From the IMG/VR virus record IMGVR_UViG_3300025129_000005: a stretch of 64,000 bases of DNA; one strand, written 5' to 3'. Below are positions 1 through 64,000 of the stretch, in pieces. The notes below the pieces were generated by a model that saw only the letters and a list, made by a program, of their open reading frames with translations, was not told the DNA's origin and searched no databases. The position numbers were made by a program, and so were the translations under genes. Within the stretch, counting starts at the first letter, position 1. Every line of letters starts with the position of its first letter. The DNA comes from a virus (taxonomy: Duplodnaviria; Caudoviricetes).

Positions 1-290
1 ACAACTTTGTATTATCTGCATCAGAAGAGACGTATAAGGAAATCTTGGACGGATTATATAAAGGCGAATTGGATAAGATAAGGGCTATTCTAAAATCCAA
101 TCCTATTGACTATACAAGTCTTTATATGTTTATATGTGATATATTATTTAATGATGATGAGAAGTTTAAAAACGCAGGTGTGGCGATAGAATTGGTTGGT
201 GAACATGACTATCGCGATAATATGGTAGCTAACAGGGAGATAAACTTTATAAGTATGTGTGTGAAAATGATGAGAGGTGGTGCGGTATGA
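1..290 (+). CDS. Clamp loader large subunit (T4 gp44/RFC-like), C-terminal part; starts before the window
   Basis: C-terminus 'GEHDYRDNMVANREINFISMC' resembles the gp44/RFC collar end; lies upstream of gp62-like and gp45-like ORFs. Confidence 0.6.
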   Translation, partial: NFVLSASEETYKEILDGLYKGELDKIRAILKSNPIDYTSLYMFICDILFNDDEKFKNAGVAIELVGEHDYRDNMVANREINFISMCVKMMRGGAV

Positions 291-481
291 AATCAAAAAA
301 GAGGTATGACAATCAAAAGAAAAAGAACTTTGAAGTGACTCCTGATATCTTAAAAAAGCTACAAGATTCTTTGAATGATAACATAAAACCAGATTTCAAG
401 GAGAAAACTGATGATAAAAAGAAAGTCCCCAACAAAAAAAGGAAACCATCTAACAGAGGTGTTGAACGCAATAAACACTAA
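287..481 (+). CDS. Small basic hypothetical protein
   Basis: ATG overlaps upstream stop; Lys-rich ORF. Confidence 0.35.
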   Translation: MKSKKRYDNQKKKNFEVTPDILKKLQDSLNDNIKPDFKEKTDDKKKVPNKKRKPSNRGVERNKH

Positions 482-770
482 AACCCCTTGTAATTATAAT
501 CCGAAAGAGGTTAGTGCATGGGTTATCTCATTGTTTCTGTCAGAAGATCCAGAACTTATTGAAATTGTTAATAAAATAAATCAATATCATTTTTCCCTTG
601 ACGATAAACTAATATTCCGGTATTATGTATCAAAGATTCCAAAAAAGAAGAGATTTATTAAATTTACAAAAAAATCCAAGGAATCAAAAGATAATGAGAA
701 AGTTAAATCTCTCATGGAAACTTACGGAGTCTCAAAAAGAGAAGCACTTCTTTCAATAGGGAAAGGGTAG
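411..770 (+). CDS. Clamp loader small subunit (T4 gp62-like); true start probably downstream of 411
   Basis: 'IPKKKRFIKFTKK...VKSLMETYGVSKREAL' typical of gp62-like proteins; synteny. Confidence 0.65.
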   Translation: MIKRKSPTKKGNHLTEVLNAINTKTPCNYNPKEVSAWVISLFLSEDPELIEIVNKINQYHFSLDDKLIFRYYVSKIPKKKRFIKFTKKSKESKDNEKVKSLMETYGVSKREALLSIGKG

Positions 771-774
771 AACT

Positions 775-1104
775 ATGTCAGAAAAAAAGAGTGATGTTGT
801 TATGAGTCAAGGGGTTGATGTATCAGAAGAAGAACTTATGTCGAAGATTAATCGAACATCGAGTAAGCTTAAGAAAGTTTTGTATTTAGAAGAGTTTATG
901 AGTGCTTTTTTGGCGTGTGCATTTGGTCTTAATGTAGCATGTTTTATGTTCAATCCCATAGGGTTAAGTATTATTAATATACTGTTGGCAATATGGTTCT
1001 TGTCTCATTTCAAAACAACAGTTTTACGACAAGAAAAATACCACTTACATCTGAAACTTCTTGAAAATTTTAAGGAGAATAAAGTTTGGATTGAGTGCGA
1101 TTAA
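775..1104 (+). CDS. Hypothetical membrane protein
   Basis: Two hydrophobic segments. Confidence 0.55.
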   Translation: MSEKKSDVVMSQGVDVSEEELMSKINRTSSKLKKVLYLEEFMSAFLACAFGLNVACFMFNPIGLSIINILLAIWFLSHFKTTVLRQEKYHLHLKLLENFKENKVWIECD

Positions 1105-1122
1105 AAATAAAGGGATATATAT

Positions 1123-1860
1123 ATGAATATTAATGTAAATAATTTACAAGAATTGATCAAAAAAGCGACATTGAACTATGTGATTCCCTCTGTTCACTTG
1201 AACATTCAAAGAGATAGAGTGATATCAAAAATGAGAAGTCAGGGGAACTCTGTTGTTATTTCATTGGATCTTCCTAATGATGTAGTTACGGAATTGCCAG
1301 ATGAAGTGGATTTATATTTTGATGAGCCAAATGTAAATGTTAAACCATACTTGAACCTGATTGATAATGATGTTGTTGATCTAAGTGTTAATACTGCAGG
1401 GATTGTACTAAAAGCTGGTAGACATAAAACAGACCTGTTTTTTTGTATGCCAAGCACTGTTACAACGTTCACCGGAAATACTCCAAACATTCAGCCATTC
1501 TATGAATTAGAATTGACCAATGAACTCAAAAGTAATTTTGATAAAATTCGTAAAATTGCTGGTAAATTTGAAGTTGTCTACTTTACAGTTTGTGATAATA
1601 AGTTTATAATTGAAACAACTGACAGATCTAACAGATTTATGAATGGGATTAGTTTTGAACTTGCAACCATTAATGTTTCTAATTGTGATATTTGTTTGGA
1701 TTATAAGAATTTTAATGCTCTTTTGCAGGTTATTGATGATAATTTTACGAATTTTAAGGTAAAATTTGTATGGATGGATTCACAAGAATCTGGTATGGTA
1801 TCATTTGAAAGAAACGATGGCAGAGAAAATTACTATCTTTTACAGAAATCAGAAGATTGA
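1123..1860 (+). CDS. Sliding clamp (T4 gp45/PCNA-like)
   Basis: 245 aa, clamp-like alternating beta/alpha pattern, next to clamp loader genes. Confidence 0.6.
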   Translation: MNINVNNLQELIKKATLNYVIPSVHLNIQRDRVISKMRSQGNSVVISLDLPNDVVTELPDEVDLYFDEPNVNVKPYLNLIDNDVVDLSVNTAGIVLKAGRHKTDLFFCMPSTVTTFTGNTPNIQPFYELELTNELKSNFDKIRKIAGKFEVVYFTVCDNKFIIETTDRSNRFMNGISFELATINVSNCDICLDYKNFNALLQVIDDNFTNFKVKFVWMDSQESGMVSFERNDGRENYYLLQKSED

Positions 1861-1882
1861 TATCGAGATTGAAAGGAAAAGT

Positions 1883-2395
1883 ATGAACATATTCAAATGG
1901 GTACATGAAAGGATTGATAATTGGCTCCATAAAGAGGAAAGTGAAATCATTTTTGGTGTCAAAAAAATTCAGGATTCAAATCTTGATCTACAAAGTAAAC
2001 AAGAGAAAGAATTTCAAGATGCCCTTAAAGCTGAAATTGAATTGATTTCAAAAGAAGATCACAGTGTGATTCCAACCAAGGGTGATATTGATCGTTACTA
2101 CGCATATCATGTAAATTTTGTAACAAACATCAAGAAACTCGAAAAATATTTTAATATAAATATTCCAACCGAAATCCCATTGGATATAGTTGAATTTGAT
2201 GATTATTACAAAAAATCGGTCACAGAAGGATGGGAATACCTTCGTAAATCGTGTGGTCTTCCGTTAACGAATCCGTTGGGTCATGGCTTATGGAATGCAT
2301 CGAAAAAAGAAAACGTTTGGACGGTTGATGATACCGAACAAAAATGGACAACAGAGTCTAGCAATAAATCAACTTACCATAAACGTGGAATGTGA
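1883..2395 (+). CDS. Hypothetical protein
   Basis: ATG 1883 preceded by GAAAGGA. Confidence 0.6.
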   Translation: MNIFKWVHERIDNWLHKEESEIIFGVKKIQDSNLDLQSKQEKEFQDALKAEIELISKEDHSVIPTKGDIDRYYAYHVNFVTNIKKLEKYFNINIPTEIPLDIVEFDDYYKKSVTEGWEYLRKSCGLPLTNPLGHGLWNASKKENVWTVDDTEQKWTTESSNKSTYHKRGM

Positions 2396-2403
2396 AAAAA
2401 GTG

Positions 2404-2432
2404 TTGACATACCGAGGACGAGTTGATAATAT
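2404..2432 (+). promoter_or_regulatory. Sigma70-like promoter of the Ubl gene
   Basis: TTGACA(2404)-17 bp-TAATAT(2427). Confidence 0.6.
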
Positions 2433-2509
2433 GTTCCTGTCTTAAGCGAAACAATAATTTTTATCCTCATGGTGAGGAAATTCACACTTCTCTTGAAAGG
2501 AGATTTAAT

Positions 2510-2728
2510 ATGACTGAAAGTACTACTCTTACCATTAATGGTTCCACCAACACTATCGAAGCCGGTTCTTCTTTTCGCGATACTGTTGTTAACGCTGCAC
2601 GTAACGCAGGTCTTGGCAAGTTCCGGGTTATTCTGAACGGTTCTGAAATTGATCCTGCAGATGCACCAGAATCCCTTAACCCCAGCATGTCTCTGGAAAT
2701 TCGCCCTTATGAAGTGGCTGGTGCTTAA
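2510..2728 (+). CDS. Ubiquitin-like (beta-grasp, ThiS/MoaD-like) modifier, 72 aa, ending ...EVAGA
   Basis: SD GAAAGGAG then ATG 2510; 'LTING...FRVILNGSEI...SLEIRPYEVAG-A' follows the ThiS/Ubl pattern; upstream of E2/E1/JAB. Confidence 0.8.
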   Translation: MTESTTLTINGSTNTIEAGSSFRDTVVNAARNAGLGKFRVILNGSEIDPADAPESLNPSMSLEIRPYEVAGA

Positions 2729-2748
2729 CCGAGTATAACCATTTAATC

Positions 2749-2780
2749 GAGTTGGGTCAATCAAGACCCAACTCTTCTTT
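2749..2780 (+). terminator. Intrinsic terminator after Ubl
   Basis: Perfect 10-bp stem GAGTTGGGTC/GACCCAACTC then TTCTTT. Confidence 0.75.
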
Positions 2781-2799
2781 ATAATTTTAAACTTTACTG

Positions 2800-2828
2800 T
2801 TGACAATCCCAATCATTAAATATAAGAT
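2800..2828 (+). promoter_or_regulatory. Sigma70-like promoter of the E2-like gene
   Basis: TTGACA(2800)-17 bp-TAAGAT(2823). Confidence 0.55.
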
Positions 2829-2863
2829 GTTCATATCGGTTTGATTTACAGAAAGGAATTAAA

Positions 2864-3769
2864 ATGGCAGTGTGGGATGTGAATATCGCTGAATCGATTA
2901 AAAGTGACATAGATTCAGTATTGGATGATATCAATATTGATAATATTAAATCCGAGGGTATGACCGTTCGTATCGGTGGTAGACTTGTTAAATTAGAATT
3001 CACCGAAGAAACTTCTCTCCCGGAAGATGAAATTAGGGCTGAATATTCAGCAAAACTTACTGAAAAACTTCAAGCCATAAAAAATGTTGTTAATAAAAAG
3101 ATCTCTGAAATGTCTTATATGGTTGAACAGAATCGTATTGATTTTGAGGAAAAAGAGCGAAATCTTCAAGTACGCTTGTCTAGTGCAAACTTGATGCCGG
3201 ATATCACGTATGAACAAGCAAAAGCCGGACTGTCCGTGGTCAAGGGTCACCCAAGTTACAGAGAAAATGATGTTTTAACTTGGTTATATCAAGGTGTTTA
3301 TTGGCCAAAATTTGTTGATGGTGAGCCGATTGATCCGAAATATGCAAAACGTCTCGTTTCTCCGGTAACACTGGTAATTGTTACTGTTAAAGATAAAGTT
3401 CGTTCTGTAACGGTTTGTAAAACAATCGGTCTTTCCAAATTTAAACATTATCATTCAATGGGTAATAGTTCGGATTGTTGGGGTCAATGGAAAATCCCGT
3501 CAAATTGGTCTGAACCTAAAGATATTCTATCTATTGCCCGCCATGCTATGGGGGTTCTGGAAAACGTTAATACTCAGTCTCCGGGTAATCGTAACCCGGA
3601 TGGTCTTCCCCGACTGAATACTTTGTCACAACACGTTCTTAGGGGTGAAGCAGCTGTTAACGTTGAATATGTGACTTCACAATCCGATGATAGGGCTGGT
3701 ATTGATCGTAACACTGACAGGGGTGATCAAGGAACTCGCGGTTCGGTAGGTCAAGTCTGGTCAACATAA
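2864..3769 (+). CDS. E2/UBC-like conjugating enzyme with N-terminal coiled coil
   Basis: 'FKHYHSMGNSSDCWG' resembles the E2 HPN...C active site; 'VLENVNTQSPGN' resembles the UBC C-terminal LLxxPNxxSPAN motif; between Ubl and E1. Confidence 0.65.
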   Translation: MAVWDVNIAESIKSDIDSVLDDINIDNIKSEGMTVRIGGRLVKLEFTEETSLPEDEIRAEYSAKLTEKLQAIKNVVNKKISEMSYMVEQNRIDFEEKERNLQVRLSSANLMPDITYEQAKAGLSVVKGHPSYRENDVLTWLYQGVYWPKFVDGEPIDPKYAKRLVSPVTLVIVTVKDKVRSVTVCKTIGLSKFKHYHSMGNSSDCWGQWKIPSNWSEPKDILSIARHAMGVLENVNTQSPGNRNPDGLPRLNTLSQHVLRGEAAVNVEYVTSQSDDRAGIDRNTDRGDQGTRGSVGQVWST

Positions 3770-3777
3770 TTTCAAAA

Positions 3778-3805
3778 AAAAGAGGGTTTGAAAAGACCCT
3801 CTTTT
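3778..3805 (+). terminator. Intrinsic terminator after E2-like gene
   Basis: AAAAGAGGGT / ACCCTCTTTT inverted repeat. Confidence 0.65.
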
Positions 3806-3842
3806 AATTTCAGAACCTCTCCGATGGATGGTCAAAAAGTGA

Positions 3843-3871
3843 TTGACATATAAAAATTTGTGTGGTAGTTT
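3843..3871 (+). promoter_or_regulatory. Sigma70-like promoter of E1-JAB
   Basis: TTGACA(3843)-17 bp-TGG.TAGTTT, extended -10. Confidence 0.55.
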
Positions 3872-3907
3872 AGCATTATCTTTGGGCATAAAAGAAAGGA
3901 ATTTATT

Positions 3908-4498
3908 ATGAGTTTTTATGATCGGCAGGATTTGATTGATGGTATTAATAACAAAATTAAAGTTTGTGTAATCGGGGCTGGCGGTATCGGTTTTCATGTC
4001 GCTAAAGGTCTTGCAATGTCAGGTGTCGAAACAATTTATGTTTTTGATCCTGATACCATCGAAGAATCAAACCTTAACCGTCTTGATGTAACAGTTGATG
4101 TTATTGGGAAAAATAAAGCTGATGTGGTCAAGCAGGTGGTAAAATCTCTTCGTCCGAACTGTATGGTCAAATCGTTTCCGTTTCCACTGAAAGATCATAC
4201 CTATCCTAAAGGTGTTGACTGGATTGTTGACTGTACTGATAATCATAAAAGTCAGTTAGAAAACCAACGTATGGCTCAAGAAAATGAAGCACGGTATCTT
4301 AAAGTGGGGTATGACGGGACCAGGATGTCGATCAATGATCGAGTCGCAACATGGGATTCAGGAGAAACCCAAGATGGGTATCGTATAACCCCGAGTTGGG
4401 CACCACCAGCTATCATCGTTGCGTATCTGGGTGTGGCCAAAATCCTCAAATATCACAATGGCGAAATGGGTTGCGATTTATCAGAAATATATCGATAA
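3908..4498 (+). CDS. ThiF/MoeB/E1-family adenylyltransferase (minimal E1)
   Basis: 'VIGAGGIG', 'DPDTIEESNLNR', 'GKNKAD', 'VDCTDN'. Confidence 0.92.
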   Translation: MSFYDRQDLIDGINNKIKVCVIGAGGIGFHVAKGLAMSGVETIYVFDPDTIEESNLNRLDVTVDVIGKNKADVVKQVVKSLRPNCMVKSFPFPLKDHTYPKGVDWIVDCTDNHKSQLENQRMAQENEARYLKVGYDGTRMSINDRVATWDSGETQDGYRITPSWAPPAIIVAYLGVAKILKYHNGEMGCDLSEIYR

Positions 4499-4514
4499 TA
4501 AATTGTGAGGTATT

Positions 4515-5603
4515 ATGGGGAAGAAAAGAAAATTAAAAAAAAAACTAAAAAAGCATAAGAAGGGATTTTATATGTTTGGTATTAAAGAAAATAAAGCACT
4601 TGAACTTATTTCAGATAAAGACTTTGATGATCTGATCAAACTCCATGATAAGGGCGGGGCATTTAACGTAAAAGAATCTAAATTCAATTGTTGGGATTCG
4701 GGTATTAAGATCATCAAAACTTGCGGTCATATAAATGTGTCTAAGTATCACATCGAATTTCACCTTCTTGCACATAAAAAAATTGAAAAATTAAAGAAAG
4801 TTTATCCTAATTTGGAATGGTTGGCGTACTTGGTTGGATCTGTTGACCACGATAATCATAAAGTATCTGTTACTGACTTGGTTATTCCTGATTCTCAAAA
4901 GGTTACCGGCACTAGCGTTTATAACGTTGAATATAATTGGGAATCCTTGGCTGATAATAAAGTTATAATTGGTGTTATCCATAGTCATAATACCATGGGA
5001 GCATTCTTCTCAGGGACAGATGATGCTTATATCAACCAAAATCATGACGTATCAATTGTGGTCTCTACTGCTGCAGGTCGTGAAATCAAAGCGCAAGTCA
5101 GGGTTAAAACTCTTTGTAATTCTTACATTCTTGCCGAAAACATTGAGTTTTCAGTAAAATACCCCCAACTTTTTGATGAAAGTGAATTTGAGTCCGAACT
5201 TTCAGAGAAAATAATTTCTCATTCTTCAATTAGTAGCTGTAGAGGTATTATAGGTCGAAGCTTTTTGAATAATTTCACTGGTTATGATACCGAAAACAAT
5301 GATTTTCTTGATCTTGAAGAACTTGAATATGAATATCCCGAAAAAATGACCAAACTAGATATTCGTGATGAACTTCTTTTCTATTATGAAGAAGAAGATG
5401 TTGATGAGATGATTAGAGATGGATCAGCTGTCAATGAACTTAAAATTATTCGTAAAAAAGTAAAAGAGAATTCGGATAAAGGCTTTTTGGATCAAGAGGA
5501 TGGCTGGTCTTCGGTAGACTTTGAAGAAGAATTTGAAGAAGACGAGGATGAGGACGAAGATTACGAATTTGATGATAAATTTGATTATTTTAAGTTGTTG
5601 TAG
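4515..5603 (+). CDS. JAB/JAMM/MPN metalloisopeptidase with acidic C-terminal tail
   Basis: 'EWLAYL' Glu plus 'HSHNTMGAFFSGTDD', matching HxHx7SxxD. Confidence 0.9.
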   Translation: MGKKRKLKKKLKKHKKGFYMFGIKENKALELISDKDFDDLIKLHDKGGAFNVKESKFNCWDSGIKIIKTCGHINVSKYHIEFHLLAHKKIEKLKKVYPNLEWLAYLVGSVDHDNHKVSVTDLVIPDSQKVTGTSVYNVEYNWESLADNKVIIGVIHSHNTMGAFFSGTDDAYINQNHDVSIVVSTAAGREIKAQVRVKTLCNSYILAENIEFSVKYPQLFDESEFESELSEKIISHSSISSCRGIIGRSFLNNFTGYDTENNDFLDLEELEYEYPEKMTKLDIRDELLFYYEEEDVDEMIRDGSAVNELKIIRKKVKENSDKGFLDQEDGWSSVDFEEEFEEDEDEDEDYEFDDKFDYFKLL

Positions 5604-5652
5604 ATGATTTCATAGATAAGACTCAAGAATATAAAAATCCTCCGATGTAATT

Positions 5653-5686
5653 GGAGTATTAACTTAAAGGTTAGTACTCCTTTTTT
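5653..5686 (+). terminator. Intrinsic terminator ending the Ubl cassette
   Basis: GGAGTATTAAC / GTTAGTACTCC then T6. Confidence 0.75.
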
Positions 5687-5687
5687 A

Positions 5688-5695
5688 TATAAATA
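5688..5695 (+). promoter_or_regulatory. T4-type late promoter upstream of lysis genes
   Basis: TATAAATA. Confidence 0.55.
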
Positions 5696-5719
5696 TATAT
5701 ATGCTTAATGGAGGTTACT

Positions 5720-6022
5720 ATGAGTGTCATTAAAAAAATATGGGAGTTCTTCATTCCTTTACTATCCGAGAGAAATGATAAAGGTGAATATAAACGAGCA
5801 TCTTTAGGTAGAATCTCGTTCTGGATCGTGTTTGGTATAGCAATTTGGATCTGGATAGCAGGAACGGGTGATATTCAAGCATCACATTTACAAATGCTTT
5901 ACATTACAGCTACCTATAATCTCATGAAAAAAGCATCATGGTTTAATAGGTCAGATCTTTCTGCGGGACCAGATGCAAAAAATTATAGTGATCCTTATAA
6001 TGATAGATCTCCAAGAATCTAA
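5720..6022 (+). CDS. Putative holin
   Basis: GGAGG SD; two hydrophobic segments; precedes spanins. Confidence 0.5.
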   Translation: MSVIKKIWEFFIPLLSERNDKGEYKRASLGRISFWIVFGIAIWIWIAGTGDIQASHLQMLYITATYNLMKKASWFNRSDLSAGPDAKNYSDPYNDRSPRI

Positions 6023-6031
6023 GGAGTTAAT

Positions 6032-6457
6032 ATGTGGACAACAATACTGACTATAATTAAAAGACCAACAGTGGTCGCCATAATTGTGTTGCTTTTGTTA
6101 TGCGGAACATTATACATTAATAACGCTAGACAGGATGTTAAAATTGCGGAATTGGGCACTAAAATCGCAAAAATAGAATTAAATTATTCTACTTGTAAAA
6201 CCAGTAAATCTACACTACAAGAAGCTATCAACGTTTGTAATGGTCAGTCTGATGCTTGGGTTGCAAGTAATGATGCTCTAAGAGAACAGATAACCAAATG
6301 TTACGATGAAGTTGCTTATTGGCAAAATTTATATGATAACAAAATCTGTTTCACTAATGAAGACGAAACCCCTGTTGTCCCCTCTCAGGGTAAGGTGGTC
6401 AATGATGTTAAAAGTTCCGAAGCTGTTCATCGTATTAACATTATTTTTGGGGATTAA
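6032..6457 (+). CDS. Inner-membrane spanin (Rz-like)
   Basis: N-terminal TM plus coiled coil; overlapped by a lipoprotein ORF. Confidence 0.65.
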   Translation: MWTTILTIIKRPTVVAIIVLLLLCGTLYINNARQDVKIAELGTKIAKIELNYSTCKTSKSTLQEAINVCNGQSDAWVASNDALREQITKCYDEVAYWQNLYDNKICFTNEDETPVVPSQGKVVNDVKSSEAVHRINIIFGD

Positions 6458-6713
6458 TGGATGTGGTTGGTTTTCCAAACCTGAACCTGAAATTGTTACA
6501 AAAATATCATATATTTACGTATATAATAAATGTCCTATACCAAAAGTACCAGAATATACAAAGCTTGATAATTCTAGTCATATAGGAAGTGCTTTTAATA
6601 TAAATATTCTTGTAGGAAATGTAGAAAAAATGAAATCCTATAATAAAAGTTTGTTGGGGTCATTGGAGTGTTATGACAAACAAACCAAGGAGATAAATAA
6701 TGATAGACATTGA
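6402..6713 (+). CDS. Outer-membrane spanin lipoprotein (Rz1-like)
   Basis: Signal peptide with lipobox 'LGINGC', then Pro-rich 'CPIPKVP'; overlaps i-spanin 3' end. Confidence 0.65.
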   Translation: MMLKVPKLFIVLTLFLGINGCGWFSKPEPEIVTKISYIYVYNKCPIPKVPEYTKLDNSSHIGSAFNINILVGNVEKMKSYNKSLLGSLECYDKQTKEINNDRH

Positions 6714-6958
6714 TTTATTAGTTGAAAGATATATAATAGATGCTAATATTTATTCGGGGAATAAAACTCCGATGTCCAGAGTAGAAGCTTTGAGTGAGTA
6801 GATTGGAAAAATCAAAAGACAAAGATGAAATGGGGTTTCTTGTCAGAGTTGCTAGTTTTGCCGGTGCGACTCGACATGAACTAGAAGATGCTCTTAATGG
6901 TAGAAAATATAATTTCTATACAGCAGATATCAACAAAGAAAAGCGATGGAGATGGTGA
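6700..6958 (+). pseudogene. Small ORF disrupted by a 4-bp duplication (GAGT GAGT, 6792-6799)
   Basis: Removing one GAGT restores one frame from ATG 6700 to TGA 6958. Confidence 0.45.
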
Positions 6959-7173
6959 TGAATAACATATTAGATCGAATTAATGATAAACTGGATGAGA
7001 TGGCAAAAGGAGATTTTGCTGGATGGGTTGCTATGTATGGTGGTAAGCGCATTGAAATTACCAAAGATCAAGCAACAGATTTATATGGAGCAAAACAGCT
7101 TGCTATCAAACAGTTAAAAGTTCCCAAATCAAAACAAGGTCTTTTAGCTATAAAGCTGGGTTATGAAGAATAA
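6958..7173 (+). CDS. Small hypothetical protein
   Basis: TGATG coupling; ORF track. Confidence 0.55.
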   Translation: MNNILDRINDKLDEMAKGDFAGWVAMYGGKRIEITKDQATDLYGAKQLAIKQLKVPKSKQGLLAIKLGYEE

Positions 7174-7559
7174 TGAGATTTGAACGATACATAAACGAAG
7201 GTGATGGTGATTTTGACTTAAATAAACGTATCGTTTTTTCATGGAAAGGTCATAAGGTAGTTAATACCGAGCATGGTAAGCAACGCATCAAACAACGTAG
7301 TGATATTACGGACTTTCAAATGTTGACAATGTTCAAAAATGCTATTAAGAAGATTGAAAGTAAATCCGTAAAGATAGGGGAAAAAATTGTTTTTTGGTCT
7401 AAAACATTAGGACAAGCTTTTATAGCAAAGATAGATGATGTTAAGGATTTGATATTACTTACGTTCTTTCCGAGACACAAGAAACCGAGTGGAGTAAATG
7501 ATCCATATCAACGAGAAGTTGTTATAGAAGGCGAACATTTAAGAATAGTGGAGATATGA
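7173..7559 (+). CDS. Leader-bearing protein, possible RelE/ParE-like RNase fold
   Basis: MRFERYINE leader; 'TEHGKQRIKQR' resembles the H-x-x-x-R-x-x-x-R motif of DUF4258/RelE-like toxins. Confidence 0.45.
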   Translation: MRFERYINEGDGDFDLNKRIVFSWKGHKVVNTEHGKQRIKQRSDITDFQMLTMFKNAIKKIESKSVKIGEKIVFWSKTLGQAFIAKIDDVKDLILLTFFPRHKKPSGVNDPYQREVVIEGEHLRIVEI

Positions 7560-7564
7560 AATTA

Positions 7565-8263
7565 ATGAGGCTTGAGCAGTATATAACCGAAAGCATTAAC
7601 GATAAGGGTATTTTCAAGGCCATATTCATGGCAGGTTCGCCGGGATCAGGAAAGTCGTTTGTAAGAAAAAAATTGTCAGGTGGGTATGAACCCAGAGTCG
7701 TAAATACCGATAAATTCACAGAATTCTTCGGGGGGTGGAATGGTTTTAGTGAGAAGATAAAACTTCTTAATAATAATCAATTATTGTTATATTTAAATTC
7801 TATGTTACCTCTTTGGATTGACGGAACTTCTGGTAATAGAAACAATCTCATGACAAGAGAAGGTCTTTTGTCAGGGATGGGATACGATACTGGTATGATA
7901 TGGGTCAATACTGACCTTGACGAAGCAGTTAAGAGGGCACAGGAGCGCGAAGCCCATGGCGGTAGACATGTTGATATCCCTTGGTTAAAAGAAACTTACG
8001 AAAAAATTCAGAAGATGAAATCATTCTATATGACTCGTTTTCAATGGTTCTTAGAGGTTGACAATAATACTGGACAATTAACTGATGAAGTGGTACAAAA
8101 TCTATACTCAAAAACACTTCCATTTTTTGGGGGACCAGTGAAAAACCCACATGGGCAAGAAATTATAAATACTTTAAAAGAGATGGGTGGAAAATACCTT
8201 ACGGATATGGAAGAATATGATATGAAGTTTATTCAAAATAGAACAAAAGCGTGGTTTACGTGA
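7565..8263 (+). CDS. P-loop kinase (zeta-toxin/AAA_33-like) with leader
   Basis: 'MAGSPGSGKS', 'VNTD', 'IDGT', 'AVKRAQER'; MRLEQYITE leader. Confidence 0.75.
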   Translation: MRLEQYITESINDKGIFKAIFMAGSPGSGKSFVRKKLSGGYEPRVVNTDKFTEFFGGWNGFSEKIKLLNNNQLLLYLNSMLPLWIDGTSGNRNNLMTREGLLSGMGYDTGMIWVNTDLDEAVKRAQEREAHGGRHVDIPWLKETYEKIQKMKSFYMTRFQWFLEVDNNTGQLTDEVVQNLYSKTLPFFGGPVKNPHGQEIINTLKEMGGKYLTDMEEYDMKFIQNRTKAWFT

Positions 8264-9099
8264 TGAAAAAGTTCTACGATAAATTAAATGAGGCGACAAC
8301 TCTATCTTCCGGTGGATATACTAATCCCGGTGATGGATCTGGTATTACAGGTGATGATGATCTTCCTACTGGTACGACTGTGTTTGGTGATAAAATGGTG
8401 CCTGTTGTTGTAAATAATCGATTAACAGGTAAAACCATAAAGTATGTACCAGCCGAGGATCTAGGTCAAGGGTGGAATTATGATGAATTTGAAAATTCAT
8501 CTGGTATGGGATCAATAAAAGGGTATTCAACGACACTCTTAGGTTTAAGAGAATTATTAGGGAAAAGGTTGTTTAAACATGCCCAAAAAGAGAAACTTAA
8601 GATGCAGACTGATAAATGGGATAAGCGTTCAGGGGATCAAGATGATAGCGGTACTAATCAAACAGCAAAGATCAGTGATGATGATCCTTCAAAAATAGAA
8701 TTATCTAAGGGTGGAACTGAAAGTGAAATTAAGAATGAAAAACCCGAAACAAATGATCATTGGAGAGAAGTGCCTATGAAACATATTGGCGATTTAGACA
8801 TAATGGAGAAAATTAACAATTACTTAGGGGAACCCGAAGAGATGGTTAATGAGGTGGTTGCTGATGCGAATGACAGGAAATTATTAGCACAAGCTATCAT
8901 AAAAGGCAAGAACACAAAGATAAGTATTAAGAGTTTAGGTGTTCAGGCGATTGTGACCAATTCTGAGGCTGAAACTATTGTAACATACCAAAAAAATGAA
9001 GATTTTACTCTAATTTTAGTGGATATTGCTGATACTTTGGGCATGGAATTTAAATTAACCAAAGATGGTGGAAAACAAGCTTTCCGTTTAATAAAATAA
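8263..9099 (+). CDS. Hypothetical protein with leader-like N-terminus
   Basis: MKKFYDKLNE start; 278 aa. Confidence 0.6.
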   Translation: MKKFYDKLNEATTLSSGGYTNPGDGSGITGDDDLPTGTTVFGDKMVPVVVNNRLTGKTIKYVPAEDLGQGWNYDEFENSSGMGSIKGYSTTLLGLRELLGKRLFKHAQKEKLKMQTDKWDKRSGDQDDSGTNQTAKISDDDPSKIELSKGGTESEIKNEKPETNDHWREVPMKHIGDLDIMEKINNYLGEPEEMVNEVVADANDRKLLAQAIIKGKNTKISIKSLGVQAIVTNSEAETIVTYQKNEDFTLILVDIADTLGMEFKLTKDGGKQAFRLIK

Positions 9100-9109
9100 A
9101 ACCCTGTTA

Positions 9110-9451
9110 TCAATCGAACAGGGTTTCTTTATACCTCTGACCTTCTATGATATTGTATTCTGTCACATCAAAACCTTCAATGTTGTAATATTTGAGTCTA
9201 GTCTCTGAGTTTTTGGTTAGATTCTTCTCTGTATCGCAAATATCCCAAACAATTGCACCATTATCTTTATCTGCATGAAGTCTCAAGGTTCGTCCTATAC
9301 TCTGTAAGATTCTTATCTTACTTTTAAATGGTGATGCAAGTATTAAGTGTCTCAGTGATTTAATGTTTATTCCCTGCTGGAAAATCCCGTAAGTGGCGAT
9401 AAGAACTATTTTCTTTGCCACGAAATCCTCCTTTACTTCTGTTGGTTTCAT
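9110..9451 (-). CDS. uvsW: UvsW-like SF2 helicase, C-terminal fragment (part 3 of 3); alternative GTG start at 9421
   Basis: 'LIATYGIFQQGINIK' (motif V), 'LQSIGRTLR' (motif VI); AAAGGAGG SD before GTG 9421. Confidence 0.85.
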   Translation of the reverse strand: MKPTEVKEDFVAKKIVLIATYGIFQQGINIKSLRHLILASPFKSKIRILQSIGRTLRLHADKDNGAIVWDICDTEKNLTKNSETRLKYYNIEGFDVTEYNIIEGQRYKETLFD

Positions 9452-9468
9452 GCGTCACGTATCTCCTG

Positions 9469-10626
9469 TTATGCTAGCTTTTCCCAAGCTATATTTTGTG
9501 GACTTTTTAGTTCTTGTAAACGAACCGTGGCATTTGCACCAAATACTCTATTTGCGTATCTCAACCACAAATCCATAGTTGAGGTTTCCTTAGATCCTTT
9601 TCTTCCGATCTTCACTTTCAATACAAAACCAGTAGCTTTTTTATCAGTAATATTATATGAAATATCTTTAATTTCTAAGGGGTTGTTTGTCAGTTCTGAT
9701 CTTGAAGGAACATAATATAGACTCTTCTGTGACTGATAAAAATATGGTTTAACGGAAAAGTTTAGCAATTTTTCTATAACATGTGTGTTTGTTAATGCAT
9801 TAGATATTAGAGGCAAAACACCATTAGCAGCCGCTTCAAATACCTGCTTTGATAATGTGCTGAATTCTTGGGTATTTGCTGTTAAATGTGCCCCAAACAC
9901 AGAATGTAATTCAATATTATGCCCAACTTCGGCTAGCAATCCACTTTCTGTGTAATCTTTACTTTTGTTTTTAGCAACAACAGTATATGAATTATCCGTA
10001 TTATATCTGATATTATAGTGTGGTGACCTTTTATCGGGAACATAAATTTCTCCCTTCATACTCTTGGCTTTTGCTAGAGTTGACTTCATAACCACAGTCT
10101 TCCATTTATCATATAATCCCGTACTAACTTTATCACAATAAAATTTTATACTATCAACTCCTTTGGGGTTTTCTATACCAAGATGTGAGGGTGACAAATT
10201 AGATAATGTGATACCTTGCTTCCCTTTAATCGAAATGCCGAACGCAGAAGAACCAACAAATTCAACGTCAGCTGGATTACTATCATCACCCTTGGCATTT
10301 GTACCGCCCACCCAAAATAATTTTGGTATTGATCCGACTTTACCTGTGACTAATTTTTTTCTGGACTTTGATATTTCATAATATGTATTGAATACGTTAG
10401 CGTTATAGTTTATAGGAAGAAATTTAAGTATTTCTGAATAAACGTGATCAGGATTTTCCAATTTATTGGAATCCCACCATAAACTAGGGTCAAACTCAAG
10501 ACTGGTAGGATCAAATCCTTTTAAATTCTGAGTCTTTGTAGTATATGCTAGAAGACATGCTAATTCGGTATTGTACCGTTCGGCACCAGACTTCCCACCC
10601 TCAAGTAAATATTGTTCGAATTTCAT
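9469..10626 (-). CDS. PD-(D/E)xK-like endonuclease with leader
   Basis: 'NPADVEF...FGISIK' catalytic-like motif; MKFEQYLLE leader; overlaps methylase stop. Confidence 0.55.
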   Translation of the reverse strand: MKFEQYLLEGGKSGAERYNTELACLLAYTTKTQNLKGFDPTSLEFDPSLWWDSNKLENPDHVYSEILKFLPINYNANVFNTYYEISKSRKKLVTGKVGSIPKLFWVGGTNAKGDDSNPADVEFVGSSAFGISIKGKQGITLSNLSPSHLGIENPKGVDSIKFYCDKVSTGLYDKWKTVVMKSTLAKAKSMKGEIYVPDKRSPHYNIRYNTDNSYTVVAKNKSKDYTESGLLAEVGHNIELHSVFGAHLTANTQEFSTLSKQVFEAAANGVLPLISNALTNTHVIEKLLNFSVKPYFYQSQKSLYYVPSRSELTNNPLEIKDISYNITDKKATGFVLKVKIGRKGSKETSTMDLWLRYANRVFGANATVRLQELKSPQNIAWEKLA

Positions 10627-11447
10627 AAGTTATCTTTATTATCCTCGTATAATTGTATAAATTCCCCTATTGTAAACGTGGGGCTTATTGCAGTTGTATC
10701 ATACGAATATTTATACAATAAATGATTTAGTTTTTTTAACTTTGAAACAATAATATCACTGTCAACTTTTAAGAATATAAATTGTGTTATTGGGGTTGCA
10801 TAGCTAGATTCAATTAACTCACCTACACGATTGCTGTATCCTGTTCTACGAATAGCATAGTTAGTGTTGTTTATATCAAATTTATTCCCCTGTGGTATGA
10901 CTTGGAAATCAGATGAATGTTTTGGTAATATTATTTTCTTTCTAGGAAAAAAATCTTTTTTCCAGACCTGAATACAACATCTAGCGTTTGTACCTGATAC
11001 AAATGATCCAATATCAACATTCAATTGCTGATCCAAGTGAAATCTTGTGTCAAGCTGGTTAATTATATATGCTTTTTTAAACGATCTTGGTAGTATAAAT
11101 GCTATAGTATCACTATACTTTGCTGCATGATTAAAGAATTCGATAGCCAATTGCGCTCTGAATCCAAATGGCGGATTGCCGATGGTTAGAATTTTCTGAC
11201 CATCTTTGGGGCGCATATCAAAATCAAAGAAGTCCATTTTTTTTATAACATCATCATTTTCGGGTGCGATATCTAAGGCAATTAGCTTTGATGCATCTAT
11301 AAAATTACATATAGAACCATCACCAGCAGAGGGTTCTATTATGTGGTCATAATCATCCTGATTTATAAGGCTCACCAATTTCTTCGAAACATCAACATTT
11401 GTGTAATGTTTGTCTAGTTTTTCTTTTGTCTGTTTTTGTGTCATCAT
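10623..11447 (-). CDS. N6-adenine DNA methyltransferase
   Basis: Motif I 'IEPSAGDG', motif IV 'GNPPFG'. Confidence 0.88.
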   Translation of the reverse strand: MMTQKQTKEKLDKHYTNVDVSKKLVSLINQDDYDHIIEPSAGDGSICNFIDASKLIALDIAPENDDVIKKMDFFDFDMRPKDGQKILTIGNPPFGFRAQLAIEFFNHAAKYSDTIAFILPRSFKKAYIINQLDTRFHLDQQLNVDIGSFVSGTNARCCIQVWKKDFFPRKKIILPKHSSDFQVIPQGNKFDINNTNYAIRRTGYSNRVGELIESSYATPITQFIFLKVDSDIIVSKLKKLNHLLYKYSYDTTAISPTFTIGEFIQLYEDNKDNL

Positions 11448-11476
11448 TTATTATGTGTCACACCTTATATTCGTAA

Positions 11477-12280
11477 TCAATCTTTACTAATATTACTTGT
11501 AATCCAATCGTCAGCAATATCATCATCAATGGTGATTTCTGATGCTTTCTTGAAACTGCCATCCGTGAGAGGAATATTTTCATCAGGACTAATTTGTATC
11601 TCAGTTTCACCGAAAAAAAGTTTAATCACCTTTTCACCCTGATCATCCATACATTTACGCCATCTTTCTCTTTTTGTAGCAGAATCTTTACCACTTAAGA
11701 ACTTTATTTCATGATCTTTAAGGGTCTCATCTTCCTCTAAAACCGTCTTTAATGTTTCACCCTCATCCGACACCTTACCTACAAGAATCAACACATTACC
11801 GTCCGAATTCTTAATGATGTCCTTGATTAGACCCTGACGATATGAATTATTAAAACATATATCCTTTATTTCGTTATAATTAGCTAGACCTTGGCGATGT
11901 GAATTATCAGAGCATATATCCTTTTTTCCTGTATGACTACTTCTCGGTGGTACTTTATATTCAATATGAACCATTTTAATGAATGCTTCTGCAACGTAAC
12001 CCATCTTGGCTAATCTTGAGGCACCATATTCACGTAATACCGGACCGAGATAGGATTGAACTTGTAGACAATCCAACTGTTGAGAGGGCATTGTACCAGT
12101 AAAACCAAATCTCCATCTTGCATTAGGACACATTTGTAACAATTCATTTAATACGATTGCTTTGCAGCCATGACAATTGGATACAACTATATCATTGGCG
12201 ATATAATTGTTATTATTTTTTACATGGAGATTGTATACCTTATCAGGTTTTTCAATTTCAGTTCTTTTTACGAGTCGCAT
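11477..12280 (-). CDS. uvsW: Split-intein C-part (35 aa) fused to UvsW middle fragment (part 2 of 3)
   Basis: 'KVYNLHVKNNNNYIANDIVVSN|CHG' intein end; 'GFTGT' motif III. Confidence 0.88.
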   Translation of the reverse strand: MRLVKRTEIEKPDKVYNLHVKNNNNYIANDIVVSNCHGCKAIVLNELLQMCPNARWRFGFTGTMPSQQLDCLQVQSYLGPVLREYGASRLAKMGYVAEAFIKMVHIEYKVPPRSSHTGKKDICSDNSHRQGLANYNEIKDICFNNSYRQGLIKDIIKNSDGNVLILVGKVSDEGETLKTVLEEDETLKDHEIKFLSGKDSATKRERWRKCMDDQGEKVIKLFFGETEIQISPDENIPLTDGSFKKASEITIDDDIADDWITSNISKD

Positions 12281-13190
12281 TTAATTTCCTTGTGGTTTCT
12301 TCATCAAACACACCATCAGCGAGACGATGAATGTTATCTGTTATATATTCTTCTGTTAAAATGTCATAAGTGTATCCGTTAAGATAACACCATTCAGACA
12401 AACACTCTTCTTTGGTACGTTCTACCTTCCCATTAACTCTACACATTGGTTTTAGTTCTACAATGTGTTTTGTGTTATGATTAACAAAATCCACGATATA
12501 TATCTTATCTTTGCCTTCAATATTATACGGTATTCTCAAGGTTTCGTATTCATAATCTTGATTGAAGTGGTGAAAGAATGCTTCCCATGACGATCTATAT
12601 TTTTTATTGTTATAATATACTTGCCAATGTGTATGTGAATTATGAATATTTGGTGTAAAATCTCCATTCATAATCAACTTTTTAACAGAAACAGATTGTT
12701 TATATCTTTGCTCTTTTGTAGGTATAACACCAAATGAAGGGTTGCCTTCACCCATCCTATCACAAGAAAGTTTTAACAAACGGTCATCATCTTCTTTTGT
12801 TAGTCCTTTATTCCAAGGAGATAATCCTGTTTGTATGTCTTTATTCCAAGGGTTACCAGTGTTTAAGTTGTTACGTATCTTATCACCATGTTTGTCCTGA
12901 CAACCAAGACCGCCCTTTTTTGCAATATCATGCTTCATTTGTCTATAATATTTTTCCCTTATATTAGAGTCTATGTTATATAATAAATCAAACATGGTTA
13001 CATATGGCGATTTTAATATTCTTCTGTTAAGAGTAATTACATCGTTTCTTCTTTCAATAACAAGACCATTAGACAATACAGATTTCGTTGGGCTGTAGTT
13101 CTTTACTCTGAGTAATTGATTATTTTTTTCTAATACATCGTTTAGTTTGTTTCTATGGTTGTTATGTCTTGATATTTCGTTGTTTCTCAT
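12258..13190 (-). mobile_element. Free-standing homing-type endonuclease between the split-intein halves
   Basis: NUMOD-like 'PWNK' repeats; C-terminal 'YRSSWE...YIVDF...IVELKP' PD-(D/E)xK/TnsA-like domain. Confidence 0.75.
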
Positions 13191-13223
13191 AATACATACC
13201 CTCTTGTGATGTGAACTTATAGG

Positions 13224-13231
13224 TATTTATA
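13224..13231 (-). promoter_or_regulatory. Late promoter for the endonuclease
   Basis: TATAAATA on the minus strand, 34 nt upstream of ATG 13190. Confidence 0.5.
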
Positions 13232-13236
13232 TTTTT

Positions 13237-14190
13237 TTATTCAAACCCTATAACATCATGTTCACAAGTTAACTCATCTGCCCTGATATAACCTTTATCG
13301 GTAAGTATTTTATGATTACCTGTAACTCTTAATATTTCACCACCATCAAATTCTAACTCATACATTCTCTCGTTAGATGATATAGTCATGTTTTCGTATA
13401 CATCTTCAATTATATCTTGTTCATATTCATTAGTTTCGGTGTTATACGAAATAACGATGTCCCCTATAACCAAATCTTTTATCTTTTTATAGCCATTGTC
13501 GGTTTTTATGAGAGTATCGCCATCAACACACTCATCCACAATAACCATATCCATATGTTCCATATAGTGTTTTACATTGTTTAGTGACTGCCAAGTACTG
13601 ATAATTAAAGGGTTGTTCCATTCCTTCCACTTATCACCAACACGCCCAACAGTAGACATATCCACTCCATATTCTTTCATATCACCATAGAACTGAGTGA
13701 CCAGACCAACAGAAGGCACAATAATTATACCGTTTTTTGTTAAATTCTTTTCTTGTAGTGCTTTAACAACATATGATATCATTAAACTTTTACCACTGGC
13801 CGTTGCAGACCTGATGATGCCTTTACCTGTCTTAAGACACGCAGAGATACAATCATCTTGATAGTTATATGGTTGAAATTTTAAGTTTTTGTGATATTCG
13901 GGTTTGATTCCGACAAATAAAGACTTTACTTCGGATGAAAGTGTATAAGGTAATTCTGACCATTCTTTCTTATGATACTTAATTAACTCTAATAGTAGAC
14001 CATAAGGTATAGTCCTCTTCACGGAGTCCATAAGACCAACTTTACCATCCCAGCTTCCGCACTTATATTGTAACATAAACTTATAACCGTCAACGTAATG
14101 ACGGAAATATTCTTTTACTTCGGTGAGATATGTCCAATTTTCTGTATCGATTCTGATATGAAGAGGATCATGTAATTCTAAATTAACCAC
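13237..14190 (-). CDS. uvsW: UvsW N-terminal fragment fused to split-intein N-part (97 aa, 13530-13240) (part 1 of 3)
   Basis: 'ATASGKS' Walker A; 'VIVDE|CVDGDT' intein start; 'VTGNH' block B. Confidence 0.9.
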   Translation of the reverse strand: MVNLELHDPLHIRIDTENWTYLTEVKEYFRHYVDGYKFMLQYKCGSWDGKVGLMDSVKRTIPYGLLLELIKYHKKEWSELPYTLSSEVKSLFVGIKPEYHKNLKFQPYNYQDDCISACLKTGKGIIRSATASGKSLMISYVVKALQEKNLTKNGIIIVPSVGLVTQFYGDMKEYGVDMSTVGRVGDKWKEWNNPLIISTWQSLNNVKHYMEHMDMVIVDECVDGDTLIKTDNGYKKIKDLVIGDIVISYNTETNEYEQDIIEDVYENMTISSNERMYELEFDGGEILRVTGNHKILTDKGYIRADELTCEHDVIGFE

Positions 14191-14193
14191 TAA

Positions 14194-14676
14194 TCAATAA
14201 CCGCCTTTACCGTTCTCACAGAATAATTTCATATTCCATTGTAATTTATCCATTGCTTGCCAAATAGTCTCGAAATATTTAACCCTCATTTCCTGCTTTC
14301 TGACCAAACCTTTTAATTTTATCAGATCAGGATCTTTAGGTAAATAATATCGTTCTATTTCAGTTTTTGTTAAAGTGACCGCACCGTCTTTCAATGATAT
14401 ATATTTATCACCGATCATCTGTGCCAAACGGTCTTCGACGGTAGATAACTTGGACTGTTCTTGCAAAAATTTGAGGCGAAAGTCTTTCATGTGGAACGAT
14501 AGACGTTGTAATCTTTCTTGAATATTAAATTCATTAAAAGTAAGAAGATCATATACATTATATTCCTCTTCCAACTTTTTAAATATACTATCCTCGTTCA
14601 ATTCTTCACGTATTTTATTGAGGACTGCTTTAGTTTCCTCGTTATAAACACTTAACATGTGAGTGTAATCTGTCAT
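14194..14676 (-). CDS. UvsY-like recombination mediator
   Basis: Helical, about 160 aa, next to uvsW as in T4; 'YYLPKDPDLI...KYFE'. Confidence 0.55.
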   Translation of the reverse strand: MTDYTHMLSVYNEETKAVLNKIREELNEDSIFKKLEEEYNVYDLLTFNEFNIQERLQRLSFHMKDFRLKFLQEQSKLSTVEDRLAQMIGDKYISLKDGAVTLTKTEIERYYLPKDPDLIKLKGLVRKQEMRVKYFETIWQAMDKLQWNMKLFCENGKGGY

Positions 14677-14791
14677 ATAATAAACAAATCCTTTATTTTT
14701 TTTTTTGAAATGGACGTAAACATCAAGATTTCATTTGATCAGTGTAGCCGGGGTTACTTCCAAAAATTCCATAAGAACTATTCCATTGTCA

Positions 14792-14822
14792 TTGACACAA
14801 TGTACCATATTTAGTATAAATA
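14792..14822 (+). promoter_or_regulatory. Overlapping sigma70-like and late-type promoter upstream of helicase
   Basis: TTGACA(14792)-17-TATAAA, within TATAAATA (14815-14822). Confidence 0.55.
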
Positions 14823-14910
14823 GTAAATATAAAGTAGTGAAATAAAATGAAAAATTTTTGGGGTATAGAGGTTATAAAAGTTATGAACCTGTAAGATGAC
14901 ATAGCTGCTT

Positions 14911-16347
14911 TTGTGTGATAGTATGCTAAAAAACTGTGGAGTAAACGCTTTGTCAGAATTAACAACAGATCCCCAATATCTCGAAATGGTTATAGCTAAA
15001 GCTTTGATGGAAGACAAAGACTTTGTTGCAACCATCACTAATGTTTTTGAAGAAAATTACTTCGACTCTCCTGATGTGAAGTCTTTGTTCACTTTCACAA
15101 AAAGCTATTTCGCGGAATATAATGAGATTCCTACTCGTAGTATTGTCATAAACAGTATTCCCTTGGATTCAAGAAGTTCTCTTGAAACATACCTGAATCA
15201 CACTAATAACACTGACATAAATATTCCACAAAACCGTGATTGGTTAATGACACAGACTGATCTATATCTAAAAGACAAAGCAATTAAGGATGCGATTAGA
15301 AAATCGGTTGATGTCATTGATAGTCGTGGAGATACTCACGATATCAGGAAAATGGTCGAAGAAGCATTATGTCGATCAATAAATATTGATATCGGACTAA
15401 ACTATTTCAGGGATATAGGTCCACGACTAACACGAATGTTTACGGATGAAAACCAACGACTTAAGACCTATTTTCCGGTATTTGATGAGTTTATTAATGG
15501 GGGTTTCCCGCCTAAAACGCTAAGTGTGTTTGTTGCTAAAATCCACGGATTTAAATCAAATGTTATGGCGAATATGATAGCCCGACAGGTTTTAAATGGC
15601 AAAAACATTGCTCTTGCCTCACTTGAAATGTCCGAGGATATGTTTGCTCAACGATTCGATGGTATTTATTCATTATTAGATATAAATAGATTTTATTTCA
15701 ACCGTAGATTGAAGCAAAGATTGGTTGGAAGATTGCGTGAAATTAAAGATTTACCGGGTCGAGGCGATCTTCATATTAAAGCGTTTCCTACAGGTAAAGC
15801 GTCAGTGAATGATTTCAGGAAATGGGTTCGTGAATTGAAGATGAGGGGTGTTCAATTAGACGGGTTTTTCTTTGACTATCTTAATCTTATGGCATCTACC
15901 GAAGTCGGTAAATCAGATAATACCTACAGTTCAGTTAAAAGTATTGCAGAAGAAACTCGCGCCATGGGATTTGAGTTTGATATCCCAATGATTTCAGTAA
16001 GTCAGTTAAATCGTGCTGGTACTTTTATGAATTTTGATGATGTTGATATGAATAGCATTGCTGAGTCAATGGGTGTTCCTGCTACTGCTGATTTTATGAT
16101 GATTATGGGTTCTAATGACGAACATATGGTATACAACAACGAGGTTCATTATAAAATAGTCAAAAACCGTCTTGGGGGTAGAGTAGGTGAAATGGACAAA
16201 TTTTATTATGATGCTCGTTCAATGAAAATGTATTGTTCGTCTGAAATGGAACAATGGATGCAAGACGTAGATATTTCTGGAGATGATAGGATGATATCCC
16301 CTCAACCAGAATCGCAGCAACATCAAGGGAGAAGAAGGAGAGAATGA
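14911..16347 (+). CDS. Replicative helicase (T4 gp41/DnaB-like)
   Basis: 'FDEFINGGFPPKTL', 'SLEMSED', 'FDYLNLM', 'SQLNR', 'KNRLGG'. Confidence 0.9.
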   Translation: MCDSMLKNCGVNALSELTTDPQYLEMVIAKALMEDKDFVATITNVFEENYFDSPDVKSLFTFTKSYFAEYNEIPTRSIVINSIPLDSRSSLETYLNHTNNTDINIPQNRDWLMTQTDLYLKDKAIKDAIRKSVDVIDSRGDTHDIRKMVEEALCRSINIDIGLNYFRDIGPRLTRMFTDENQRLKTYFPVFDEFINGGFPPKTLSVFVAKIHGFKSNVMANMIARQVLNGKNIALASLEMSEDMFAQRFDGIYSLLDINRFYFNRRLKQRLVGRLREIKDLPGRGDLHIKAFPTGKASVNDFRKWVRELKMRGVQLDGFFFDYLNLMASTEVGKSDNTYSSVKSIAEETRAMGFEFDIPMISVSQLNRAGTFMNFDDVDMNSIAESMGVPATADFMMIMGSNDEHMVYNNEVHYKIVKNRLGGRVGEMDKFYYDARSMKMYCSSEMEQWMQDVDISGDDRMISPQPESQQHQGRRRRE

Positions 16348-16865
16348 TATTTGTTATAGGCATACATAAAACAGGGTTAACATCACTATCTCATGCCATG
16401 AGGGAGTTGGGTCTTGAAGGCTGGCAATATCCCCATCCAAACAATGTTAGTATGTTGAGAATGGGGCGAGTCAAGATAGATTTTGGGTGCGATTGTCCAT
16501 TTATGTATGATTACAGAAAATGGGGTGCTATGTTCCCTAATTCAAAATTTATTGTTACAACCAGAGAAGACGAAAAAGAATGGATTTCCTCAAACAGAGC
16601 GCAGCAAGAAAAGAGGAGATTTCCTTATTACAGAGATATTTATACTATGGGTTTATGGGGTCAACTTGAGTTTACAGATGAACATATGTTGAAGGTAAAA
16701 GAAAAACATTACTCAGGTATAGCGGAATACTTCAAAGGCAGACCACAAGATGTATTATATATGAATGTTATAGAACATGGTGATGGTTGGGATAAACTTT
16801 GCCCATTCATTGGGAAAGATATTCCTAATACACCATTTCCACATAGGAATAAGAGAGATGATTGA
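16344..16865 (+). CDS. Sulfotransferase-family P-loop protein
   Basis: 'VIGIHKTGLTSLSHAM..LG', 'GWDKLCPFIG'. Confidence 0.75.
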   Translation: MIFVIGIHKTGLTSLSHAMRELGLEGWQYPHPNNVSMLRMGRVKIDFGCDCPFMYDYRKWGAMFPNSKFIVTTREDEKEWISSNRAQQEKRRFPYYRDIYTMGLWGQLEFTDEHMLKVKEKHYSGIAEYFKGRPQDVLYMNVIEHGDGWDKLCPFIGKDIPNTPFPHRNKRDD

Positions 16866-17196
16866 GACATTAGAACTTGGTGAAAATTTAATAGATAATC
16901 ATATAATACCTGATTGTATTAAACGATATACAACAGACAAATTACCTATCCATCTAGCAGTACATGAGATAAATGCTAATGATAATTTTGATGTTTATTG
17001 TGATGTGCATGAACATGAAGGTGAAGATGAACTGAATATAATTTTAGGTGATGTGGAATTTGAACTATTAGTAGGGTCTGATTATCAAAGAGTTAATAGT
17101 AGAACTGCAGTTTGGATACCAGCAGGAGTACCCCACTCTGCAAACGTCACAAGAGGAACAGGTTATTTTATATGTATAAGATTCAAGAAGATTTAG
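16858..17196 (+). CDS. Cupin-domain protein
   Basis: 'HEHEGEDE...WIPAGVPHS'. Confidence 0.75.
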   Translation: MIETLELGENLIDNHIIPDCIKRYTTDKLPIHLAVHEINANDNFDVYCDVHEHEGEDELNIILGDVEFELLVGSDYQRVNSRTAVWIPAGVPHSANVTRGTGYFICIRFKKI

Positions 17197-17612
17197 AACA
17201 TTGGCAAAATCTACAACCGCCACTGTCACCGAATAGTTATGAGATTTCCCTGTATAGTGAATTAACTAGTCATGGAATCGCGGGGGGTAATGTTTTATTG
17301 TTGGGAGAAACCAAGTCATTAATGGGGTTTGCCGCAAAAACAATAGATCTTCATCCGATTCGCGGGGAATATGGCGACTGGTTTGATATACAGGGGCTTT
17401 ATAGTACAATTATAGGGGATGGTGTTATAAATCTTGCAGGGATGGAGTTAGTTGATGTGGTTAGACCTCACTGTAAACGGTTTGTAACAAGAGTTTTTAC
17501 GAAAAGATTACCCGGTATGAAATATGCCACTTATTTTCCGACAGTGTTTCCAGATTCTAGTCTAAATTTCAAGACACAAGATGGATGTAGAATGATAATT
17601 TGGGAGTTTTAA
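17112..17612 (+). CDS. Hypothetical protein (start uncertain)
   Basis: ORF fills gap in the operon. Confidence 0.5.
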   Translation: MDTSRSTPLCKRHKRNRLFYMYKIQEDLEHWQNLQPPLSPNSYEISLYSELTSHGIAGGNVLLLGETKSLMGFAAKTIDLHPIRGEYGDWFDIQGLYSTIIGDGVINLAGMELVDVVRPHCKRFVTRVFTKRLPGMKYATYFPTVFPDSSLNFKTQDGCRMIIWEF

Positions 17613-18231
17613 ATGAATATTTTATGTATGTTTTCTGGTGGACTGGATAGCACAGGAGCTTTATACTCATTGTTAACCCAATCTGAGTATAAAGATTACA
17701 ATATTCACGTGCATTCTATGGGTCTATCTAATATAGAAAACAGGAGTGGTGCAGAATTTCAGGCAACGATGAATATCAAAAAAATGGTTCATTGACAAAG
17801 GATATAAATTTAAGTTTACACGAAGTGTTCATGAATATAAATTTATGTCAAATTGTTTTATATGGGATTCTGATATATGTGCATTTATGGCAGGACAGAT
17901 CACTAGATGCTCACCAAGAAGCTACAACTATATTGTTATGGGTAGAACAAAAACAGATGATGATATGAATCACTCGAATATGACAGGTCGTATTAAGAGA
18001 GCTAGAGAGATATTCCATGCTTCTTATGGAGAATCTTCCAAACAAAAACCTGAATATCTTTATCCTGTTATAGACATGACCAAGCAGGATATATGGGATA
18101 TGTTGCCCGAGGAGTTAAGAAATTATACATGGTCGTGCAGAACACCAAAACAAAATAATAAATTTGATTGGGTGACCTGTGGGTCATGTATCACATGTAA
18201 TGATATAAAAAAGTATATAAGGAGTGATTGA
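17613..18231 (+). CDS. QueC-like PP-loop ATPase, split by a +1 frameshift in A7 at 17778-17784
   Basis: 'FSGGLDS' in first ORF; 'WSCR...CGSCITC' in second; deleting one A gives a continuous frame. Confidence 0.75.
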
Positions 18232-18584
18232 TGGTAACTGAATTAAATGCCGAAAAATGGAAAGAAATACTTGACAAAGAAAGGATTGCAGTGGTTAAAT
18301 GTTATGCTTCATGGTGTGGTCCATGTAAATTTTACGCACCTCATTTTCAGAAAGTTTCCGACAATTTAAGTGTTTACAATGACACTGAAATCAAGTATTA
18401 TCAAATGAACAATGATAAAAGTCTAAGTTTTAAGCGATCATTTAATGTAATGGTCTTGCCGTCTGTGTTATTTTTTGTGTATGGAGTTTTGGTTTATAAA
18501 ATCCAAGGAATAACAAGATCTGCTATTTTTGAGGAAATACTCGATAAAACACTGAAAGTACCTTTTTCTATAAAAGAACCATAA
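18228..18584 (+). CDS. Thioredoxin
   Basis: 'SWCGPCK'. Confidence 0.9.
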   Translation: MMVTELNAEKWKEILDKERIAVVKCYASWCGPCKFYAPHFQKVSDNLSVYNDTEIKYYQMNNDKSLSFKRSFNVMVLPSVLFFVYGVLVYKIQGITRSAIFEEILDKTLKVPFSIKEP

Positions 18585-18759
18585 TGACATTTCATGAATT
18601 AAACATTGATTAAAAACTCATTAAAGGAGTGGATATAAAGAATGATAGAGTATAAAGTTGTGGAAAACCCCCCTAATTTTGGGGGATGTGAGTTAATATT
18701 AAACGAATTAGCCGAAGATGGTTGGAGAGTCATAGGATTTTCTCAATATCAAATATGCC

Positions 18760-19392
18760 TTGAAAGGGAAAAACAAAATGAAGATGACGAAGTTAAGCAA
18801 ATCTGTGGATAATGTTGTTGAAAAATTTGAGGACTTGATTGAAGGAACTTTCTTCGAAAATGTATATTACTACTGTTATCGCAAATTTAAATGGGGGTGG
18901 TGGAATCCACGCACTGCATGGTATAAGGTCAAATATGGTGTAGGAAATCTCATTAGTTATTTCTATTTGATCTGGAATGATCGTGATTGGGATTATCACT
19001 ATTGGGTCAGTATGAACATCAAAAAACTTGAGAGAATGGAAAACCTCATCCGTAATCACGGTAACCATCTATACAATGTTCGTGACGCCGACAATATCCA
19101 CCTTGCCGTGTTGATCCTCAAGAGAATTCAGGCTGACGAATATCATGAGAATGCTTTCAGGGATCACAATAAAAAGTGGGGTAACTTAAATATTTCATGG
19201 AAAAAATTAAATGATGGAACTGAATGTAGTCAGATGTTGTCTGAAAGGGAGAATGTCAAAACCGAAAGCGACGAGAAATACGAAATTAAGGCTAGCCGTA
19301 GACTGATTATGCACAGTGATTACATGAAAAAACAAGACCTTGAATATGTAACAAAGATAATCAATAAGTACTTGTTTAGTTGGTGGGATTGA
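18760..19392 (+). CDS. Hypothetical protein
   Basis: Long ORF in the operon. Confidence 0.6.
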   Translation: MKGKNKMKMTKLSKSVDNVVEKFEDLIEGTFFENVYYYCYRKFKWGWWNPRTAWYKVKYGVGNLISYFYLIWNDRDWDYHYWVSMNIKKLERMENLIRNHGNHLYNVRDADNIHLAVLILKRIQADEYHENAFRDHNKKWGNLNISWKKLNDGTECSQMLSERENVKTESDEKYEIKASRRLIMHSDYMKKQDLEYVTKIINKYLFSWWD

Positions 19393-19940
19393 TGACGGAG
19401 AAATTGCGTCATATAACAGAAAAAATACATCAGTGTAGAAAATGTCCCTTATGTGATAACGATAAAACGTTACCATATATCGGGGAGTATGCAAAAAATA
19501 TATTCCTACTGGATTTTATCCGACATGATGCACATGATTACATGGATAAATTATGGAAATTATTCAAAGAAGTTGGATTATCTAAACAAGAATTTATTGT
19601 TATATATACAACTCAGTGTATGACAAAACCAACAAAACGTGGAGGAAAAATACATACGTCGCCACCCGCAAAAATTCACCGAGAAAAATGTAAACTTTGG
19701 CTAAATGAGTTTGTACATGCCTTGGATAAACCTAAGATGTTAATCATGGGTAATGTGGCAATGGAGCATGTAACGAATCAGTTTTCTGGTATTGTTGAGT
19801 TGAATGCGACCACAATCAAACCAAAAATAGAAGGTGTTATTGTGCCATGTGTTTTATCCGTAAGCCCTAGTTATTTAAAAGAGTGGGGGGAAGGGTATTA
19901 TATGGTGAAAAAAAGTCTTGAAGTCTTCAAACATCTGTGA
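19392..19940 (+). CDS. Uracil-DNA glycosylase family 4-like (Fe-S) protein, divergent active site
   Basis: 'CRKCPLC', 'TTQC', 'REKCKLWL', 'MGNVA', 'SPSY'. Confidence 0.65.
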   Translation: MTEKLRHITEKIHQCRKCPLCDNDKTLPYIGEYAKNIFLLDFIRHDAHDYMDKLWKLFKEVGLSKQEFIVIYTTQCMTKPTKRGGKIHTSPPAKIHREKCKLWLNEFVHALDKPKMLIMGNVAMEHVTNQFSGIVELNATTIKPKIEGVIVPCVLSVSPSYLKEWGEGYYMVKKSLEVFKHL

Positions 19941-20153
19941 TATAGTCTATTTGTCTCTAGCGAATAGGAGTTCATAATATTTTTAAATTTTTATAAAGAA
20001 AAATTAGTTGAAGCGCAAAAACTTGATCCTAATTCTAAACTTGTAGTAAAACGAGACGGTAGATCAGCAAAGATTTTCTATGGCAAGTTTGTTGACTTTT
20101 ATCAGCATAAGAGTCTGGTCGCTCACCTTCTCAATTAAAGGAAATGGAATATT

Positions 20154-20459
20154 ATGAAAGTATTTCTTGATGATGAAAGAGTTACCCCAGATGGGTGGTT
20201 TCGTACCTATGACCCGACTCAGACCATCGGCATCCTTGAAATGGGTTTAGTTACACATTTAAGTTTAGACCATGATTTGGGTGACGATGAATTGATAGGT
20301 ACGGGTTATGATGTTATTCTATGGATTGAAGAAAATGTTGTGTTGAACGACTTCAAGCCGCCTATCATTATGATTCACTCCGCAAACCCCTCTGCCCGTC
20401 AGAAGATGGAAGCGGGTATTAAACAGATAAGGAAATTGTATGAAAATTCAGGTAGTTAG
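20154..20459 (+). CDS. Cyclic-phosphate processing receiver-like domain protein
   Basis: 'KVFLDDER...SLDHDLG...GYDV...IHSANP'. Confidence 0.75.
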   Translation: MKVFLDDERVTPDGWFRTYDPTQTIGILEMGLVTHLSLDHDLGDDELIGTGYDVILWIEENVVLNDFKPPIIMIHSANPSARQKMEAGIKQIRKLYENSGS

Positions 20460-21324
20460 CGATATCCATGCAGAATTTGGATTAATTCAGAAAAATTATG
20501 ACAAGATGGTTGATACCCCTGCTGATGTATTAGTATTGGCAGGGGATATTGCATCATCCAATTCAATTATATCGGTTCTCAAAAAAATCAAAAAGGATTG
20601 TAGCCATAAACAGATCATATTTGTTGCTGGTAACCACGAATTTTATGGAACCTCAAGAAAAACACTTGATCCTGAGTTAATGTCTGTAAGCGGTGGTAAT
20701 TTAAACATTTTAATCGAACGTGATATTGTTATTGGTGGCATCATCTTCGTTGGTACTACCGGATGGTGGGATGGTTCAGGTGGTACTCTTGGTATGACCG
20801 TAAAGTATGGATTAAACGACTTCCGTATGATATATGATCTTATGGATAACGGTGATGGTGTGTGGTGGGGTCAGAAATCAAAAACATTCATTGACAGTAA
20901 ATTATACTTCTATAGAGATACTTTCCCTGACATGAAAAGGGTTATAGTCACTCACCACTTTCCTCACAGGGGTAGTATTAGCTCTAAATTTCAAGGTTCA
21001 GCATTGAATGTGTGTTTTTATAACGCATGGGAAGACCTTATTCAAGAATACCGCCCTGAACTGTGGATTCATGGTCATACCCATGATTCTTTTGATTATA
21101 AAGTTGGGGGTAATTGGAGTAAACCCGATGAACCCTCTGATGATAAAGGGTATACTCGTATTGTATGCAATCCGCAAGGTTACCCAGAGAAGTTTATATC
21201 ACCGAAGGACGCACTCAGGGAACATTACGAAAATGATGAACTTTTATCAAAGGGATCAGAATATAATACTTATCTTTGTGCTGAAAATGATCAATTTGAC
21301 CCTTGTAAGGTAGTAGAAATCTAA
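20440..21324 (+). CDS. Calcineurin-like metallophosphoesterase
   Basis: 'SDIH', 'LAGDI', 'AGNHE', 'THHFP', 'HGHTH'. Confidence 0.9.
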   Translation: MKIQVVSDIHAEFGLIQKNYDKMVDTPADVLVLAGDIASSNSIISVLKKIKKDCSHKQIIFVAGNHEFYGTSRKTLDPELMSVSGGNLNILIERDIVIGGIIFVGTTGWWDGSGGTLGMTVKYGLNDFRMIYDLMDNGDGVWWGQKSKTFIDSKLYFYRDTFPDMKRVIVTHHFPHRGSISSKFQGSALNVCFYNAWEDLIQEYRPELWIHGHTHDSFDYKVGGNWSKPDEPSDDKGYTRIVCNPQGYPEKFISPKDALREHYENDELLSKGSEYNTYLCAENDQFDPCKVVEI

Positions 21325-21340
21325 TAAAAAGGACTATAAA

Positions 21341-21874
21341 ATGAACGCGAAAAAAACAGCCAGACGTAAAGCAATTCTTGATGGGATTATGGAATCACTA
21401 AAACATGATGAGGTTTTTGACCGTGTAAAATACAAACAAAAGACCGAATCAGAACTACAAAACCGTATGGCAGTACCTTTGAATAGAACTGTTGCAAAAC
21501 TGTTCGAGGAATATAAGGGTTATAACCATGACCGTGCTGTATCAGAGGCACGTGTGAGATTTGCAAGTGAGGAAGATCCGAATACAACAGTCAAAAACTT
21601 TATGTTCATGGGGGTACAACATCGCCCAGACTTCACTATAGATTTTGATGATATTCGTATCGCAGTTGAAATCAAAAAAGGTCATTCAGGTCAATCAGTC
21701 CGTGAATGTATTGGTCAATCCGTGGTATACAACACAAATTATGATTTTACATGTGTTTTATACGTGGATACCTCCGCCGATGAGCGTATTAAAAACTCCC
21801 TTAACGGTGAGCGTGAGAAAGAATTGATTGAATCTCTTTGGAAAAATCATAATGTAATGTTGGACGTTATTTAA
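21341..21874 (+). CDS. PD-(D/E)xK nuclease-fold protein
   Basis: 'RPDF...AVEIK'. Confidence 0.6.
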   Translation: MNAKKTARRKAILDGIMESLKHDEVFDRVKYKQKTESELQNRMAVPLNRTVAKLFEEYKGYNHDRAVSEARVRFASEEDPNTTVKNFMFMGVQHRPDFTIDFDDIRIAVEIKKGHSGQSVRECIGQSVVYNTNYDFTCVLYVDTSADERIKNSLNGEREKELIESLWKNHNVMLDVI

Positions 21875-22836
21875 TGACAAGTTTATGGGAAGACGTGTTC
21901 GATCAACCTGAACCAGAAATCGAGAAAGTGTCTATTGTTCCAAAGGATGAGCATGTTAATATTCTCAAGCGAATGGACGATTACGAAAAAAATCATTGCT
22001 GGCAGTATGATATAAGACTTAAAAATATGGAACAAGACTTAATTGATGTCGGATTAACCAAGGAGATTACAGATAACTTACGAGTATCAGATTTTGAATT
22101 TCGCTTTGTTGAGGATAAAAAAGAACGACAAAAATTAATTGAGTTTATAAAAAGACATGAGTGGTTAGGGAATCTATCACAATTCACCACGCATTGGTTT
22201 GGTGCATATTATAACGACATTCTATCAGGTGTCGTATTGATGAATATGCCTAATGCGTTTTCTAATGTTGTTGGTGAAAACACAAAAAACCTTGAGAGAC
22301 TGATAAGCAGGGGTGCCTGTATTTCATGGAGTCCCAAAAACTTAGCATCCTCTATGTTGATGTGGTGTATTAATTGGATGGTTGCTAATACCAGATACCG
22401 TGTATTTTCGGCATACTCCGATCCAACAGCTAAAGAACTCGGAACGATTTATCAAGCATGTAATTTCTATTACATAGGACAAAAATCTGGTACCACAAAA
22501 AGATATGTGAATCCTTTCACTGGCAGGCTCGTATCTGACCGATTTTTTAGGGCAAGGAGCGCATATAAGCAGTATGCTAAACAATTGGGGATTGAATGGC
22601 AGAAAAACTGGAACAATGATCAATCAATACTGTGGCATAATATGCCTAAAGAAATAGAACAACAATTAAGACAGCAATCCAAGAAAATGCAATCAGAAGC
22701 AAAATATTTTACATTTCCTCCTAAACATAAGTACATATATATCAAAGGAAAGACAAAAAAAGAAGATAAAATGCTTAAGACTATCTTTATGGAGAAAACA
22801 AAGGTCTATGATTACCCCAAAAAAAGGGGAAATTAA
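21874..22836 (+). CDS. Mom-like GNAT-fold DNA modification protein
   Basis: 'PKNLAS', 'SAYSDP', 'GTIYQACNFYYIG'. Confidence 0.65.
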   Translation: MTSLWEDVFDQPEPEIEKVSIVPKDEHVNILKRMDDYEKNHCWQYDIRLKNMEQDLIDVGLTKEITDNLRVSDFEFRFVEDKKERQKLIEFIKRHEWLGNLSQFTTHWFGAYYNDILSGVVLMNMPNAFSNVVGENTKNLERLISRGACISWSPKNLASSMLMWCINWMVANTRYRVFSAYSDPTAKELGTIYQACNFYYIGQKSGTTKRYVNPFTGRLVSDRFFRARSAYKQYAKQLGIEWQKNWNNDQSILWHNMPKEIEQQLRQQSKKMQSEAKYFTFPPKHKYIYIKGKTKKEDKMLKTIFMEKTKVYDYPKKRGN

Positions 22837-22934
22837 TAGTTTGTGCGTGTATGTAAATAAATCGAAATTTACATGATATCCCCCTATGGTAACATGGGTG
22901 GTATAAAATTTTATAGATATAGGGAAGGTGTATT

Positions 22935-25685
22935 ATTTTTCGTAATATTCACTATGACACAAAACGTAGTCGTGTATATCTTTGGGAACAAACAACAGGA
23001 ACCAATGACTATCGTATAATAGATTGGGTTCCGTATGTCTTCGAGCCTGACGATCACGGACATATTGAAACTGTTGAGGGAATTCCTGTAAGAAAGGTCG
23101 AATTCAAATCATACAGTGAGTATGTAGACTACCAGAAAAATAACATATCCAATGTATATGAAAATGAAAGCCCAAAAGAAATCCAATTCTTATCCGAGTG
23201 GTATCACAATATCCCTGATGATGCTATTGATCCTCCGAAACTTAAGATATACTCATTAGATATTGAGGTTCATACCGAAAAGGGGTTTCCTAAACCCGAT
23301 CAAGCAGCGTATCCAATTCCATTGATTAATGTCAGAGAGTTTGGAGAGGGTGGTATTAACAAGTCTTGGGGAACGAAACCATACACTGGTGAATATGATG
23401 TTGATTTTGTTCATTGTAAAAATGAACATGACCTATTAACACAGTTCTTTGATTGGTGGTATCGTAACGCTCCTGATGTTGTTACGGGCTGGAATATATC
23501 ACCGCATAACAAAACTAATGAGAGGGGAGGGTTTGACCTTCCATATCTTGTCAATCGATCAAAGAATCTCTTTGGCACGAAAGCAGATGTATATAAAAAA
23601 CTGTCACCGATTGGCATCGTTCGTTGTTGGGATGATAATAAATCTGGTGCTATGTATGTTGATATTGCAGGTGTATCTGTTCTTGATTATTTTGCGTTAT
23701 ACAAATGGTATACAACCAAGAACCCAGAGAACTATAAACTTGATACAATCGCACGTGAAGAATTAGGATTGGGTAAATTGGATTATTCAGAATACACCGA
23801 TCTTCGTACTCTATATAATGCTAACTGGAATTTGTATGTCGAGTACAACATTATTGATAACCAGAGAATTATGGAGCTTGAAGATAAATTAGGGTATATT
23901 TTGCTTGCACAATCACTTGCTCTATTATGTCGTTGTAAAATGGAACACTATACCGCATCGACCCATTTGGTTGAAGGTTTGATGTTAACGCACTTTAGAC
24001 GTAATAACCTTTGTGCGCCTAGAATGGAAGGTGGACACCAAGAATGGTTCCCTGCGGCTTTCGTCAAAGAACCTCAAAAAGGTCAGTATGACTGGATTAT
24101 AGACCTCGATATTGCATCATCCTACCCTACAGCTATCATCACCCTTAATATGTCATCAGAGACCTATTATGGGCGTTGTATCGGATATAAAGACATACAC
24201 GGAAGATGGATTGATACTGTTACAGGACGTGGTGACATGGATATTGTGGATGTTGCGCGGGCAGAAGCCCCAATATGTGATTTTGTTAAGAATCGTGAGT
24301 TTCCAACATTCAAACTATTGAAGGGTGAAGACGTTGTTTTAATGAAAGGTGACAAATTAGATAAATTCAACCGAGCATTAAAAGCGGGGCTATTAGCAGT
24401 TGCGCCGTCAGGATCTATGTATTTACAAAATAAAAAGGGATCATATGCTCAGGTTGTCCAACAGACTTATGCAAAAAGACAGGAGATCAATAAACTCAAA
24501 AAAGAGTTCAAAGGTAAAGCAACAAGAGCGAGGAATGAAGACAAAATTAAAGAATACAATATTCAGGCGAATAAATATCATGCATTACAATGGGCGTTAA
24601 AGATTGTCATCAATTCAGCATATGGTGTTACAGGTGTTCCTTATTCAAGGTTCTTTAATATTCATACCGCAGAGGCGATTTGTTCTTGTGGACGTAGAGC
24701 AATCATTACAGGACAAAATTACGTCAACCGTTGGTTCCATGATGGTGTCTGGAAGAACGAGGAAACCCTTGAACTTCTGAACAGATTAGGAGAAGTTGAT
24801 ACAGATTTCAACATCATAGAAGACATGGTATCATATATTGATACGGACTCCGTTTTCATTAAGTTGGGTGCATTTGTGGACAAGGTTGTTGGTGGGGATT
24901 GGAAAACTGCTTATGAGCAGGAGTTAATTTCTGATACAATCCTGGCATTATCAAAACACGTAGAGACATATGTTAATGATAGTGCTTATGAAGAGACACA
25001 AGTGGGTGAATACAATTCAAGGATGAGCAAAGAAGAGTTCAGTATCATGTTCAAACAGGAGATTGTCTGTAAGTCAGCATTGTTCATTACGAAGAAAAAG
25101 TATGGATATCATGTTGTTAATGAGGAAGGTGTACCATGTGATAAGATTGATGTTACTGGAATGGAAATTATCAGGTCAGAAACACCATCAGCATTTAAAG
25201 ACGCATTGAAAGATTTATTGAGTATGGTGTTGCGAAACGCACCTGATGATGTTATATTTGAGACATACAAAAAAGCAAAAGCAGAAATAAAGTTCACTTA
25301 TCCAGAAGAGATATCAGAGAACAAGGGTGTCAAAGGGTTGGGTAAGTGGTTGAGGGATGGTGAACCTATGAAGGGAACACCGTATCATGTGAAGGCGGTT
25401 GCCGCTTATCATAAGCTGTTGAGAGAATTGGAACTTGAAGATAAGTACATCAAAATAGAAGAAGATACCAAGAATAAACTTGTGTATGTGAAAAAGAACC
25501 CTTATGGAGTCAAATGTGTAATGTATGACCGTTGGCCCAAGGAGTTCACAGATGCAGGGGTTGAGCCAGATATAAAACAAATGATCGAAAAGTACCTCAC
25601 AAATAAACTCAGAATGTTACTTGAACCTGCGAAAAGGGAACATATATTAGAACAAAACCAAGCATTTAACGCATTTTTTGGATAA
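22935..25685 (+). CDS. Family B DNA polymerase (T4 gp43-like) with 3'-5' exonuclease; predicted ATT start
   Basis: 'DIE' ExoI lies upstream of the ORF-track start; 'DIASSYP', 'KIVINSAYG', 'YIDTDS'; frame open from 22923 with no ATG/GTG/TTG before 23322. Confidence 0.93.
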   Translation: MFRNIHYDTKRSRVYLWEQTTGTNDYRIIDWVPYVFEPDDHGHIETVEGIPVRKVEFKSYSEYVDYQKNNISNVYENESPKEIQFLSEWYHNIPDDAIDPPKLKIYSLDIEVHTEKGFPKPDQAAYPIPLINVREFGEGGINKSWGTKPYTGEYDVDFVHCKNEHDLLTQFFDWWYRNAPDVVTGWNISPHNKTNERGGFDLPYLVNRSKNLFGTKADVYKKLSPIGIVRCWDDNKSGAMYVDIAGVSVLDYFALYKWYTTKNPENYKLDTIAREELGLGKLDYSEYTDLRTLYNANWNLYVEYNIIDNQRIMELEDKLGYILLAQSLALLCRCKMEHYTASTHLVEGLMLTHFRRNNLCAPRMEGGHQEWFPAAFVKEPQKGQYDWIIDLDIASSYPTAIITLNMSSETYYGRCIGYKDIHGRWIDTVTGRGDMDIVDVARAEAPICDFVKNREFPTFKLLKGEDVVLMKGDKLDKFNRALKAGLLAVAPSGSMYLQNKKGSYAQVVQQTYAKRQEINKLKKEFKGKATRARNEDKIKEYNIQANKYHALQWALKIVINSAYGVTGVPYSRFFNIHTAEAICSCGRRAIITGQNYVNRWFHDGVWKNEETLELLNRLGEVDTDFNIIEDMVSYIDTDSVFIKLGAFVDKVVGGDWKTAYEQELISDTILALSKHVETYVNDSAYEETQVGEYNSRMSKEEFSIMFKQEIVCKSALFITKKKYGYHVVNEEGVPCDKIDVTGMEIIRSETPSAFKDALKDLLSMVLRNAPDDVIFETYKKAKAEIKFTYPEEISENKGVKGLGKWLRDGEPMKGTPYHVKAVAAYHKLLRELELEDKYIKIEEDTKNKLVYVKKNPYGVKCVMYDRWPKEFTDAGVEPDIKQMIEKYLTNKLRMLLEPAKREHILEQNQAFNAFFG

Positions 25686-25700
25686 AAAGGAGAATAATTT

Positions 25701-25931
25701 ATGGTGAATGATAAACTTTTTGGTGATGAAACATCCCACGTAAGGAAAGATCCTGTGTTTAGGCGTTATATGGAAGAGTATAAAATCATTGACAATCAGA
25801 TTGAGCAAATGCAGAGGCGTAGAGGGTATTTAAGTTACAATGAAGTTATAGAATTAACCAAGTTAAAGAAAATGAAACTAGCAGCTAAAGATAAATTAAA
25901 GCAATGTAAACAAAGGCAAGCGAGATATTAA
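25701..25931 (+). CDS. DUF465/YdcH-like small coiled-coil protein
   Basis: 'LKKMKLAAKDKL'. Confidence 0.55.
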   Translation: MVNDKLFGDETSHVRKDPVFRRYMEEYKIIDNQIEQMQRRRGYLSYNEVIELTKLKKMKLAAKDKLKQCKQRQARY

Positions 25932-26330
25932 ATGGATAAATCATGTATAGATAAAATGATCACTCAAGAATATCTGAGAGATCATCCTGATCACATATTT
26001 GTTTTCGGGGATAACATGATAGGTAAGGGTAAGAAAGATGCAGCTATACACCGAGATGAGCCTAACTCATATGGATTTATCACAAAAAAGCGACCTTCTT
26101 ATGACAATAATGCATACTACAAACCGAAAGAATATGAAAGTGTATTCAAAGAAGAAATGAGGAAATTGGTGAGAGATATAGAAGTATGTCCACATTTAAC
26201 CTTTCTCATATCTAAACTAGGCGCTGGACTGGCAAATAAGTATGGTATCTACGAAAAAGTCATCCATGACGGATTGAGAGTTCTAAAAAAATATCCAAAC
26301 GTTAAATTTTTGTTTGACTTGGATCATTAA
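25932..26330 (+). CDS. Conserved phage protein, possibly macrodomain-related
   Basis: 'IFVFGDN..GKG', 'GFITKK', 'LGAGLA'. Confidence 0.55.
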   Translation: MDKSCIDKMITQEYLRDHPDHIFVFGDNMIGKGKKDAAIHRDEPNSYGFITKKRPSYDNNAYYKPKEYESVFKEEMRKLVRDIEVCPHLTFLISKLGAGLANKYGIYEKVIHDGLRVLKKYPNVKFLFDLDH

Positions 26331-26344
26331 AAGGAGTTTTTAAG

Positions 26345-26527
26345 ATGAAACCTGATATTAGAAAAGTATTATGCAGATGTATTGAATATGGGTTGGAAAG
26401 TGGTTATAATAGAGCGCATAAGCATGATTCAAATCCAAACAAAGATCGCATCTTGGAAGAAATCGATAATGCTATTTGGCTAGAAATATACGAATATTTT
26501 AATTTTGATGACGAAAATTCGTATTGA
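26345..26527 (+). CDS. Small hypothetical protein
   Basis: AAGGAG SD. Confidence 0.55.
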   Translation: MKPDIRKVLCRCIEYGLESGYNRAHKHDSNPNKDRILEEIDNAIWLEIYEYFNFDDENSY

Positions 26528-26551
26528 CTATATCCATGGATATGGTAGTAT
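26524..26551 (+). promoter_or_regulatory. Sigma70-like promoter of deoC
   Basis: TTGACT-16-TGG.TAGTAT. Confidence 0.5.
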
Positions 26552-26592
26552 GTAGTTGTATTTGAGAATAACCCATTCCCAAAGGATTCTAA

Positions 26593-27276
26593 ATGAACTT
26601 CCTAAAAGTTGTTGACCATACCCTTCTAAAAAATACCACAAATCTTAATGATATTGTCCGTCACTGCGACGAAGCCGTTGAAATGGAAGCATATTCTATC
26701 TGTGTTAACCCCGTATGGGTCAGAGAGTGCGCCGGTCTTCTTGAAAATGATGATGTTAAAGTCTGTACCGTTGTTGGTTTTCCTCTCGGGGCCAATTCAG
26801 CCAAGGTTAAAGCCTTTGAGGCCAAAGTTGCGGTCGAAGACGGCGCTGACGAAATCGACATGGTTATCAACATCGGTTTTGCCAAGTCCGGTTTTTTTGC
26901 TGAAATACTCGAAGAAATCAACATGGTCAAAGCCGCCATAGGTGACACAATTCTGAAAGTCATTGTTGAGACTAGTGAATTTGATGAGAAGGTCAAGAAT
27001 TCCCTGTACAAACTCGTCGCAATGAGCGATGCTGACTATATCAAGACCAGTACCGGAACTACGGAAAAAGGAGCAACGGTCGAAGACGTAAGGAAAATGG
27101 TTGAAATCGGCGGTGGTCGTTACAAGGTCAAAGCAAGCGGGGGTGTCAACAACCTCAAAATCATGAGGGAAATGATCGAAGCGGGTGCTGATCGCATTGG
27201 TACCTCTGGTGGTCTTCGTATCACAGAAGAACTTAAAGGTCACAACGTGAGTGGTCTGAAAGTTAGTAATTACTAA
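26593..27276 (+). CDS. deoC: Deoxyribose-phosphate aldolase
   Basis: 'DHTLL', 'CTVVGFPLG', 'DEIDMV', 'KVIVET', 'IKTSTG', 'KASGG', 'RIGTS'. Confidence 0.96.
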   Translation: MNFLKVVDHTLLKNTTNLNDIVRHCDEAVEMEAYSICVNPVWVRECAGLLENDDVKVCTVVGFPLGANSAKVKAFEAKVAVEDGADEIDMVINIGFAKSGFFAEILEEINMVKAAIGDTILKVIVETSEFDEKVKNSLYKLVAMSDADYIKTSTGTTEKGATVEDVRKMVEIGGGRYKVKASGGVNNLKIMREMIEAGADRIGTSGGLRITEELKGHNVSGLKVSNY

Positions 27277-27350
27277 TAGAACTTCAAAGAGGGGAAATTA
27301 GAAGGTAAAATTAAAGATGAATTAATAGAAATCCGACAGTAAAATAATCC

Positions 27351-27379
27351 TTGACTCATAATAGAATATTAGATAGAAT
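27351..27379 (+). promoter_or_regulatory. Sigma70-like early promoter
   Basis: TTGACT-17-TAGAAT. Confidence 0.6.
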
Positions 27380-27422
27380 AGGGTTGTGTCGTTGACAGAA
27401 TCCTATTCTTTTTGGAGAAAGT

Positions 27423-27647
27423 ATGAAAAAATCACTGTTAGAAATGAAACTTTGGGAAGCCCCTATTTGGTGGAATGTGATTTGTTTCGGAACGGTACTC
27501 TCATGGTTGCTCATGTTGGGCGCCAAAGCATATGTGGGTAAAACATTGACTATGTTCTTCTTTGGTGGTTGGGCGATTGGCACTTTCGCCTTTTTCGTGA
27601 CCCTGTTGTTCTTCCAAAAACAAGAACCTCGCAAAGGTGGAAAATAA
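27423..27647 (+). CDS. Small membrane protein
   Basis: GGAG SD; two hydrophobic segments. Confidence 0.55.
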   Translation: MKKSLLEMKLWEAPIWWNVICFGTVLSWLLMLGAKAYVGKTLTMFFFGGWAIGTFAFFVTLLFFQKQEPRKGGK

Positions 27648-27871
27648 TGGACTACTACAAACGAATCTATAAAGGTGTTAAGAATTGTCCTTGTTGTGGT
27701 GGTGTGTCTTATTTCGGTATCGTATCGGGTGGTACCTATGCTGTTCAATGCGGAGACTGTGACCTTACAGGTAAACAAGTCAGTCTGCCTGGATATTGGT
27801 CAAAAGGTGGTGTTCGACTGATGGGTCGATTGTTCATGAGAGCATTAAAACCTTGGAATAGAAGGGTGTAA
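27647..27871 (+). CDS. Lar-like zinc-finger protein
   Basis: 'NCPCCGG...VQCGDC...WNRR'. Confidence 0.55.
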   Translation: MDYYKRIYKGVKNCPCCGGVSYFGIVSGGTYAVQCGDCDLTGKQVSLPGYWSKGGVRLMGRLFMRALKPWNRRV

Positions 27872-27897
27872 TAAAGTATGAAAAATCAAGAAATTTT
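27869..27897 (+). repeat. 29-bp direct repeat, copy 1 (copy 2 at 28226-28254)
   Basis: TAATAAAGTATGAAAAATCAAGAAATTTT exact at both sites. Confidence 0.9.
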
Positions 27898-27919
27898 ACA
27901 TAAACCAAGGAGAAACATC

Positions 27920-28218
27920 ATGGCAAAACAACTTAAAGTATGGAATGGTCGCTTCATTCCGCAACCGAAAGACCAAACGGATGCCGACCTATTCAAAGCT
28001 CATAGGGGGATGTACACGCCAACGTATGCGCCTATTCCCGCGCTGATGCCTGTAGGGTTATCGAAGAGTACCTTGGGTATAGCTTCAGGGAATCTGAAAT
28101 TAAAGTGTACTGGTCACCTTGTTGGGGTAACTCCATGAAGGGTGTTAAACCTGAACGTGGTCTTTGGCTTGAGTTCAATCAATATGGGAAAGAATCATTT
28201 ATCAAGAGGGTCGTATGA
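27920..28218 (+). pseudogene. Small ORF with a -1 indel in G5 (28005-28009)
   Basis: AAGGAG SD; adding one G joins MAKQLKVWNGR... to ...AYSRADAC...PERGLW. Confidence 0.55.
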
Positions 28219-28234
28219 TGGAGTATAATAAAGT

Positions 28235-28594
28235 ATGAAAAATCAAGAAATTTTCAGTATTATCCGAAACGAATTCACCGAGGAAATCGCGGTTAACGCA
28301 ACTATCCTCATTTTAATCAATAAAACTCTTATGCCATATAATGAAGAAATGGTCAACAATGGTCTGTATGTTGAACGTCTAAAAAGTCAATATGTTAATG
28401 TTCTGTGGCAGCTTGACAAAGAAAAACAAGATCTCTGTATGAAGATTTGGGATGTCTGGCATACATTCGAGATTGGTCATAATATGGATGGTCTTGGTGG
28501 GTGTAAGAAAAAAACTCTCAAAGAACTAATTGGTATTGAACAAGTTGATGAACCCTTGACATCGAAACAAATTCTTGATAATATGGATAGGTGA
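28235..28594 (+). CDS. Hypothetical protein
   Basis: ORF track; start and end each duplicated in flanking DNA. Confidence 0.6.
   Translation: MKNQEIFSIIRNEFTEEIAVNATILILINKTLMPYNEEMVNNGLYVERLKSQYVNVLWQLDKEKQDLCMKIWDVWHTFEIGHNMDGLGGCKKKTLKELIGIEQVDEPLTSKQILDNMDR
28570..28594 (+). repeat. 25-bp direct repeat, copy 1 (copy 2 at 28809-28833)
   Basis: AATTCTTGATAATATGGATAGGTGA exact at both sites. Confidence 0.9.
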
Positions 28595-28606
28595 AAGGAT
28601 AATAAA

Positions 28607-31518
28607 ATGAACGAAGACTATAATAGTAGGATAAAGAAAGTGTATTTTCTTTTAAATTATGCATTAAGTCACCTTCCACCCAATGAAGAGGAAAATCACC
28701 CATTTAAAAATGACTATGAATTAAATGTAAAACTAGCAAGAAGAAATGTATTAGAAGCATATAGTGAAATTATGAATATGATTTATGAAGAACAAGATTG
28801 TTAAAACGAATTCTTGATAATATGGATAGGTGAGTGATGAATAAATTATCAGACAATGATATAGATGAAATAATTGATCTTGTGGATCATTCATGGGAAA
28901 ATAATAAAGATTTTCGTGGTAGATATAGGAAAGAATATTTTATATCAGACTTGAGATGTTTATTGCGAAACAGGAGTTCCGGTCTGCGTGAAAATGTATG
29001 TATTCATTGTTTGGGGACAGGATATAAAACAAATGAGTAATTTTAAAGTATCAGCAACTCTACAAGCATCATTGAATGTTGATTGTCCGAAATGTGAAGA
29101 AACATTCGATGCTTTTGACCAAGACAATGCAGGTGATATCCTTACACCAATTTTTTATAATGCATGGGATGATCTAATTGGTTGTGAGTTGAGTTGTCCC
29201 TATTGTAAAGAAGAAATTGAACTTACAGAAATTATCTGGTAGGAGATAATAATTGTGCGTAAGTATAAAATTGAAATTATGGAAACTCGAATGTTATCCG
29301 AGTTGAACTGTGATATCTGTGGAATGGATATCATAAACACACCACTCGAAGAACAAGAATCAATCTCAATCTCAGATGTCGGTGGATATGGCTCTGTTTG
29401 GGGTGATGGATACGAGTACCAACTAGATATGTGTCAGCACTGCTTCAAGGAGAAACTTGGTCAATATGTGAGGATTTTGTGATATGTCCTGAATGTGATG
29501 ATACTGTTATGACCGAGGGATTATGTAAAGATTGTAGAAATACAATGTTATCTAAACATAATTGTACTGATTGTGCATGTGAATCATGGATACAACCATG
29601 TGAATCATGTGATAATCATATAAATCAAAGGAATCATTATAAATGAAACAGAAATATACACTCAAATTTGCTCTTGAAGTAGAGATTGAGATCAACGGCG
29701 AAAGACCAAGTGATGAAATTCTACAAGATCGATTTATTGATGCTGTGAGTGAGAGATTTCCTAGTGTCGTATTTGATGATGATGAACTTGATTGTACTGT
29801 ATTTGTAAATTCATGGTGTTATGATATGTTCACAATCAACGAGAACAAATAAGTGAATAGTGAATACGGAATAACTTATTATATAACAGCAGAAGACCCA
29901 AGATATCCTATTTTGGTCTTACAAGGTGAATTTGGGTCTGTTGGATATTCATTAAATAAGGAAACAGGACACTTGCATAGAGTTTGTCTATGTCATGCTC
30001 ATAATGATAATGAATGTTGCTGTGGAGCATGGAGTGAGGATATATGAATTTAACTGATGATGATTTTGTAAAAATTTGTGAAGACGCCAACGAATCGTAC
30101 AATAAACAGTCTGATTATTTTGTTGTTCAGAAAGACTTTCGTGATAGTTATGATTATCATTTGATTATGTCTACAGCAAAACATCTATTCAAAAAAGAGA
30201 ATGATTTGAGGGATGTCATCAGAGAAGTTCAAAATATCTGTATTGAATCACTTGATAATGTTGGTGAAATTTGTATGAATACCGAAGATTCAGCAAAAGT
30301 CTTAACTATGCTAAATTATAAAGTGAAATAAAAAGTGTTGAATATGAGAAATAAATTCTTATCAGAGTTAATGGGATTAAAATATCATGAAGTAACACAT
30401 TCTCCATACGTGTTTGAGCTTGAAGGTATATCCGAGACTCGTTACAAACATAAATGTTCATGTGGTGCTGGATGGAATTCTATTCACGAATATGATGTAT
30501 GTATTACAAGAAACCTTGATTTTTCCACATGGGATAGTTTCGGTAAACTGTGGGAGTTCTCAGTCAAAAAAGACTGGTGGAATGAATTTGCTTGTGAACA
30601 AATTGAAACTATCACAGGTAACTATAGTTCATGGCTTGACGAAGAAATGATTAATCCTAGCGTATTTGCAGATAAAATTTACGAATTCTTGAAGGAGAGA
30701 TAAAATGAGTGGTGGACATTTTGATTATCAACAATACCGTCTTCATGATATAGCACAAAGTATTGAAGAAATTATTGCTCATAATAATGTTGAAAATGAG
30801 TATGGATATTCTTATGGATTTTCAGAAGAAACTCTTGAAGAATTTCGTAAAGCAGTAGACTACTTAAAAATTGCTGAAGTTTATGTTCAACGTGTTGACT
30901 GGTTGGTATCTGGTGATGATGGTGAAGATGATTTCCATAAACGGCTGAAAAAAGAACTTCAAAAAATTGTTGCGAGATAAATTATATGAAATATGAAGAA
31001 GCAAAAATCCGGTGTCACATAAGATCCGCGATTTATCGGGAAGCGGAACCTCACATCAAATATTGGAAGAATCATCCAAAAACATTAGATGAAAGGGTTA
31101 TAGAATATGATAAACTATGCAGTGATTGGAAAGAGTATGATCCTAGAGAAGACGATGATTGTTCGTTATCATTTTTTAACGATTAAAGATTGAAAAAAAC
31201 AGATGTTGACTTTTTCTTTGTATTAGGATATGATATATGTATAAACGATGAAGGGATTCTAAAATGTTCTATAAAACTGTGGAATTTAAGAAACGTATTG
31301 ATGGTACCATGTATGCACATTTTCAGAATGTACCGGGGGATCGAGAGGAAATTGAGACCAAACCGAATCCTTGCGGTTTCTACGATCATCCACAAGATAT
31401 GCCTGATCAAGAGGCTTTTGTGACGCTTAAACAAGCCATGATAGATAATTATAAAAATGAAATAAAAGCCTTAGAAAAATTAATAGCTTCTGTGGAGAAT
31501 GTACAATATAAAAACTGA
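28607..31518 (+). other. Array of about 11 small co-oriented hypothetical early ORFs (28607-28804, 28834-29040, 29033-29242, 29255-29482, 29643-29852, 29853-30047, 30044-30331, 30335-30703, 30705-30980, 30986-31186, 31264-31518), several with Cys pairs
   Basis: Tightly packed ORFs with coupled stop/start; TTGACT-17-TATGAT promoter at 31206-31234. Confidence 0.6.
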
Positions 31519-31547
31519 ATTTATTAATTTAATCGATACGTTAAAAG

Positions 31548-31576
31548 TTGACTTGAATAATCGTTTATAGTATCAT
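31548..31576 (+). promoter_or_regulatory. Sigma70-like promoter of the ncRNA locus
   Basis: TTGACT(31548)-17-TATCAT(31571). Confidence 0.55.
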
Positions 31577-31593
31577 ATACATAGTGGTTGAGA

Positions 31594-31857
<264 letters not shown>

Positions 31858-31860
31858 TAA

Positions 31861-31954
31861 ATGAATAGTAGTTGTAGAAGTGTCGATGTATGAAATTCGC
31901 TCTTTCGTTATTAGGTAGCACCTATAAAATTCGATAACTACAACTACTGTTCAT
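31861..31954 (+). ncRNA. Long-stem structured RNA candidate
   Basis: 17-bp closing stem ATGAATAGTAGTTGTAG/CTACAACTACTGTTCAT; internal TAGGT/ACCTA hairpin. Confidence 0.45.
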
Positions 31955-31966
31955 ACATTAATACTA

Positions 31967-32006
31967 ACAAAACCTCATCATTTATGAACAAGTGATGAGG
32001 TTTTGT
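31967..32006. terminator. Bidirectional terminator
   Basis: 14-bp stem ACAAAACCTCATCA/TGATGAGGTTTTGT between convergent units. Confidence 0.75.
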
Positions 32007-32017
32007 CTTACTTATTA

Positions 32018-32233
32018 TTAGACTAAATCTCTCAACTGTTTTTCTAATTTTCTCATTTCTGTTTCTATTTTCATTATCTTCTTCTTTAATTCTTTATCAG
32101 TCACCCTAACAGAAACATATCTAAAATATTCATCAAACTCATTCCATTTAATTAATGCACTTTCTATTTGATGATAATCATTTATGTCTTTTTCACCAAT
32201 ATATTTCTCTGTGATATAATTTATATTATTCAT
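32018..32233 (-). CDS. Small protein with leader-like N-terminus
   Basis: 'EKYIGE'; GGAGG SD. Confidence 0.6.
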   Translation of the reverse strand: MNNINYITEKYIGEKDINDYHQIESALIKWNEFDEYFRYVSVRVTDKELKKKIMKIETEMRKLEKQLRDLV

Positions 32234-32244
32234 TTATAATCCTC

Positions 32245-32556
32245 CTATGATATGTAAGCATTAAGTTCGTAAGTATTTCTGTCCGTATCTCTGTTATAAA
32301 CCTGAAAATGAAGAGCTTTTCGTTGCTTTTTACCACCTTTGTATAGCGGAATGCTCAATTTAACAGTTTTACCTTTTGAAGGTTTCTTTGGTCCTGTTCC
32401 TATAATATCAAATGTCTCAGAATCATCAGTCTCATATCCCATTCTTTTTGCCAAAGCAAGAGCCTCGTCAGCAGCAGAGGTATACGTGTCATGATACAAT
32501 TCATAATCACTTTTGGCTTCATTAATATACTTTGTTATTTTGCTTACAATATCCAT
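32245..32556 (-). CDS. Small protein with leader-like N-terminus
   Basis: 'TKYINEA'; AAGGAG SD. Confidence 0.65.
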   Translation of the reverse strand: MDIVSKITKYINEAKSDYELYHDTYTSAADEALALAKRMGYETDDSETFDIIGTGPKKPSKGKTVKLSIPLYKGGKKQRKALHFQVYNRDTDRNTYELNAYIS

Positions 32557-32568
32557 TTATTTTCTCCT

Positions 32569-32823
32569 TTATATCATCACATAAACATATTTATTGTCAC
32601 TATATTTTTCCAATGATATATCACGAGTATATCTATGACCTCTTTTATCCTCAAGGGTAATGCTATCAGAATCGGGTAAAAGGTTCTTGTCAATTAAAAT
32701 GGTTTGATTTGATTGTCTCACCCCTTTTACTTTCTTTGTTCTGGATATATGACCCAATACATCGAAAACTTCTGTAGTGGATTCACATAGGTATTGCTCC
32801 ACGATAGAATCAATGTTTTTCAT
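32569..32823 (-). CDS. Small protein with leader-like N-terminus
   Basis: 'EQYLCE'; AGGAGG SD. Confidence 0.6.
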   Translation of the reverse strand: MKNIDSIVEQYLCESTTEVFDVLGHISRTKKVKGVRQSNQTILIDKNLLPDSDSITLEDKRGHRYTRDISLEKYSDNKYVYVMI

Positions 32824-32849
32824 GTGATATTCCTCCTTTTTGATATTTG

Positions 32850-32857
32850 TATTTATA
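32850..32857 (-). promoter_or_regulatory. T4-type late promoter
   Basis: TATAAATA on the minus strand, upstream of three leader-bearing genes. Confidence 0.55.
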
Positions 32858-32863
32858 ATTTTC

Positions 32864-32892
32864 TTGACATACCACGAAGATTGACCTATACT
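32864..32892 (+). promoter_or_regulatory. Sigma70-like early promoter
   Basis: TTGACA-17-TATACT. Confidence 0.65.
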
Positions 32893-32922
32893 ATATTTAT
32901 CGTTGGCATTTAGCGGAGAGGA

Positions 32923-33201
32923 TTGATTATGAAAGAAGTCACAAAAACCAAATTGAATGATTGGTCACATGGTTGGTTGTCGGTAAAACGTAAAGAACTT
33001 GATGAACTTGGTATTGCTGATGACATTACCCCCTACTCGTATCAACGTGGTCAATCTGTCTATCTCGAAGAAGATTATGATATGATTACCTACCTTCGGG
33101 CACAGGAAAGACGTGGTGTCAATGTCAACATTAAATATGGTAAAAGGTGTTATAAGAATTCCCCTGTCCGTTCCTATAAAAGCTATACAACAAGGGTATA
33201 A
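32923..33201 (+). CDS. Hypothetical protein
   Basis: 'HGWL.V...YLEED.D' ORF downstream of promoter. Confidence 0.6.
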   Translation: MIMKEVTKTKLNDWSHGWLSVKRKELDELGIADDITPYSYQRGQSVYLEEDYDMITYLRAQERRGVNVNIKYGKRCYKNSPVRSYKSYTTRV

Positions 33202-33203
33202 GT

Positions 33204-34226
33204 ATGAGAAAATTATCAAGTATTCAGAAAATTATGAACATTCAACCAATTGAAGGTGCTGATCGAATTGAAGTCGCAACTGTCAATGGTTGGAAAGTTG
33301 TTGTCGGGAAAGGTGATTTTAATGTAGGCGATTTGTGCGTCTATTTTGAAATTGATTCTATTCTCCCATTAGACAAATTCCCTGAATTAGAAAATTCCAA
33401 AGGGCGCATCAAAACTATTCGTCTTCGTGGTCAACTCTCACAGGGGTATTGCATTACTTTCGATAGATTTAAGAAAATTCTTGATGATGGTGATTTTTGG
33501 GATAAAATGGATGAAGATATCTCCATTGTTAACTGGAAAGTAGGGGATGATGTAACTAATTTCCTTGGTGTCGAAAAATACGAACCTCCTATTCTGTTCA
33601 AAAATGGTGATGCAAAGGGGGTCTTCCCTTCTTATATCCTCCCTAAGTCCGATGAAGATCGTATTCAATCCAACATGGATTACCTTGACAAGTTTAAAGG
33701 TCTTCCTTGGGTGGCAACCGTCAAATATGATGGTACTTCCGCGACTTTTGGATATGACAACGATGAGTTCTTTACATGTTCACGTAATCTTAAAATCCAT
33801 GATGGTGATAACGTTTATTGGAATATTGCCCGTAAATACAAACTTCACGAAATCCCCCCTTATCTTGTTGTTCAGGGTGAAGTTGTAGGACCTGGAATCC
33901 AAAATAACCGTCTCGGACTCAAAGATATAGAATTCCATATTTTTCGTGTTTATGACCAACTCAAAAAGAGGTATTTGTTTTATGATGAAAGAATTAAATT
34001 ATGCAAATCTTATGGTATTCCACATGTCGCATTAGACTCTCGCGGTGATCATTTTGATATGACACTCGAAAAAGTACTTGACATTGCAGAAGGAAAATAT
34101 AATAATACCAAGAATGAAAGGGAAGGACTCGTATTTGAAGTGGATGGTTTGGTGAACACTGAATTTGGTGGACACTTGAGTTTTAAAGTAATAAGTAACA
34201 AATTCTTACTTAAAGGCGGGGATTAA
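33204..34226 (+). CDS. ATP-dependent RNA ligase, DRB0094-like, with N-terminal OB module
   Basis: 'IQPIEGADRIE', motif I 'VKYDGTS', 'QGEVVG', 'EGLVF', 'FKVISNKFLL'. Confidence 0.88.
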   Translation: MRKLSSIQKIMNIQPIEGADRIEVATVNGWKVVVGKGDFNVGDLCVYFEIDSILPLDKFPELENSKGRIKTIRLRGQLSQGYCITFDRFKKILDDGDFWDKMDEDISIVNWKVGDDVTNFLGVEKYEPPILFKNGDAKGVFPSYILPKSDEDRIQSNMDYLDKFKGLPWVATVKYDGTSATFGYDNDEFFTCSRNLKIHDGDNVYWNIARKYKLHEIPPYLVVQGEVVGPGIQNNRLGLKDIEFHIFRVYDQLKKRYLFYDERIKLCKSYGIPHVALDSRGDHFDMTLEKVLDIAEGKYNNTKNEREGLVFEVDGLVNTEFGGHLSFKVISNKFLLKGGD

Positions 34227-34228
34227 TC

Positions 34229-37200
34229 ATGGGAAATCGTGCGGTTATTTGTCACAGTGAAGAACCCGATTCAGTAGGTATTTATCTTCATTGGAATGGT
34301 GGTCTTGAATCAGTTCTCGCATTCCTTGATGTAGCAAAGGATCGTGGATATCGCCTTCCCGCATCAGATGAACAATATAGCATGGCTCGTCTTTGTGGAT
34401 TGATTTGTGAATACTTTGAAGGTTCTACTTCCGTTGGTATTGGCTGTCTCAATCAACTTGACACGGACAATTACGACAATGGCACATATCTTATTGGGGG
34501 CAATTGGGAAATCATCAAACGGTTTGGTGATGGTTCCGAACCAGATAAGTTGAGCTATAGTGACCTGAACCATAATCAGACTGCATTATATCATAAGATC
34601 AAAGGGGAATTATCCAAATGAAAGTATATGAATTGATGGATATCCTGAAAGACCATGACCCCGAAATGAGGGTTGTGGTCAGGGGATATGAAGCAGGATA
34701 TGATGATGTTGACAGAGTTGTCAAACTTAATGTCTGTCTCAATGTCCACAAGGAATGGTACCACGGTAAACATGATATACTTGATAGTGCTGATGAGGCA
34801 GAAGAATATCAACAAGAGGAAGTTTTGTATCTAAGGGGAGACGGAAATGAGTGATGATTCTTGGTATAAACCATCAGAAAAACTGCCAGAATATACAACA
34901 CATGCTACGGGTAATCGTTTTTGTGTAATTATTGCAAGCTTTGGGGGGATGGTGACAGAGACACTGTATGAAGAGGGTGAATGGAAACCCATGCATATTG
35001 ACGGTGTAAATGTATCACCTGATTGGTGGAGATATATGCCGGTTCCCCCTGTAACAGACAAATAAAAGAGATCATAAAATGTCAGAATATACACCAGACA
35101 AATGGTTAATTGTAACAATAAGCGGTTATGATCCTCATTATAGAGTTTTTGCAACGTGGTCTGGTGGATATCTTGATGGTGACTCATGGAAGATGAATTC
35201 TGGTATCACATCAGTCACAGAAGACGATTATTATTACTACTTCAAGGGATCTTCTGGTTCTGTATATAATTGCCGTAAGACCTCTTATGGATCAAATGGT
35301 TACGGTTTGAGTGTTATTAATAACTTCATTAAACAAAGCGAAAAAGACGGGGTTTTTATCATTGAAATCATGGGTGAAGATTTTGATGTCATGAACACTG
35401 ATTGGATTATTTGATGATAAAAGTAGGTCAAAACGTTAGAATAATCAATTATGGTGGAATGTATAGTTCCTATAACGATATGGCGAAACACATGGGTTTG
35501 CTGTATTTCAAGACACATGAACTGGTAACATTTGATTTTTCTCAAATCATGACCGTTATATATGTATCTCCGCATTTGAAATTCCCCGACAGTGCCACTT
35601 TAGTAGGAATAAGAGGAAAAGATATTAATGGAAATTTTCGTGACTATATCTATCACATAGATAGTCTTGAGGCTGTATCAGAAGATATTTTATCAGAAGA
35701 TTTATTTCGGATTTAGGAGATGAAATGTTAGATTTTGAGACATTTAGAAATGCTTTGTTTACCATTAAACAAAATGTTATACGAGATAGACAATTACAGA
35801 ACCTTGTTGGGGATGGTGTCGGCACATATACAGTTGACTCTAATGATTGTATCGTTGAGCTATTAGAACACCATTTTAACGGCGACAAAGACAAGTGGAT
35901 TGAGTGGTGGGCATGGGAATGTGATTTTGGTACAAAAGATTGTTATTACATAGAAAAAGACTCCAAGGAAAGGTATGATATTTCTGACCCAAGGGATTTC
36001 TATAATTTTATTGTTGAAATTTATGAGATGACGTGATATTATGTATTTGTTGGTGACGAAACCCCCTTAAGAAAGGAAAAATATGGTCGCCAAGAATTTC
36101 GAAAAAAATTATGGAAGAAGCTAACATGGCCGCAGAAGCTGCAGGTGATAAATGGGTAGTGGAACACACTGAACCAGTATATGCTGTCTATAATGCTGAT
36201 GTTATTACTGGTAAAGCATATGGCAAAAGCCTTGGTACCATGTTAGATGTTTGTGGCATTGCGTATGTCCAGATTACCGATAAACGTACAGGGTTCGCCA
36301 AATATATCAAAAAGATTCAAAATGGTTATAATAATGCCGTTCATTTAAACAGCAAATATTCCGGGCGTCAAGAATGGGGTCTTCGTGAGGCATGTTCATA
36401 TGCCGCTCTTAACGTTCTCGACAGTCACGGTATTAAGGGTGTTTCTGTCTGGTCTCATATTGACTGAAATATTAACCTAGTGAGGAGTAAAATGGATTAC
36501 GAATTAATATATGAAAAAAAGAAAAAACGAGACTTGGCATTAAAAGAAAAATATCCCAAAATTCTAAAAAATCTTGGTGGTAATGCAAGAGAAACTTGTA
36601 TGTCATGGGTTCATGATGGTATTTCTGTAAATGATGGATGGTTACCTTTGCTCGATAAATTAATGCATTGCCTTCAATTTCACCATGATAAAAATGGGTA
36701 TCCACAAGTCGTTGCTGACCAGATCAAAGAAAAATTCGGAACACTACGTTTTTACTATCATACAGAAGAAAATGATACTAATCATCCCTATAAAGGGGAA
36801 ACAAGAAGTTCTGATTACCTAAGTGGTATTATTAGTTTTGCAGAATCTATGTCTTCTATGATTTGTGAGAATTGTGGTGACCACGGAGAAATAACCAGAA
36901 ACGGATGGATTAAAGTTCGTTGTAAAAATTGTACAGATAACAAAGAAAAGGAGTAATTTATACCACTATTTGAAGTATCAACCCGTCACAAGCATATGGT
37001 CGAAGCTAAATCACTTGAGAATTCTCACTGGATGGGTGAAGGACTCATTCATGAAGCATTGACATTCTTGAATCAAACGAGTAAACTACAATAAACTCTT
37101 AACAAGAAAGGAAAAGACATGCATTTCAAATACTCCGAACTTAAAAAATTGCGCCTCGAATACGATTTATCCGCAGAAGAACTACGTGAATTTGTTGAAC

Positions 37201-38783
37201 ATGTTATGGTATGTGATGATGATTTTGTAATTGGTCGCTATCGCTATATTAATGGAGATGAGATCGACAAAATCATGCAAGATGAGCTATCCAGTGATGA
37301 GTATATCCTTGGTTGCTTTAATGCATGGTTACTTGCTAGTGTTCTGGAAATTGACCAAGATGTGATTGAGGAAATGCAGAAGTGTGAGGCATATACCGCA
37401 ATTGGTAAACTGGTTCTGTCTTTGGGAAAACTGGAAAAACTACAGGAGTCATACGTTCAGGCTGATGGTTATGGTAACCACTTCGACCATTATAGCGGCT
37501 CGACTGACGAAATTCATTTCAGTGATGATATTCCTTCTTTCTACAGGTTCAGGAATGATTAACGGTGTTACCATAGATTTCACCGAAGAAATGGTATTGA
37601 ACAATTCAAGTCTACCTAAAGGCATGAAAGATTTTAGATATTATCGCGCTGAAATATGGTCTGATAAAGATCAACATTATGCACATGAATTTGGTGGTCT
37701 ATGGTTACCAAAACATGTTGATATTTGTTTAATAGAAGACTTCATAAATGAGAGGATCAAAGAGTCATGAATTATGTCGTCACAATGTATCGTTGGGGTT
37801 GTAGGGAAAACCATAGTTATGTGGTAGGTGTTTATCACAACGAACAAGATGCCATCAATGCCGGTGAATTGGAAGCATGTGGTCGTGGTGGAAAGTATGA
37901 ATATGAAGTATTAGGTTTCGACGAAAACAATAACAAAACATATTCTCATAGTGAAGTTGATATAAACAAATTGACATTAGATGAATGGAAGCGGGATATA
38001 CAAAACGTCCAATTGGTTGAAAAATAATTATAAGAAAGGATTTTTAAATGAAAGCGTTGTTTACGAAAGTTAATATGTTCCGTGAGGGTGATAATCCTAT
38101 TTTTGGTCACTCAGTCACAAACATAAGCATCGACGATGAGGGTGCTGGAATGTTTATATCCTTGAAGCAATTTCCTGATACAGGTGATCAAGAATTACGT
38201 TTTGATCTGGATGAAATTGATGACCTTATCAAAAATATTCAATATATGAAGGAATTAATTAAACAGTATGGAGGAGAAGATAATGATTGATTTTGATACA
38301 TTCAAAAAAACAATAAAAATAATCAAAGATTATGACGAGAAAGACCAAAAACTTCATGATTTGGTTGGTGAAGGAATAGGTACATATTCATGTAATATCA
38401 TTAGTGTTGTTATTGAACTGTTATCAAAACACTTAGATAATGATGACTGTTGGCTTAGTTGGTGGATATGGGAGTGTAACTACGGTACCGAACACTGTTT
38501 ATACAACGAGAAAGATTCGGATGAGGATATTGACTTGTCTGATATCAGGGTTTTCTATGACTTTTTGGTGAGTCTAAAGAAAAAGGATAATTGATAAATG
38601 ACCGAACAAGAAAAACAAAGGATTAATAGTATGAGTCAGTTTGATATGGCTTATATGTGGAGATTTTCTGTAATTGGCGAACCTCTTCTTCAAGGTGATA
38701 CAGGTGATTATTTTTCCAAGGTATTCAAAGAAAAGGGTGGAATGACACCCGAAATATCCAAAAGATTAGGTTGGGGGAGATAA
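34229..38783 (+). other. Array of about 15 small hypothetical early ORFs (34229-34621, 34618-34854, 34847-35065, 35079-35414, 35414-35716, 35725-36036, 36083-36467 [A7 frameshift], 36480-36956, 37119-37562, 37555-37770, 37767-38027, 38048-38290, 38283-38594, 38598-38783)
   Basis: Tightly packed co-oriented ORFs with SD sites; 35725 and 38283 ORFs are visibly paralogous. Confidence 0.65.
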
Positions 38784-38809
38784 AAAAATATTCAGGAGAA
38801 CTATATTTA

Positions 38810-39382
38810 ATGAGCGAAAAAAATGAACGTGGACACGAAATGATGTATCCTATGATGCAAAGTACGCGCCATAACGGGCGTATATTGTATCTGGCAGGTG
38901 ACATAAACGAACACGTAGCGTCAGAAATAAATATCGAAATGATTAAACTTCAAAGAGAAGATCCGCTACAAGATATTACATTAATTGTGGATAGTTATGG
39001 TGGCGATTTATTCGCAGCATTCTCTATTGTTGATTGTATGGAAATGTTAACATGTGACATCAAAACCATTTGTATGGGAAAGGCAATGTCTGCTGGACAA
39101 TTTATTTTCTCAACGGGGGCAAAGGGAAAAAGATTTATGAGTAAACATGCCCGTTTGATGCTCCATAATCCTGTGGCTGGATATGAAGGATCTGTTCCTG
39201 ATATTGAAGTGGAAATTGAAGAATTACAGCGTTGTAGAGACCTATTCATCAAACATATTGGTGATAAATCAGGAAAAACTCCAGAAGAGATTAAAGATCT
39301 CATTAATAGAAACAAGTATTTAGATGCAAATGAAGCAATCGAACTCGGTTTTGCTGATGCTATTGTTAGTAGATTAAAGTGA
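38810..39382 (+). CDS. clpP: ClpP-family protease subunit
   Basis: 'DSYGGD', 'AMSAG' (Ser), 'LMLHNP' (His), 'EAIELGFAD'. Confidence 0.9.
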   Translation: MSEKNERGHEMMYPMMQSTRHNGRILYLAGDINEHVASEINIEMIKLQREDPLQDITLIVDSYGGDLFAAFSIVDCMEMLTCDIKTICMGKAMSAGQFIFSTGAKGKRFMSKHARLMLHNPVAGYEGSVPDIEVEIEELQRCRDLFIKHIGDKSGKTPEEIKDLINRNKYLDANEAIELGFADAIVSRLK

Positions 39383-39436
39383 GAATGATGTTATGAGTAA
39401 ATACAGTGGAACGCATTTAAAAGGGTGGCATAAGTC

Positions 39437-40183
39437 ATGGTTTTAAATCACAGCAAAAACGAAAAACCAAACGGTCGTATCCTCGCCATTGGTGATGTGC
39501 ATGGTTGCGCTAAGACACTTGAAAGTCTTATTGACCAAGTTATGCCGATGCATGATGATGTTATGGTTTTCCTTGGTGACCTAGTTGATAGAGGGGATAA
39601 AGTATTCGAAACTATTGAGTTTTGTATTAAACTCAAAGAAATGTTTCCTGAGACTGTATTCCTCATGGGTAACCACGAAGAAATGTTCATTCATTACCTT
39701 AAGGGCAATGGGACCCCGGACAGTGACGGTATATTTCGATATAATGGTGGTAATGCCACAATCGATAGCTACTTAGAGAATCTTAGGATTTTGGATGAAA
39801 TTGATAATCCGTTATGTTGGGATGATCTTCCCCAGAGTCACAGGAATTTCTACGATAACCTGAAAATTTACCACGAGATTGATGAATATGTCTTTGTCCA
39901 TGCTGGTGTACGTCCCAAGGTACCATTAGCTGACCAGTTGGCATATGATATTATTTGGATTCGTGATGAGTTCTTGTACTTCTCTAGCCCTGTTATGCCG
40001 GGTCGTATCATCGTCCACGGTCATACCCCTATGGAAAGAGAAGAAATTAATAAATACAACGAAAAATATAACGATAAATATAACTTGGATAGTGCTTGTG
40101 TTTTCGGTCTCGATTTAACCTGCCGTGATCTGACCAATGGCATTGTCACAAGAGTAAAACGTCGTGACAGGAGAGTTGGATAA
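39437..40183 (+). CDS. PPP-family Ser/Thr protein phosphatase
   Basis: 'GDVHG', 'GDLVDRG', 'GNHE', 'HGHTP'. Confidence 0.9.
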   Translation: MVLNHSKNEKPNGRILAIGDVHGCAKTLESLIDQVMPMHDDVMVFLGDLVDRGDKVFETIEFCIKLKEMFPETVFLMGNHEEMFIHYLKGNGTPDSDGIFRYNGGNATIDSYLENLRILDEIDNPLCWDDLPQSHRNFYDNLKIYHEIDEYVFVHAGVRPKVPLADQLAYDIIWIRDEFLYFSSPVMPGRIIVHGHTPMEREEINKYNEKYNDKYNLDSACVFGLDLTCRDLTNGIVTRVKRRDRRVG

Positions 40184-40497
40184 TGGAAGAATTTATTTTA
40201 TATTTAGAAGACAATACGGAACTTGTGGAGTCAGTATTTGTAGAGTATTATAACGAACAAGCTACAGTTGAGGGTGAGAATATGCAGGGGAATGAAATGT
40301 TTGGGGGTTCCGATAGTTATGACGAAGATCCTATAACCCTCTATGAAGATTTTGCTCACACAACAGGACACTCGGCGCATTACGCTGGTGCCGAAGGTGT
40401 AATACGTGAAATTGGGATTCAGGGTGGATTCGAGGTTGAAGTTGATGACGAAGAACTCCAATGGGAGATTTTAGTACTTCTCGATAGAGAGTTTTAA
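40183..40497 (+). CDS. Acidic hypothetical protein
   Basis: ORF track. Confidence 0.55.
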   Translation: MEEFILYLEDNTELVESVFVEYYNEQATVEGENMQGNEMFGGSDSYDEDPITLYEDFAHTTGHSAHYAGAEGVIREIGIQGGFEVEVDDEELQWEILVLLDREF

Positions 40498-40498
40498 T

Positions 40499-41059
40499 AT
40501 GGCAGTTGTGGTATATGATGACAATCAATACAGAAGATTGGTTGATCATGAGAACAGGATTCTTAGTCGATACATAGACCTTTTTGGTGAAGATCCGTTT
40601 GAAAAGGTCATACATGACGATGAGGGTATGGATGACAATGCTCTTTCTCGCCTTGGTCTTAATGTTACACCAACACCCGAATCACAATGGTATGGTGATA
40701 GTGTTGTTGGTACTGTCGGTACATCAAGAGAGAGTAATGTTGGTGTGTTGGGGGTGGAAGGTGATGCCATCATAACTGATATTACCAGTGTCAACAATAT
40801 AATGACCGATACTATAACCACCATTGGCATGGCAAACCTAACTCACACAACAAATACAGGTATATTTGATAATTTTAGTAATGCCTGTATAAATAATCTT
40901 AACGTCCAGAACTCGTTGAACTTCAACGGTCAAGATTTGATTGAACGTATTGATAGGATGGAGAGGCAATTAAATCAACAGGATGACGAGATTCTTAGAC
41001 TAAACGAAAAAGTAAGGAGATTAGAGGAAAACAATGGGCAAGACGGAGCACAGAGATAA
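40499..41059 (+). CDS. Hypothetical protein with C-terminal coiled coil
   Basis: ORF track. Confidence 0.55.
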   Translation: MAVVVYDDNQYRRLVDHENRILSRYIDLFGEDPFEKVIHDDEGMDDNALSRLGLNVTPTPESQWYGDSVVGTVGTSRESNVGVLGVEGDAIITDITSVNNIMTDTITTIGMANLTHTTNTGIFDNFSNACINNLNVQNSLNFNGQDLIERIDRMERQLNQQDDEILRLNEKVRRLEENNGQDGAQR

Positions 41060-41194
41060 CTTTAAATTCGGCAAAGAGCCAAAGAAAAAGGAAAAGTACA
41101 AAATCAAGGATTATTACAAAGGCAAATCATCGAAAGACTTGGTGAATGAATCTGAAGAGTTAGAAGACGATTATAAGCATTAAAAAGGATTATA

Positions 41195-41764
41195 ATGAAA
41201 TATGAAGATTTTAAACTATTACACGAAACTAAGCCTACATTCTCAAAAAACAACGTTTCTGGTGGAATAATTTTCGTTTTATTCACGATTTGTATATTCA
41301 TGTCAGCATTTCTGCACCAAGAAAGGCACACAACAGATTACGTCAATAAAATAAAAAAAAGTTTGCAAGTAGAAAGAGAACATCATCGTTACTACAAAGC
41401 CCTCGCAGAAGAAAGAAGGCGTGTTATCATTAAATATAATGCCGAAAGAACACAAACAGTAGATGTATCGTTCTATACAAGATCTGTCGCTGAGACGGAT
41501 TCAACCCCAAATCAAACAGCAATTATAACCTTCGCCAGACCTGATTTCACTGTAGCGGTCAGTCACGATTTAAAGTGGATGTTAGGTCATTACATATATA
41601 TTTACAAAAAAGGAGTCTTCTATGTGGAAGACTTGATGAATGAAAGATACAAAAAAAGAGTTGACATTTTAGTCGATAAAGTTAAAGATATACCTTCTGA
41701 GGGGGTTTTAAAGAACATGGAAGTTATGGTATTAGGGAAAGAGTTAGATCTATATTACGAGTAA
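41195..41764 (+). CDS. Membrane-anchored 3D-domain (MltA-like) protein
   Basis: TM helix; 'SFYT...TVAVSHDL...YVEDLM...VDI'. Confidence 0.6.
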   Translation: MKYEDFKLLHETKPTFSKNNVSGGIIFVLFTICIFMSAFLHQERHTTDYVNKIKKSLQVEREHHRYYKALAEERRRVIIKYNAERTQTVDVSFYTRSVAETDSTPNQTAIITFARPDFTVAVSHDLKWMLGHYIYIYKKGVFYVEDLMNERYKKRVDILVDKVKDIPSEGVLKNMEVMVLGKELDLYYE

Positions 41765-41778
41765 GAAAGGTCTATGGA

Positions 41779-42681
41779 ATGAAAAACAAAGTAGATGTAT
41801 TGGTGCTGGGGCATGTTGACCCAGACGGGTATTGCGCCGCTGGTATAGTGAGTTATTTTGAAACGGGCACCAAAGAGTGGTATGGAATGAATTATGGATA
41901 TAAGATTCCATGGAACAAAATCAAACGTTCAAGAAAGATCTACATGGTAGATTTTTCGCTTCCTCCACAGGAAATGGCAAAAATCCGTGATATGGTTGGA
42001 TATGATAATTTTATTTGGATTGACCACCACAAAACTGTTATCGAAGATGTTGATAAGTCAGGACAAAAAATCAAAGGATTACGAAGAATTGGTAACTCTG
42101 GATGTGAATTAACATGGGAATGGTTTTCTGATCAACACATGCCAAAAGCTGTTCGGATGATCGGAAGATATGATGTATGGGATATAGAGTATACCAACAT
42201 CAAAGAAGGTATTGTTAAACAAGATCTATTTCCTTTTGTGACTGGCATCAAATTTCATGATCCTGATGGTGATAGTAATCAATTTTGGTTTAAATTGTTC
42301 GAATCCGAGGAATATTGTGATAAAATTATAGAAGAAGGTAGAATATGCTACGAATATCAACAAAAAATGTATGCTAAGTATTGTAAATCACACTCATTCG
42401 ATATGGAGTGGGAAGGTCTGCGTTTTCTCGTTGTCAACGCATTGAACTGTAATAGTCAAATGTTTGATTCAAAATTCAATCATGATGACTATGACGCGGT
42501 TATGGCATATGGATATACTAACAAGAACTGGTCAGTTAGTATGTACACCGATAAACCGGGGATTGATGTTGGTACCTTGGCACATAAGTATGGTGGGGGT
42601 GGACATACCGGGGCTTGTGGAATGAGTTTTATCCGAGATTTGCCTTTTCAACATCTATTACAATGGAAAGACAGAGAATAA
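41779..42681 (+). CDS. DHH/DHHA1 phosphoesterase
   Basis: 'HVDPDG', 'IDHH', 'GGGGHTGACG'. Confidence 0.88.
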   Translation: MKNKVDVLVLGHVDPDGYCAAGIVSYFETGTKEWYGMNYGYKIPWNKIKRSRKIYMVDFSLPPQEMAKIRDMVGYDNFIWIDHHKTVIEDVDKSGQKIKGLRRIGNSGCELTWEWFSDQHMPKAVRMIGRYDVWDIEYTNIKEGIVKQDLFPFVTGIKFHDPDGDSNQFWFKLFESEEYCDKIIEEGRICYEYQQKMYAKYCKSHSFDMEWEGLRFLVVNALNCNSQMFDSKFNHDDYDAVMAYGYTNKNWSVSMYTDKPGIDVGTLAHKYGGGGHTGACGMSFIRDLPFQHLLQWKDRE

Positions 42682-42684
42682 AAG

Positions 42685-42717
42685 AAAAAGGGAGTCTTTA
42701 ATAGAGACTCCCTTTTT
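42685..42717. terminator. Bidirectional terminator
   Basis: AAAAAGGGAGTC/GACTCCCTTTTT. Confidence 0.8.
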
Positions 42718-42719
42718 AG

Positions 42720-44345
42720 TTAATCCCAATAATTTAACCTATAATCAGGTGACTTTTTCTTCTGAGTCTGGACATACCATGCATATGATGAGGTATCTGC
42801 ACCAGCACTAACCTTGACGTAAGGAAAATATATATCATACGAGTCTTTAAGTTTACCAGATAAATCTAACAAAGGAGATATCGTTGACCATGATCCTAAA
42901 ATTAAAAATGAATTAGCCTCATTATATTCTATAACAAAATCATTCAAATACCATGAATTATCAAACAGTATTACATATAATCCCATACCAGACGTATATA
43001 ATGGCGTCTGATCGGAAAGCGTTACCAGCGTATCCAAACCACTCTGAGTAAATATCCCATTATACCTTTTAGCTACACTGAAATCCAACACACCGGGGTT
43101 TTGAGGTGCGAATACAGGAAGACCCGTAGATATATTATATTTTGTTATAGAAGTGATAGTATCCATTGTTGATTCGTAAAATTTGATATCTCCGTAAGAA
43201 TTAATCCATGAATACCATACACCTACGTTAGTACTGCCACTTACAACAAAAGAATCGGGTTCGACCCCTTGATTCGGGATAGTATCATCATAAGGACCAT
43301 TTCTATCACTACATCCTATAATTCTACATCCTTTAGATGCTTCAAACCATACTGCGTCAAGTATCTTACAATTTATAAAAGTTGACCATCTATCAAAAAA
43401 GAATCCATTTTTTGAGATACAATTAATAAATGTTGATCCTGATGATGGAGATACATCACCACCGAAATAACTATCTAAGACGACAGACCTGCCGCCAAGG
43501 TCAAGACCTCAACCACTAGACGTTCGAACGTTCCTGACATAACATCCTGTGGACAATGCTCCGTTTGCTATAGTTAAACCATTATTGCCATCGTTATATT
43601 TAAGTAATCCGTTAACATTTTCAATAATCCATTTGATACCAGCTTTATCATGCCAAGGTCTGCTGCTATTGTCAAAGATATCATCCAGACCATTTGATGA
43701 TATAAGTGTGGGTGGATTATCCCATACACCAATAGAAAGATTTTTCATTTCTATCAAAATTTCTCTATTAATAGCGAAAGGTATTATCCCTTCATATGAT
43801 TCATATGAATTATATTCTTTCAATACCAGTGTTGTATCACTAATAATATCTGTAATGGTGAACAGAGTATTCGTGTTATTTGGCTCAAAAAAGTCCCCTA
43901 TGACCGGAGCTTTAGTGTATGTTGTTTCTAATGAAGACCATACAAAGTTATTAGCCACGACAATATTTGTACCATATTCAAACGTAATTGAATATGTTTG
44001 TGATTCTGGTGACAAAACCGGGGGATCTTGTGTATAGTCATAAGATGAATTATAGTTATCAGGGTAATGGACATCAAATCTATAAAAATTTGTTCCTTCT
44101 GTAACATGAATTCTAGTGTTATCCTCACCCTTACCATAAAAACGTATTGGTGTCACTGAAACCGATAAATCAACATCTATATCATTATAGATTTGATGAT
44201 CTCCTTCGGATAATAACATATTCCTCTGACCAGCATTCCAAGAGTCTTCTATTGTAAGGAAGTCTCCGGCTCCAGTCGGATCTATAATAGACCATGTGAG
44301 ACTATCAACAGATCTTTTTGGAAAAAATTTATTCAATTGTGTCAT
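42720..44345 (-). CDS. Probable virion/beta-helix protein; one reading frame interrupted by a single in-frame TGA at 43509-43511
   Basis: After TGA the frame stays open 114 codons ('STFINCIS...STFINCKI...GCRIIGCS') and joins ATG 43166. Confidence 0.6.
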
Positions 44346-44387
44346 TCATCTCTCCTATAATTTTCTTCGAAATGGTTGGTAGTAATA

Positions 44388-45914
44388 TTAGTTTTCTTCT
44401 CTGTCCTCTTTCTCTACCTTCTTCTTTTTTTTATTCTTGATATAATCAGGTCTATTGGTAACCATATAAACTCTAGCAGGATTAACCACTGATCCAGATC
44501 TTATCATAAAATCTTTATTGATTAGAACAGGTGTTGTTTTATGACTACGATCATTTAAATTAAACGGTACTTTTGAATAATTAACACCTTCAAATGTGAC
44601 ATTTAATTCTACAACTACCCTCTTCTCATCCAATTTTTCTTCCGAATCAGAATTATTTTTCATTCTAATTTCGTTTAATTTCGTCCCTGACATCTTTTTA
44701 CCCATAGTAGACCATGTTACCTTAGACCCTTCGACATTAACGTCTTGTGCGTCAAGTGAGGAGCTACCAGCGGCATTTCCGGTGTCAAACCGAGCATGTA
44801 ATTGACCGATACCCTCGATCTCTATGGATTCAATCACACCAATCTGCTGTGGTGGTCTATTCCAATTTATGGTATTCTTTGCATATTGCATCACCATATC
44901 AACAATATCTAATTTGGTCAGTTCCTCTATACCATCTGTACCGGGGGAAGAGTTAACCTCAAGAATATATGGGTTTCCTTCAACATCAAACATGATATCC
45001 ACGCCGCACCATTTACACTGAACTGATTTTGCAGCTTTAACTGCCAATTCTCGTATTTCCTTGGTTGGTCTATATTTACCAGTCTTTCCGCCTAGATGAA
45101 CGTTTGAACGGAAATCGTTATCAACGACCTTTCGCTTCATTGCCGCAATAACCTTGTCACCCAAAACATGAAGTCGAACATCATGGTCAGACTTAACGTA
45201 TCTCTGCAACATCATCTCAACTTCATCACCAACAGCCCATATAGCTTGAAGTGTGGACTTTAATGCTTTGTACTCATTGACAATGAATACACCTTTCCCC
45301 TGAGTACCACTTAATGTCTTAACAACAACAGGAAATCCACCGCCAACTTTTTTGTGTGCCAACTCAAGCATTTCCTCTGTAGGAACTAGCGCAGTATCAG
45401 GAACAGGAAGACCAGCTTCAACTAGCTTTAATGTTGTTAAATACTTGTCTTCACATGTTTGAATAGAAGACTTTTCGTTCAAGAAACAAAAACGATATCT
45501 CTCAAGACGTGACATAAGGTTTTGTGAATATCGATGAAACATAACACCGCGTCTGGCAATGACAAAAGTTTTATCACGATCAATCTCATGACCTTCTTTA
45601 TCACCAACGTTATAGATCTTGATAGTTCCTTCGTCGCCTTTCTCAAGATAAGCAGTGTCAGCGAATGCTGTGTAAAAAGGAACATCATTTTTGCTACACC
45701 ATTTCTCTATTTTGATGATAGTTGGGTTCTTTTTTGACATCTTTCTATTCTTGGAATCGGTAGATGATGTTAGTATAAGGATATTAAACCCTTCAACCTC
45801 ATCAATATCAACCATTTCCTCTTCGGGATCAGAGTCAATACCATCTGCTTCATGGATAACAGAATTTAACTTTAACTTTTCAAATTCTTCTTTAAGTGAC
45901 ATTTGATACCCCAT
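44388..45914 (-). CDS. RimK-family ATP-grasp ligase fused to a retropepsin-like protease domain
   Basis: 'VVKTLSGTQGKGV', 'DNDFRSNVHLGG', 'CGVD', 'LEVNSSPG'; C-terminal 'ARFDTG...LNDRS..LI'. Confidence 0.85.
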   Translation of the reverse strand: MGYQMSLKEEFEKLKLNSVIHEADGIDSDPEEEMVDIDEVEGFNILILTSSTDSKNRKMSKKNPTIIKIEKWCSKNDVPFYTAFADTAYLEKGDEGTIKIYNVGDKEGHEIDRDKTFVIARRGVMFHRYSQNLMSRLERYRFCFLNEKSSIQTCEDKYLTTLKLVEAGLPVPDTALVPTEEMLELAHKKVGGGFPVVVKTLSGTQGKGVFIVNEYKALKSTLQAIWAVGDEVEMMLQRYVKSDHDVRLHVLGDKVIAAMKRKVVDNDFRSNVHLGGKTGKYRPTKEIRELAVKAAKSVQCKWCGVDIMFDVEGNPYILEVNSSPGTDGIEELTKLDIVDMVMQYAKNTINWNRPPQQIGVIESIEIEGIGQLHARFDTGNAAGSSSLDAQDVNVEGSKVTWSTMGKKMSGTKLNEIRMKNNSDSEEKLDEKRVVVELNVTFEGVNYSKVPFNLNDRSHKTTPVLINKDFMIRSGSVVNPARVYMVTNRPDYIKNKKKKKVEKEDREEN

Positions 45915-46144
45915 TATGAGTTACTATTTCTAATATCTTTGTCTACCTCAGCGCCCAATTTACGTAAATCGCTGATAATTCTATGAACTTTCTTTCTGAT
46001 ATTAAAATTAATTATTTCCATTTCCGATATAGTTTCTAATTGAAACTGGATATCCTCAAACATCTTATCAACATCGTTTGCGATATCTTTAGGAGTGTTA
46101 CGACCATTTAATATTTCTTTAAGATATTCTCTTATATTACTCAT
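45914..46144 (-). CDS. Small protein with leader-like N-terminus
   Basis: MSNIREYLKE. Confidence 0.55.
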   Translation of the reverse strand: MSNIREYLKEILNGRNTPKDIANDVDKMFEDIQFQLETISEMEIINFNIRKKVHRIISDLRKLGAEVDKDIRNSNS

Positions 46145-46194
46145 TCATTAGACCCTACCTATTAATTATATTTTTCTGTTACATTTATCAGGTC

Positions 46195-47622
46195 TTACTG
46201 TAGCTTTTTATCCTTCATCTCTTTAGCCACTTCATACATAATAGGTTTGAGTAATTCATCTGGATATCCCTTACCCCAAAAATTCAACCCCTGTACATTG
46301 GTGATATCTTTATGACCGCCTGATTGTGTTGTAATAATATCCCATAGATTTACGGTAATTTTATCTAACATGCTCTTCTGCTTGAATGACAACGAATCAA
46401 ACTTTGACTTTGATATGCTTTTGATGAATGAAGTCCAACCACCCTCACTGTCAAGTTCGACACCGTTGACTTGTTTTTGATCAAACATGGCAACAAAGTC
46501 TTCCCATTTGAAACCCATTGCATCCAAATCACCCTTAATATCACTCTCCATGATACGCTTGATATCACCAAGGCTAACCTTTTTTTTCTGCATCTTTGAT
46601 TTAAATTTGGACATAATATTATTCATAACCAAATCACCTAAATGATAAGGGTTTTTCCCTGATTTAAATGGATTTTTGGAAACCTGAACGAGACCCATAG
46701 CCCACCCAATACAAAGATAATCAGCATCAGGATAAAGTTTGAATGGTGTATATCTATCATATACATTACTACCACCCATAAAGCCACCACCGTATTGAAC
46801 AATTGTGTTTCCCCATAAAGTTGATTGCCCCATTTTCAGCTTAGAGGGGTTTGTCTCTGATTTAACCATGCCACCCTTCTGCTGTGATACATAATTTTCG
46901 GTACCCTTTTTAATGACATTTGATGGTCTGAATCCATCTTTTTTTGCTAAATCAACGATAACATTGTACATACTAATAAGAGAAGGTTTTGATTTCATAA
47001 CAACGTCTTGTAGAAAGTTCTTTTTTCCTTTATTGGCCAGAAGCAATTTATTAACAACCATACCCATAGCAAAGTGATTTTTTTCAACATCTATTGTATC
47101 ATCATATCCAAACGCTCCATTCATAACTTGATCTGGATTAATACCGTGTTTCGCATAATCAGCACTATCAACCATTTTGATGACTTCAAGGTCTTTAGTT
47201 GGAAATATTTCACTAGGAGATATTTTTGCTGAAATTGCTGCTACGTTAGCAGGATCATGAGCAAAATCAGTTGAAGTGGTTGTATTAACACCCGTCTGAC
47301 CATCATGGTGATCTGTATGAATATCAAGAAAAGGTTTGCCATGGGCAAAATCAACCATCCATGTTAACGTTCCCTTTTGTGGCTTTGCGGCTTTAAACTC
47401 GTTCCCTCCATAATTAATGGGTATGACTTTTGTTGTTTTAATACCATATCGCTCAAGATAGGATTTCATACCAAGGGCTGAGGTTACACCATCTAAGTCC
47501 ATATGAAAATAACCAGTTGCAGTCTTATATTTCTTGGCCAAATCTTTGATATTACGAAGACCTGACTCGTTTACCTTACTATGTACCGCTTCTGCTTGCT
47601 CTAAATGTTCAAATATATTCAT
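46195..47622 (-). CDS. DHH-like phosphoesterase
   Basis: 'HMDLDG', 'VDF', 'TDHH', 'SGGH'. Confidence 0.65.
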   Translation of the reverse strand: MNIFEHLEQAEAVHSKVNESGLRNIKDLAKKYKTATGYFHMDLDGVTSALGMKSYLERYGIKTTKVIPINYGGNEFKAAKPQKGTLTWMVDFAHGKPFLDIHTDHHDGQTGVNTTTSTDFAHDPANVAAISAKISPSEIFPTKDLEVIKMVDSADYAKHGINPDQVMNGAFGYDDTIDVEKNHFAMGMVVNKLLLANKGKKNFLQDVVMKSKPSLISMYNVIVDLAKKDGFRPSNVIKKGTENYVSQQKGGMVKSETNPSKLKMGQSTLWGNTIVQYGGGFMGGSNVYDRYTPFKLYPDADYLCIGWAMGLVQVSKNPFKSGKNPYHLGDLVMNNIMSKFKSKMQKKKVSLGDIKRIMESDIKGDLDAMGFKWEDFVAMFDQKQVNGVELDSEGGWTSFIKSISKSKFDSLSFKQKSMLDKITVNLWDIITTQSGGHKDITNVQGLNFWGKGYPDELLKPIMYEVAKEMKDKKLQ

Positions 47623-47701
47623 ACTAACTCCTAGTTATAATTTATATTAGTATTTATCTTATATTACTACATATATACTTTGACCGATATTAAAACTCTA
47701 T

Positions 47702-48361
47702 TCACAATAACTTGGTCAATTCATCCTCAAAAAACGGGTCTATCAGGTAGTATTCTTTGCATCTCCACATAGATTCAAAAGTCCTCTGACTTAACCACGT
47801 TTTCATACCACTATCTCTGAAACCTTCAACCCTTTTCTTCCATTTTTCAAGTTTCTTACGATCATAGTCATCATCCCCATTAGTACCAGCAATATCATTA
47901 ATAAGTTCACCATTTTTATCAAAGTTTATGACACGATGTGGTGTGTTTATAAATAAATCATCAACGTCAGGGTTATATATGTATTTGTATTGACCTATTG
48001 GCATGAATATCAATCCGTAACCATAAGTATAAGTCTCGCTATAATTATGTGTTGCAAATACACCAGTATTACGAGGCATCCAACCAAATTTCTTTTTAAA
48101 TATTTTATTCAAATAATCCTGTATGTCCTGTCTCATGTTCATAGGTTTTCTATTCATACGAGGTTTTTTCTTGAATATGGCAAATTTATCTTTATCATTC
48201 TTACCCAGAGACCTAACGCCACGATAGAAATACCAATCAGTACCAAATTCACGAAGATATGGTGCGCATTTTCTTTTAAGTTCATCAGCAATCTCTTCGA
48301 CAGAATTAAATTCAACCCTTTCAGCCGAGGATTCTTCGGTTATATATCGAACTAATCTCAT
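47702..48361 (-). CDS. ADP-ribosyltransferase-like paralog 1 with leader
   Basis: MRLVRYITE; 'FYRG', 'GVFAT', 'YGYG..FMPIG', 'ESMWRC'. Confidence 0.55.
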   Translation of the reverse strand: MRLVRYITEESSAERVEFNSVEEIADELKRKCAPYLREFGTDWYFYRGVRSLGKNDKDKFAIFKKKPRMNRKPMNMRQDIQDYLNKIFKKKFGWMPRNTGVFATHNYSETYTYGYGLIFMPIGQYKYIYNPDVDDLFINTPHRVINFDKNGELINDIAGTNGDDDYDRKKLEKWKKRVEGFRDSGMKTWLSQRTFESMWRCKEYYLIDPFFEDELTKLL

Positions 48362-49008
48362 TAATACCTCTCAATGCCCAGATATTTTGATAATTCATCT
48401 ATGATAACCATGTCAACATAATAGTAACCATTAGGGCAATTAAATATAACCTCTCGTGCTTGTTTATCACGCCAAGCTTTTTTTAGATTACCGCCGAAAT
48501 AACCATCAACCAAAAAATCAACATCCTTCTGTTCCAAAAAATACAAAGGATCTTTATAACGTAATCTAAGTTCAGATTCTATTTGGCTTTGTGCTATAAA
48601 AAAATCATAATGATCTTCTGAATACACAAACTTATACCCATTCACAGGAAACATTAAATATAAGTTTTTTCCGTACCCCCTAGACATACCGGGTCTTGTT
48701 GCGGTAAACACTCCCTCACTTCTGACTTTCCAACCAAATTTTTTCATGAATGATTTGTCTGCCATATCGTGGACACGTTTTCTTGTATCAACAGGTCTTC
48801 GATTCAGCCTTGGTTTTTGTTTAGAGATAAAAACGCCCCTTTCCAATTGTCGGTTAGTCCCTCTATAAAGAAACCCCCCAGTCTCTCTTATAAACAGAGA
48901 ACAATCCTTTTGTAATATTGTTAAAACATTATCAAGATCTGGATCCTCTCCACGTATTCTGGTACCTTGCTCCGTGATAAGGTCTGTTATGTACTGTTCA
49001 AATTTCAC
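48361..49008 (-). CDS. ADP-ribosyltransferase-like paralog 2 with leader
   Basis: MKFEQYITD; 'LYRG', 'RSEGVFT', 'YG..YLMFP', 'REVIF'. Confidence 0.55.
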   Translation of the reverse strand: MKFEQYITDLITEQGTRIRGEDPDLDNVLTILQKDCSLFIRETGGFLYRGTNRQLERGVFISKQKPRLNRRPVDTRKRVHDMADKSFMKKFGWKVRSEGVFTATRPGMSRGYGKNLYLMFPVNGYKFVYSEDHYDFFIAQSQIESELRLRYKDPLYFLEQKDVDFLVDGYFGGNLKKAWRDKQAREVIFNCPNGYYYVDMVIIDELSKYLGIERY

Positions 49009-49038
49009 TAAAAATACCCTCTACAATTCAACTTAATT

Positions 49039-49782
49039 TTATTGGGATGCGGCGATTTTCTCTCGTATTTTTCTGACCGCAGGTAATTCCGATTTTGCTG
49101 TATGTTTAATTCCAGTATAAAATATGGCTAACATAAGGTTGTATATTGTTCTACCCAACCATGGAACAGAAATAATAGATCCCGTGGCAAACAAACCAAT
49201 CAACATCAGCCCGTCAGGAGATCCAAAAATGTCCTCAAGACTATAAGCACCCTTCAATGCTAATGCTATATTTGTGAAATCGAAATCATAATCCAAATTA
49301 CCTATAAATGTCATCTGAGTCCACATAAAAAATAACAGCCCTGCAACAACCGATCCAGTAACTTTCTTAAGTAGAGGATACTTTTCGGCAAACTCATCAA
49401 ACTTAATCGTCCCCTGTCGTATCTTCTGATATATTTTGGTTTTGTATAATTCACTGAATATCTCAAACAATCCTTGTCTAATAAACATCGTCAGAGTATT
49501 GACAGACTTAAAAATAACTTTTAATGAAAACCCAAATGATTTAAGCAACTTGAACATATTCTTTTCACTAAAAGCATTGATTATCTCTACGGCACTTAGA
49601 CCAAAATCAAATATCATCTGATCGAGAATTTCGCCCGCCTCTTTAAACTTCCTGACAATAAACCCGACCGCCTTGTCCTTTAAATCAACAAGACCCTCGT
49701 CTACACCAAAGTAATAGTTTATTCCTTGGATGTATTGTTCATATGTAACATCAGATTCATTTATATACTGCTCAAATCTCAT
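49039..49782 (-). CDS. Membrane protein with leader
   Basis: MRFEQYINE; hydrophobic C-terminal helices. Confidence 0.6.
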   Translation of the reverse strand: MRFEQYINESDVTYEQYIQGINYYFGVDEGLVDLKDKAVGFIVRKFKEAGEILDQMIFDFGLSAVEIINAFSEKNMFKLLKSFGFSLKVIFKSVNTLTMFIRQGLFEIFSELYKTKIYQKIRQGTIKFDEFAEKYPLLKKVTGSVVAGLLFFMWTQMTFIGNLDYDFDFTNIALALKGAYSLEDIFGSPDGLMLIGLFATGSIISVPWLGRTIYNLMLAIFYTGIKHTAKSELPAVRKIREKIAASQ

Positions 49783-50518
49783 ATAAATATTCTCCCTGTG
49801 AAGAACTAACCATCACCGTCTTTGTTGACCACCACACTTCCTTGTTAAACGGTAATACATCACCAACCTTTCGCAAAACAAACCCATTCTTTGCCGGATC
49901 AAGGTAATCAGTACACGCCTGTAACATGTTACCATTGTAAAACTCCTTAAAAAAACGGGACACTGGCTTATTTTTATGCGGCGAGCTTAATACCTCATCC
50001 ATTTTTTCAAATTGTTTAAGTAAAGTTCCCCATTTATCAGAAGGTGATTCCTTTATATACGTTTCGAATGCAAACTTAAGATCTTCATTGAAAGTATCAA
50101 GCGAAGGACTAAAGGAATCCCATAAATCATCCTCTGGACATACACCAATATCAGTACCATCAATGGGTAGCATTATATAAGTTTTTCCTATGTGACGATC
50201 GACCCTGCTGGGGCTTGAAGCACCAATTACTGACTTACTTCTCTTTGGATATTTGTTCCATAACGACATATTATCCATCATAACAGTATAATAATTATAG
50301 GTATATCGAGAATCTCTTTTGAATCTTGATGGTTCAACAACACCATAGTCATTTGTGTAATTTTCGGAACTTCTATATAAACCACGACCCTCTGTATACA
50401 TTCTCAGTGAATTACTGCATCTCTTTTTAATGAATTCAAACGCATCTTCACGACTGATCGGCTTGGTTCGACCACTAGTTCGTTTAGAATCCTCTATTAA
50501 AAAATTTTCTAATCTCAT
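49772..50518 (-). CDS. ADP-ribosyltransferase-like paralog 3 with leader
   Basis: MRLENFLIE; 'LYRS', 'RSKSVIG', 'YIMLP', 'KEVWW'. Confidence 0.5.
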   Translation of the reverse strand: MRLENFLIEDSKRTSGRTKPISREDAFEFIKKRCSNSLRMYTEGRGLYRSSENYTNDYGVVEPSRFKRDSRYTYNYYTVMMDNMSLWNKYPKRSKSVIGASSPSRVDRHIGKTYIMLPIDGTDIGVCPEDDLWDSFSPSLDTFNEDLKFAFETYIKESPSDKWGTLLKQFEKMDEVLSSPHKNKPVSRFFKEFYNGNMLQACTDYLDPAKNGFVLRKVGDVLPFNKEVWWSTKTVMVSSSQGEYLYEI

Positions 50519-50533
50519 AGTAGCTCCTAAATA

Positions 50534-51370
50534 TCAATCAATCTGCGGTAAATTGTGACGATGCAAGAAAAAACAAGCCTCTCCTTGTTCATACAACAAT
50601 CTCCCTATATCATCAAAGGTAATATAACACTCACCATTCATCCCCCATGACTTACCCCATGAATTATGTATAGTGAATCTTTGTTTGGATACATTAACAG
50701 AATTAACTAAAACACAATGACCACCAGCTATTTCACCTTTTGCATAGATATATCCATTAGAATCAGGATAGAACATTCCGGTATACCAATTAATCCCAAT
50801 TACTGCTGGACCGTTATATCCAACACCCAATATCAAGTCCTCCAATCCGAATGCCCAACGATACTCCTCTATCCACCCGAGTTTCTTCGCAACCTTGGCT
50901 CCAGCCAAAACACTCGTCCCTTCATAAAACGGGAATCCTCCGGGATATGACCCACCATTCCATTCATCGATTTTCTGTGCTTCCCAATATATTTTTTCTT
51001 TGGCATATCGTTCCGTGATACCTCTGACTTCTGCTGGTCTGGCGATCAATTCATGGGCAATACCAAAACCAACACAGGCTCCATCAGGTCCCTGATCCAG
51101 TTGAGCATCGCATCTCCATGTATAGGAACGTCTCTTCTTGGTACTGACTGTCGACCTTATACCATATCCACGACTACGTTCATCGAACTGGACTATACGA
51201 TCAAGTCTAGCGTCACTCGTAATAACATGACCCTTCAATAATATACTTCCGTCAACTCGCATCTCATTTACAATTGAATTGAGTTTTTCGTCTTCAAGCT
51301 TCTTGATGTGTTTCATTTCTTTAACTTTTTCCAGATAATCATTATGTCTTGATTGTACAGTGCTACCCAT
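50534..51370 (-). CDS. Papain-like (C1) cysteine peptidase
   Basis: 'DQGPDGACVGF', 'GGHCV', 'NSWGKSWG'. Confidence 0.88.
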   Translation of the reverse strand: MGSTVQSRHNDYLEKVKEMKHIKKLEDEKLNSIVNEMRVDGSILLKGHVITSDARLDRIVQFDERSRGYGIRSTVSTKKRRSYTWRCDAQLDQGPDGACVGFGIAHELIARPAEVRGITERYAKEKIYWEAQKIDEWNGGSYPGGFPFYEGTSVLAGAKVAKKLGWIEEYRWAFGLEDLILGVGYNGPAVIGINWYTGMFYPDSNGYIYAKGEIAGGHCVLVNSVNVSKQRFTIHNSWGKSWGMNGECYITFDDIGRLLYEQGEACFFLHRHNLPQID

Positions 51371-51388
51371 ATCAAATCTCCTTTGTTT

Positions 51389-52222
51389 TTATTGAATATA
51401 AGCTTCCATTTTATCTTTAAAACTTGGATCATTCCATAGACTCAATTCAACTAAAATACAGTAACCATCAGTCCATACCTCTTTTCTGCGGGGAATGGCA
51501 TTACCGACCTTTTTTAATTGAAAATTTTTATCAGGTTCCATGACTGTTTTATAAAATCCAAAAAGGTCTTTGCTATCGAACCACATATCAATCAAATTAT
51601 CCGTCGGACTGTAACTTGATAAAATTTTTGACAAATCTTTTCTTATGTCACGGTCAGTATTCATTCGCCCTATTATATCATTTATCGTTGAAAGCTTTGA
51701 CCAAGATCCGTCATAGGGTCTGGCTATAGTAGGATAATTATAACTCTTTTCTTCTATATAACCCATATATGACCAAATAGTATCATCAACAAACGCATTT
51801 ATTTGACCTAAATCTTCGCCGGTACTTTTATAACTTACAGAAAATATATCATCGTAATTAACAACACCCACTGTAGACCCATCTTCTGGAAGAACAACAT
51901 AAAGTCTGTTCCCATAAGACATAGCTTTACCCATATCAGTAGAACATATAACACTTTCACTTCTTTTGGGATATCCCGAGAAAGTACCTCCATTGTCCAT
52001 GAAAAGGGTATAATAATTAAAGGTGTTTCTGGATTCTCTTTTTCTGTTCTGCTTAGGATCAATCTCCATAACAGTACCTTTACCAAGTACACCACGAAAG
52101 ATAAGATTATTTTTAAGTGATCTATTATAAGCCTTCATGCATCTTTTGGATATAATCTCAAGACCCTTATCAAGGTTAATACTTTTGCTCCTGCCTTCAT
52201 TTAAGTAATGTTCTAATTTCAT
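51389..52222 (-). CDS. ADP-ribosyltransferase-like paralog 4 with leader
   Basis: MKLEHYLNE; 'IFRG', 'RSESVICST', 'YG..YVVLP', 'KEVW'. Confidence 0.55.
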   Translation of the reverse strand: MKLEHYLNEGRSKSINLDKGLEIISKRCMKAYNRSLKNNLIFRGVLGKGTVMEIDPKQNRKRESRNTFNYYTLFMDNGGTFSGYPKRSESVICSTDMGKAMSYGNRLYVVLPEDGSTVGVVNYDDIFSVSYKSTGEDLGQINAFVDDTIWSYMGYIEEKSYNYPTIARPYDGSWSKLSTINDIIGRMNTDRDIRKDLSKILSSYSPTDNLIDMWFDSKDLFGFYKTVMEPDKNFQLKKVGNAIPRRKEVWTDGYCILVELSLWNDPSFKDKMEAYIQ

Positions 52223-52592
52223 AATGATTTCTTAAGCCTTTGTAAGAATTTCGTATCAAATGCATTATTTTCGAATGATACGATATAATATTCATAACAT
52301 TTGAACATGGCCTCATGGGATGACTCTGCTTTCCACCCATGATATTTAAAAAACAACTCATCCATGAGATCATGTAAATGTTTCGGAGTGTCTTTAGGAA
52401 CCATTTTTCGTCTCGACCTGACTTTTAGGATATAATCACTCATCTCTTTTTGTGTGCCACGATATACGGGGTTATATGGTTGTACTCCAAACTCTTTAAT
52501 GAATGGTTGACAATCCCTTTTGAGGACATCAATGATATCATCCATTTCCAGTTCGCGCTTTGTTGGTTCTTCTTCATTTTATACAGTTTCAT
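52219..52592 (-). pseudogene. Decayed ART-like paralog 5: frameshifted leader plus internal deletion
   Basis: ATG 52592 (MKLYK) is out of frame with NEEEPTKRELEMDD...; the central RS-GVF-T-YG block is missing. Confidence 0.6.
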
Positions 52593-53278
52593 TACGACCT
52601 CGATATATAAAGAGTGCCATCTTTTATTTTTCCGGTTAAAAAATATTCCTTAATATATTTATGATAATCCACGTCGATCAAATAATATCCGCTACACTTC
52701 CATACGACTTCTATGACATAGTGGTGACCGTTGACGTTCTGATATTTTTTCAGCCCTTTATCTGTATATTTTGGTAAAAATTCCTCAATATACGATTTGC
52801 CTTTATTATACGCAAATTTATCAGACGTGTCGCCTTCTTTGTATTTTTTTATCCATTCATATGTGATAGAAAAATCAGCTATATCAATCACATCTTTGTT
52901 GTAGAGATAACTGTATGCTCCGACTGGAAAGAATAGAAACGATTTATTCCCATATTTAAGCGAATTACGATAGTCTGTTGATGTGTATACCCCCTCTGAA
53001 CGCCATTTCCACCCCCATTTTTTCTTACTCCATTCATCGAGAAAATAATGCATCAACAACTCGGAATCCTTCGGTCTTCTGTCCTGTCTTGCTGTACGAT
53101 ACATAACTGCATGTGTATTAATATTTGTCCCCCGGAAAAAACGGCTACCGGATACATTAAATTCCTTTAACCACGGAGCGCAGTCTTTCTTGATCATTTC
53201 ACAAACATCAATTAGGTCTGATACATTTTTAATATCTCTACTCTGATACCCCTCGGTCAAATAATGTTCAAGTCTCAT
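52592..53278 (-). CDS. ADP-ribosyltransferase-like paralog 6 with leader
   Basis: MRLEHYLTE; 'FFRG', 'RSEGVYTST', 'YG...FFP', 'IEVVWKC'. Confidence 0.55.
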   Translation of the reverse strand: MRLEHYLTEGYQSRDIKNVSDLIDVCEMIKKDCAPWLKEFNVSGSRFFRGTNINTHAVMYRTARQDRRPKDSELLMHYFLDEWSKKKWGWKWRSEGVYTSTDYRNSLKYGNKSFLFFPVGAYSYLYNKDVIDIADFSITYEWIKKYKEGDTSDKFAYNKGKSYIEEFLPKYTDKGLKKYQNVNGHHYVIEVVWKCSGYYLIDVDYHKYIKEYFLTGKIKDGTLYISRS

Positions 53279-53921
53279 GATAAAATTTCTCCTCCAACCG
53301 TTTAAAGCCAAAATCAATCAATTTCTTAAAAAAATACGCGAACATAGGTAATAATACTATATTTATAAAAGGGTTTTTGGCATCAATTTTGAACAATGTC
53401 ATAACATCTTCGATTTCTTTGGCAATATGCCCCTTCTCTGACAGATATGCTTGTTTTTCCTTTTCTAATTCATCAATGCGATTTTGTAACTTATCGACAA
53501 TAGGTTCTACAGGAACCGGTGTGACTGATGAAGGTTCAGGACATCCATCCTCACGAACAACCATATTAAGTGGAGTATTTGGGCATTTATCATAGGTATC
53601 CGGGACATTATCACTATCACTATCACTATCTATGGGATATGGTGATGCGGCAATTGGTGGCGAAGCCGGTAATCGTGACGGTTCAACTATCATAGCTAAT
53701 GATTCATCACGATACGCACGTTGTACTTGTCTCAACTCCATTTGCTTGGTCTCGATATCTTCAACTGCGGTATCAATTAAATTGTTATTCAGCTTGATCT
53801 GTGCATAAGTAGCTTGCTCTACTTGGACATAATTGATATAGTTGGTGTATCCCCATATACCTAAAATAATGAATCCAACTATTAAGTAAATAAAAAATCT
53901 CGTCCACCTGAATTTTTCCAT
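53268..53921 (-). CDS. Membrane protein with a thrombospondin-type-3/OmpA-linker-like Ca-binding repeat
   Basis: AGGAG SD before ATG 53921; 'DSDSDNVPDTYDKCPNTP...DGCP'; N- and C-terminal TM segments. Confidence 0.65.
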   Translation of the reverse strand: MEKFRWTRFFIYLIVGFIILGIWGYTNYINYVQVEQATYAQIKLNNNLIDTAVEDIETKQMELRQVQRAYRDESLAMIVEPSRLPASPPIAASPYPIDSDSDSDNVPDTYDKCPNTPLNMVVREDGCPEPSSVTPVPVEPIVDKLQNRIDELEKEKQAYLSEKGHIAKEIEDVMTLFKIDAKNPFINIVLLPMFAYFFKKLIDFGFKRLEEKFYHET

Positions 53922-54104
53922 AAAAAATCTCCTGAGAGTTATGTAAATATTTATGAAAACTTGATATACGATAGTGACTGTGATATGATAATTAAATGAG
54001 GGAATATTCGGAACAATATAAACCCAATGAATTGAATGTTGACTGTCACCCGGATGATTAAACCTTATTAGAATGATCATATTTTTAGAAGATTTATTTG
54101 AGAT

Positions 54105-54488
54105 ATGAAGCGGAAGAAATTGACATACGAACCAAGGGAACCACAATCACGTGCTTCCCTTTTAGCATTGAGATTTCAGTATCTTAGTGACCCAATGGTT
54201 GACAGTCGTGAGCCATGTGAAGTATGGCTTGACTTTCGTATGTCACTTCTGTCTCAATGGGAAAAAGAACGCGGTACACTCACCTGTCATTACTGTGGAC
54301 GTGACAATCTACAGAAGGTTACGGAGGGTGTTGAACCTCGCAACCAAGCAACTCTTGACCATGTTATGCCACGTGCAAGGGGGGGCGCGGAATTTGATGA
54401 ATCGAATCTTGTAGTTGCGTGTAGACCATGCAACGAACGCAAAGCAGATAACCCGCCCACGAAAATAATTCTTGCTGAAAATCCTTGA
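54105..54488 (+). CDS. HNH endonuclease
   Basis: 'CHYCG...TLDHVMPRARGG...NLVVACRPCNERK'. Confidence 0.88.
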   Translation: MKRKKLTYEPREPQSRASLLALRFQYLSDPMVDSREPCEVWLDFRMSLLSQWEKERGTLTCHYCGRDNLQKVTEGVEPRNQATLDHVMPRARGGAEFDESNLVVACRPCNERKADNPPTKIILAENP

Positions 54489-54513
54489 CTATAAACGGGA
54501 TCGATGTTAATCT
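54485..54513 (+). promoter_or_regulatory. Sigma70-like early promoter
   Basis: TTGACT-17-TG.TAATCT. Confidence 0.6.
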
Positions 54514-54553
54514 GTAGTTGTGATTGACGTTAACCCTTCTTTGTGAGGACACT

Positions 54554-54748
54554 ATGAACCAAATCGAAATGAACATCATCACAAAAATCAAAAACACCAA
54601 TAATAACAAACTTTTGGTATGTCGTTTTGAAAAAGAGGAAATCCCCGTTCTTGACCAGATGCGTAACAAGGGTATTATTGCCCCTGCACGATTCTGTGGT
54701 GAACCTGCCGCAGCACTCTCTCAACGTTACCTGAAAGGACTTGTGTAA
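54554..54748 (+). CDS. Small hypothetical protein
   Basis: GAGGA SD. Confidence 0.5.
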   Translation: MNQIEMNIITKIKNTNNNKLLVCRFEKEEIPVLDQMRNKGIIAPARFCGEPAAALSQRYLKGLV

Positions 54749-55033
54749 TGAAAATCAATAAACGTTTCCAAGACTATGTTGACCACCATAACCTTTGGTA
54801 TGAGGTTATTGGTAAACCTGAAAAATAGTATCAAATTTCCCCTGTCACAAGAAGACGTTAACGTGCTGGGTAATAAACTTTCCAATGAACTTTCCCCTGA
54901 GAATCTGCACTGTGATGGTGAAATTTCACGCAATCAAGCACAACGTAAATACAACAAACTGATGAACGTGGTCAAAGACCTGAATGTATACGCAAAGAAG
55001 AATGGTTTGTGTGAACCCAACATTTATTGTTAA
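54748..55033 (+). pseudogene. Small ORF with +1 A in A5 (54821-54825)
   Basis: Deleting one A joins MKINKRFQDY... to ...FPLSQ...LSPENLHCDGE. Confidence 0.55.
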
Positions 55034-55197
55034 GGAGATAGATTATGGATACTTTTACCGCAACAATGATTGCAGAAGGCGTTGAGCCAGTTGATACCGA
55101 AGAAGGATATTTTAGTGCATGGCAACTCCAAGGTTGGTTTGGTCATACAGCATCCCAATTAATCGAACTTGGTCATTGTACCTACAACAAATAACTC

Positions 55198-55226
55198 TTG
55201 ACTGTAAACGGGGTTAGTGGTACTAT
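55198..55226 (+). promoter_or_regulatory. Sigma70-like early promoter
   Basis: TTGACT-17-TGG.TACTAT. Confidence 0.65.
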
Positions 55227-55258
55227 CTTTATGTAGTCACCGTTAACCCCCTTCTGCA

Positions 55259-55726
55259 TTGGAGTTTCCCTTGAAAAAATTCAGAGCTAAAACTGATATT
55301 TTCCTTTCCATGTGTGCTGATTCTAAATCTCTCGGTGAAGATAATGACTGTACTGTGAAAGCTATCGCAATCACCACTGGTATTCCTTATAAAAAGGTAC
55401 ATGAAACGTTGAAAAAAGGGGGTCGTGGTGATGGTAAATGCGCTACCCTGAGTCAAATGCAAAATGCTTGTCTTGACCTTGGTTTCAAGATGAAAAATAT
55501 CCCTCTCGAGACTATCAAGGAAAAGTATCCTGCTGCGGGTCGCAAACTCAAGAGTATCACCACGAATCACCCCGAACTATTCAATAAGGCATGGAAAGAT
55601 GGTAAGAATTATATCCTTCATTGTCGGGGTCATGTTGCCGCAGTCATCGATGGTGTGAACCACGATTGGACTTTTGGGCGGAAATATCGCGTTAATAATA
55701 TTTACGAGGTTGTCCCTGCAAAATAA
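55259..55726 (+). CDS. Hypothetical protein (start uncertain)
   Basis: 'NDCTVKAIAI...GHVAAVIDG..HDW'. Confidence 0.6.
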   Translation: MEFPLKKFRAKTDIFLSMCADSKSLGEDNDCTVKAIAITTGIPYKKVHETLKKGGRGDGKCATLSQMQNACLDLGFKMKNIPLETIKEKYPAAGRKLKSITTNHPELFNKAWKDGKNYILHCRGHVAAVIDGVNHDWTFGRKYRVNNIYEVVPAK

Positions 55727-55729
55727 CAG

Positions 55730-55757
55730 TTGACACTATCCGTGGATATGATAGTAT
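55730..55757 (+). promoter_or_regulatory. Sigma70-like early promoter
   Basis: TTGACA-16-TG.TAGTAT. Confidence 0.6.
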
Positions 55758-55806
55758 ATAGATGTGGTCGCGGAGTGATCACCACTTTTTGAAAGGATAT
55801 AAAATC

Positions 55807-56145
55807 ATGGCTTATATGAGTCAGGAACTAAAAGCTAAAATGGCACCCGGTATCAAAGCGGTACTTAAAAAAATATGGTGTTAAAGGTAGCATTTCTGTT
55901 AGAAACCATTCGACTTTGGTCGTTACCCTGTATAAAGGTCGCCTTGATCTCAAAGAGTCCCCGAATATTTTTTGGATTGATCGTCACTATGAAGGCAAGA
56001 TTAAAGAATTTTTGAAGAATTGCGTCAAGCCATGAGCATTGGATACTATGATAACAGTGACCCAATGATTGACTATCATGATGTCGCATACTATCGTAAA
56101 ATCCAAGTCGGGACATACATTAAACCCTATGTATTAGAAAAATAG
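55807..56145 (+). pseudogene. Small phage ORF with compensating indels (+1 in A7 55867-55873, -1 in T5 56009-56013)
   Basis: Corrected frame reads MAYMSQELKAK...KKYGVKGSISVRNHSTL...YYDNSDPMIDY...KPY. Confidence 0.6.
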
Positions 56146-56147
56146 AG

Positions 56148-57278
56148 ATGATCGTTTGGAGAGAAAAAAAAATAATGAAACCTTATAAGATATTCGCAGA
56201 ATTAATAGAACAAGATGCATTGGATCAATTCCATCAAGCAATGGAACAAAAGTTTGTCGTTAAAGGTGCATTGATGCCTGATGCCCATAAAGGATACTCT
56301 TTGCCTATAGGAGCCGTTGTCGCCACAAAAAACGTCATTGTTCCTTCTTGGGTTGGATATGATATCGGTTGCGGTATGTGCGCAATCCCTACTTCATTCA
56401 CCCTTTCCGATATATATCAAAACGCTCAAGCGATATGGGCTAGAATTCAAGAAGCTATACCTGTTGGATTTAATCATCATGATACACACCAGACATGGGA
56501 TCGATATAGCACTATCGAAAAAACTGAAACCGCTATCAATATTTTTAATTACAAAAACGGTATTGGTTGGAGACAACTCGGAACCCTTGGCGGCGGCAAC
56601 CATTTCATTGAAATCGGTTCAGACGAAAATGGAGTCATATGGATCATTGTTCACTCAGGATCTCGTGGTATCGGTCATGCCATAGCTACCCATTACATGA
56701 AAATTGCAGGTGGAGGTAAAGCCCGTGAAGGATCCTATGGATTGGATGTTAATTCTCCAAACGGAAAAGACTACATCATTGATTTAAATTTTGCTCTTGA
56801 ATTCGCATTAGAAAACCGATTTAAAATTATAAATCAAGTCAGCAATGTTATAGAGGAATACTGTAAAGGGAGTTTGGACTGGTCTTGTTTTATAAACAGA
56901 AACCATAACCACGCAGAAGAAAAAGACGGTCTGTGGATTCATAGAAAAGGCGCAACCCATGCAGAAGCAGGCATGGAAGGAGTCATTCCCGGTAACATGA
57001 GAGACGGATCATTCATTGTTGTCGGAAAAGGTAACCCTGAATCACTATACTCCAGTTCCCATGGTGCCGGTCGAGTTTTAGGTCGAAACGTCGCAAAGAA
57101 GATATTAGATATAAATGACTTCACAGAAACTATGAAAGGTATTGTAGCAAACGTAGATGATAGTACATTAGATGAATCCCCTTTTGCTTATAAAAATATT
57201 TTTGATGTCATGAAACAACAAGAGGAATTAGTCTCAGTTAAATATTACGTCAAACCAATAATTAATGTTAAAGGATGA
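56148..57278 (+). CDS. rtcB: RtcB RNA ligase
   Basis: 'MPDAH', 'GYDIGCG', 'GTLGGGNHFIE', 'HSGSRG', 'HRKGAT', 'SHGAGR', 'DESPFAYK'. Confidence 0.96.
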   Translation: MIVWREKKIMKPYKIFAELIEQDALDQFHQAMEQKFVVKGALMPDAHKGYSLPIGAVVATKNVIVPSWVGYDIGCGMCAIPTSFTLSDIYQNAQAIWARIQEAIPVGFNHHDTHQTWDRYSTIEKTETAINIFNYKNGIGWRQLGTLGGGNHFIEIGSDENGVIWIIVHSGSRGIGHAIATHYMKIAGGGKAREGSYGLDVNSPNGKDYIIDLNFALEFALENRFKIINQVSNVIEEYCKGSLDWSCFINRNHNHAEEKDGLWIHRKGATHAEAGMEGVIPGNMRDGSFIVVGKGNPESLYSSSHGAGRVLGRNVAKKILDINDFTETMKGIVANVDDSTLDESPFAYKNIFDVMKQQEELVSVKYYVKPIINVKG

Positions 57279-57324
57279 ATTGAAACCATTAAAAAGATTA
57301 AAGCCAAGAGGTAGGTAGGAAGAT

Positions 57325-57562
57325 ATGTATATAAAAATAATGCAACAATCACAAGACCAATACAAAGAGAAAATGTATCAATGCACCAATTACACCTATG
57401 TCGAGAATGATGTAACAACAAAGTTTTTCCATTATTCACGATGAAGACAATGTTACCACTATCACATTTGACAACATACCAACAACCAAGATATGGATAA
57501 TGAATGATAACGGAGTCACGATAGACAGTTACAAGTACAATGAACACGGAAAGTTAAAATAA
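57325..57562 (+). pseudogene. Small ORF with +1 T in T5 (57424-57428)
   Basis: Deleting one T gives a continuous ORF ending 'WIMNDNGVTIDSY...'. Confidence 0.45.
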
Positions 57563-57594
57563 AATAAACCAAACAAAAATCTATTTACCTGCCG

Positions 57595-57635
57595 ACCCTT
57601 TTCTGATAATAATACCAGAAAAGGGTTTATTTTTT
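57595..57635 (+). terminator. Intrinsic terminator
   Basis: ACCCTTTTCTG/CAGAAAAGGGT plus T-tract. Confidence 0.75.
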
Positions 57636-59205
57636 ACCAGAGGAACTATTCTCTTCAAATCTTATCTTGGATCATGGAATAACTGATGATGAAAACAGAA
57701 TGATAGTCATTGAACCAAGTCTTTAACACTTTTCACCACCATTTAACACTAATATCCTCTAATAAATGGATAACAATAACCCCTTGAAATATAAGGGGGT
57801 TTTTAATGCCCTGATATAGTCAATAGAAGGTATACCATACAGGAGTATAATTAGGTATAATAAAAGATGATTCAATACCATAATAGACCATGACCGTTCG
57901 GATCAGATGAATTTAGACCGCTTTTAAGTGTAGTCATTTAAAAATAAAAATAGAAGAAATTCTTATAAAATATAAGGAAAATAAAGGTGCGAAAAAAGGT
58001 AAAAATAGATAAAGAAACAAAAAACCCTTTGTTTATAAGGGAAAGAAGTGTGTACTAATTCCTTGGAAGTATAATCACCCTCTACATTTTGCGTTAAAAT
58101 AAATGTTCAGTAATTTTCTGGGGGTTGTCTGGTACAAAGTCCCACCTGACCGCATGTTTTAGGTCAATAGAGGAAAACGATTCATTAAAATAGGTTCACT
58201 CCCAGACCAAACTCCCGTTCTACAGCCTAAAACACTCGACATGAGGGGATTTTTAATGAAAAGTTATAAAGAGGTTTAATTTTTCATCTGAATACCACTA
58301 TATATAGTGGTGTGAATGAATCATGGCTCAACACATATGATTTTCCATATACACTGATTTTTACTGACCTGAATGACACTTTTGGCCTAGACAGAACACC
58401 CATTTTTATTAAAATGACCCACCACTATATATAGTGTTTGATTTTTTCAAAATTTATATAATAAAATGGGACTGACAACCCGTTTTCTTGTACCATATGT
58501 GATGTATTTCTTTATTAGGGCATAAACCATACCAAATTTTATCCACAACAGGAACTGTCTAGTTTACATAATACTAGTTATCGGTCATTAAGAAAATTAT
58601 AATAATTTTTTTCCTCTTGTAAATTAGCCACTTGAAAGTATGAAAAAATACTGGATAATCGACATTATATCGGTTTTCATATATGTTGATAACTATTGAT
58701 TTGATTACTTGATATGGTATGGGGTAGATGAATGATAAAATATACTCTATATGGTATAGCATAAACGCCATTTTCAGTATAACACAGAGTGTCTGTGTAG
58801 TCAAATAATAAATTTCAAAGGAAAAGGGTTATTTTTTTGTATTCTGGCACAAACAATGCTATGACACAATAACCTATACAAAAATGTGTCAATTCATTAA
58901 AAATATTCCATTAATATGAAACACTGTGACGCAAAATAACTCCTCTTATCCCCTGTAAAATTATATATGAATATATATATTATATATGAAAAACCAATCG
59001 GTCAACTCGTCAAGGGGTAGGGGAGGTAATTGCTATACTCTTTACTTATGTAATTTTTAAGTTTTTATATGTCCCAATCTACGTATATACAAAATCCCTT
59101 TTTGAAAAGTAAATCGCATCCTGAATGGTCATACCCTAAATTTTGTGTATAAAATTTTTTTTCCATGGGAACCTGTCAGAATTGTATATACATGTGTTTA
59201 TTTTA
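57636..59205. other. About 1.6 kb AT-rich non-coding region (candidate origin or control region)
   Basis: No credible ORF; palindrome ACCACTATATATAGTGGT at 58294-58311 repeated as ACCACTATATATAGTG at 58421-58436. Confidence 0.5.
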
Positions 59206-59213
59206 TATAAATA
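59206..59213 (+). promoter_or_regulatory. T4-type late promoter
   Basis: TATAAATA upstream of the RHH ORF. Confidence 0.45.
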
Positions 59214-59244
59214 GGTATAGATTGGAACAAAAGGAGATTTTATT

Positions 59245-59394
59245 ATGGGTGAGAACCGGGATAAAACTTATCCGATAAGGATGAATGAGGAAGAGTTAAA
59301 GATGACGAAGGAGTTAGCGAAGAGGGTTAAATTACCTGATATGGTACGGAGGTATATTAAGGAGTTGTATGATGAACATATATCGTCTGTATAG
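59245..59394 (+). CDS. Ribbon-helix-helix DNA-binding protein, 49 aa (not in ORF track)
   Basis: AAAAGGAG SD; MGENRDKTYPIRMNEEELKMTKELAKRVKLPDMVRRYIKELY. Confidence 0.65.
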   Translation: MGENRDKTYPIRMNEEELKMTKELAKRVKLPDMVRRYIKELYDEHISSV

Positions 59395-59416
59395 AAGATC
59401 CCTCTTTTTGTTGATA

Positions 59417-59665
59417 TTAACCTTTTACTTCTTTTAAGATACAGTCGATACTGGAATACAGATCATCATTTGAGACACCAAGTGAATCCAAATATTCCAT
59501 CCAGTTGAGTACCTCGTGAAGTTGCTCGTACATTTCTGGTGCCACGGATTCTATTCTTTTTGTCTTGGCTTCTATGCCGCAGTTGCAAGGCAGGTGAGGA
59601 TATAGAGATCCTGTTTTGTTTTTGAGAATGTTACAAGTTGGTTTGTGTTCATTTATTATGTTCAT
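59417..59665 (-). CDS. Hypothetical protein
   Basis: ORF coupled to upstream methylase. Confidence 0.5.
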   Translation of the reverse strand: MNIINEHKPTCNILKNKTGSLYPHLPCNCGIEAKTKRIESVAPEMYEQLHEVLNWMEYLDSLGVSNDDLYSSIDCILKEVKG

Positions 59666-60393
59666 TTATTTTGAATTCTTTCTTTGGCTGTATTGAAATA
59701 GGTTTCGTCAAGTTCAATTCCTATGAATTTACGATTAAGGTGTTTACAAGCAAGACCTGTTGTTCCACTCCCCATTGTTGAGTCTAAAACGGTTTGTTGT
59801 TCTAGTGTGTATGTTTTTATGAGGTATTTCATAAGCTCAAGAGGTTTTTGTGTTGGGTGAAAACCTTTACGATCTTGTTTGAACTTTTTGATGGATTTTG
59901 GGTATCTGATTCCGTTGTTTTCTTTATGTTGAGATTTACCAGATCCGTAAACTTCACCAATGGTTGCATCATCTTGAGCCATGAATGATTTGTAAGGGTC
60001 GCCTTTTTCCATTTGGGGAAAATACCGTCCTCTTTTTTTAGAAAATACTAATATTTGTTCATGGTTTTTCATGGGTTGGTGTTTTGCTAATAGAGGATTC
60101 ATACCTTGGGGGTTTTCCCATATCCATTCATATTTGAACCATTCAGGATTTGACATGACAAGGTGAGAAGAAAATGGTTGTGTGGCGGTTAGTACAATAT
60201 TACCATCATCCATAATGATACGTTTATATTGAGTCCACATGTGTTCTATATCAATGACTGAATCCCATTTACAGGCTGTAACTCCATAGGGTAGGTCTGT
60301 TAAGATCAGATCAATAGATTTATCTGGTATGTTTTTCATGACGTCCAGACAGTCTCCATGTATAAGTGTGACAGGGTTTTGTATCAGGTTCAA
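59662..60393 (-). CDS. Beta-class N6/N4 DNA methyltransferase
   Basis: 'TDLPYG', 'HPTQKP', 'DSTMGSGTT'. Confidence 0.92.
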   Translation of the reverse strand: MNLIQNPVTLIHGDCLDVMKNIPDKSIDLILTDLPYGVTACKWDSVIDIEHMWTQYKRIIMDDGNIVLTATQPFSSHLVMSNPEWFKYEWIWENPQGMNPLLAKHQPMKNHEQILVFSKKRGRYFPQMEKGDPYKSFMAQDDATIGEVYGSGKSQHKENNGIRYPKSIKKFKQDRKGFHPTQKPLELMKYLIKTYTLEQQTVLDSTMGSGTTGLACKHLNRKFIGIELDETYFNTAKERIQNK

Positions 60394-60519
60394 TATAAAA
60401 AGATCTCCTGTTTATAGTCCAATATTAATTAGTATATGGTATATAGAATTCTATGTCAACATCGTTTCATCGTTGTTAAATCTAAAAAAATGATGTTTTG
60501 TCGGGGGATGAATAAATAA

Positions 60520-60527
60520 TATAAATA
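60520..60527 (+). promoter_or_regulatory. T4-type late promoter
   Basis: TATAAATA 40 nt upstream of ATG 60567. Confidence 0.5.
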
Positions 60528-60566
60528 CTTGTACCTGATAGAATCATTACGGAGGATTTTAATATA

Positions 60567-61280
60567 ATGGCAATATTAACAGATTTTTATGGAAAGATAC
60601 CCAAATATGATGACAACACGTTTGAATATGATATAAAAAGCACAACGCTCTTAGATTTTAGTGGATCAACAGCCGGTTCGCCTTGTTTTGTAGATATATA
60701 CATGAATGCATATATAAGAGATTTAATTACGGCTGGAGCGGCGGATGCAAAAGTCTTTGATTCAAGACATTGTACAATCACTCGAATAGAATCATATGAT
60801 AGTGTAACAGGTGTACCTACCACATATAACTTTTATGCAGGTGGACACCCCAATTTAAAATGGATTGATTTAAGTCATTGCGGAAGAATTTATACCAATA
60901 TTGATGATATTATTCCGGTTGATAATATTACGACAATTGATATTATTGTGCCAAATCATGGCATTCCTTTGAATACAGAAAATCTATCCAGTGGTTATAT
61001 TAAAATGGGTGTAAGTGATTATGGAACAAGTGGTATTTTATCAAGTGTTGATAATTTACCGATAAATGCCATCATTGATGAGAATACTCTACGATTAGGA
61101 ATAACATTGGAATTTTGGAATTTGTCAAAATCAAATGCTGCGGGACAGAATCTTTATATAGATAACCCTATTATACATAATGTCGGTGGACAAAATTTTA
61201 CAGGAAATAGATTAGACATTCATTGGAAATTTGATAGGAATGATCCATACTTCTTGGAGAGCATTTTCTGTGACTATTGA
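60567..61280 (+). CDS. Hypothetical late (possibly virion) protein
   Basis: GGAGG SD; late promoter. Confidence 0.6.
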   Translation: MAILTDFYGKIPKYDDNTFEYDIKSTTLLDFSGSTAGSPCFVDIYMNAYIRDLITAGAADAKVFDSRHCTITRIESYDSVTGVPTTYNFYAGGHPNLKWIDLSHCGRIYTNIDDIIPVDNITTIDIIVPNHGIPLNTENLSSGYIKMGVSDYGTSGILSSVDNLPINAIIDENTLRLGITLEFWNLSKSNAAGQNLYIDNPIIHNVGGQNFTGNRLDIHWKFDRNDPYFLESIFCDY

Positions 61281-61514
61281 ATTTCAAATAAGTCTTCTGG
61301 TAGATTATTTTTATAAAATTTTTCCAAAGCGTTGTTTTTATATTATTTCCAATAACAAAGCATCTTTTTAGTATCTTCCTCGGAAAGATAAGATGCATGA
61401 ATGATCCTAACCGTTACTTGAAAAGTAATAAAACTTATCATGCTTTGCAACAGGAACCGTACATTCCTGTAACGAACCCAATAACATCTAAAAGGTTAAC
61501 AACTTCGTCGCATG

Positions 61515-62453
61515 TCATACAATCATCTTAGCCAAAGATTCATCTATAGTTGTTGAAGGTGACCACCCGACTAAATTCTTAATCTTTGTTATATCAGGAA
61601 CACGCCTCAAAGTATCTTCATACATTTTGTTATAAGCTTGTTCATATGTAAAATATTCTTTACCTGATGAACTTTTTGTGATACTAATAACCCGATCAGC
61701 AAGTTCATTGATAGATATTTCCTCGTTATTTCCGATGTTGAATAATTGACCGTCTGTTCTAGAATCTTTAATCATAAACATTAACGCATCAATACAATCA
61801 TTAATATAAGTAAAAGATCTGGTTTGTTCACCTGTACCAAATATAGTCAGATTTTCTCCTGATAATGATTGTTTGATAAATCGAGGGACAACCATACCAT
61901 ATTTACCGGTTTGCCTCTTTCCGATAATATTAAATAACCTGACAATGGATATCCTTAAATCATGAACATTTTTGTTACTAAACATCATCTGTTCCATCAA
62001 TAATTTATTAGTGGCATACCCCCATCGACATTTTTCTGAGGTTCCAAATACAATATCATCACATTCAAACATCGGAATTTTGTTAGATTTACCATAAACT
62101 TCTGACGTACTGGAAAATATCAATTTAGAATTATATTTCTTGGCTTTCTCTAATATTGACTGATTAATAATCTCATCATTAATCATATGTTTAGCGGGGT
62201 CTTGATGTTGCATCATTTGACCTATACTTGATGCCAAATGAACAATGATATCGACTGGTTCTAAATAAAATTCTGTGGTCAAATCTTTAAAATAAAAATC
62301 AAAATTTGATTTATTGAATAATTGTTGGATATTCTCTCTACATCCTGTAGAAAAATTATCAACACCTATAACATGATACTTAAGATTAACCAATCTATCA
62401 CATAAATGTGATCCAATGAAACCTGCTGCTCCTGTAACTAAAATCTTTATCAT
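61515..62453 (-). CDS. NAD-dependent nucleotide-sugar epimerase/dehydratase (SDR)
   Basis: 'TGAAGFIG', 'SSTSEVYG', 'YATNK', 'RLFNIIG'. Confidence 0.92.
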   Translation of the reverse strand: MIKILVTGAAGFIGSHLCDRLVNLKYHVIGVDNFSTGCRENIQQLFNKSNFDFYFKDLTTEFYLEPVDIIVHLASSIGQMMQHQDPAKHMINDEIINQSILEKAKKYNSKLIFSSTSEVYGKSNKIPMFECDDIVFGTSEKCRWGYATNKLLMEQMMFSNKNVHDLRISIVRLFNIIGKRQTGKYGMVVPRFIKQSLSGENLTIFGTGEQTRSFTYINDCIDALMFMIKDSRTDGQLFNIGNNEEISINELADRVISITKSSSGKEYFTYEQAYNKMYEDTLRRVPDITKIKNLVGWSPSTTIDESLAKMIV

Positions 62454-62795
62454 TGAATAATAATTGCGATCTATGAGTAAAACATTTAATAAACCGCTTC
62501 CTAATTTATTTTATTTTTGTATTGAAAATTATAGTTCATAATATTTTTATGAATAATGGTATCTCCTGATTTAATATAAACGGTGTTCATACCAAATACT
62601 CGAATGATAACATCTTTGCCATATTTTTCTTTGAATGAATTGATAATCTCAGAATTAATCATAGAAGAAACCTTTCATAGTGTTATGTTTGATGTAAAAA
62701 AAGAATACCAAAACGATACATAAATGTCAAGATTTTTTGGGCGGTGAGACAATGAGACCACCGTATCACGTTACGTATAAAGCTGTGTACAAGTG

Positions 62796-63044
62796 TCATT
62801 TGATTAAATCAAAACTATGTTTAGTTGGTATGGACAGCCCAAACGAATCCGACCAAAATTGAACTTTTTCGAAATTCATGGTTGTTTCGGAAATACTATA
62901 ATCATGAACGTAATCCATATCAAATTCACGTTTAAGTAAAAAATATTGTTTCATGAAGGTTTTTGTTCCAATAGACATTTTAATGGTATACTGATACCCT
63001 TCAATTATTCTGAATCTTTTTTTAAACCAAAATTTTCTTTTCAC
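62796..63044 (-). CDS. Hypothetical protein
   Basis: GAGG SD. Confidence 0.45.
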   Translation of the reverse strand: MKRKFWFKKRFRIIEGYQYTIKMSIGTKTFMKQYFLLKREFDMDYVHDYSISETTMNFEKVQFWSDSFGLSIPTKHSFDLIK

Positions 63045-63064
63045 ATTTATAAAACCTCTTTTTA

Positions 63065-63697
63065 TTATAACTTTTCGAGAATAATAAATTTAACTTTGAT
63101 ATCATCTCCATAATCAGGGTCACCGGGCAAATAAGGAAAATCCTTGGTTACTTTGATAACTTTAACTTTGCTGTGGTTATTTAAATACCTTTCATACCCC
63201 TGAGATTCATACATATCTGATCTATGAGATAAAACAATAACACCTTTAGGATTAGTAAGCGAAAATATATTCTCTAATATCCCCTTACTATCAAAATATG
63301 TTAATGATCCGATACAAGTGACAAGATCAAAGGTTCCATTGGACAGAAATGGTTTGTTCATATCATGCCGGGTTAAAGTTTTATAGATATTTTTACTTTT
63401 AGCTATATCCAACATCCGTTGACTTAAATCAACACCATGAATATTAGTGAAACCATTCTGTAATAAAGTAGTTCCGACTAGACCCGTTCCACAACAAACA
63501 TCCAGTACTGACATATCACGTGCAAAATGACCTCTAACGTGACGAACCCATTTTCTCCAAGCCGTGTATCCAAGTTCTTTAATTAAATACATATCATATT
63601 CTTTAGCAACAATGTTATACTCTTCTCGATTTAGTTCAATAGAACTGGATGGGTCTTTAGCCCAACTACTAACAATATCTTTAATGCTTTTTGACAT
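63065..63697 (-). CDS. Class I SAM-dependent methyltransferase
   Basis: 'VLDVCCGTG', 'GVDLS..ML', 'FDLVTCIG'. Confidence 0.88.
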   Translation of the reverse strand: MSKSIKDIVSSWAKDPSSSIELNREEYNIVAKEYDMYLIKELGYTAWRKWVRHVRGHFARDMSVLDVCCGTGLVGTTLLQNGFTNIHGVDLSQRMLDIAKSKNIYKTLTRHDMNKPFLSNGTFDLVTCIGSLTYFDSKGILENIFSLTNPKGVIVLSHRSDMYESQGYERYLNNHSKVKVIKVTKDFPYLPGDPDYGDDIKVKFIILEKL

Positions 63698-63729
63698 AAA
63701 TATCCTTTTCTCTCTCTTTTTTTTATTTT

Positions 63730-64000
63730 TTAAGTCACATTAATTCTATGCGAAATGTCTTTTGCTTGAATCTGTATACGATAAAATTTTGTTGTATAAT
63801 CACCAGAAGTCGTATAGTGCGCATAATTAAAATGGAGTGCTGCTCCGACCAGATAACCATCTCCATTAATATATGGACTTAGTATCGACCAAGAATCACG
63901 AATCCTGATTTCGTTTGAATTTAATGATACATTATCTATAACAAACAAATTATCAACAGATGAACTGCTATCAATTTTAAACCTAACAGTCATATTATCA
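63730..64000 (-). CDS. C-terminal part of a probable virion protein; starts beyond the window
   Basis: Open to window edge; 'FVI...SWS.LSP' shared with the C-terminus of 42720-44345. Confidence 0.5.
   Translation of the reverse strand, partial: DNMTVRFKIDSSSSVDNLFVIDNVSLNSNEIRIRDSWSILSPYINGDGYLVGAALHFNYAHYTTSGDYTTKFYRIQIQAKDISHRINVT

Follow-up and report, generated by a model that had tools for sequence, protein, structure and literature searches.

A putative phage-encoded ubiquitin-like protein-conjugation cassette with a minimal E1 that lacks a crossover-segment cysteine

A large uncultured T4-like phage (IMGVR_UViG_3300025129_000005) carries four adjacent open reading frames, all on the plus strand, that encode a ubiquitin-like (Ubl) tag, an E2-like protein, an E1 and a JAB peptidase. 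This cassette is probably a protein-conjugation module owned by the phage itself. The window analyzed was a stretch of 64,000 nucleotides, in which the cassette follows the clamp-loader and sliding-clamp genes (Table 1). An earlier note on this DNA had described a complete Ubl-E2-E1-JAB system here; motifs, folds, families and shared synteny bear out both the reality of the cassette and its four-part identity, with the second protein being E2-like. The tag and the E2-like protein, unmatched in Pfam, NCBIfam, PHROG and PADLOC, would be two new protein families.

Table 1. The cassette and its upstream neighbors in the window, with coordinates counted from the first nucleotide.
Feature	Coordinates	Strand	Basis
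Clamp-loader genes (gp44-like end, 3-290; gp62-like, 411-770)	3-770	+	PHROG phrog_168 (1.3e-5) and phrog_225 (5e-21)
Sliding clamp (gp45/PCNA-like), 245 aa	1123-1860	+	ESM Atlas model matches, synteny
Sigma-70-like promoter match, 5' of the tag gene	2404-2432	+	TTGACA-17-TAATAT with TG; consensus match only
Ubl tag precursor, 72 aa	2510-2728	+	Beta-grasp AF2 model, Ubl fold matches
Terminator-like hairpin, directly 3' of the tag gene	2749-2774	+	10-bp stem and T tract
Second sigma-70-like promoter match, 5' of the E2-like gene	2800-2828	+	TTGACA-17-TAAGAT; consensus match only
E2-like protein, 301 aa	2864-3769	+	UBC-like fold model, conserved His/Cys motifs
E2-like N-terminal arm, residues 1-104	2864-3175	+	AF2 model
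UBC/E2-like catalytic domain (residues 105 to about 259) and C-terminal tail	3176-3769	+	Alignment, fold match
Minimal E1, ThiF-type adenylation domain, 196 aa	3908-4498	+	Pfam ThiF (E 3.4e-26), PDB E1 profile matches
JAB/JAMM metallopeptidase, 362 aa	4515-5603	+	Pfam Prok-JAB (E 3.8e-8), intact motif
Terminator-like hairpin, 3' end of the cassette	5653-5680	+	12-bp stem and T tract

The replisome-adjacent location that had been noted earlier was upheld: the clamp-loader and clamp genes lie upstream, the position of the cassette behind them is constant in relatives, and all related loci with sequence beyond the 5' end of the tag gene have the clamp gene there. The clamp protein itself had no Pfam or PHROG match, and its ESM Atlas model resembled archaeal PCNA (TM 0.75) and gp45 clamp clusters (TM 0.73-0.79). 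Sigma-70-like promoter sites precede both the tag gene and the E2-like gene, in a region where the count of such sites was not above that in shuffled controls. The terminator-like hairpin behind the tag gene could allow the tag to be produced in excess over the enzymes. The cassette proteins are small and soluble-looking, and the phage also has nucleic-acid-modifying genes, e.g., a Mom-like gene and RtcB.

The tag gene is preceded by a strong Shine-Dalgarno sequence (GAAAGGAGA) 5' of its ATG. The AF2 model of the tag is a beta-grasp (pLDDT 84.8), and the best 50 Foldseek matches in the PDB were all to ubiquitin, SUMO, other Ubl folds, or designs and domains thereof (probability about 1, E 3e-3 to 1e-2), as the earlier proposal of a beta-grasp protein had anticipated. 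No model in Pfam, NCBIfam, PHROG or PADLOC matched the tag family, and scans of every alignment member were also negative. The protein ends in ...RPYEVAGA, in which Gly71 is predicted to become the reactive C-terminus upon removal of Ala72. In the family alignment this end is an invariant ...P[YF][DE][VE]AG followed by 0-6 variable residues, and [DE][VE]AG with a variable overhang is the sequence signature of a trimmed ubiquitin-like modifier. Orthologs stop at the invariant Gly or add 1-4 variable residues, in agreement with the suggestion that the terminal Ala probably has to come off. One ortholog ends in ...DEASAS and one remote tag in ...DKAA; the terminal Gly is therefore not universal. 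In E. aridi the tag BilA likewise extends past its Gly by a single Ala, and BilC has to cleave this residue off (PMC10557695).

The E2-like protein comprises an N-terminal arm, a UBC-like domain modeled at a pLDDT of about 90 and a conserved C-terminal tail. In the AF2 model the arm begins as a pair of short helices, followed by a hairpin with conserved R36, G38 and K43 and by a long helix of 54 residues, and arms differ in remote relatives; the tail retains R277, G279 and W299 and ends in VWST. The elements of the UBC fold, i.e., an N-terminal helix, a four-strand meander, an active-site loop and a central helix, are all present in the modeled domain. Residues 106-259 aligned with residues 3-134 of UbcH5-type E2s at Z 6.0-6.5 (about 118 aligned residues, rmsd about 4.3 Å), which is moderate, the tool's caution line being 8; the match spans nearly the entire UBC domain of many E2 enzymes. 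In an unbiased wide search of the PDB by fold, two of the best 50 matches fell on the globular domain and both were E2s, the remainder being long-helix matches to residues 1-109. No fold other than that of E2s was thus found for this domain among the best 50, although the earlier note had allowed that a non-UBC fold might emerge. A Foldseek search of the PDB with the whole model returned nothing at E <= 1e-3, and E2 and UEV entries filled the weak matches. The moderate Z values support a UBC fold for the model, short of proof.

The His/Cys motif of this protein falls where that of an E2 would be expected. HYH occupies residues 195-197, DCWG residues 204-207 and VLENVNTQSPGN residues 231-242; H195-Y-H197 and C205 lie between a strand (178-186) and a helix (218-231), after the fourth strand and before the central helix. 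The spacing from HYH to C205 is the same as that from HPN to the catalytic Cys of UbcH5-type E2s. Residues F193, Y196, H197, C205, W206, G207, N236, S239, P245, G247 and L248 are invariant, and when 38 close and 59 remote relatives were compared, His195/His197, Cys205, Trp206 and Gly207 varied little or not at all. The E2-like domain was found in 256 cluster representatives, the remote ones of which retain HYH..CWG. No sequence-level match to an E2 was obtained: UQ_con and Prok-E2 of Pfam did not match the protein or 38 family members (E up to 10), a Pfam scan of the 59 remote relatives (E up to 0.01) gave no E2 family, Pfam, NCBIfam, PHROG and PADLOC had no match to the family even when every alignment member was scanned, and PDB sequence searches with the protein and its profile returned coiled-coil noise only. 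The earlier identification of this gene product as an E2 therefore holds for the UBC-like fold and the HYH, DCWG and VLENVNTQSPGN motifs and fails at the level of sequence; it needs correction to an assignment drawn from the moderate match in fold, the order of the motifs and the linkage of the genes, in which sequence homology plays no part.

The E1 contains all of the adenylation motifs, i.e., GxGGxG, the arginine of NLNR, the lysine of NK and the Mg site DCTD, and both it and the JAB protein matched their Pfam families above cut-off, confirming two of the earlier assignments. The E1 family profile matched Uba1 (4e-17), MccB (2e-16), UBA5 (2e-13), MoeB (4e-13), ThiF (2e-12) and Cap2 (1.5e-11) in the PDB. 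Conservation was measured in two sets, of 20 and 117 homologs. Across residues 136-164 of the 117 homologs there was no cysteine at any position, and no Zn-binding CxxC pairs were found in the E1. W149, G157, Y158 and S163 are invariant, with Tyr158 conserved in 100% of the 117 homologs, and the E1 of a remote cassette retains ...GYTVTPSW. The order of elements would place Tyr158 in the crossover loop. With no cysteine in the crossover segment, a canonical, Bil-style relay from E1~Cys to E2~Cys is excluded; the ThiF-type adenylase of the earlier note stands with its full motif set. Tyr158 and Ser163 without a Cys recall the E1 of Bub, which has no Cys and an invariant crossover-loop Tyr (PMC11601596).

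The N-terminus of the JAB protein is basic, its N-domain is conserved (W, C), its JAB core contains EWLAYL ... HSHx7SxxD, and its acidic C-terminal tail varies. Its motif is intact (IHSHNTMGAFFSGTDD, i.e., HSH-x7-S-xx-D), and E...HSHx7SxxD is invariant in 20 orthologs. The tails are hypervariable, too much so for a motif to be defined.

The four families occurred together in 20 of the 21 related loci that were sufficiently long (about 20 phage contigs), which excludes chance association. The synteny search in phage sequences that had been proposed earlier thus recovered the whole cassette; one relative has the tag and E2 and no E1 or JAB within 6 kb. In one remote cassette the genes run E1-JAB-Ubl-E2, each of the four encoding a homolog of its counterpart in the window, and a ThiF gene lies directly 3' of another remote E2 relative. 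The family was found in phage contigs, in keeping with the phage origin claimed for it; among 185,579 species genomes it was present in one only, on a MAG contig classed as viral in IMG/VR as well. In 50,697 deposited phage genomes neither megablast with the cassette nor tblastn with the E2 gave a match, so that a cultured or deposited relative is not available. A literature search, which did not reach many subscription papers, returned no description of a phage-borne Ubl/E1/E2/JAB cassette.

The simplest pathway from these components would begin with the tag, made as a 72-aa precursor from its own promoter/terminator unit. JAB would remove Ala72 and expose Gly71, a step suggested by the invariant ...VAG with its variable overhang and by the action of BilC on BilA. 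The minimal E1, presumably a ThiF-like homodimer, would adenylate Gly71 using ATP/Mg, all of the residues for adenylation being present. Since the E1 has no thioester Cys, the docked E2-like protein may attack the acyl-adenylate directly through its Cys205, or the tag may pass first to an oxyester on Tyr158 or Ser163 of the crossover segment, in the manner of the Bub E1, and then to Cys205. The E2~tag thioester would pass the tag to amino groups of target proteins, and, as no E3 is present, the E2 itself may choose the targets, through its N-terminal arm, which varies, and its C-terminal tail, which is conserved. JAB may also undo the modification, which could account for its retention where the tag already ends in Gly. 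A role early or midway in infection, at or near replication or in host takeover or counter-defense, is suggested by the sigma-70-like promoters and by the constant place of the cassette after the genes for the clamp loader and clamp. A hybrid cascade without precedent, in which an E1 acting through a Tyr/Ser oxyester or non-covalently feeds a cysteine E2 that acts on the replisome, most simply on the gp45/PCNA-like clamp, is a decidedly doubtful elaboration. Docking of the E2 on the clamp by a tail motif was considered and rejected: its terminal ...VWST was shared by no other ORF of at least 60 aa and so gives docking no motif support. The tail of the phage DNA polymerase (...QAFNAFFG) resembles the clamp-binding tail of T4 gp43.

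The E1 and tag could also operate without an E2, with direct attack on the adenylate by an amino or hydroxyl group that may belong to a protein, a lipid, a small molecule or a nucleic acid, and the 301-aa protein serving as a non-catalytic adaptor or scaffold or being another His/Cys enzyme (a peptidase or acyltransferase) that resembles UBC. No E2 takes part in conjugation by the SAMP systems of archaea or TtuB of Thermus, the 301-aa protein has no sequence link to any E2 family, and its fold Z is only about 6.5. A complex prediction with two copies of the E1, the tag (1-71) and the E2-like protein (100-301) scored 0.31 and 0.29 against a mark of 0.32, lending no support to a cascade and speaking neither way. 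However, the conservation of His195/His197, Cys205, Trp206 and Gly207 among the 38 close and 59 remote relatives argues for catalysis, the His/Cys motif sits between strand 4 and the central helix, where an E2 has its active site, and the protein stays linked to the E1, JAB and tag despite changed gene order. E2-independent or non-protein ligation is considered unlikely.

In a sulfur-carrier system, the E1-adenylated tag would be thiocarboxylated in the style of ThiS, MoaD, TtuB or CysO and donate sulfur to a tRNA, DNA base or cofactor, with JAB maturing the carrier or recycling adducts (as Mec+ or QbsD) and the Cys of the 301-aa protein bearing a persulfide. The E1 lacks a catalytic Cys, like MoeB, its best NCBIfam matches were ThiF/MoeB models, the Mom-like and RtcB genes would suit such a role, and JAB, E1 and Ubl trios do occur in sulfur pathways (Iyer et al. 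2006, PMC1779556). Yet in four related phage contigs, which measure 160-235 kb and include one that is 98% complete, no gene for a rhodanese (PF00581), cysteine desulfurase (PF00266) or PP-loop protein (PF01171; TtuA/NcsA/TilS-type) was found, the search returning one weak, sub-threshold fragment with stop codons; host enzymes could serve instead. The always-linked fourth protein is UBC-like with E2-like His/Cys and does not have a rhodanese or sulfurtransferase fold, and the tag ends in AG, not GG, with fold matches that favor ubiquitin and SUMO. Sulfur transfer is accordingly rated very improbable. Interference with host Bil, type II CBASS or Bub, through stripping by JAB, a decoy tag or capping of an enzyme, is somewhat less improbable, and still a poor prospect: such anti-phage host systems are known (PMC10557695, PMC11601596), early-type promoter matches precede the cassette, and the hypervariable JAB tails are as expected of an arms race, but a decoy or deconjugase needs neither conserved E1 adenylation residues nor a catalytic-looking E2, and all four parts were retained across deep divergence. 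Interference concerns the biological role more than the chemistry, and is compatible with the preferred reading of a conjugation module.

Bacterial Ubl conjugation has so far been characterized solely as host anti-phage immunity, in type II CBASS, Bil and Bub. If the conjugation reading is true, protein tagging is used by bacterial viruses too, much as ubiquitin is exploited by those of eukaryotes, and a complete, conserved cassette is owned by large phages of lytic type. At 196 aa and without a crossover Cys, its E1 is possibly the smallest that works in conjugation, and is informative about the evolution of E1 chemistry among MoeB-type adenylases, Bub oxyester enzymes and thioester E1s. The constant adjacency of the clamp gene provides a concrete hypothesis for a first target; clamp modification, if true, would be a bacterial-virus analog of PCNA ubiquitination and SUMOylation.

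The cassette could not be equated with Bil, Bub or PRTRC, the operon types named in the earlier note, tests of membership being negative for all three, and it shares features with each. Eukaryotic E2s (UbcH5/UBE2D) have no detectable sequence similarity to the phage protein; they have the same order of helix, four-strand meander, active-site loop and central helix, and a tripeptide containing His 10 residues before the Cys. The phage protein differs from them in its 105-residue N-terminal helical arm, in a conserved tail of 40 residues and in the distinct loop VLENVN..S....PxGLP that follows the central helix. Type II CBASS Cap2/Cap3 shows homology in the E1 domain (PADLOC E1-E2 models 1e-16; Cap2 in the PDB, as above) and a JAB partner. 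Cap2, however, is an E2-E1 fusion with a catalytic Cys on both domains and conjugates the CD-NTase, not a beta-grasp tag, whereas the PADLOC matches were limited to the E1 part and no CD-NTase is present here.

PRTRC (the ParB-related, ThiF-related cassette of plasmids and ICEs; NCBIfam TIGR03734-03742) is likewise carried by mobile elements beside DNA-maintenance genes, and its ThiF-type E1 is also short and accompanied by a JAB. NCBIfam PRTRC_A was the sole meaningful match to the JAB protein (1.8e-8; one further match was at chance level, 0.15) and PRTRC_ThiF matched the E1 at 3.9e-9, both far below cut-off (TIGR03735, A, 34.2 vs 101.8 bits; TIGR03736, ThiF, 36.2 vs 144.75 bits). There was no match to PRTRC proteins B-F, also when every tag and E2 alignment member was scanned, and the adjacent ParB of PRTRC has no counterpart within the cassette.

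Bub (bacterial ubiquitination-like; formerly 6E operons; Ye et al., PMC11601596) resembles the cassette in its E1, which is of homodimer type (presumably so in the phage) with a Cys-free crossover loop and an invariant Tyr (placed here by element order). In Bub the E2 docks on the E1, and a JAB peptidase is part of the system, as here. The Bub E2, however, uses Ser (with His/Asp or Lys/His) and oxyesters throughout, whereas the Cys of the phage E2 is invariant; the tags of Bub contain several beta-grasp domains and the phage tag one; the Bub E1 is fused to JAB or E2, with no such fusion in the phage; and Bub operons add the DUF6527 serine protease BubE, whose family (PF20137) in Pfam matched none of the four cassette proteins.

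Bil (BilABCD; operon type 6d; Iyer, Burroughs and Aravind 2006) has been studied by Chambers et al. (PMC10557695) and shares all four parts: a beta-grasp tag, a stand-alone Cys E2, an E1 and a JAB. Its tag is also stand-alone, with a single or double beta-grasp (single here), and its precursor extends past the Gly and needs JAB trimming, as the invariant VAG with 0-6 further residues would suggest for the phage tag; both systems are without an E3. No match to the tag or E2 was obtained with Bil models in PADLOC, Pfam or NCBIfam, and PADLOC had none to the JAB either. BilD, a large E1, combines an inactive and an active adenylation domain with a Zn site and with an inserted CYS domain that bears the catalytic Cys (PMC10557695), whereas the phage E1 is a single 196-aa domain with none of these extra features. 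BilB has its Cys with a downstream His (CEHH), whereas the phage E2 has His-x-His 8-10 residues upstream of the Cys, like the HPN...C of eukaryotic E2s. Finally, Bil is host-encoded and anti-phage, whereas the present cassette is encoded by a phage.

The window, a stretch of a large phage genome, contains DnaB, family-B DNA polymerase, RNA ligase, RtcB, Mom-like and clamp-loader genes. An earlier note had described four adjacent genes for a ubiquitin-like tag, an E2-like protein, an E1 and a JAB protease, and the four plus-strand open reading frames were confirmed at their positions, with a strong SD in front of the tag gene. The 301-aa E2-like protein was indexed, in identical form, in 103 blocks of a public assembly collection (e.g., JGI 3300025839), on contigs that reach over 200 kb; the phage recurs across many samples, aquifer and sediment among them.

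Positions of the cassette, its putative signals and other features in the window
Feature	Position	Strand	Remarks
Predicted sliding clamp	1123-1860	+	245 aa
Neighbouring ORF after the clamp	1892-2395		167 aa
Sigma-70-like promoter match, tag gene	2404-2432		consensus match only
Tag ORF	2510-2728	+	72 aa; C-terminus RPYEVAGA
Terminator, tag gene	2749-2774		10-bp stem
Second promoter match, ahead of E2-like gene	2800-2828		consensus match only
E2-like ORF	2864-3769	+	301 aa
E1 ORF	3908-4498	+	196 aa
JAB ORF	4515-5603	+	362 aa
JAB tail	5250-5603		acidic
Terminator after JAB gene	5653-5680
Mom-like protein	21874-22836	+
Family-B DNA polymerase	23322-25685	+	C-terminus ...EQNQAFNAFFG
RNA ligase	33204-34226	+
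RimK-type ATP-grasp ligase fused to Zn-protease-like domain	44388-45914	-
RtcB	56148-57278	+

The tag matched nothing in any HMM library scanned. Its model, produced with a 27-sequence alignment as input, is a beta-grasp (pLDDT 84.8), and the best 50 rows of a Foldseek search of the PDB were all ubiquitin, SUMO or further Ubl folds, counting designs and domains with such a fold, and included a bacterial BilA-type Ubl. The C-terminal motif ...P[YF][DE][VE]AG was invariant both among 27 homologs from the databases and among 21 orthologs from the loci; about half of the relatives end exactly at the Gly, and the other half carry 1-6 unrelated residues beyond it. As read from these sequences, the [DE][VE]AG ending with its variable overhang is a classic sign of a modifier with the Gly carboxylate, here that of Gly71, as its predicted reactive end. 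The tags of the more distant relatives (L003:1077-1349, L012-L022) are extended at the N-terminus by an acidic stretch of ~20 residues, in which a (Y/V)WD motif is conserved; this stretch is absent from the window's tag.

The E2-like protein could not be linked to a family by any sequence method used. Its AF2 model (mean pLDDT 77.8, about 90 over residues 110-260) consists of an N-terminal arm, including a 54-residue helix, followed by a globular domain. E2 and UEV entries dominated the weak list returned by Foldseek, and VIA re-alignment to dozens of E2s gave Z values of 6.0-6.5 over ~118 aligned residues (rmsd ~4.3 A), a match that spans nearly the whole UBC domain of those E2s. In a wide fold search of 48,161 representatives, independent of Foldseek, the globular domain was covered by only two entries among the best 50 rows, both E2s; the remaining rows were all long-helix matches to the N-terminal arm. 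In E2s, the HPN motif and the catalytic Cys are located between the fourth strand and the central helix. The alignment and the AF2 model place the invariant H195-Y-H197 and D204-C205-W-G between the same two elements, and the distance from His motif to Cys matches the 10 residues of UbcH5. These observations suggest that the protein is a real, highly diverged E2; because the Z values are moderate, this identification is held as probable and not placed higher.

The E1 scored above the cut-off for Pfam ThiF (3.4e-26), and a profile of 20 orthologs matched Uba1 (4e-17), MccB (2e-16), UBA5 (2e-13), MoeB (4e-13), ThiF (2e-12) and Cap2 (1.5e-11) in the PDB. Conservation is complete at the nucleotide loop, the NLNR arginine, the NK lysine and the DCTD Mg site; R58 and D108 are among the adenylation residues. 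With only about 195 aa, the protein is short, and it lacks Zn-binding CxxC pairs. Residues 136-164 fall, by element order, between the last Rossmann-sheet strand and the next helix, and this segment therefore corresponds to the crossover loop, where ThiF, UBA5 and Cap2 have their catalytic Cys. No Cys occurred at any of these positions in 117 homologs down to 47% identity, in all of which W149, G157, Y158 and S163 are conserved. The earlier interpretation of the cassette is partly supported; a Cys-to-Cys relay from E1 to E2 cannot apply to an E1 of this kind. The E2 Cys205, docked on the E1, might attack the adenylate directly, or an oxyester on E1 Tyr158 (or Ser163) might be formed first.

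The JAB protein scored above the cut-off for Pfam Prok-JAB (3.8e-8). Among NCBIfam families, PRTRC_A alone gave a meaningful match, which scored far under its cut-off; the only further row was at chance level (E 0.15). The Glu of EWLAYL and HSHx7SxxD were invariant in 20 orthologs, and the C-terminal tails were acidic and hypervariable, with Zn ribbons in some. Several CxxC Zn-ribbon units were seen in the tails of some of the relatives compared (L013, L019 and L022). Tail length varies (362, 343 or 349 aa for the whole protein) even among contigs with an identical E2 protein.

The E2-like family comprised 64 homologs among 5.8 billion proteins, all of them unnamed and metagenomic, on contigs of up to 240 kb, and was present on 17 IMG/VR viral contigs. 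The order tag, E2, E1, JAB was found in 20 of the 21 loci long enough to judge. One locus has a 122-aa CxxC Zn-ribbon gene inserted in the E2 to E1 interval (L005:6933-7301), and another has gaps of ~0.8-0.9 kb at E2/E1 and E1/JAB (L007:6909-7736 and 8326-9270). At L018:5317-9558 a glycosyltransferase-like gene and gp32 come after the tag and E2-like genes, and there is no E1 or JAB within 6 kb. A profile restricted to the UBC-like domain retrieved 256 of 1.84 billion cluster representatives, and 76 of these reached E <= 1e-30. Remote members of this set measure 300-600 aa and keep HYH..CWG and N..S....P, and their N-terminal arms differ. Gene context was placed for two remote relatives. One has a ThiF gene directly next downstream; the remote cassette L029:3167-6170 has the order E1, JAB, tag, E2, and all four proteins are homologous to those of the window (E1, 34% identity at 1e-37; JAB, 41% at 2e-30; a tag with KFRVF...PYDKAA). 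Joint retention of the four genes across a rearrangement argues strongly that their products act together. The L029 tag ends in Ala-Ala without the Gly, and its lineage may therefore use a different reactive end. Among 185,579 species genomes the domain was found in just one contig, JRFF01000039.1 (27.9 kb; L028 / L011), of the 'Candidatus Izimaplasma bacterium HR2' MAG. As this contig is also listed as viral in IMG/VR, it probably derives from a phage and ended up in the MAG through binning, and the family is essentially phage-borne.

The tag could instead serve as a sulfur carrier. Four related contigs, of which one is 98% complete, yielded no genes for rhodanese, cysteine desulfurase or PP-loop thiolase, and an E2-like partner is present; both observations weaken this explanation, which keeps some standing because host enzymes could supply the missing functions. 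It is also possible that the E2-like protein is non-catalytic, or a different His/Cys enzyme, since its assignment is based on fold, but catalysis is favoured by a His/Cys/Trp/Gly motif that stays invariant even in remote relatives. Counter-defence, as a biological role, is compatible with the conjugation chemistry.

The 245-aa product encoded just ahead of the cassette had no Pfam or PHROG match. Its Atlas model resembles archaeal PCNA (TM 0.75) and gp45 clamp clusters (TM 0.73-0.79), which identifies it, at the level of the model, as a phage sliding clamp; clamp-loader genes lie upstream. The order clamp loader, clamp, (optional small gene), tag, E2, E1, JAB was seen in all related loci, with clamp identity down to about 30%, and no clamp gene was found near the remote L029 cassette. 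The linkage may simply be the common T4-like synteny of these phages. The DNA polymerase ends like the clamp-binding tail of T4 gp43, and no clamp-docking peptide is common to it and the E2: the E2 tail (...VWST) is unlike that of the polymerase (...QAFNAFFG), and E2 clamp docking therefore has no motif support. It is unlikely that the cassette targets the clamp or the replisome.

The cassette is notable as a ubiquitin-like system owned by a virus: its tag and E2 families are new, its E1 is minimal and Cys-less, and it lends itself to direct testing in E. coli. No description of a complete phage-encoded Ubl/E2/E1/JAB cassette was found in the literature, nor any of a pairing between a Cys-less E1 and a Cys E2; in Iyer et al. 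2006, phages come up only in connection with the tail-assembly TAPI/TAPK pair. The cassette falls outside the defining membership of each of Bil, Bub and PRTRC. Its JAB and E1 are faintly PRTRC-like. The E1 most resembles that of Bub, whose E1s are the only conjugating E1s without a Cys described so far and have a Tyr as the sole invariant crossover-loop residue, which forms a Ubl~Tyr oxyester (PMC11601596). In BilD an entire CYS domain is inserted and a Zn site is present (PMC10557695), whereas the cassette E1 has neither. In its predicted working the cassette would be most like Bil, with tag and Cys E2 as separate proteins, trimming of the tag by JAB, and no E3.

Follow-up and report, generated by a model that had tools for sequence, protein, structure and literature searches.

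To our knowledge, the Bub work of 2024 was the first to break with the view that every E1 enzyme relies on a cysteine. The Bub E1s have no cysteine in their crossover loop, in which the sole invariant residue is a tyrosine (Y370 in BubCD, Y342 in BubBD), and exchange of this tyrosine for phenylalanine (Y370F in BubCD, Y342F in BubBD) abolishes Bub conjugation (Ye et al. 2024, PMC11601596). The Bub E2 uses a serine, and Tyr and Ser oxyester intermediates were proposed by the authors; the Ubl~Tyr ester was never directly observed, and a BubA-BubCD adduct persisted in the Y370F mutant (PMC11601596). An AF2 model of Bub places the Tyr hydroxyl 3.7 Å from the AMP phosphate, and in the crystal structures the Tyr lies against the E2 active site, not at the adenylate (PMC11601596). 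In the Bil system (BilABCD), which is encoded by four separate genes for a Ubl, a Cys-E2, a JAB peptidase and an E1, the E1 (BilD) resembles eukaryotic E1s in being an IAD-AAD pseudo-dimer, and has a CYS domain of ~80 aa as an insertion, together with a zinc site of four Cys (Chambers et al. 2023, PMC10557695).

Here we describe a phage locus with the same four separate genes as Bil, in which the E1 is reduced to a single small domain and has a conserved tyrosine in its crossover loop. A sequence-only reading of this DNA had placed a Tyr at the position of the catalytic Cys and had called a relay through a tyrosyl ester non-canonical. Such a relay is not unprecedented, since Bub already shows Tyr-dependent E1 chemistry (PMC11601596).

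A four-gene cassette in a T4-like phage

The window (the whole stretch of DNA analysed, 64 kb) comes from a T4-like phage, which carries a cassette of Ubl, E2-like, E1 and JAB genes (Table 1). The four genes are separate and co-oriented, with the E1 as third gene of the block, starting from an ATG which has AAGGA in front; for the Ubl, an upstream TTG at 2423 would give a 101-aa form. The cassette lies downstream of a phage clamp-loader A subunit gene, and the operon is kept beside clamp and clamp-loader genes in ~30 phage contigs. For example, the contig of one relative has the order clamp loader, clamp-loader A, a 259-aa gene, Ubl, E2-like, a small open-reading frame, E1 and JAB, and the position of the JAB is the same in relatives. 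A DNA search of positions 2400-5650 against 50,697 phage records returned no match, tblastn of the E1 gave distant ThiF/MoeB-like matches alone (all <40% identity), and a scan of genome contigs with the single E1 protein found two weak loci (36-37% identity over residues 4-116) and no bacterial copy of the minimal E1.

The G+C content of the Ubl-E2-E1 part (window positions 2500-4500) is 0.37-0.41 vs. 0.30-0.33 in the flanks, which may reflect a different origin of the cassette or strong coding constraints. Further downstream, at 7556-8263, a 235-aa P-loop protein has AAA_33 and Zeta-toxin-like kinase matches, and an AAA_33/Zeta-toxin-like gene is also found after the cassette region in two relatives (L001 and L015). 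Small Cys-rich open-reading frames of 54-100 aa, some with CxxC pairs, often occur between or beside the E2, E1 and JAB genes of relatives (e.g. L002:4045-4218, L051:3969-4271, L051:5777-5965 and L076:863-1027), with none in this window. As the minimal E1 has no zinc site of its own, a separate zinc-ribbon subunit is conceivable.

Table 1. Positions of the cassette genes, their motifs and the upstream clamp-loader gene in the 64-kb window
Feature	Position	Strand	Evidence
Phage clamp-loader A subunit	411..767		Pfam Phage_clamp_A
Ubl, 72 aa, ThiS/MoaD-like beta-grasp, C-terminus ...YEVAG-A	2510..2728	+	20 phage-locus orthologues align
E2-like protein, 301 aa: long N-terminal helix (54-107) and diverged UBC-like core (~106-259)	2864..3769	+	25-sequence alignment, AF2 model
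E2-like C205 codon	3476..3478	+	Invariant in 25 orthologues
Minimal E1, ThiF-type adenylation domain alone, 196 aa	3908..4498	+	Pfam ThiF, 3.4e-26
E1 nucleotide-binding glycine motif G23-A-G-G-I-G28	3974..3991	+	G23, G25, G26 and G28 invariant
E1 N55-L-N-R58 (SNLNR motif, arginine finger)	4070..4081	+	N55 and R58 invariant
E1 C109-T-D111 of the DCTD motif	4232..4240	+	D111 invariant; C109 outside the loop
E1 crossover loop, residues 144-164, without Cys	4337..4399	+	Model secondary structure, column conservation
E1 Tyr158 codon (TAT), proposed catalytic or hand-off residue	4379..4381	+	Conservation, BubCD and ThiF alignments
JAB/JAMM metallopeptidase, 362 aa	4515..5603	+	Pfam Prok-JAB, 3.8e-8, above cut-off
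JAB motif HSHx7SxxD, residues 156-169	4980..5021	+	

The E1 is a minimal ThiF-type protein

The E1 scores 92.3 bits against Pfam ThiF (PF00899, gathering cut-off 28.1), and the 9317 relatives that a whole-library search returned at E<1e-3 include a family of ~200-aa proteins. A 61-sequence alignment of this family has R6, G23/G25/G26/G28, G39, D49, N55, R58, K70 and D111 as invariant residues, so the E1 holds every catalytic adenylation element of the ThiF superfamily: GxGxxG, DxD, NxxR, the Lys and the Mg-binding Asp. The adenylation motifs of the sequence-only reading are thus confirmed, and the E1 is, on its motifs, a ThiF-type protein with the complete residue set for adenylation. It is also probably a ThiF-like homodimer, as the N-terminal YxRQ motif is invariant.

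The AF2 model of the E1 is of high quality (pLDDT 93.8, pTM 0.91), with a pLDDT of only ~70 in the crossover loop. It superposes over all 196 residues on ThiF (Z 22.6) and MoeB (Z 22.5) with an rmsd of 2.5 Å, on UBA5 with Z 21.4 and a TM of 0.8, and also on the active domains of the SUMO and ubiquitin E1s. The best sequence and fold matches include ThiF, MoeB, MccB, PaaA and TcdA, and by sequence score TcdA, ThiF, UBA5 and MoeB are nearer (1e-22 to 1e-25) than BubCD (7e-15). The E1 remained below the NCBIfam equivalog cut-offs for ThiF (NF006395, 61.9 vs. 159 bits) and MoeB (57 vs. 266 bits), and below those of the PRTRC families (TIGR03736, ThiF, 36.2 vs. 144.75 bits; TIGR03735, protein A, 34.2 vs. 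101.8 bits). In the defence libraries, its best matches were the PADLOC E1-E2 models (1e-16).

The crossover loop has a conserved tyrosine and no cysteine

The E1 has exactly four cysteines (C20, C85, C109 and C189) and no CxxC motif, as the sequence-only reading had noted. In the alignment to ThiF the first CxxC pair corresponds to a 6-residue deletion, and the phage E1 stops before the second. The crossover loop comprises 21 residues between the strand 139-143 and the helix 165-180 of the model, and none of the four cysteines lies within it. Its N-terminal half is variable and acidic, its C-terminal half has the conserved pattern G157-Y158-x3-P162-S163-W164-x2-P167, in which Tyr158 is the sole near-invariant side chain bearing a nucleophile. 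Tyr158 was present in all 30 phage loci fetched and in 139 of 151 aligned sequences (the query and 150 representatives clustered at ≤50% identity), and four of the 12 exceptions are truncated proteins. C20 and C189 are not conserved, and on this comparison no conserved cysteine is available for an E1~Ubl thioester.

The placing of Tyr158 relative to known loop cysteines depends on alignments whose loop part is of low confidence. A global profile alignment to ThiF runs without gaps from W149 to P167 (ThiF WPDNQEPERNC(184)RTAGVVGP), with Y158 on N183 and R159 on C184. Hhalign to MoeB was unstable, pairing Y158 with Y173 of CYRC, and was not relied on, and HMMER alignments of the E1 or the family profile to PDB chains end before the loop and do not place Tyr158. 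The earlier claim that Tyr occupies the catalytic-Cys position therefore holds to within one residue of ThiF C184, and the exact register of the Tyr on MoeB C187 was not reproduced. In the phage E1, the neighbouring Tyr158 may functionally replace ThiF C184.

A divergent subgroup of phage loci (L022-L027) encodes E1s of 220-250 aa with basic C-terminal tails, in which the loop motif is [EQNT]-Y-x3-PSW, the Gly being absent, and the E2-like protein ends in WGxxRR.

A sister clade with a cysteine in the loop

Among the 150 representatives, seven E1s without the Tyr (P0050, P0081, P0104, P0107, P0110, P0137 and P0149) carry CGVTIPSW, or a near variant of it, in place of GYxxxPSW. Their Cys lies 1-2 residues upstream of the Tyr position, where no Tyr-type member has a Cys. 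In a tree rooted on MoeB/ThiF, these relatives form one clade (support about 90) nested among the Tyr forms, and the Tyr-to-Cys swap is therefore a single evolutionary event. Loci of this type have cassettes of the same kind: L051 and L075, the two loci examined for the E2, retain its Cys-bearing form as an upstream protein with HYH...DCWG or HYH...DCTG and have a JAB after the E1, and L076 has a Ubl ending in YDEAGR directly upstream. A thiol gained in the very loop segment that lost the aromatic ring would fit a nucleophile role for the residue better than a purely structural one, and the clade is a natural internal control for the E1 chemistry.

The partner proteins

The 301-aa neighbour of the E1 had no match in Pfam (including Prok-E2), PADLOC or NCBIfam. 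Across 25 orthologues it has the invariant residues F193, H195-Y196-H197, D204-C205-W206-G207, N236, S239, P245 and W299, and H197 and C205 are eight residues apart, the same distance as between HPN and Cys in UBC enzymes (N77 and C85 in UbcH5). In its AF2 model (pLDDT 78.7) a long helix leads into a second helix and a four-strand sheet, after which come a loop and a further helix; upon VIA re-alignment, residues 106-259 matched dozens of E2 cores over ~120 residues (Z 5-6), and a Foldseek search of the model against the PDB gave no significant match (E≥0.085). Because these Z scores are modest and the Foldseek E-values not significant, we regard the protein as a probable E2.

The orthologues also share an invariant Trp 2-5 residues from the C-terminus (...VW[ST]x or ...WGxxRR; the W299 codon is at 3758-3760), which follows a disordered tail with pLDDT <50 and might serve the E1 or a target as a docking peg.

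The Ubl had no Pfam match, and 20 orthologues share a conserved C-terminus of [YF][DE]xAG followed by 0-6 extra residues. The JAB is presumed to trim the Ubl to ...AG and/or to strip conjugates. At the Ubl C-terminus AG, or AA or PA in a few orthologues, takes the place of GG, and many orthologues have acidic N-terminal extensions of 20-40 aa which are absent from the 72-aa form of this window. A complex prediction with two copies of the E1, Ubl(1-71) and, as the partner, E2-like(100-301) scored 0.24 vs. a mark of 0.32 and was counted for neither side.

Comparison with described systems

The best full-length structural matches are ThiF and MoeB (E. coli references, PDB 1zfn, 1zud and 1jw9), with which the phage E1 shares the adenylation residues, the N-terminal YxRQ and a ThiS/MoaD-like partner. 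It differs from them in the absence of both CxxC zinc pairs and in its neighbours, which are an E2-like protein and a JAB, whereas those of ThiF and MoeB are thiamine or molybdopterin genes. Human UBA5 (PDB 6h77/6h78) is likewise a small single domain with a short loop whose nucleophile lies towards the C-terminal side, but there the nucleophile is Cys250 and extra Ubl- and E2-binding elements follow at the C-terminus; the phage loop has no UBA5-type Cys, having Tyr158 instead, and the phage protein ends after the core. The gene set is that of Bil, yet the phage E1 has neither the pseudo-dimer nor the CYS domain of BilD and the canonical E1s (Uba1/SAE/NAE), and the zinc site of BilD is also absent. 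Cap2 of type II CBASS (PDB 7tsq, 7to3) shares the adenylation fold, but is an E2-E1 fusion which works through cysteines and conjugates a CD-NTase, not a Ubl.

For the E1 itself, the comparison indicates that Bub is the nearer analogue in function (references BubCD of Citrobacter sp. RHBSTW-00271, PDB 9ea4/9ea5/9eav, and BubBD of E. coli ZDHYS365), and that ThiF and UBA5 are nearer in fold. For the comparison set, DUF6527 genes were located in 13 of 401 alphaproteobacterial genomes, eight loci were taken and their E1-containing proteins extracted; one of these matches PDB 9ea4 (Citrobacter BubCD) at 4e-137, and in that alignment the context of Y370 reads ...ERG-Y-ITGVEEEAPSVITLN, with the chain numbering offset by two. 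Hhalign of the phage profile with five BubCD-type E1 domains, local and global, puts G-Y on G-Y and P-S-W on P-S-V, with a five-residue insertion in Bub between the two motifs. The phage E1 and Bub thus share a single adenylation domain with neither a CYS domain nor a loop Cys, a conserved G-Y near the loop end, a following helix that begins with P-S-[WV], a JAB, and a small beta-grasp Ubl ending in Gly. In contrast, the phage E1 is a standalone protein of 196 aa (the Bub E1 domain has ~285 aa), lacks the Bub beta-hairpin, has a loop of 21 residues vs. 31, and is fused to neither JAB nor E2, the four genes being separate in the relatives too, whereas Bub has Ubl-E2 plus JAB-E1 or E2-E1 fusions. 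The putative nucleophile of the phage E2-like protein is the invariant Cys205, unlike the catalytic Ser (plus His/Asp or Lys/His) of the Bub E2, and the phage system is virus-encoded, whereas Bub occurs in bacterial defence or mobile islands. With a home-made HMM, no DUF6527 (BubE) was found at E≤10 in the open-reading frames of the window or of 32 related phage loci, while positive controls were found.

A quick tree places BubCD, on a long branch, with the MoeB/ThiF outgroup. Since the phage E1 scores nearer to TcdA, ThiF, UBA5 and MoeB than to BubCD, its loop Tyr and that of Bub may be convergent. The phage family is a second loop-Tyr lineage, which either arose apart from Bub or is a very distant relative of it. 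A search for a Bub-like fused form among proteins of 344-2000 aa found MoeB-rhodanese fusions alone. The 13 DUF6527-positive genomes of the 401 sampled alphaproteobacterial species (G012-G370), together with the Caulobacter vibrioides control genome, indicate that Bub operons are fairly common in alphaproteobacteria.

A proposed relay and its alternatives

The reading we favour, holding it to be somewhat more probable than not, is that the JAB trims the Ubl, the E1 makes Ubl-AMP, Tyr158 takes the acyl group as an oxyester or mediates the hand-off in another way, and Cys205 of the E2 receives it. We infer the chemical steps, the dimer and the targets, and the sequence would be as follows. The JAB would trim the Ubl to its ...Ala-Gly end, and the E1, with ATP/Mg, would adenylate the Ubl carboxylate via its ThiF-type residues. 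As the crossover loop has no cysteine, the hydroxyl of Tyr158 would take the acyl group, giving a tyrosyl (aryl) oxyester of the kind put forward for Bub. The flexible loop would then swing the Ubl to the E2-like protein, where Cys205 would accept it as a thioester, and the E2 would hand it on to an amine of the target. Aryl esters are activated esters, and their thiolysis by the Cys of the E2 would be reasonable chemistry. More tentatively, these phages may run a hybrid relay, in which the Ubl is bound to the 196-aa E1 through a tyrosyl oxyester and then moves to the E2 Cys (oxygen-to-sulfur transfer), with Tyr and Cys interchangeable as the E1 nucleophile on one scaffold; this fuller version we think plausible, short of probable.

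The sequence-only reading had argued against a classical E1~Ubl thioester on C109, C85, C189 or C20, which the comparison supports, the loop having no Cys and the cysteines outside it being unsuitable. C109 is kept in 124 and C85 in 67 of the 151 sequences, which speaks for such a thioester, but C109 is the DCTD strand Cys also found in MoeB and ThiF and lies in the Rossmann core beside the Mg-binding Asp, C85 is too weakly conserved, C20 and C189 vary freely, and none of the four is in the mobile loop. We regard such a thioester as extremely improbable. Scarcely more credit goes to a role outside the conjugation relay, in which the E1 would be a sulfur-carrier activator of the ThiF/MoeB type (making a Ubl thiocarboxylate) or a peptide-modifying adenylase of the MccB/PaaA type, acting at the C-terminus of the small protein. 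The presence of ThiF, MoeB, MccB, PaaA and TcdA among its best matches and the ThiS/MoaD-like Ubl would suit such a role, but the E1 in every case comes with a JAB peptidase and a UBC-like protein whose Cys is invariant, a rhodanese, a desulfurase, ThiG/MoaE and a zinc site are all absent, and its scores against the ThiF and MoeB equivalogs are far below the cut-offs.

The alternative with the greatest weight, possible though on the whole unlikely, has no covalent E1 intermediate: Cys205 of the E2 would attack Ubl-AMP directly, and Tyr158 would be a lid, an E2-docking residue or a transition-state helper. The ancestral ThiF/MoeB chemistry requires no E1 thioester (a published paper notes that a covalent link between MoaD and MoeB has not been reported), the phage Cys205 is a good thiol nucleophile, and in the Bub crystals the Tyr is seen next to the E2 active site and not at the adenylate, with no Tyr ester trapped (PMC11601596). 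However, if the aromatic residue were purely structural, one would not expect Gly/Val in its place together with a new Cys 1-2 positions before it in the same loop, as in the sister clade, and the GY motif is common to the Bub E1, in which the Y-to-F exchange keeps the ring and still abolishes activity. The sequence-only reading had offered a tyrosyl ester or a direct hand-off to the E2; both draw support from the comparison, which does not separate the two.

Significance

What is new is that a phage combines a Tyr E1 with a Cys E2, and this pairing makes an oxyester-to-thioester hand-off directly testable. An E1 of 196 aa which is zinc-free and standalone is well suited to structural and kinetic work, and if the Tyr158 relay is true, no other system for trapping a Ubl~Tyr intermediate would be as small or as tractable. 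The family also indicates that E1-E2 chemistry in its smallest form is carried by bacterial viruses, not only by host defence systems, which bears on how ubiquitin-type relays may have evolved from ThiF/MoeB adenylases.

Follow-up and report, generated by a model that had tools for sequence, protein, structure and literature searches.

At least nine proteins of an uncultured jumbo phage related to T4, all encoded within the 64,000-nt stretch of DNA analysed here (the window), share a nine-residue N-terminal peptide. Together with its 10- and 13-14-residue variants, this tag is probably the counterpart, in this phage, of the T4 capsid targeting sequence. Since it closely resembles the T4 sequence, a packaged, and probably injected, set of proteins becomes readable from the DNA, a principle already known from T4. 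We propose that the cargo encoded in the window is mostly enzyme-sized: besides five paralogues from a large ART-like superfamily, it would contain a P-loop kinase, three proteins whose fold was not recognised and, possibly, five smaller proteins that carry variant tags.

A shared peptide at nine protein starts

A sequence-only reading of this DNA had listed nine strong leader-bearing starts. All nine read as stated, and when every ATG, GTG and TTG in the six frames of the window was considered, the strict pattern M-[RK]-[FL]-x-x-[YF]-[IL]-x-[ED] matched these nine and no others. All of them open ORFs of 128-385 aa. They are listed below with the score of the tag and with the untagged gene found in the cargo cluster (slash, end of the tag); proteins are named hereafter by the position of their start.

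7173..7559, plus strand: tagged ORF, 128 aa; MRFERYINE/G, 20.1 bits
7565..8263, plus strand: tagged ORF, 232 aa, P-loop kinase; MRLEQYITE/S, 23.4 bits
9469..10626, minus strand: tagged ORF, 385 aa; MKFEQYLLE/GGKSG, 19.4 bits
47702..48361, minus strand: tagged ORF, 219 aa, family A; MRLVRYITE/E, 18.7 bits; phrog_11975, phrog_15932
48361..49008, minus strand: tagged ORF, 215 aa, family A, GTG start; MKFEQYITD/L, 11.4 bits (lowest score among the nine)
49039..49782, minus strand: tagged ORF, 247 aa; MRFEQYINE/S, 23.2 bits
49772..50518, minus strand: tagged ORF, 248 aa, family B; MRLENFLIE/D, 18.7 bits; phrog_12810 positions 22-244
50534..51370, minus strand: untagged peptidase gene within the cargo cluster; phrog_16701, E 5.9e-58; N-terminus MGSTVQSRHN
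51389..52222, minus strand: tagged ORF, 277 aa, family B; MKLEHYLNE/GRSK, 17.2 bits
52592..53278, minus strand: tagged ORF, 228 aa, family A, first of the minus-strand cluster; MRLEHYLTE/G, 20.1 bits

The window consensus is MRLEQYITE followed by G. Eight of the nine tags end in [IL]-x-E and one in I-T-D, the 49008 tag having Asp instead of Glu at the predicted P1. The 53278 start agrees with the public gene call, and six more carriers are found in the next 40 kb beyond the window. A position-matrix scan, which had been suggested as a check, separates the nine strong tags from all other starts of the window and from 68,630 decoys at non-start positions. With a matrix trained on outside homologues only, the tags score 11.4-23.4 bits, the next-best start of the window 5.6 bits and the top decoy 10.5 bits, below all nine. 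A rough estimate from residue frequencies gives a chance expectation of ∼0.01 matches.

The motif stands invariably at the very start of an ORF, as would be the case if its conservation reflected an RNA-level signal at the coding start, such as a translation enhancer, and not a peptide. However, the codons of the tag differ synonymously among the nine copies at nearly every position, which points to selection on the peptide and not on the DNA. Upstream regions differ as well, and relatives retain the peptide pattern with residue changes, for instance a Trp in the Agrobacterium jumbo phage Atu_ph07. We accord this RNA-level explanation next to no probability.

Relatedness and nature of the carriers

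The proteins 48361, 49008 and 53278 form one family (A), and 50518 and 52222 a second one (B) that is weakly linked to A; these five belong to a single ART-like superfamily. The other four are the P-loop kinase (7565) and three mutually dissimilar proteins, and comparison among the tagged proteins revealed no similarity beyond the tag for 49782, 7173, 7565 and 10626. The carriers had been described as unrelated. This holds for at least five groups that resemble each other in nothing but the tag, and fails within families A and B, whose five paralogues imply that tag sharing is partly due to descent.

Could the shared N-terminus then be merely the first helix of one superfamily, inherited by its paralogues, with the remaining cases resulting from chance or from domain shuffling without a common function? 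The five paralogues among nine carriers are compatible with this view, as is the retention of the N-terminus in families A/B, which count 8,723 cluster representatives. Yet the kinase and the 385-, 128- and 247-aa proteins resemble the superfamily in the tag only, and the chance expectation and decoy scores given above speak against coincidence. Moreover, the tag does not belong to the fold: in both AlphaFold models (proteins 52222 and 10626) it lies outside the folded domain and is disordered or of low confidence, pLDDT being <50 for residues 1-5 of the former and 1-24 of the latter. In the Atlas, structural alignments begin at residues 9-12. A mere inherited helix appears extremely improbable to us.

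The kinase label given to 7565 is the sole cargo label to pass a curated cut-off. The protein matches AAA_33 at 28.8 bits (cut-off 27) and Zeta_toxin at 27.8 bits (cut-off 22.3), and carries the Walker A motif GSPGSGKS at residues 25-32. It aligns to positions 259-475 of phrog_12810, in which a kinase domain is fused behind a family-B domain. The "nuclease" and "RNase-like" labels also proposed for the cargo stand as leads, neither passing such a cut-off. Protein 10626 is possibly a restriction-type nuclease of the PD-(D/E)xK kind: its ORF adjoins a DNA methyltransferase gene (10623-11447), RE_HaeIII is found on 19% of one Atlas cluster, and an invariant PADVEF...SIK is present in its family, in a stretch where the model has pLDDT <50. 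In a fold search, the top match reached only Z 4.9, and HinP1I only Z 3.7. Its homologues P0155 and P0156 retain the tag, and the core similarity begins at GGxSG, where the tag ends. For 7173, no Pfam or PHROG match was obtained. In the Atlas it resembles phage proteins, including a cluster of which 38% carry DUF4258, and it aligns to a ParE toxin with TM 0.46/0.61; a small domain with a candidate DUF4258/ParE-like relationship is the lead that we retain. Searches with 49782 yielded no Pfam or PHROG match and nothing usable in the Atlas. The product of the untagged peptidase gene (50534..51370) has a weak Peptidase_C1 match.

For families A/B, the AlphaFold model of 52222 (pLDDT 93.6) found nothing in a Foldseek search against the PDB. 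VIA-align comparisons gave weak but recurrent ART-fold matches, all below the trust level of the tool: Arr with Z 6.6 (rmsd 3.2, 85 aligned), diphtheria toxin with Z 5.2 (rmsd 3.3, 81 aligned), and exotoxin A, cholix toxin, tankyrase, DarT and PARPs with Z 3.4-4.7. Across 71 family A/B sequences, R43 (in YRG), S90 and E248 are invariant, which makes them candidates for the catalytic residues of an ART of R-S-E type. No Pfam ART family was matched by families A/B. An ART fold, and with it the "ART-like" label of the earlier reading, is weakly supported. Among the 149 best outside homologues of these families, position 2 is R/K in 88%, position 6 Y/F in 77% and position 7 L/I in 86%, with a Glu at position 9 or 10. 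The tag is conserved across a clade of jumbo phages.

Variant tags and late-promoter words

The initial count of about 15 carriers included six weaker candidates (8263, 32233, 32556, 32823, 46144 and 52592), all of which fail the strict matrix.

8263..9099, plus strand: probable variant 10-residue tag, acidic 278-aa protein; MKKFYDKLNE/A
32018..32233, minus strand: possible long-form tag, 71-aa protein; MNNINYITE/KYIGE/
32245..32556, minus strand: probable long-form tag, basic 103-aa protein; MDIVSKITKYINE/A
32569..32823, minus strand: possible long-form tag, 84-aa protein, first gene after the TATAAATA at 32850-32857; MKNIDSIVEQYLCE/S
45914..46144, minus strand: possible 10-residue tag, 76-aa protein; MSNIREYLKE/I
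52219..52592, minus strand: decayed family-A paralogue; 108-aa ORF without the N-terminal region, out-of-frame 50-aa ORF upstream

Besides the nine strong tags, two of these candidates are supported by the leaders of homologues. The 8263 leader equals T4 MKTYQEFIAE in length and pattern and resembles the MTKFY[KN]YINE that opens the family-B homologues P0086 and P0148; judged by these leaders, it is probably a variant tag. Likewise, MDIVSKITKYINE at 32556 is nearly identical to MDILDKITKYLNE, the opening of P0092, a family-B homologue from elsewhere, and is probably a long-form tag. The leaders at 32233, 32823 and 46144 are possible tags: they have a Y-[IL]-x-E ending within 10-14 residues, none being individually significant, and the 46144 homologue of the relative L005 opens with MSKLSEHLNE. 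The sixth, proposed as a broken leader, belongs to a decayed family-A paralogue, of which it forms the frameshifted head, and bears no recognisable tag.

Several clusters had also been placed behind late promoters. Exact copies of the T4 late-promoter word include the following, and the word precedes four tagged units.

5688..5695, plus strand: TATAAATA, before the plus-strand unit 5708-9099
8164-8171, plus strand: TATAAATA, 92 nt 5' of the 8263 start
10708..10715, minus strand: TATAAATA, in the terminal part of the methyltransferase gene and 82 nt upstream of the 10626 start
32850..32857, minus strand: TATAAATA, ahead of three small genes (32823-32018)
53360..53367, minus strand: TATAAATA, heading the cluster 53278-47702, 82 nt upstream of the 53278 start

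The exact words at 5688 (plus) and 32850 (minus) are those of the original claim. Its "variants" at 47651 and 53948 each contain one mismatch; words of this kind number 210 in the window, so these two carry no weight. The exact word itself is not enriched overall in the window (16 found vs 10.2 expected).

Tagged proteins in virions of a cultured relative

In Atu_ph07, the pattern M-x-W-x-x-L-x-E has 13 matches, all at CDS starts, and none in the control. By exact molecular-weight matching, these ORFs (M[RK]WxxLxE) correspond to gp53-62, gp381, gp408 and gp482; gp63, which opens with MRLFQLLE, is a 14th carrier. All 14 appear, tagged proteins having a sequence coverage of 12-46%, in the ESI-MS/MS virion list (PMC6102473, Table S5), in which 131 of 714 proteins were detected. 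A hypergeometric test gives P = 1.6e-10 with 13 carriers and 2.7e-11 with 14, the paralogues of the array not being independent observations. Tagged proteins of this cultured relative are virion-associated. The virions had been only partially purified, by PEG and differential centrifugation (PMC6102473), and ribonucleotide reductase and a RecA-like protein are likely contaminants among the 131 proteins.

The proteins gp53-gp63 are called hypothetical virion proteins in PMC6102473, which is silent on the prohead protease and on paralogues. Like the window's cluster, they form a tandem array of family A/B homologues (13 domain matches) with a tag, M[RK]WxQLxE, on each ORF. Unlike it, their tag has Trp at position 3 and Leu at position 6, and additional domains are fused to some of them (gp53, 778 aa; gp54, 490 aa).

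The virion data also bear on whether the motif could be a degradation or regulatory tag, recognised by a protease or adaptor of the cell or of the phage (for instance of Clp type), that sets stability and not packaging. N-terminal peptides can act as degrons, some phages of the group encode ClpX, ClpP or ClpS (PMC7824862), and CDS 2 of Atu_ph07 is a ClpX. Such a role is hard to reconcile with the stable presence of tagged proteins in Atu_ph07 virions and would make the close likeness to T4 leaders a coincidence; we hold it to be very unlikely.

Head genes and the proposed packaging route

The head-maturation genes of the same phage lie ∼40 kb downstream, on L015, which a chain of contigs with overlaps 99.9-100% identical connects to the window. 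They include Portal_T4 (320.2 bits), the capsid protein Gp23 (356.6 bits), a Peptidase_S77 prohead protease (85.1 bits, cut-off 27) and a T4_CASP gp22-type scaffold (38.8 bits, cut-off 27). The N-termini of the protease (MKKGFLITE) and of the scaffold (MNLKKILE) have [IL]-x-E sites, and the Gp23 propeptide can be aligned by eye with that of T4.

The tag might direct proteins to the virion without being a cleaved signal for the head interior. It could instead stay in place as a helix that docks onto scaffold or capsid, or onto hair-like or whisker structures, in which case the proteins would not be injected. The Atu_ph07 proteome attests virion association alone, without location or processing, and the head and tail of this phage bear hair-like fibres (PMC7824862). 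Against such a role, the tag has the gp21-type [IL]-x-E end and matches T4 leaders known to be cleaved, the N-termini of the phage's own protease and scaffold are similar to it, and soluble enzymes such as the kinase and the ART-like proteins are a poor fit as fibre parts. We regard this alternative as unlikely.

The capsid-targeting reading, already advanced from the first inspection, is supported indirectly by the T4-like leader, its [IL]-x-E end, the unrelated folds behind it, the T4-type head genes and the complete set of Atu_ph07 carriers in the virion list. Following this model, the tagged proteins would be produced late, and the tag would bring them, probably by core binding, into the scaffolding core of the forming prohead. 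A T4 gp21-type prohead protease would then remove the tag after its final Glu. The mature proteins would remain in the head beside the DNA and would probably reach the host with it, like the T4 internal proteins and Alt; there they may act before phage transcription, as the earlier reading suggested.

Comparison with known systems

The propeptides of phiKZ-like giant phages are long, with cleavage after S/A/G-x-E, and we know of no short common N-terminal tag of T4 type in these phages. Propeptide-dependent packaging of inner-body or ejection proteins is described for phiKZ-like phages such as SPN3US (PMC5694885, PMC7411985, PMC10052503). The SPN3US type is similar in its many head-packaged proteins, which a prohead protease processes and which enter the host by ejection, but belongs to a separate phage lineage.

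Alt of T4 is a packaged mono-ADP-ribosyltransferase with its own leader, MELITELFDE, and its entry into the host with DNA is annotated in the T4 record. The invariant Arg, Ser and Glu of families A/B and their weak ART-fold matches recall this protein, whereas their length of 215-280 aa, their helical insert and their tandem paralogue arrays do not. In sequence, these families show no relationship to Alt of the Alt/ModA/ModB family (hhalign probability 0.1 against Alt, no family member in T4, no Pfam ART match). In sequence comparison, none of this phage's cargo is homologous to the T4 internal proteins or Alt.

[quoted passage not shown] In the T4 record, ipII and ipIII open with MKTYQEFIAE/A, gp22 with MLKEQLIAE/A and gp24 with MAKINELLRE/S, and leaders end in I-A-E, L-R-E or L-T-E; a homologue in RsoM2USA opens with MTTFKEYLTE. 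The T4 leaders and the tag are N-terminal, 9-10 residues long and basic after Met, have an aromatic-[IL]-x-E end corresponding to the gp21 cleavage site, and sit on otherwise unrelated carriers. The head gene types are also the same (Peptidase_S77, gp22-type scaffold and gp23). In contrast to T4, the main tag here is one residue shorter and is accompanied by 13-14-residue long forms. Its carriers are far more numerous, with nine strong ones in the window and six in the next 40 kb, and this phage's cargo is mostly enzyme-sized, whereas that of T4 consists of small internal proteins.

Results

The tag is a conserved and modular peptide

The nine N-termini put forward by the sequence-only reading as a shared leader each read as claimed, with the nine-residue form M-[RK]-[FL]-x-x-[YF]-[IL]-x-[ED] (named here the tag):

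7173, plus strand: tagged ORF next to the kinase gene
7565, plus strand: tagged P-loop kinase
10626, minus strand: tagged candidate nuclease
48361, minus strand: tagged family-A protein
49008, minus strand: tagged family-A protein
49782, minus strand: tagged protein
50518, minus strand: tagged family-B protein
52222, minus strand: tagged family-B protein
53278, minus strand: tagged family-A protein

Applied to all ATG, GTG and TTG codons in six frames, the strict pattern returned exactly these nine starts, which open ORFs of 128-385 aa. In order to avoid circularity, a position matrix was made solely from the N-termini of outside homologues; in the window, the nine starts reached 11.4-23.4 bits, against 5.6 for the next start codon and 10.5 for the top-scoring one among 68,630 non-start positions. 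The analysis of tags covered ~104 kb of the ~214-kb contig, and six further strong tags are found in the ~40 kb past the window. Since the tag codons vary synonymously between copies and the upstream regions are dissimilar, the conserved object is the peptide. The tag is real, modular and conserved.

Relatedness was compared after removal of the first 12 residues. The proteins starting at 48361, 49008 and 53278 form family A and those at 50518 and 52222 form family B, with a weak link between the two (E 2e-5), while the 49782, 7173, 7565 and 10626 proteins resemble no other member. The tag is therefore borne by at least five groups that are unrelated, but the original count of about 15 unrelated proteins was overstated, families A and B being paralogues. 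As judged from the structural models, the tag stands outside the folds. The family-B model (pLDDT 93.6) is confident apart from residues 1-5, and residues 1-24 of the 10626 model are at pLDDT below 50. Atlas structural alignments of this latter protein start at residues 9-12, and its homologues retain the tag, with core similarity beginning directly after the Glu, at GGxSG. A predicted complex between the scaffold protein and the 128-aa tagged protein scored 0.00, a value that gives no verdict and is uninformative on binding either way.

Weaker candidates and late promoters

None of the weaker candidates (8263, 32233, 32556, 32823, 46144 and 52592) passes the strict matrix, although two of them find support in outside family-B leaders. 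The 8263 protein starts with MKKFYDKLNE followed by Ala, similarly to the leader MTKFY[KN]YINE seen in two family-B proteins from outside, and the 32556 leader MDIVSKITKYINE almost equals that of another one (P0092); variant leaders are thus interchangeable on one cargo family, which supports both candidates. At 32233, 32823 and 46144, a Y-[IL]-x-E end is present within 10-14 residues, none being individually significant. Among the first 16 residues of called genes, the core motif was counted 13 times, against ~3 estimated from its rate elsewhere in those proteins. A post-hoc long-form pattern, which misses 32556, retrieved 2 starts versus 0.3 expected and is suggestive only. Finally, 52592 has no recognisable tag and represents the head, now out of frame, of a decayed copy from family A. 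Besides, a 75-aa ORF (6946-7173, plus strand) lies directly before the first tagged gene; translated from the second in-frame Met, it gives MNNILDRINDKLDE, which resembles the long-form tags of 32233 and 32823.

Tagged clusters had also been placed behind late promoters. Indeed, the exact T4 late-promoter word TATAAATA precedes the 5708-9099 unit, 8263 and 32823, and lies 82 nt ahead of both 10626 and 53278; however, there is no overall enrichment, and variants with one mismatch are too frequent to be considered. The word-to-ATG distance, 82 nt at both 10626 and 53278, could have reflected a shared 5' leader, but their upstream regions are unlike, and the spacing is taken as chance.

Conservation across the clade

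The window has a G+C content of 34-38%. No match was obtained with its cargo cluster and polymerase region in a near-identity DNA search of the GenBank phage collection, nor in IMG/VR by exact-word and peptide-pattern searches. About 100 blocks of the assembly collection record its proteins, on contigs up to ~0.2 Mb, and a 213,887-bp JGI contig is 100% identical to it across 10.9 kb. Its family-B DNA polymerase is ~29% identical to the enzymes of T4-like cyanophages. Other genes of the window encode RtcB, a DnaB-type helicase and another helicase, whose gene is interrupted by that of an endonuclease. For the cargo proteins, relatives were limited to three jumbo phages (Atu_ph07, RsoM2USA and SCTP-2) and one metagenomic phage of 484 kb.

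The split helicase (11477-14190, minus strand) occupies two ORFs, 13237-14190 and 11477-12280, separated by a 310-aa ORF (12258-13190) that matches endonuclease and HNH-type PHROGs and has TATAAATA immediately upstream, at 13224; the arrangement has the look of an inserted homing endonuclease or intein-type element. A ~1.7-kb stretch behind the RtcB gene (57547-59245) is nearly ORF-free; no Rfam family was detected in it, nor any tRNA gene in the window.

A profile of families A and B retrieved 8,723 cluster representatives at E <= 0.001 from 1.84 billion proteins, and nearly all alignments of the best 150 begin at residue 1. The 149 best homologues mostly have R/K at position 2 (88%), L/F/Y at position 3 (88%), Y/F at position 6 (77%) and L/I at position 7 (86%), and they fall into two length classes, with the Glu at position 9 or 10. 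The closest relative (71% identity) carries MRLKTYLTE, MRLEQYITE and others, and the 484-kb phage has tags of the MKLKNLLSE type. In this closest relative, the counterpart of 53278 is disrupted, leaving a tagged stub of 37 aa and a remnant of 169 aa (L005:1319-2003). Together with the decayed copy of the window (52219-52592), this suggests that paralogues of the cargo family turn over quickly.

Cargo function

The label of kinase given to the 7565 protein holds, since AAA_33 and Zeta_toxin are both above cut-offs and identify a P-loop kinase; in other phages, this type of domain is fused to a family-B domain in one protein (PHROG 12810). For families A and B, the proposed ART-like label agrees with a consistent signal that is nevertheless weak. 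An Arg (in YRG), a Ser and a Glu are invariant in both families. In a wide structural search with the family-B model, Arr ranks first (Z 6.6), and the top 50 include diphtheria toxin, exotoxin A, cholix toxin, tankyrase, DarT and several PARPs. With the same model, Foldseek gave no PDB match at E <= 0.001, a sequence search of both families against the PDB found none, and the AlphaFold DB clusters returned unnamed proteins plus YubB-domain and DUF3990 entries at weak scores. No sequence link was found between T4 Alt and these families. An outside homologue of 2,645 aa (P0005, start MDLSLVKEILNE) contains five tandem family-A/B domains and is reminiscent of polyvalent injected proteins known from other phages.

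The readings of the 10626 protein as a nuclease and of the 7173 protein as RNase-like are candidate leads. For the former, a PDB sequence search gave antibody matches only, attributed to chance, and a fold search with its model no match above Z 4.9. Outside the tagged set, a 508-aa protein (44388-45914, minus strand) combines a RimK-type ATP-grasp ligase (142 bits) with a C-terminal Zn_protease/RimB-like domain (31 bits). It has an [IV]-x-E-Ala site near residue 22, conserved between the window and its closest relative, by which it may undergo head processing too.

Tagged proteins of Atu_ph07 are found in virions

The cultured Agrobacterium jumbo phage Atu_ph07 has 11 consecutive tagged ORFs, ten with M[RK]WxQLxE and one, gp63, with MRLFQLLE. 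Scanned genome-wide, the pattern M-x-W-x-x-L-x-E gave 13 matches versus 0 in the control, 13/13 at annotated CDS starts (gp53-62, gp381, gp408 and gp482). When proteins were identified by their computed molecular weight in Table S5 of PMC6102473 (agreement to 0.01 kDa), all 14 tagged proteins were present in the virion list of 131/714 proteins (hypergeometric P = 1.6e-10 for 13 proteins and 2.7e-11 for 14), which, given the partial purification of the virions, shows virion association and not location or processing. That paper reports a homologue of T4 gp21, gp204, likewise detected in virions, and its main text mentions neither a prohead protease nor paralogues (PMC6102473). Two other virion proteins, gp407 and gp483 (L006:13956-14984 and L007:2005-2889), have candidate variant tags. 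The annotated start of gp407 is probably wrong, an internal Met yielding MKLINLLE, and gp483 starts with MLLSELFD, near the MELITELFDE of T4 Alt. For RsoM2USA, proteomics covers ten major bands only and is silent on tagged ORFs.

Discussion

The T4 capsid targeting sequence is the textbook case of how a phage directs proteins to its head so that they are delivered together with the DNA, and discussion of it has so far centred on T-even phages and the small internal proteins that they carry. The tag described here is of this type and occurs in an uncultured jumbo phage distantly related to T4, where many proteins of enzyme size bear it. It is also conserved in Atu_ph07, RsoM2USA and the metagenomic phage of 484 kb, as well as in thousands of homologues from metagenomes. 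Our literature search returned no description of a capsid-targeting tag in this clade. The explanation that fits the tag best is a capsid targeting sequence of T4 type for an enlarged, enzyme-rich cargo, with cleavage, location and injection as predictions.

What the window brings is the confirmation of the tag and its link to published proteomics, where it may account for a block of "hypothetical" Atu_ph07 virion proteins. It also provides a cheap sequence rule to predict genes for virion-delivered proteins in such phages, genes that may serve in host takeover and anti-defence, and a testable route to packaging proteins in jumbo capsids. A broader proposal, to which we give slightly less than an even chance, is that a short address code (Met, basic, hydrophobic, aromatic-[IL]-x-Glu end) would mark the entire set of proteins packaged and injected by a large, mostly uncultured clade of jumbo phages related to T4. 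The cargo most often bearing it would be the very large new family retrieved by our profile, made of divergent ART-like enzymes in tandem paralogue arrays and acting on host targets at DNA entry. If true, injected effector sets could be read straight from metagenomic phage genomes.

A head module of T4 type is found ~40 kb downstream of the window. It was reached by exact-protein look-ups walking from the last genes of the window, through contigs 99.9-100% identical in their overlaps, and a Pfam scan revealed Portal_T4 (320 bits), Peptidase_S77 (L015:14432-15049; 85 bits), T4_CASP (38.8 bits) and Gp23 (357 bits). The protease starts with MKKGFLITE and the scaffold with MNLKKILE, the latter having many [IL]-x-E sites, and the N-terminal region of the capsid protein aligns by eye with the T4 propeptide. 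Another tagged ORF (MKLLKYINE) follows the capsid gene. Between the window and this module, a giant protein has 2,266 aa in one contig (L014:10557-17357) and 2,190 aa in another (L015:2463-9035) that is otherwise 99.9% identical, which suggests a repeat-length polymorphism in the phage population.

N-termini of T4 head proteins, taken directly from the T4 record
ipII, ipIII: MKTYQEFIAE, then Ala
ipI: MKTFKEF...; ITE then Ala at residue 19
gp22: MLKEQLIAE
gp24: MAKINELLRE
gp23 propeptide: ends with FLTE ahead of AEIGG
Alt: MELITELFDE

The window consensus MRLEQYITE has Met1, Glu4, Gln5, Ile7 and Glu9 in common with T4 gp22. When a one-residue gap is allowed, ipII and ipIII also match it in a basic residue, an aromatic one, Ile and the terminal Glu, and the RsoM2USA homologue, which starts with MTTFKEYLTE, displays a 10-residue form intermediate between this consensus and these two internal proteins.
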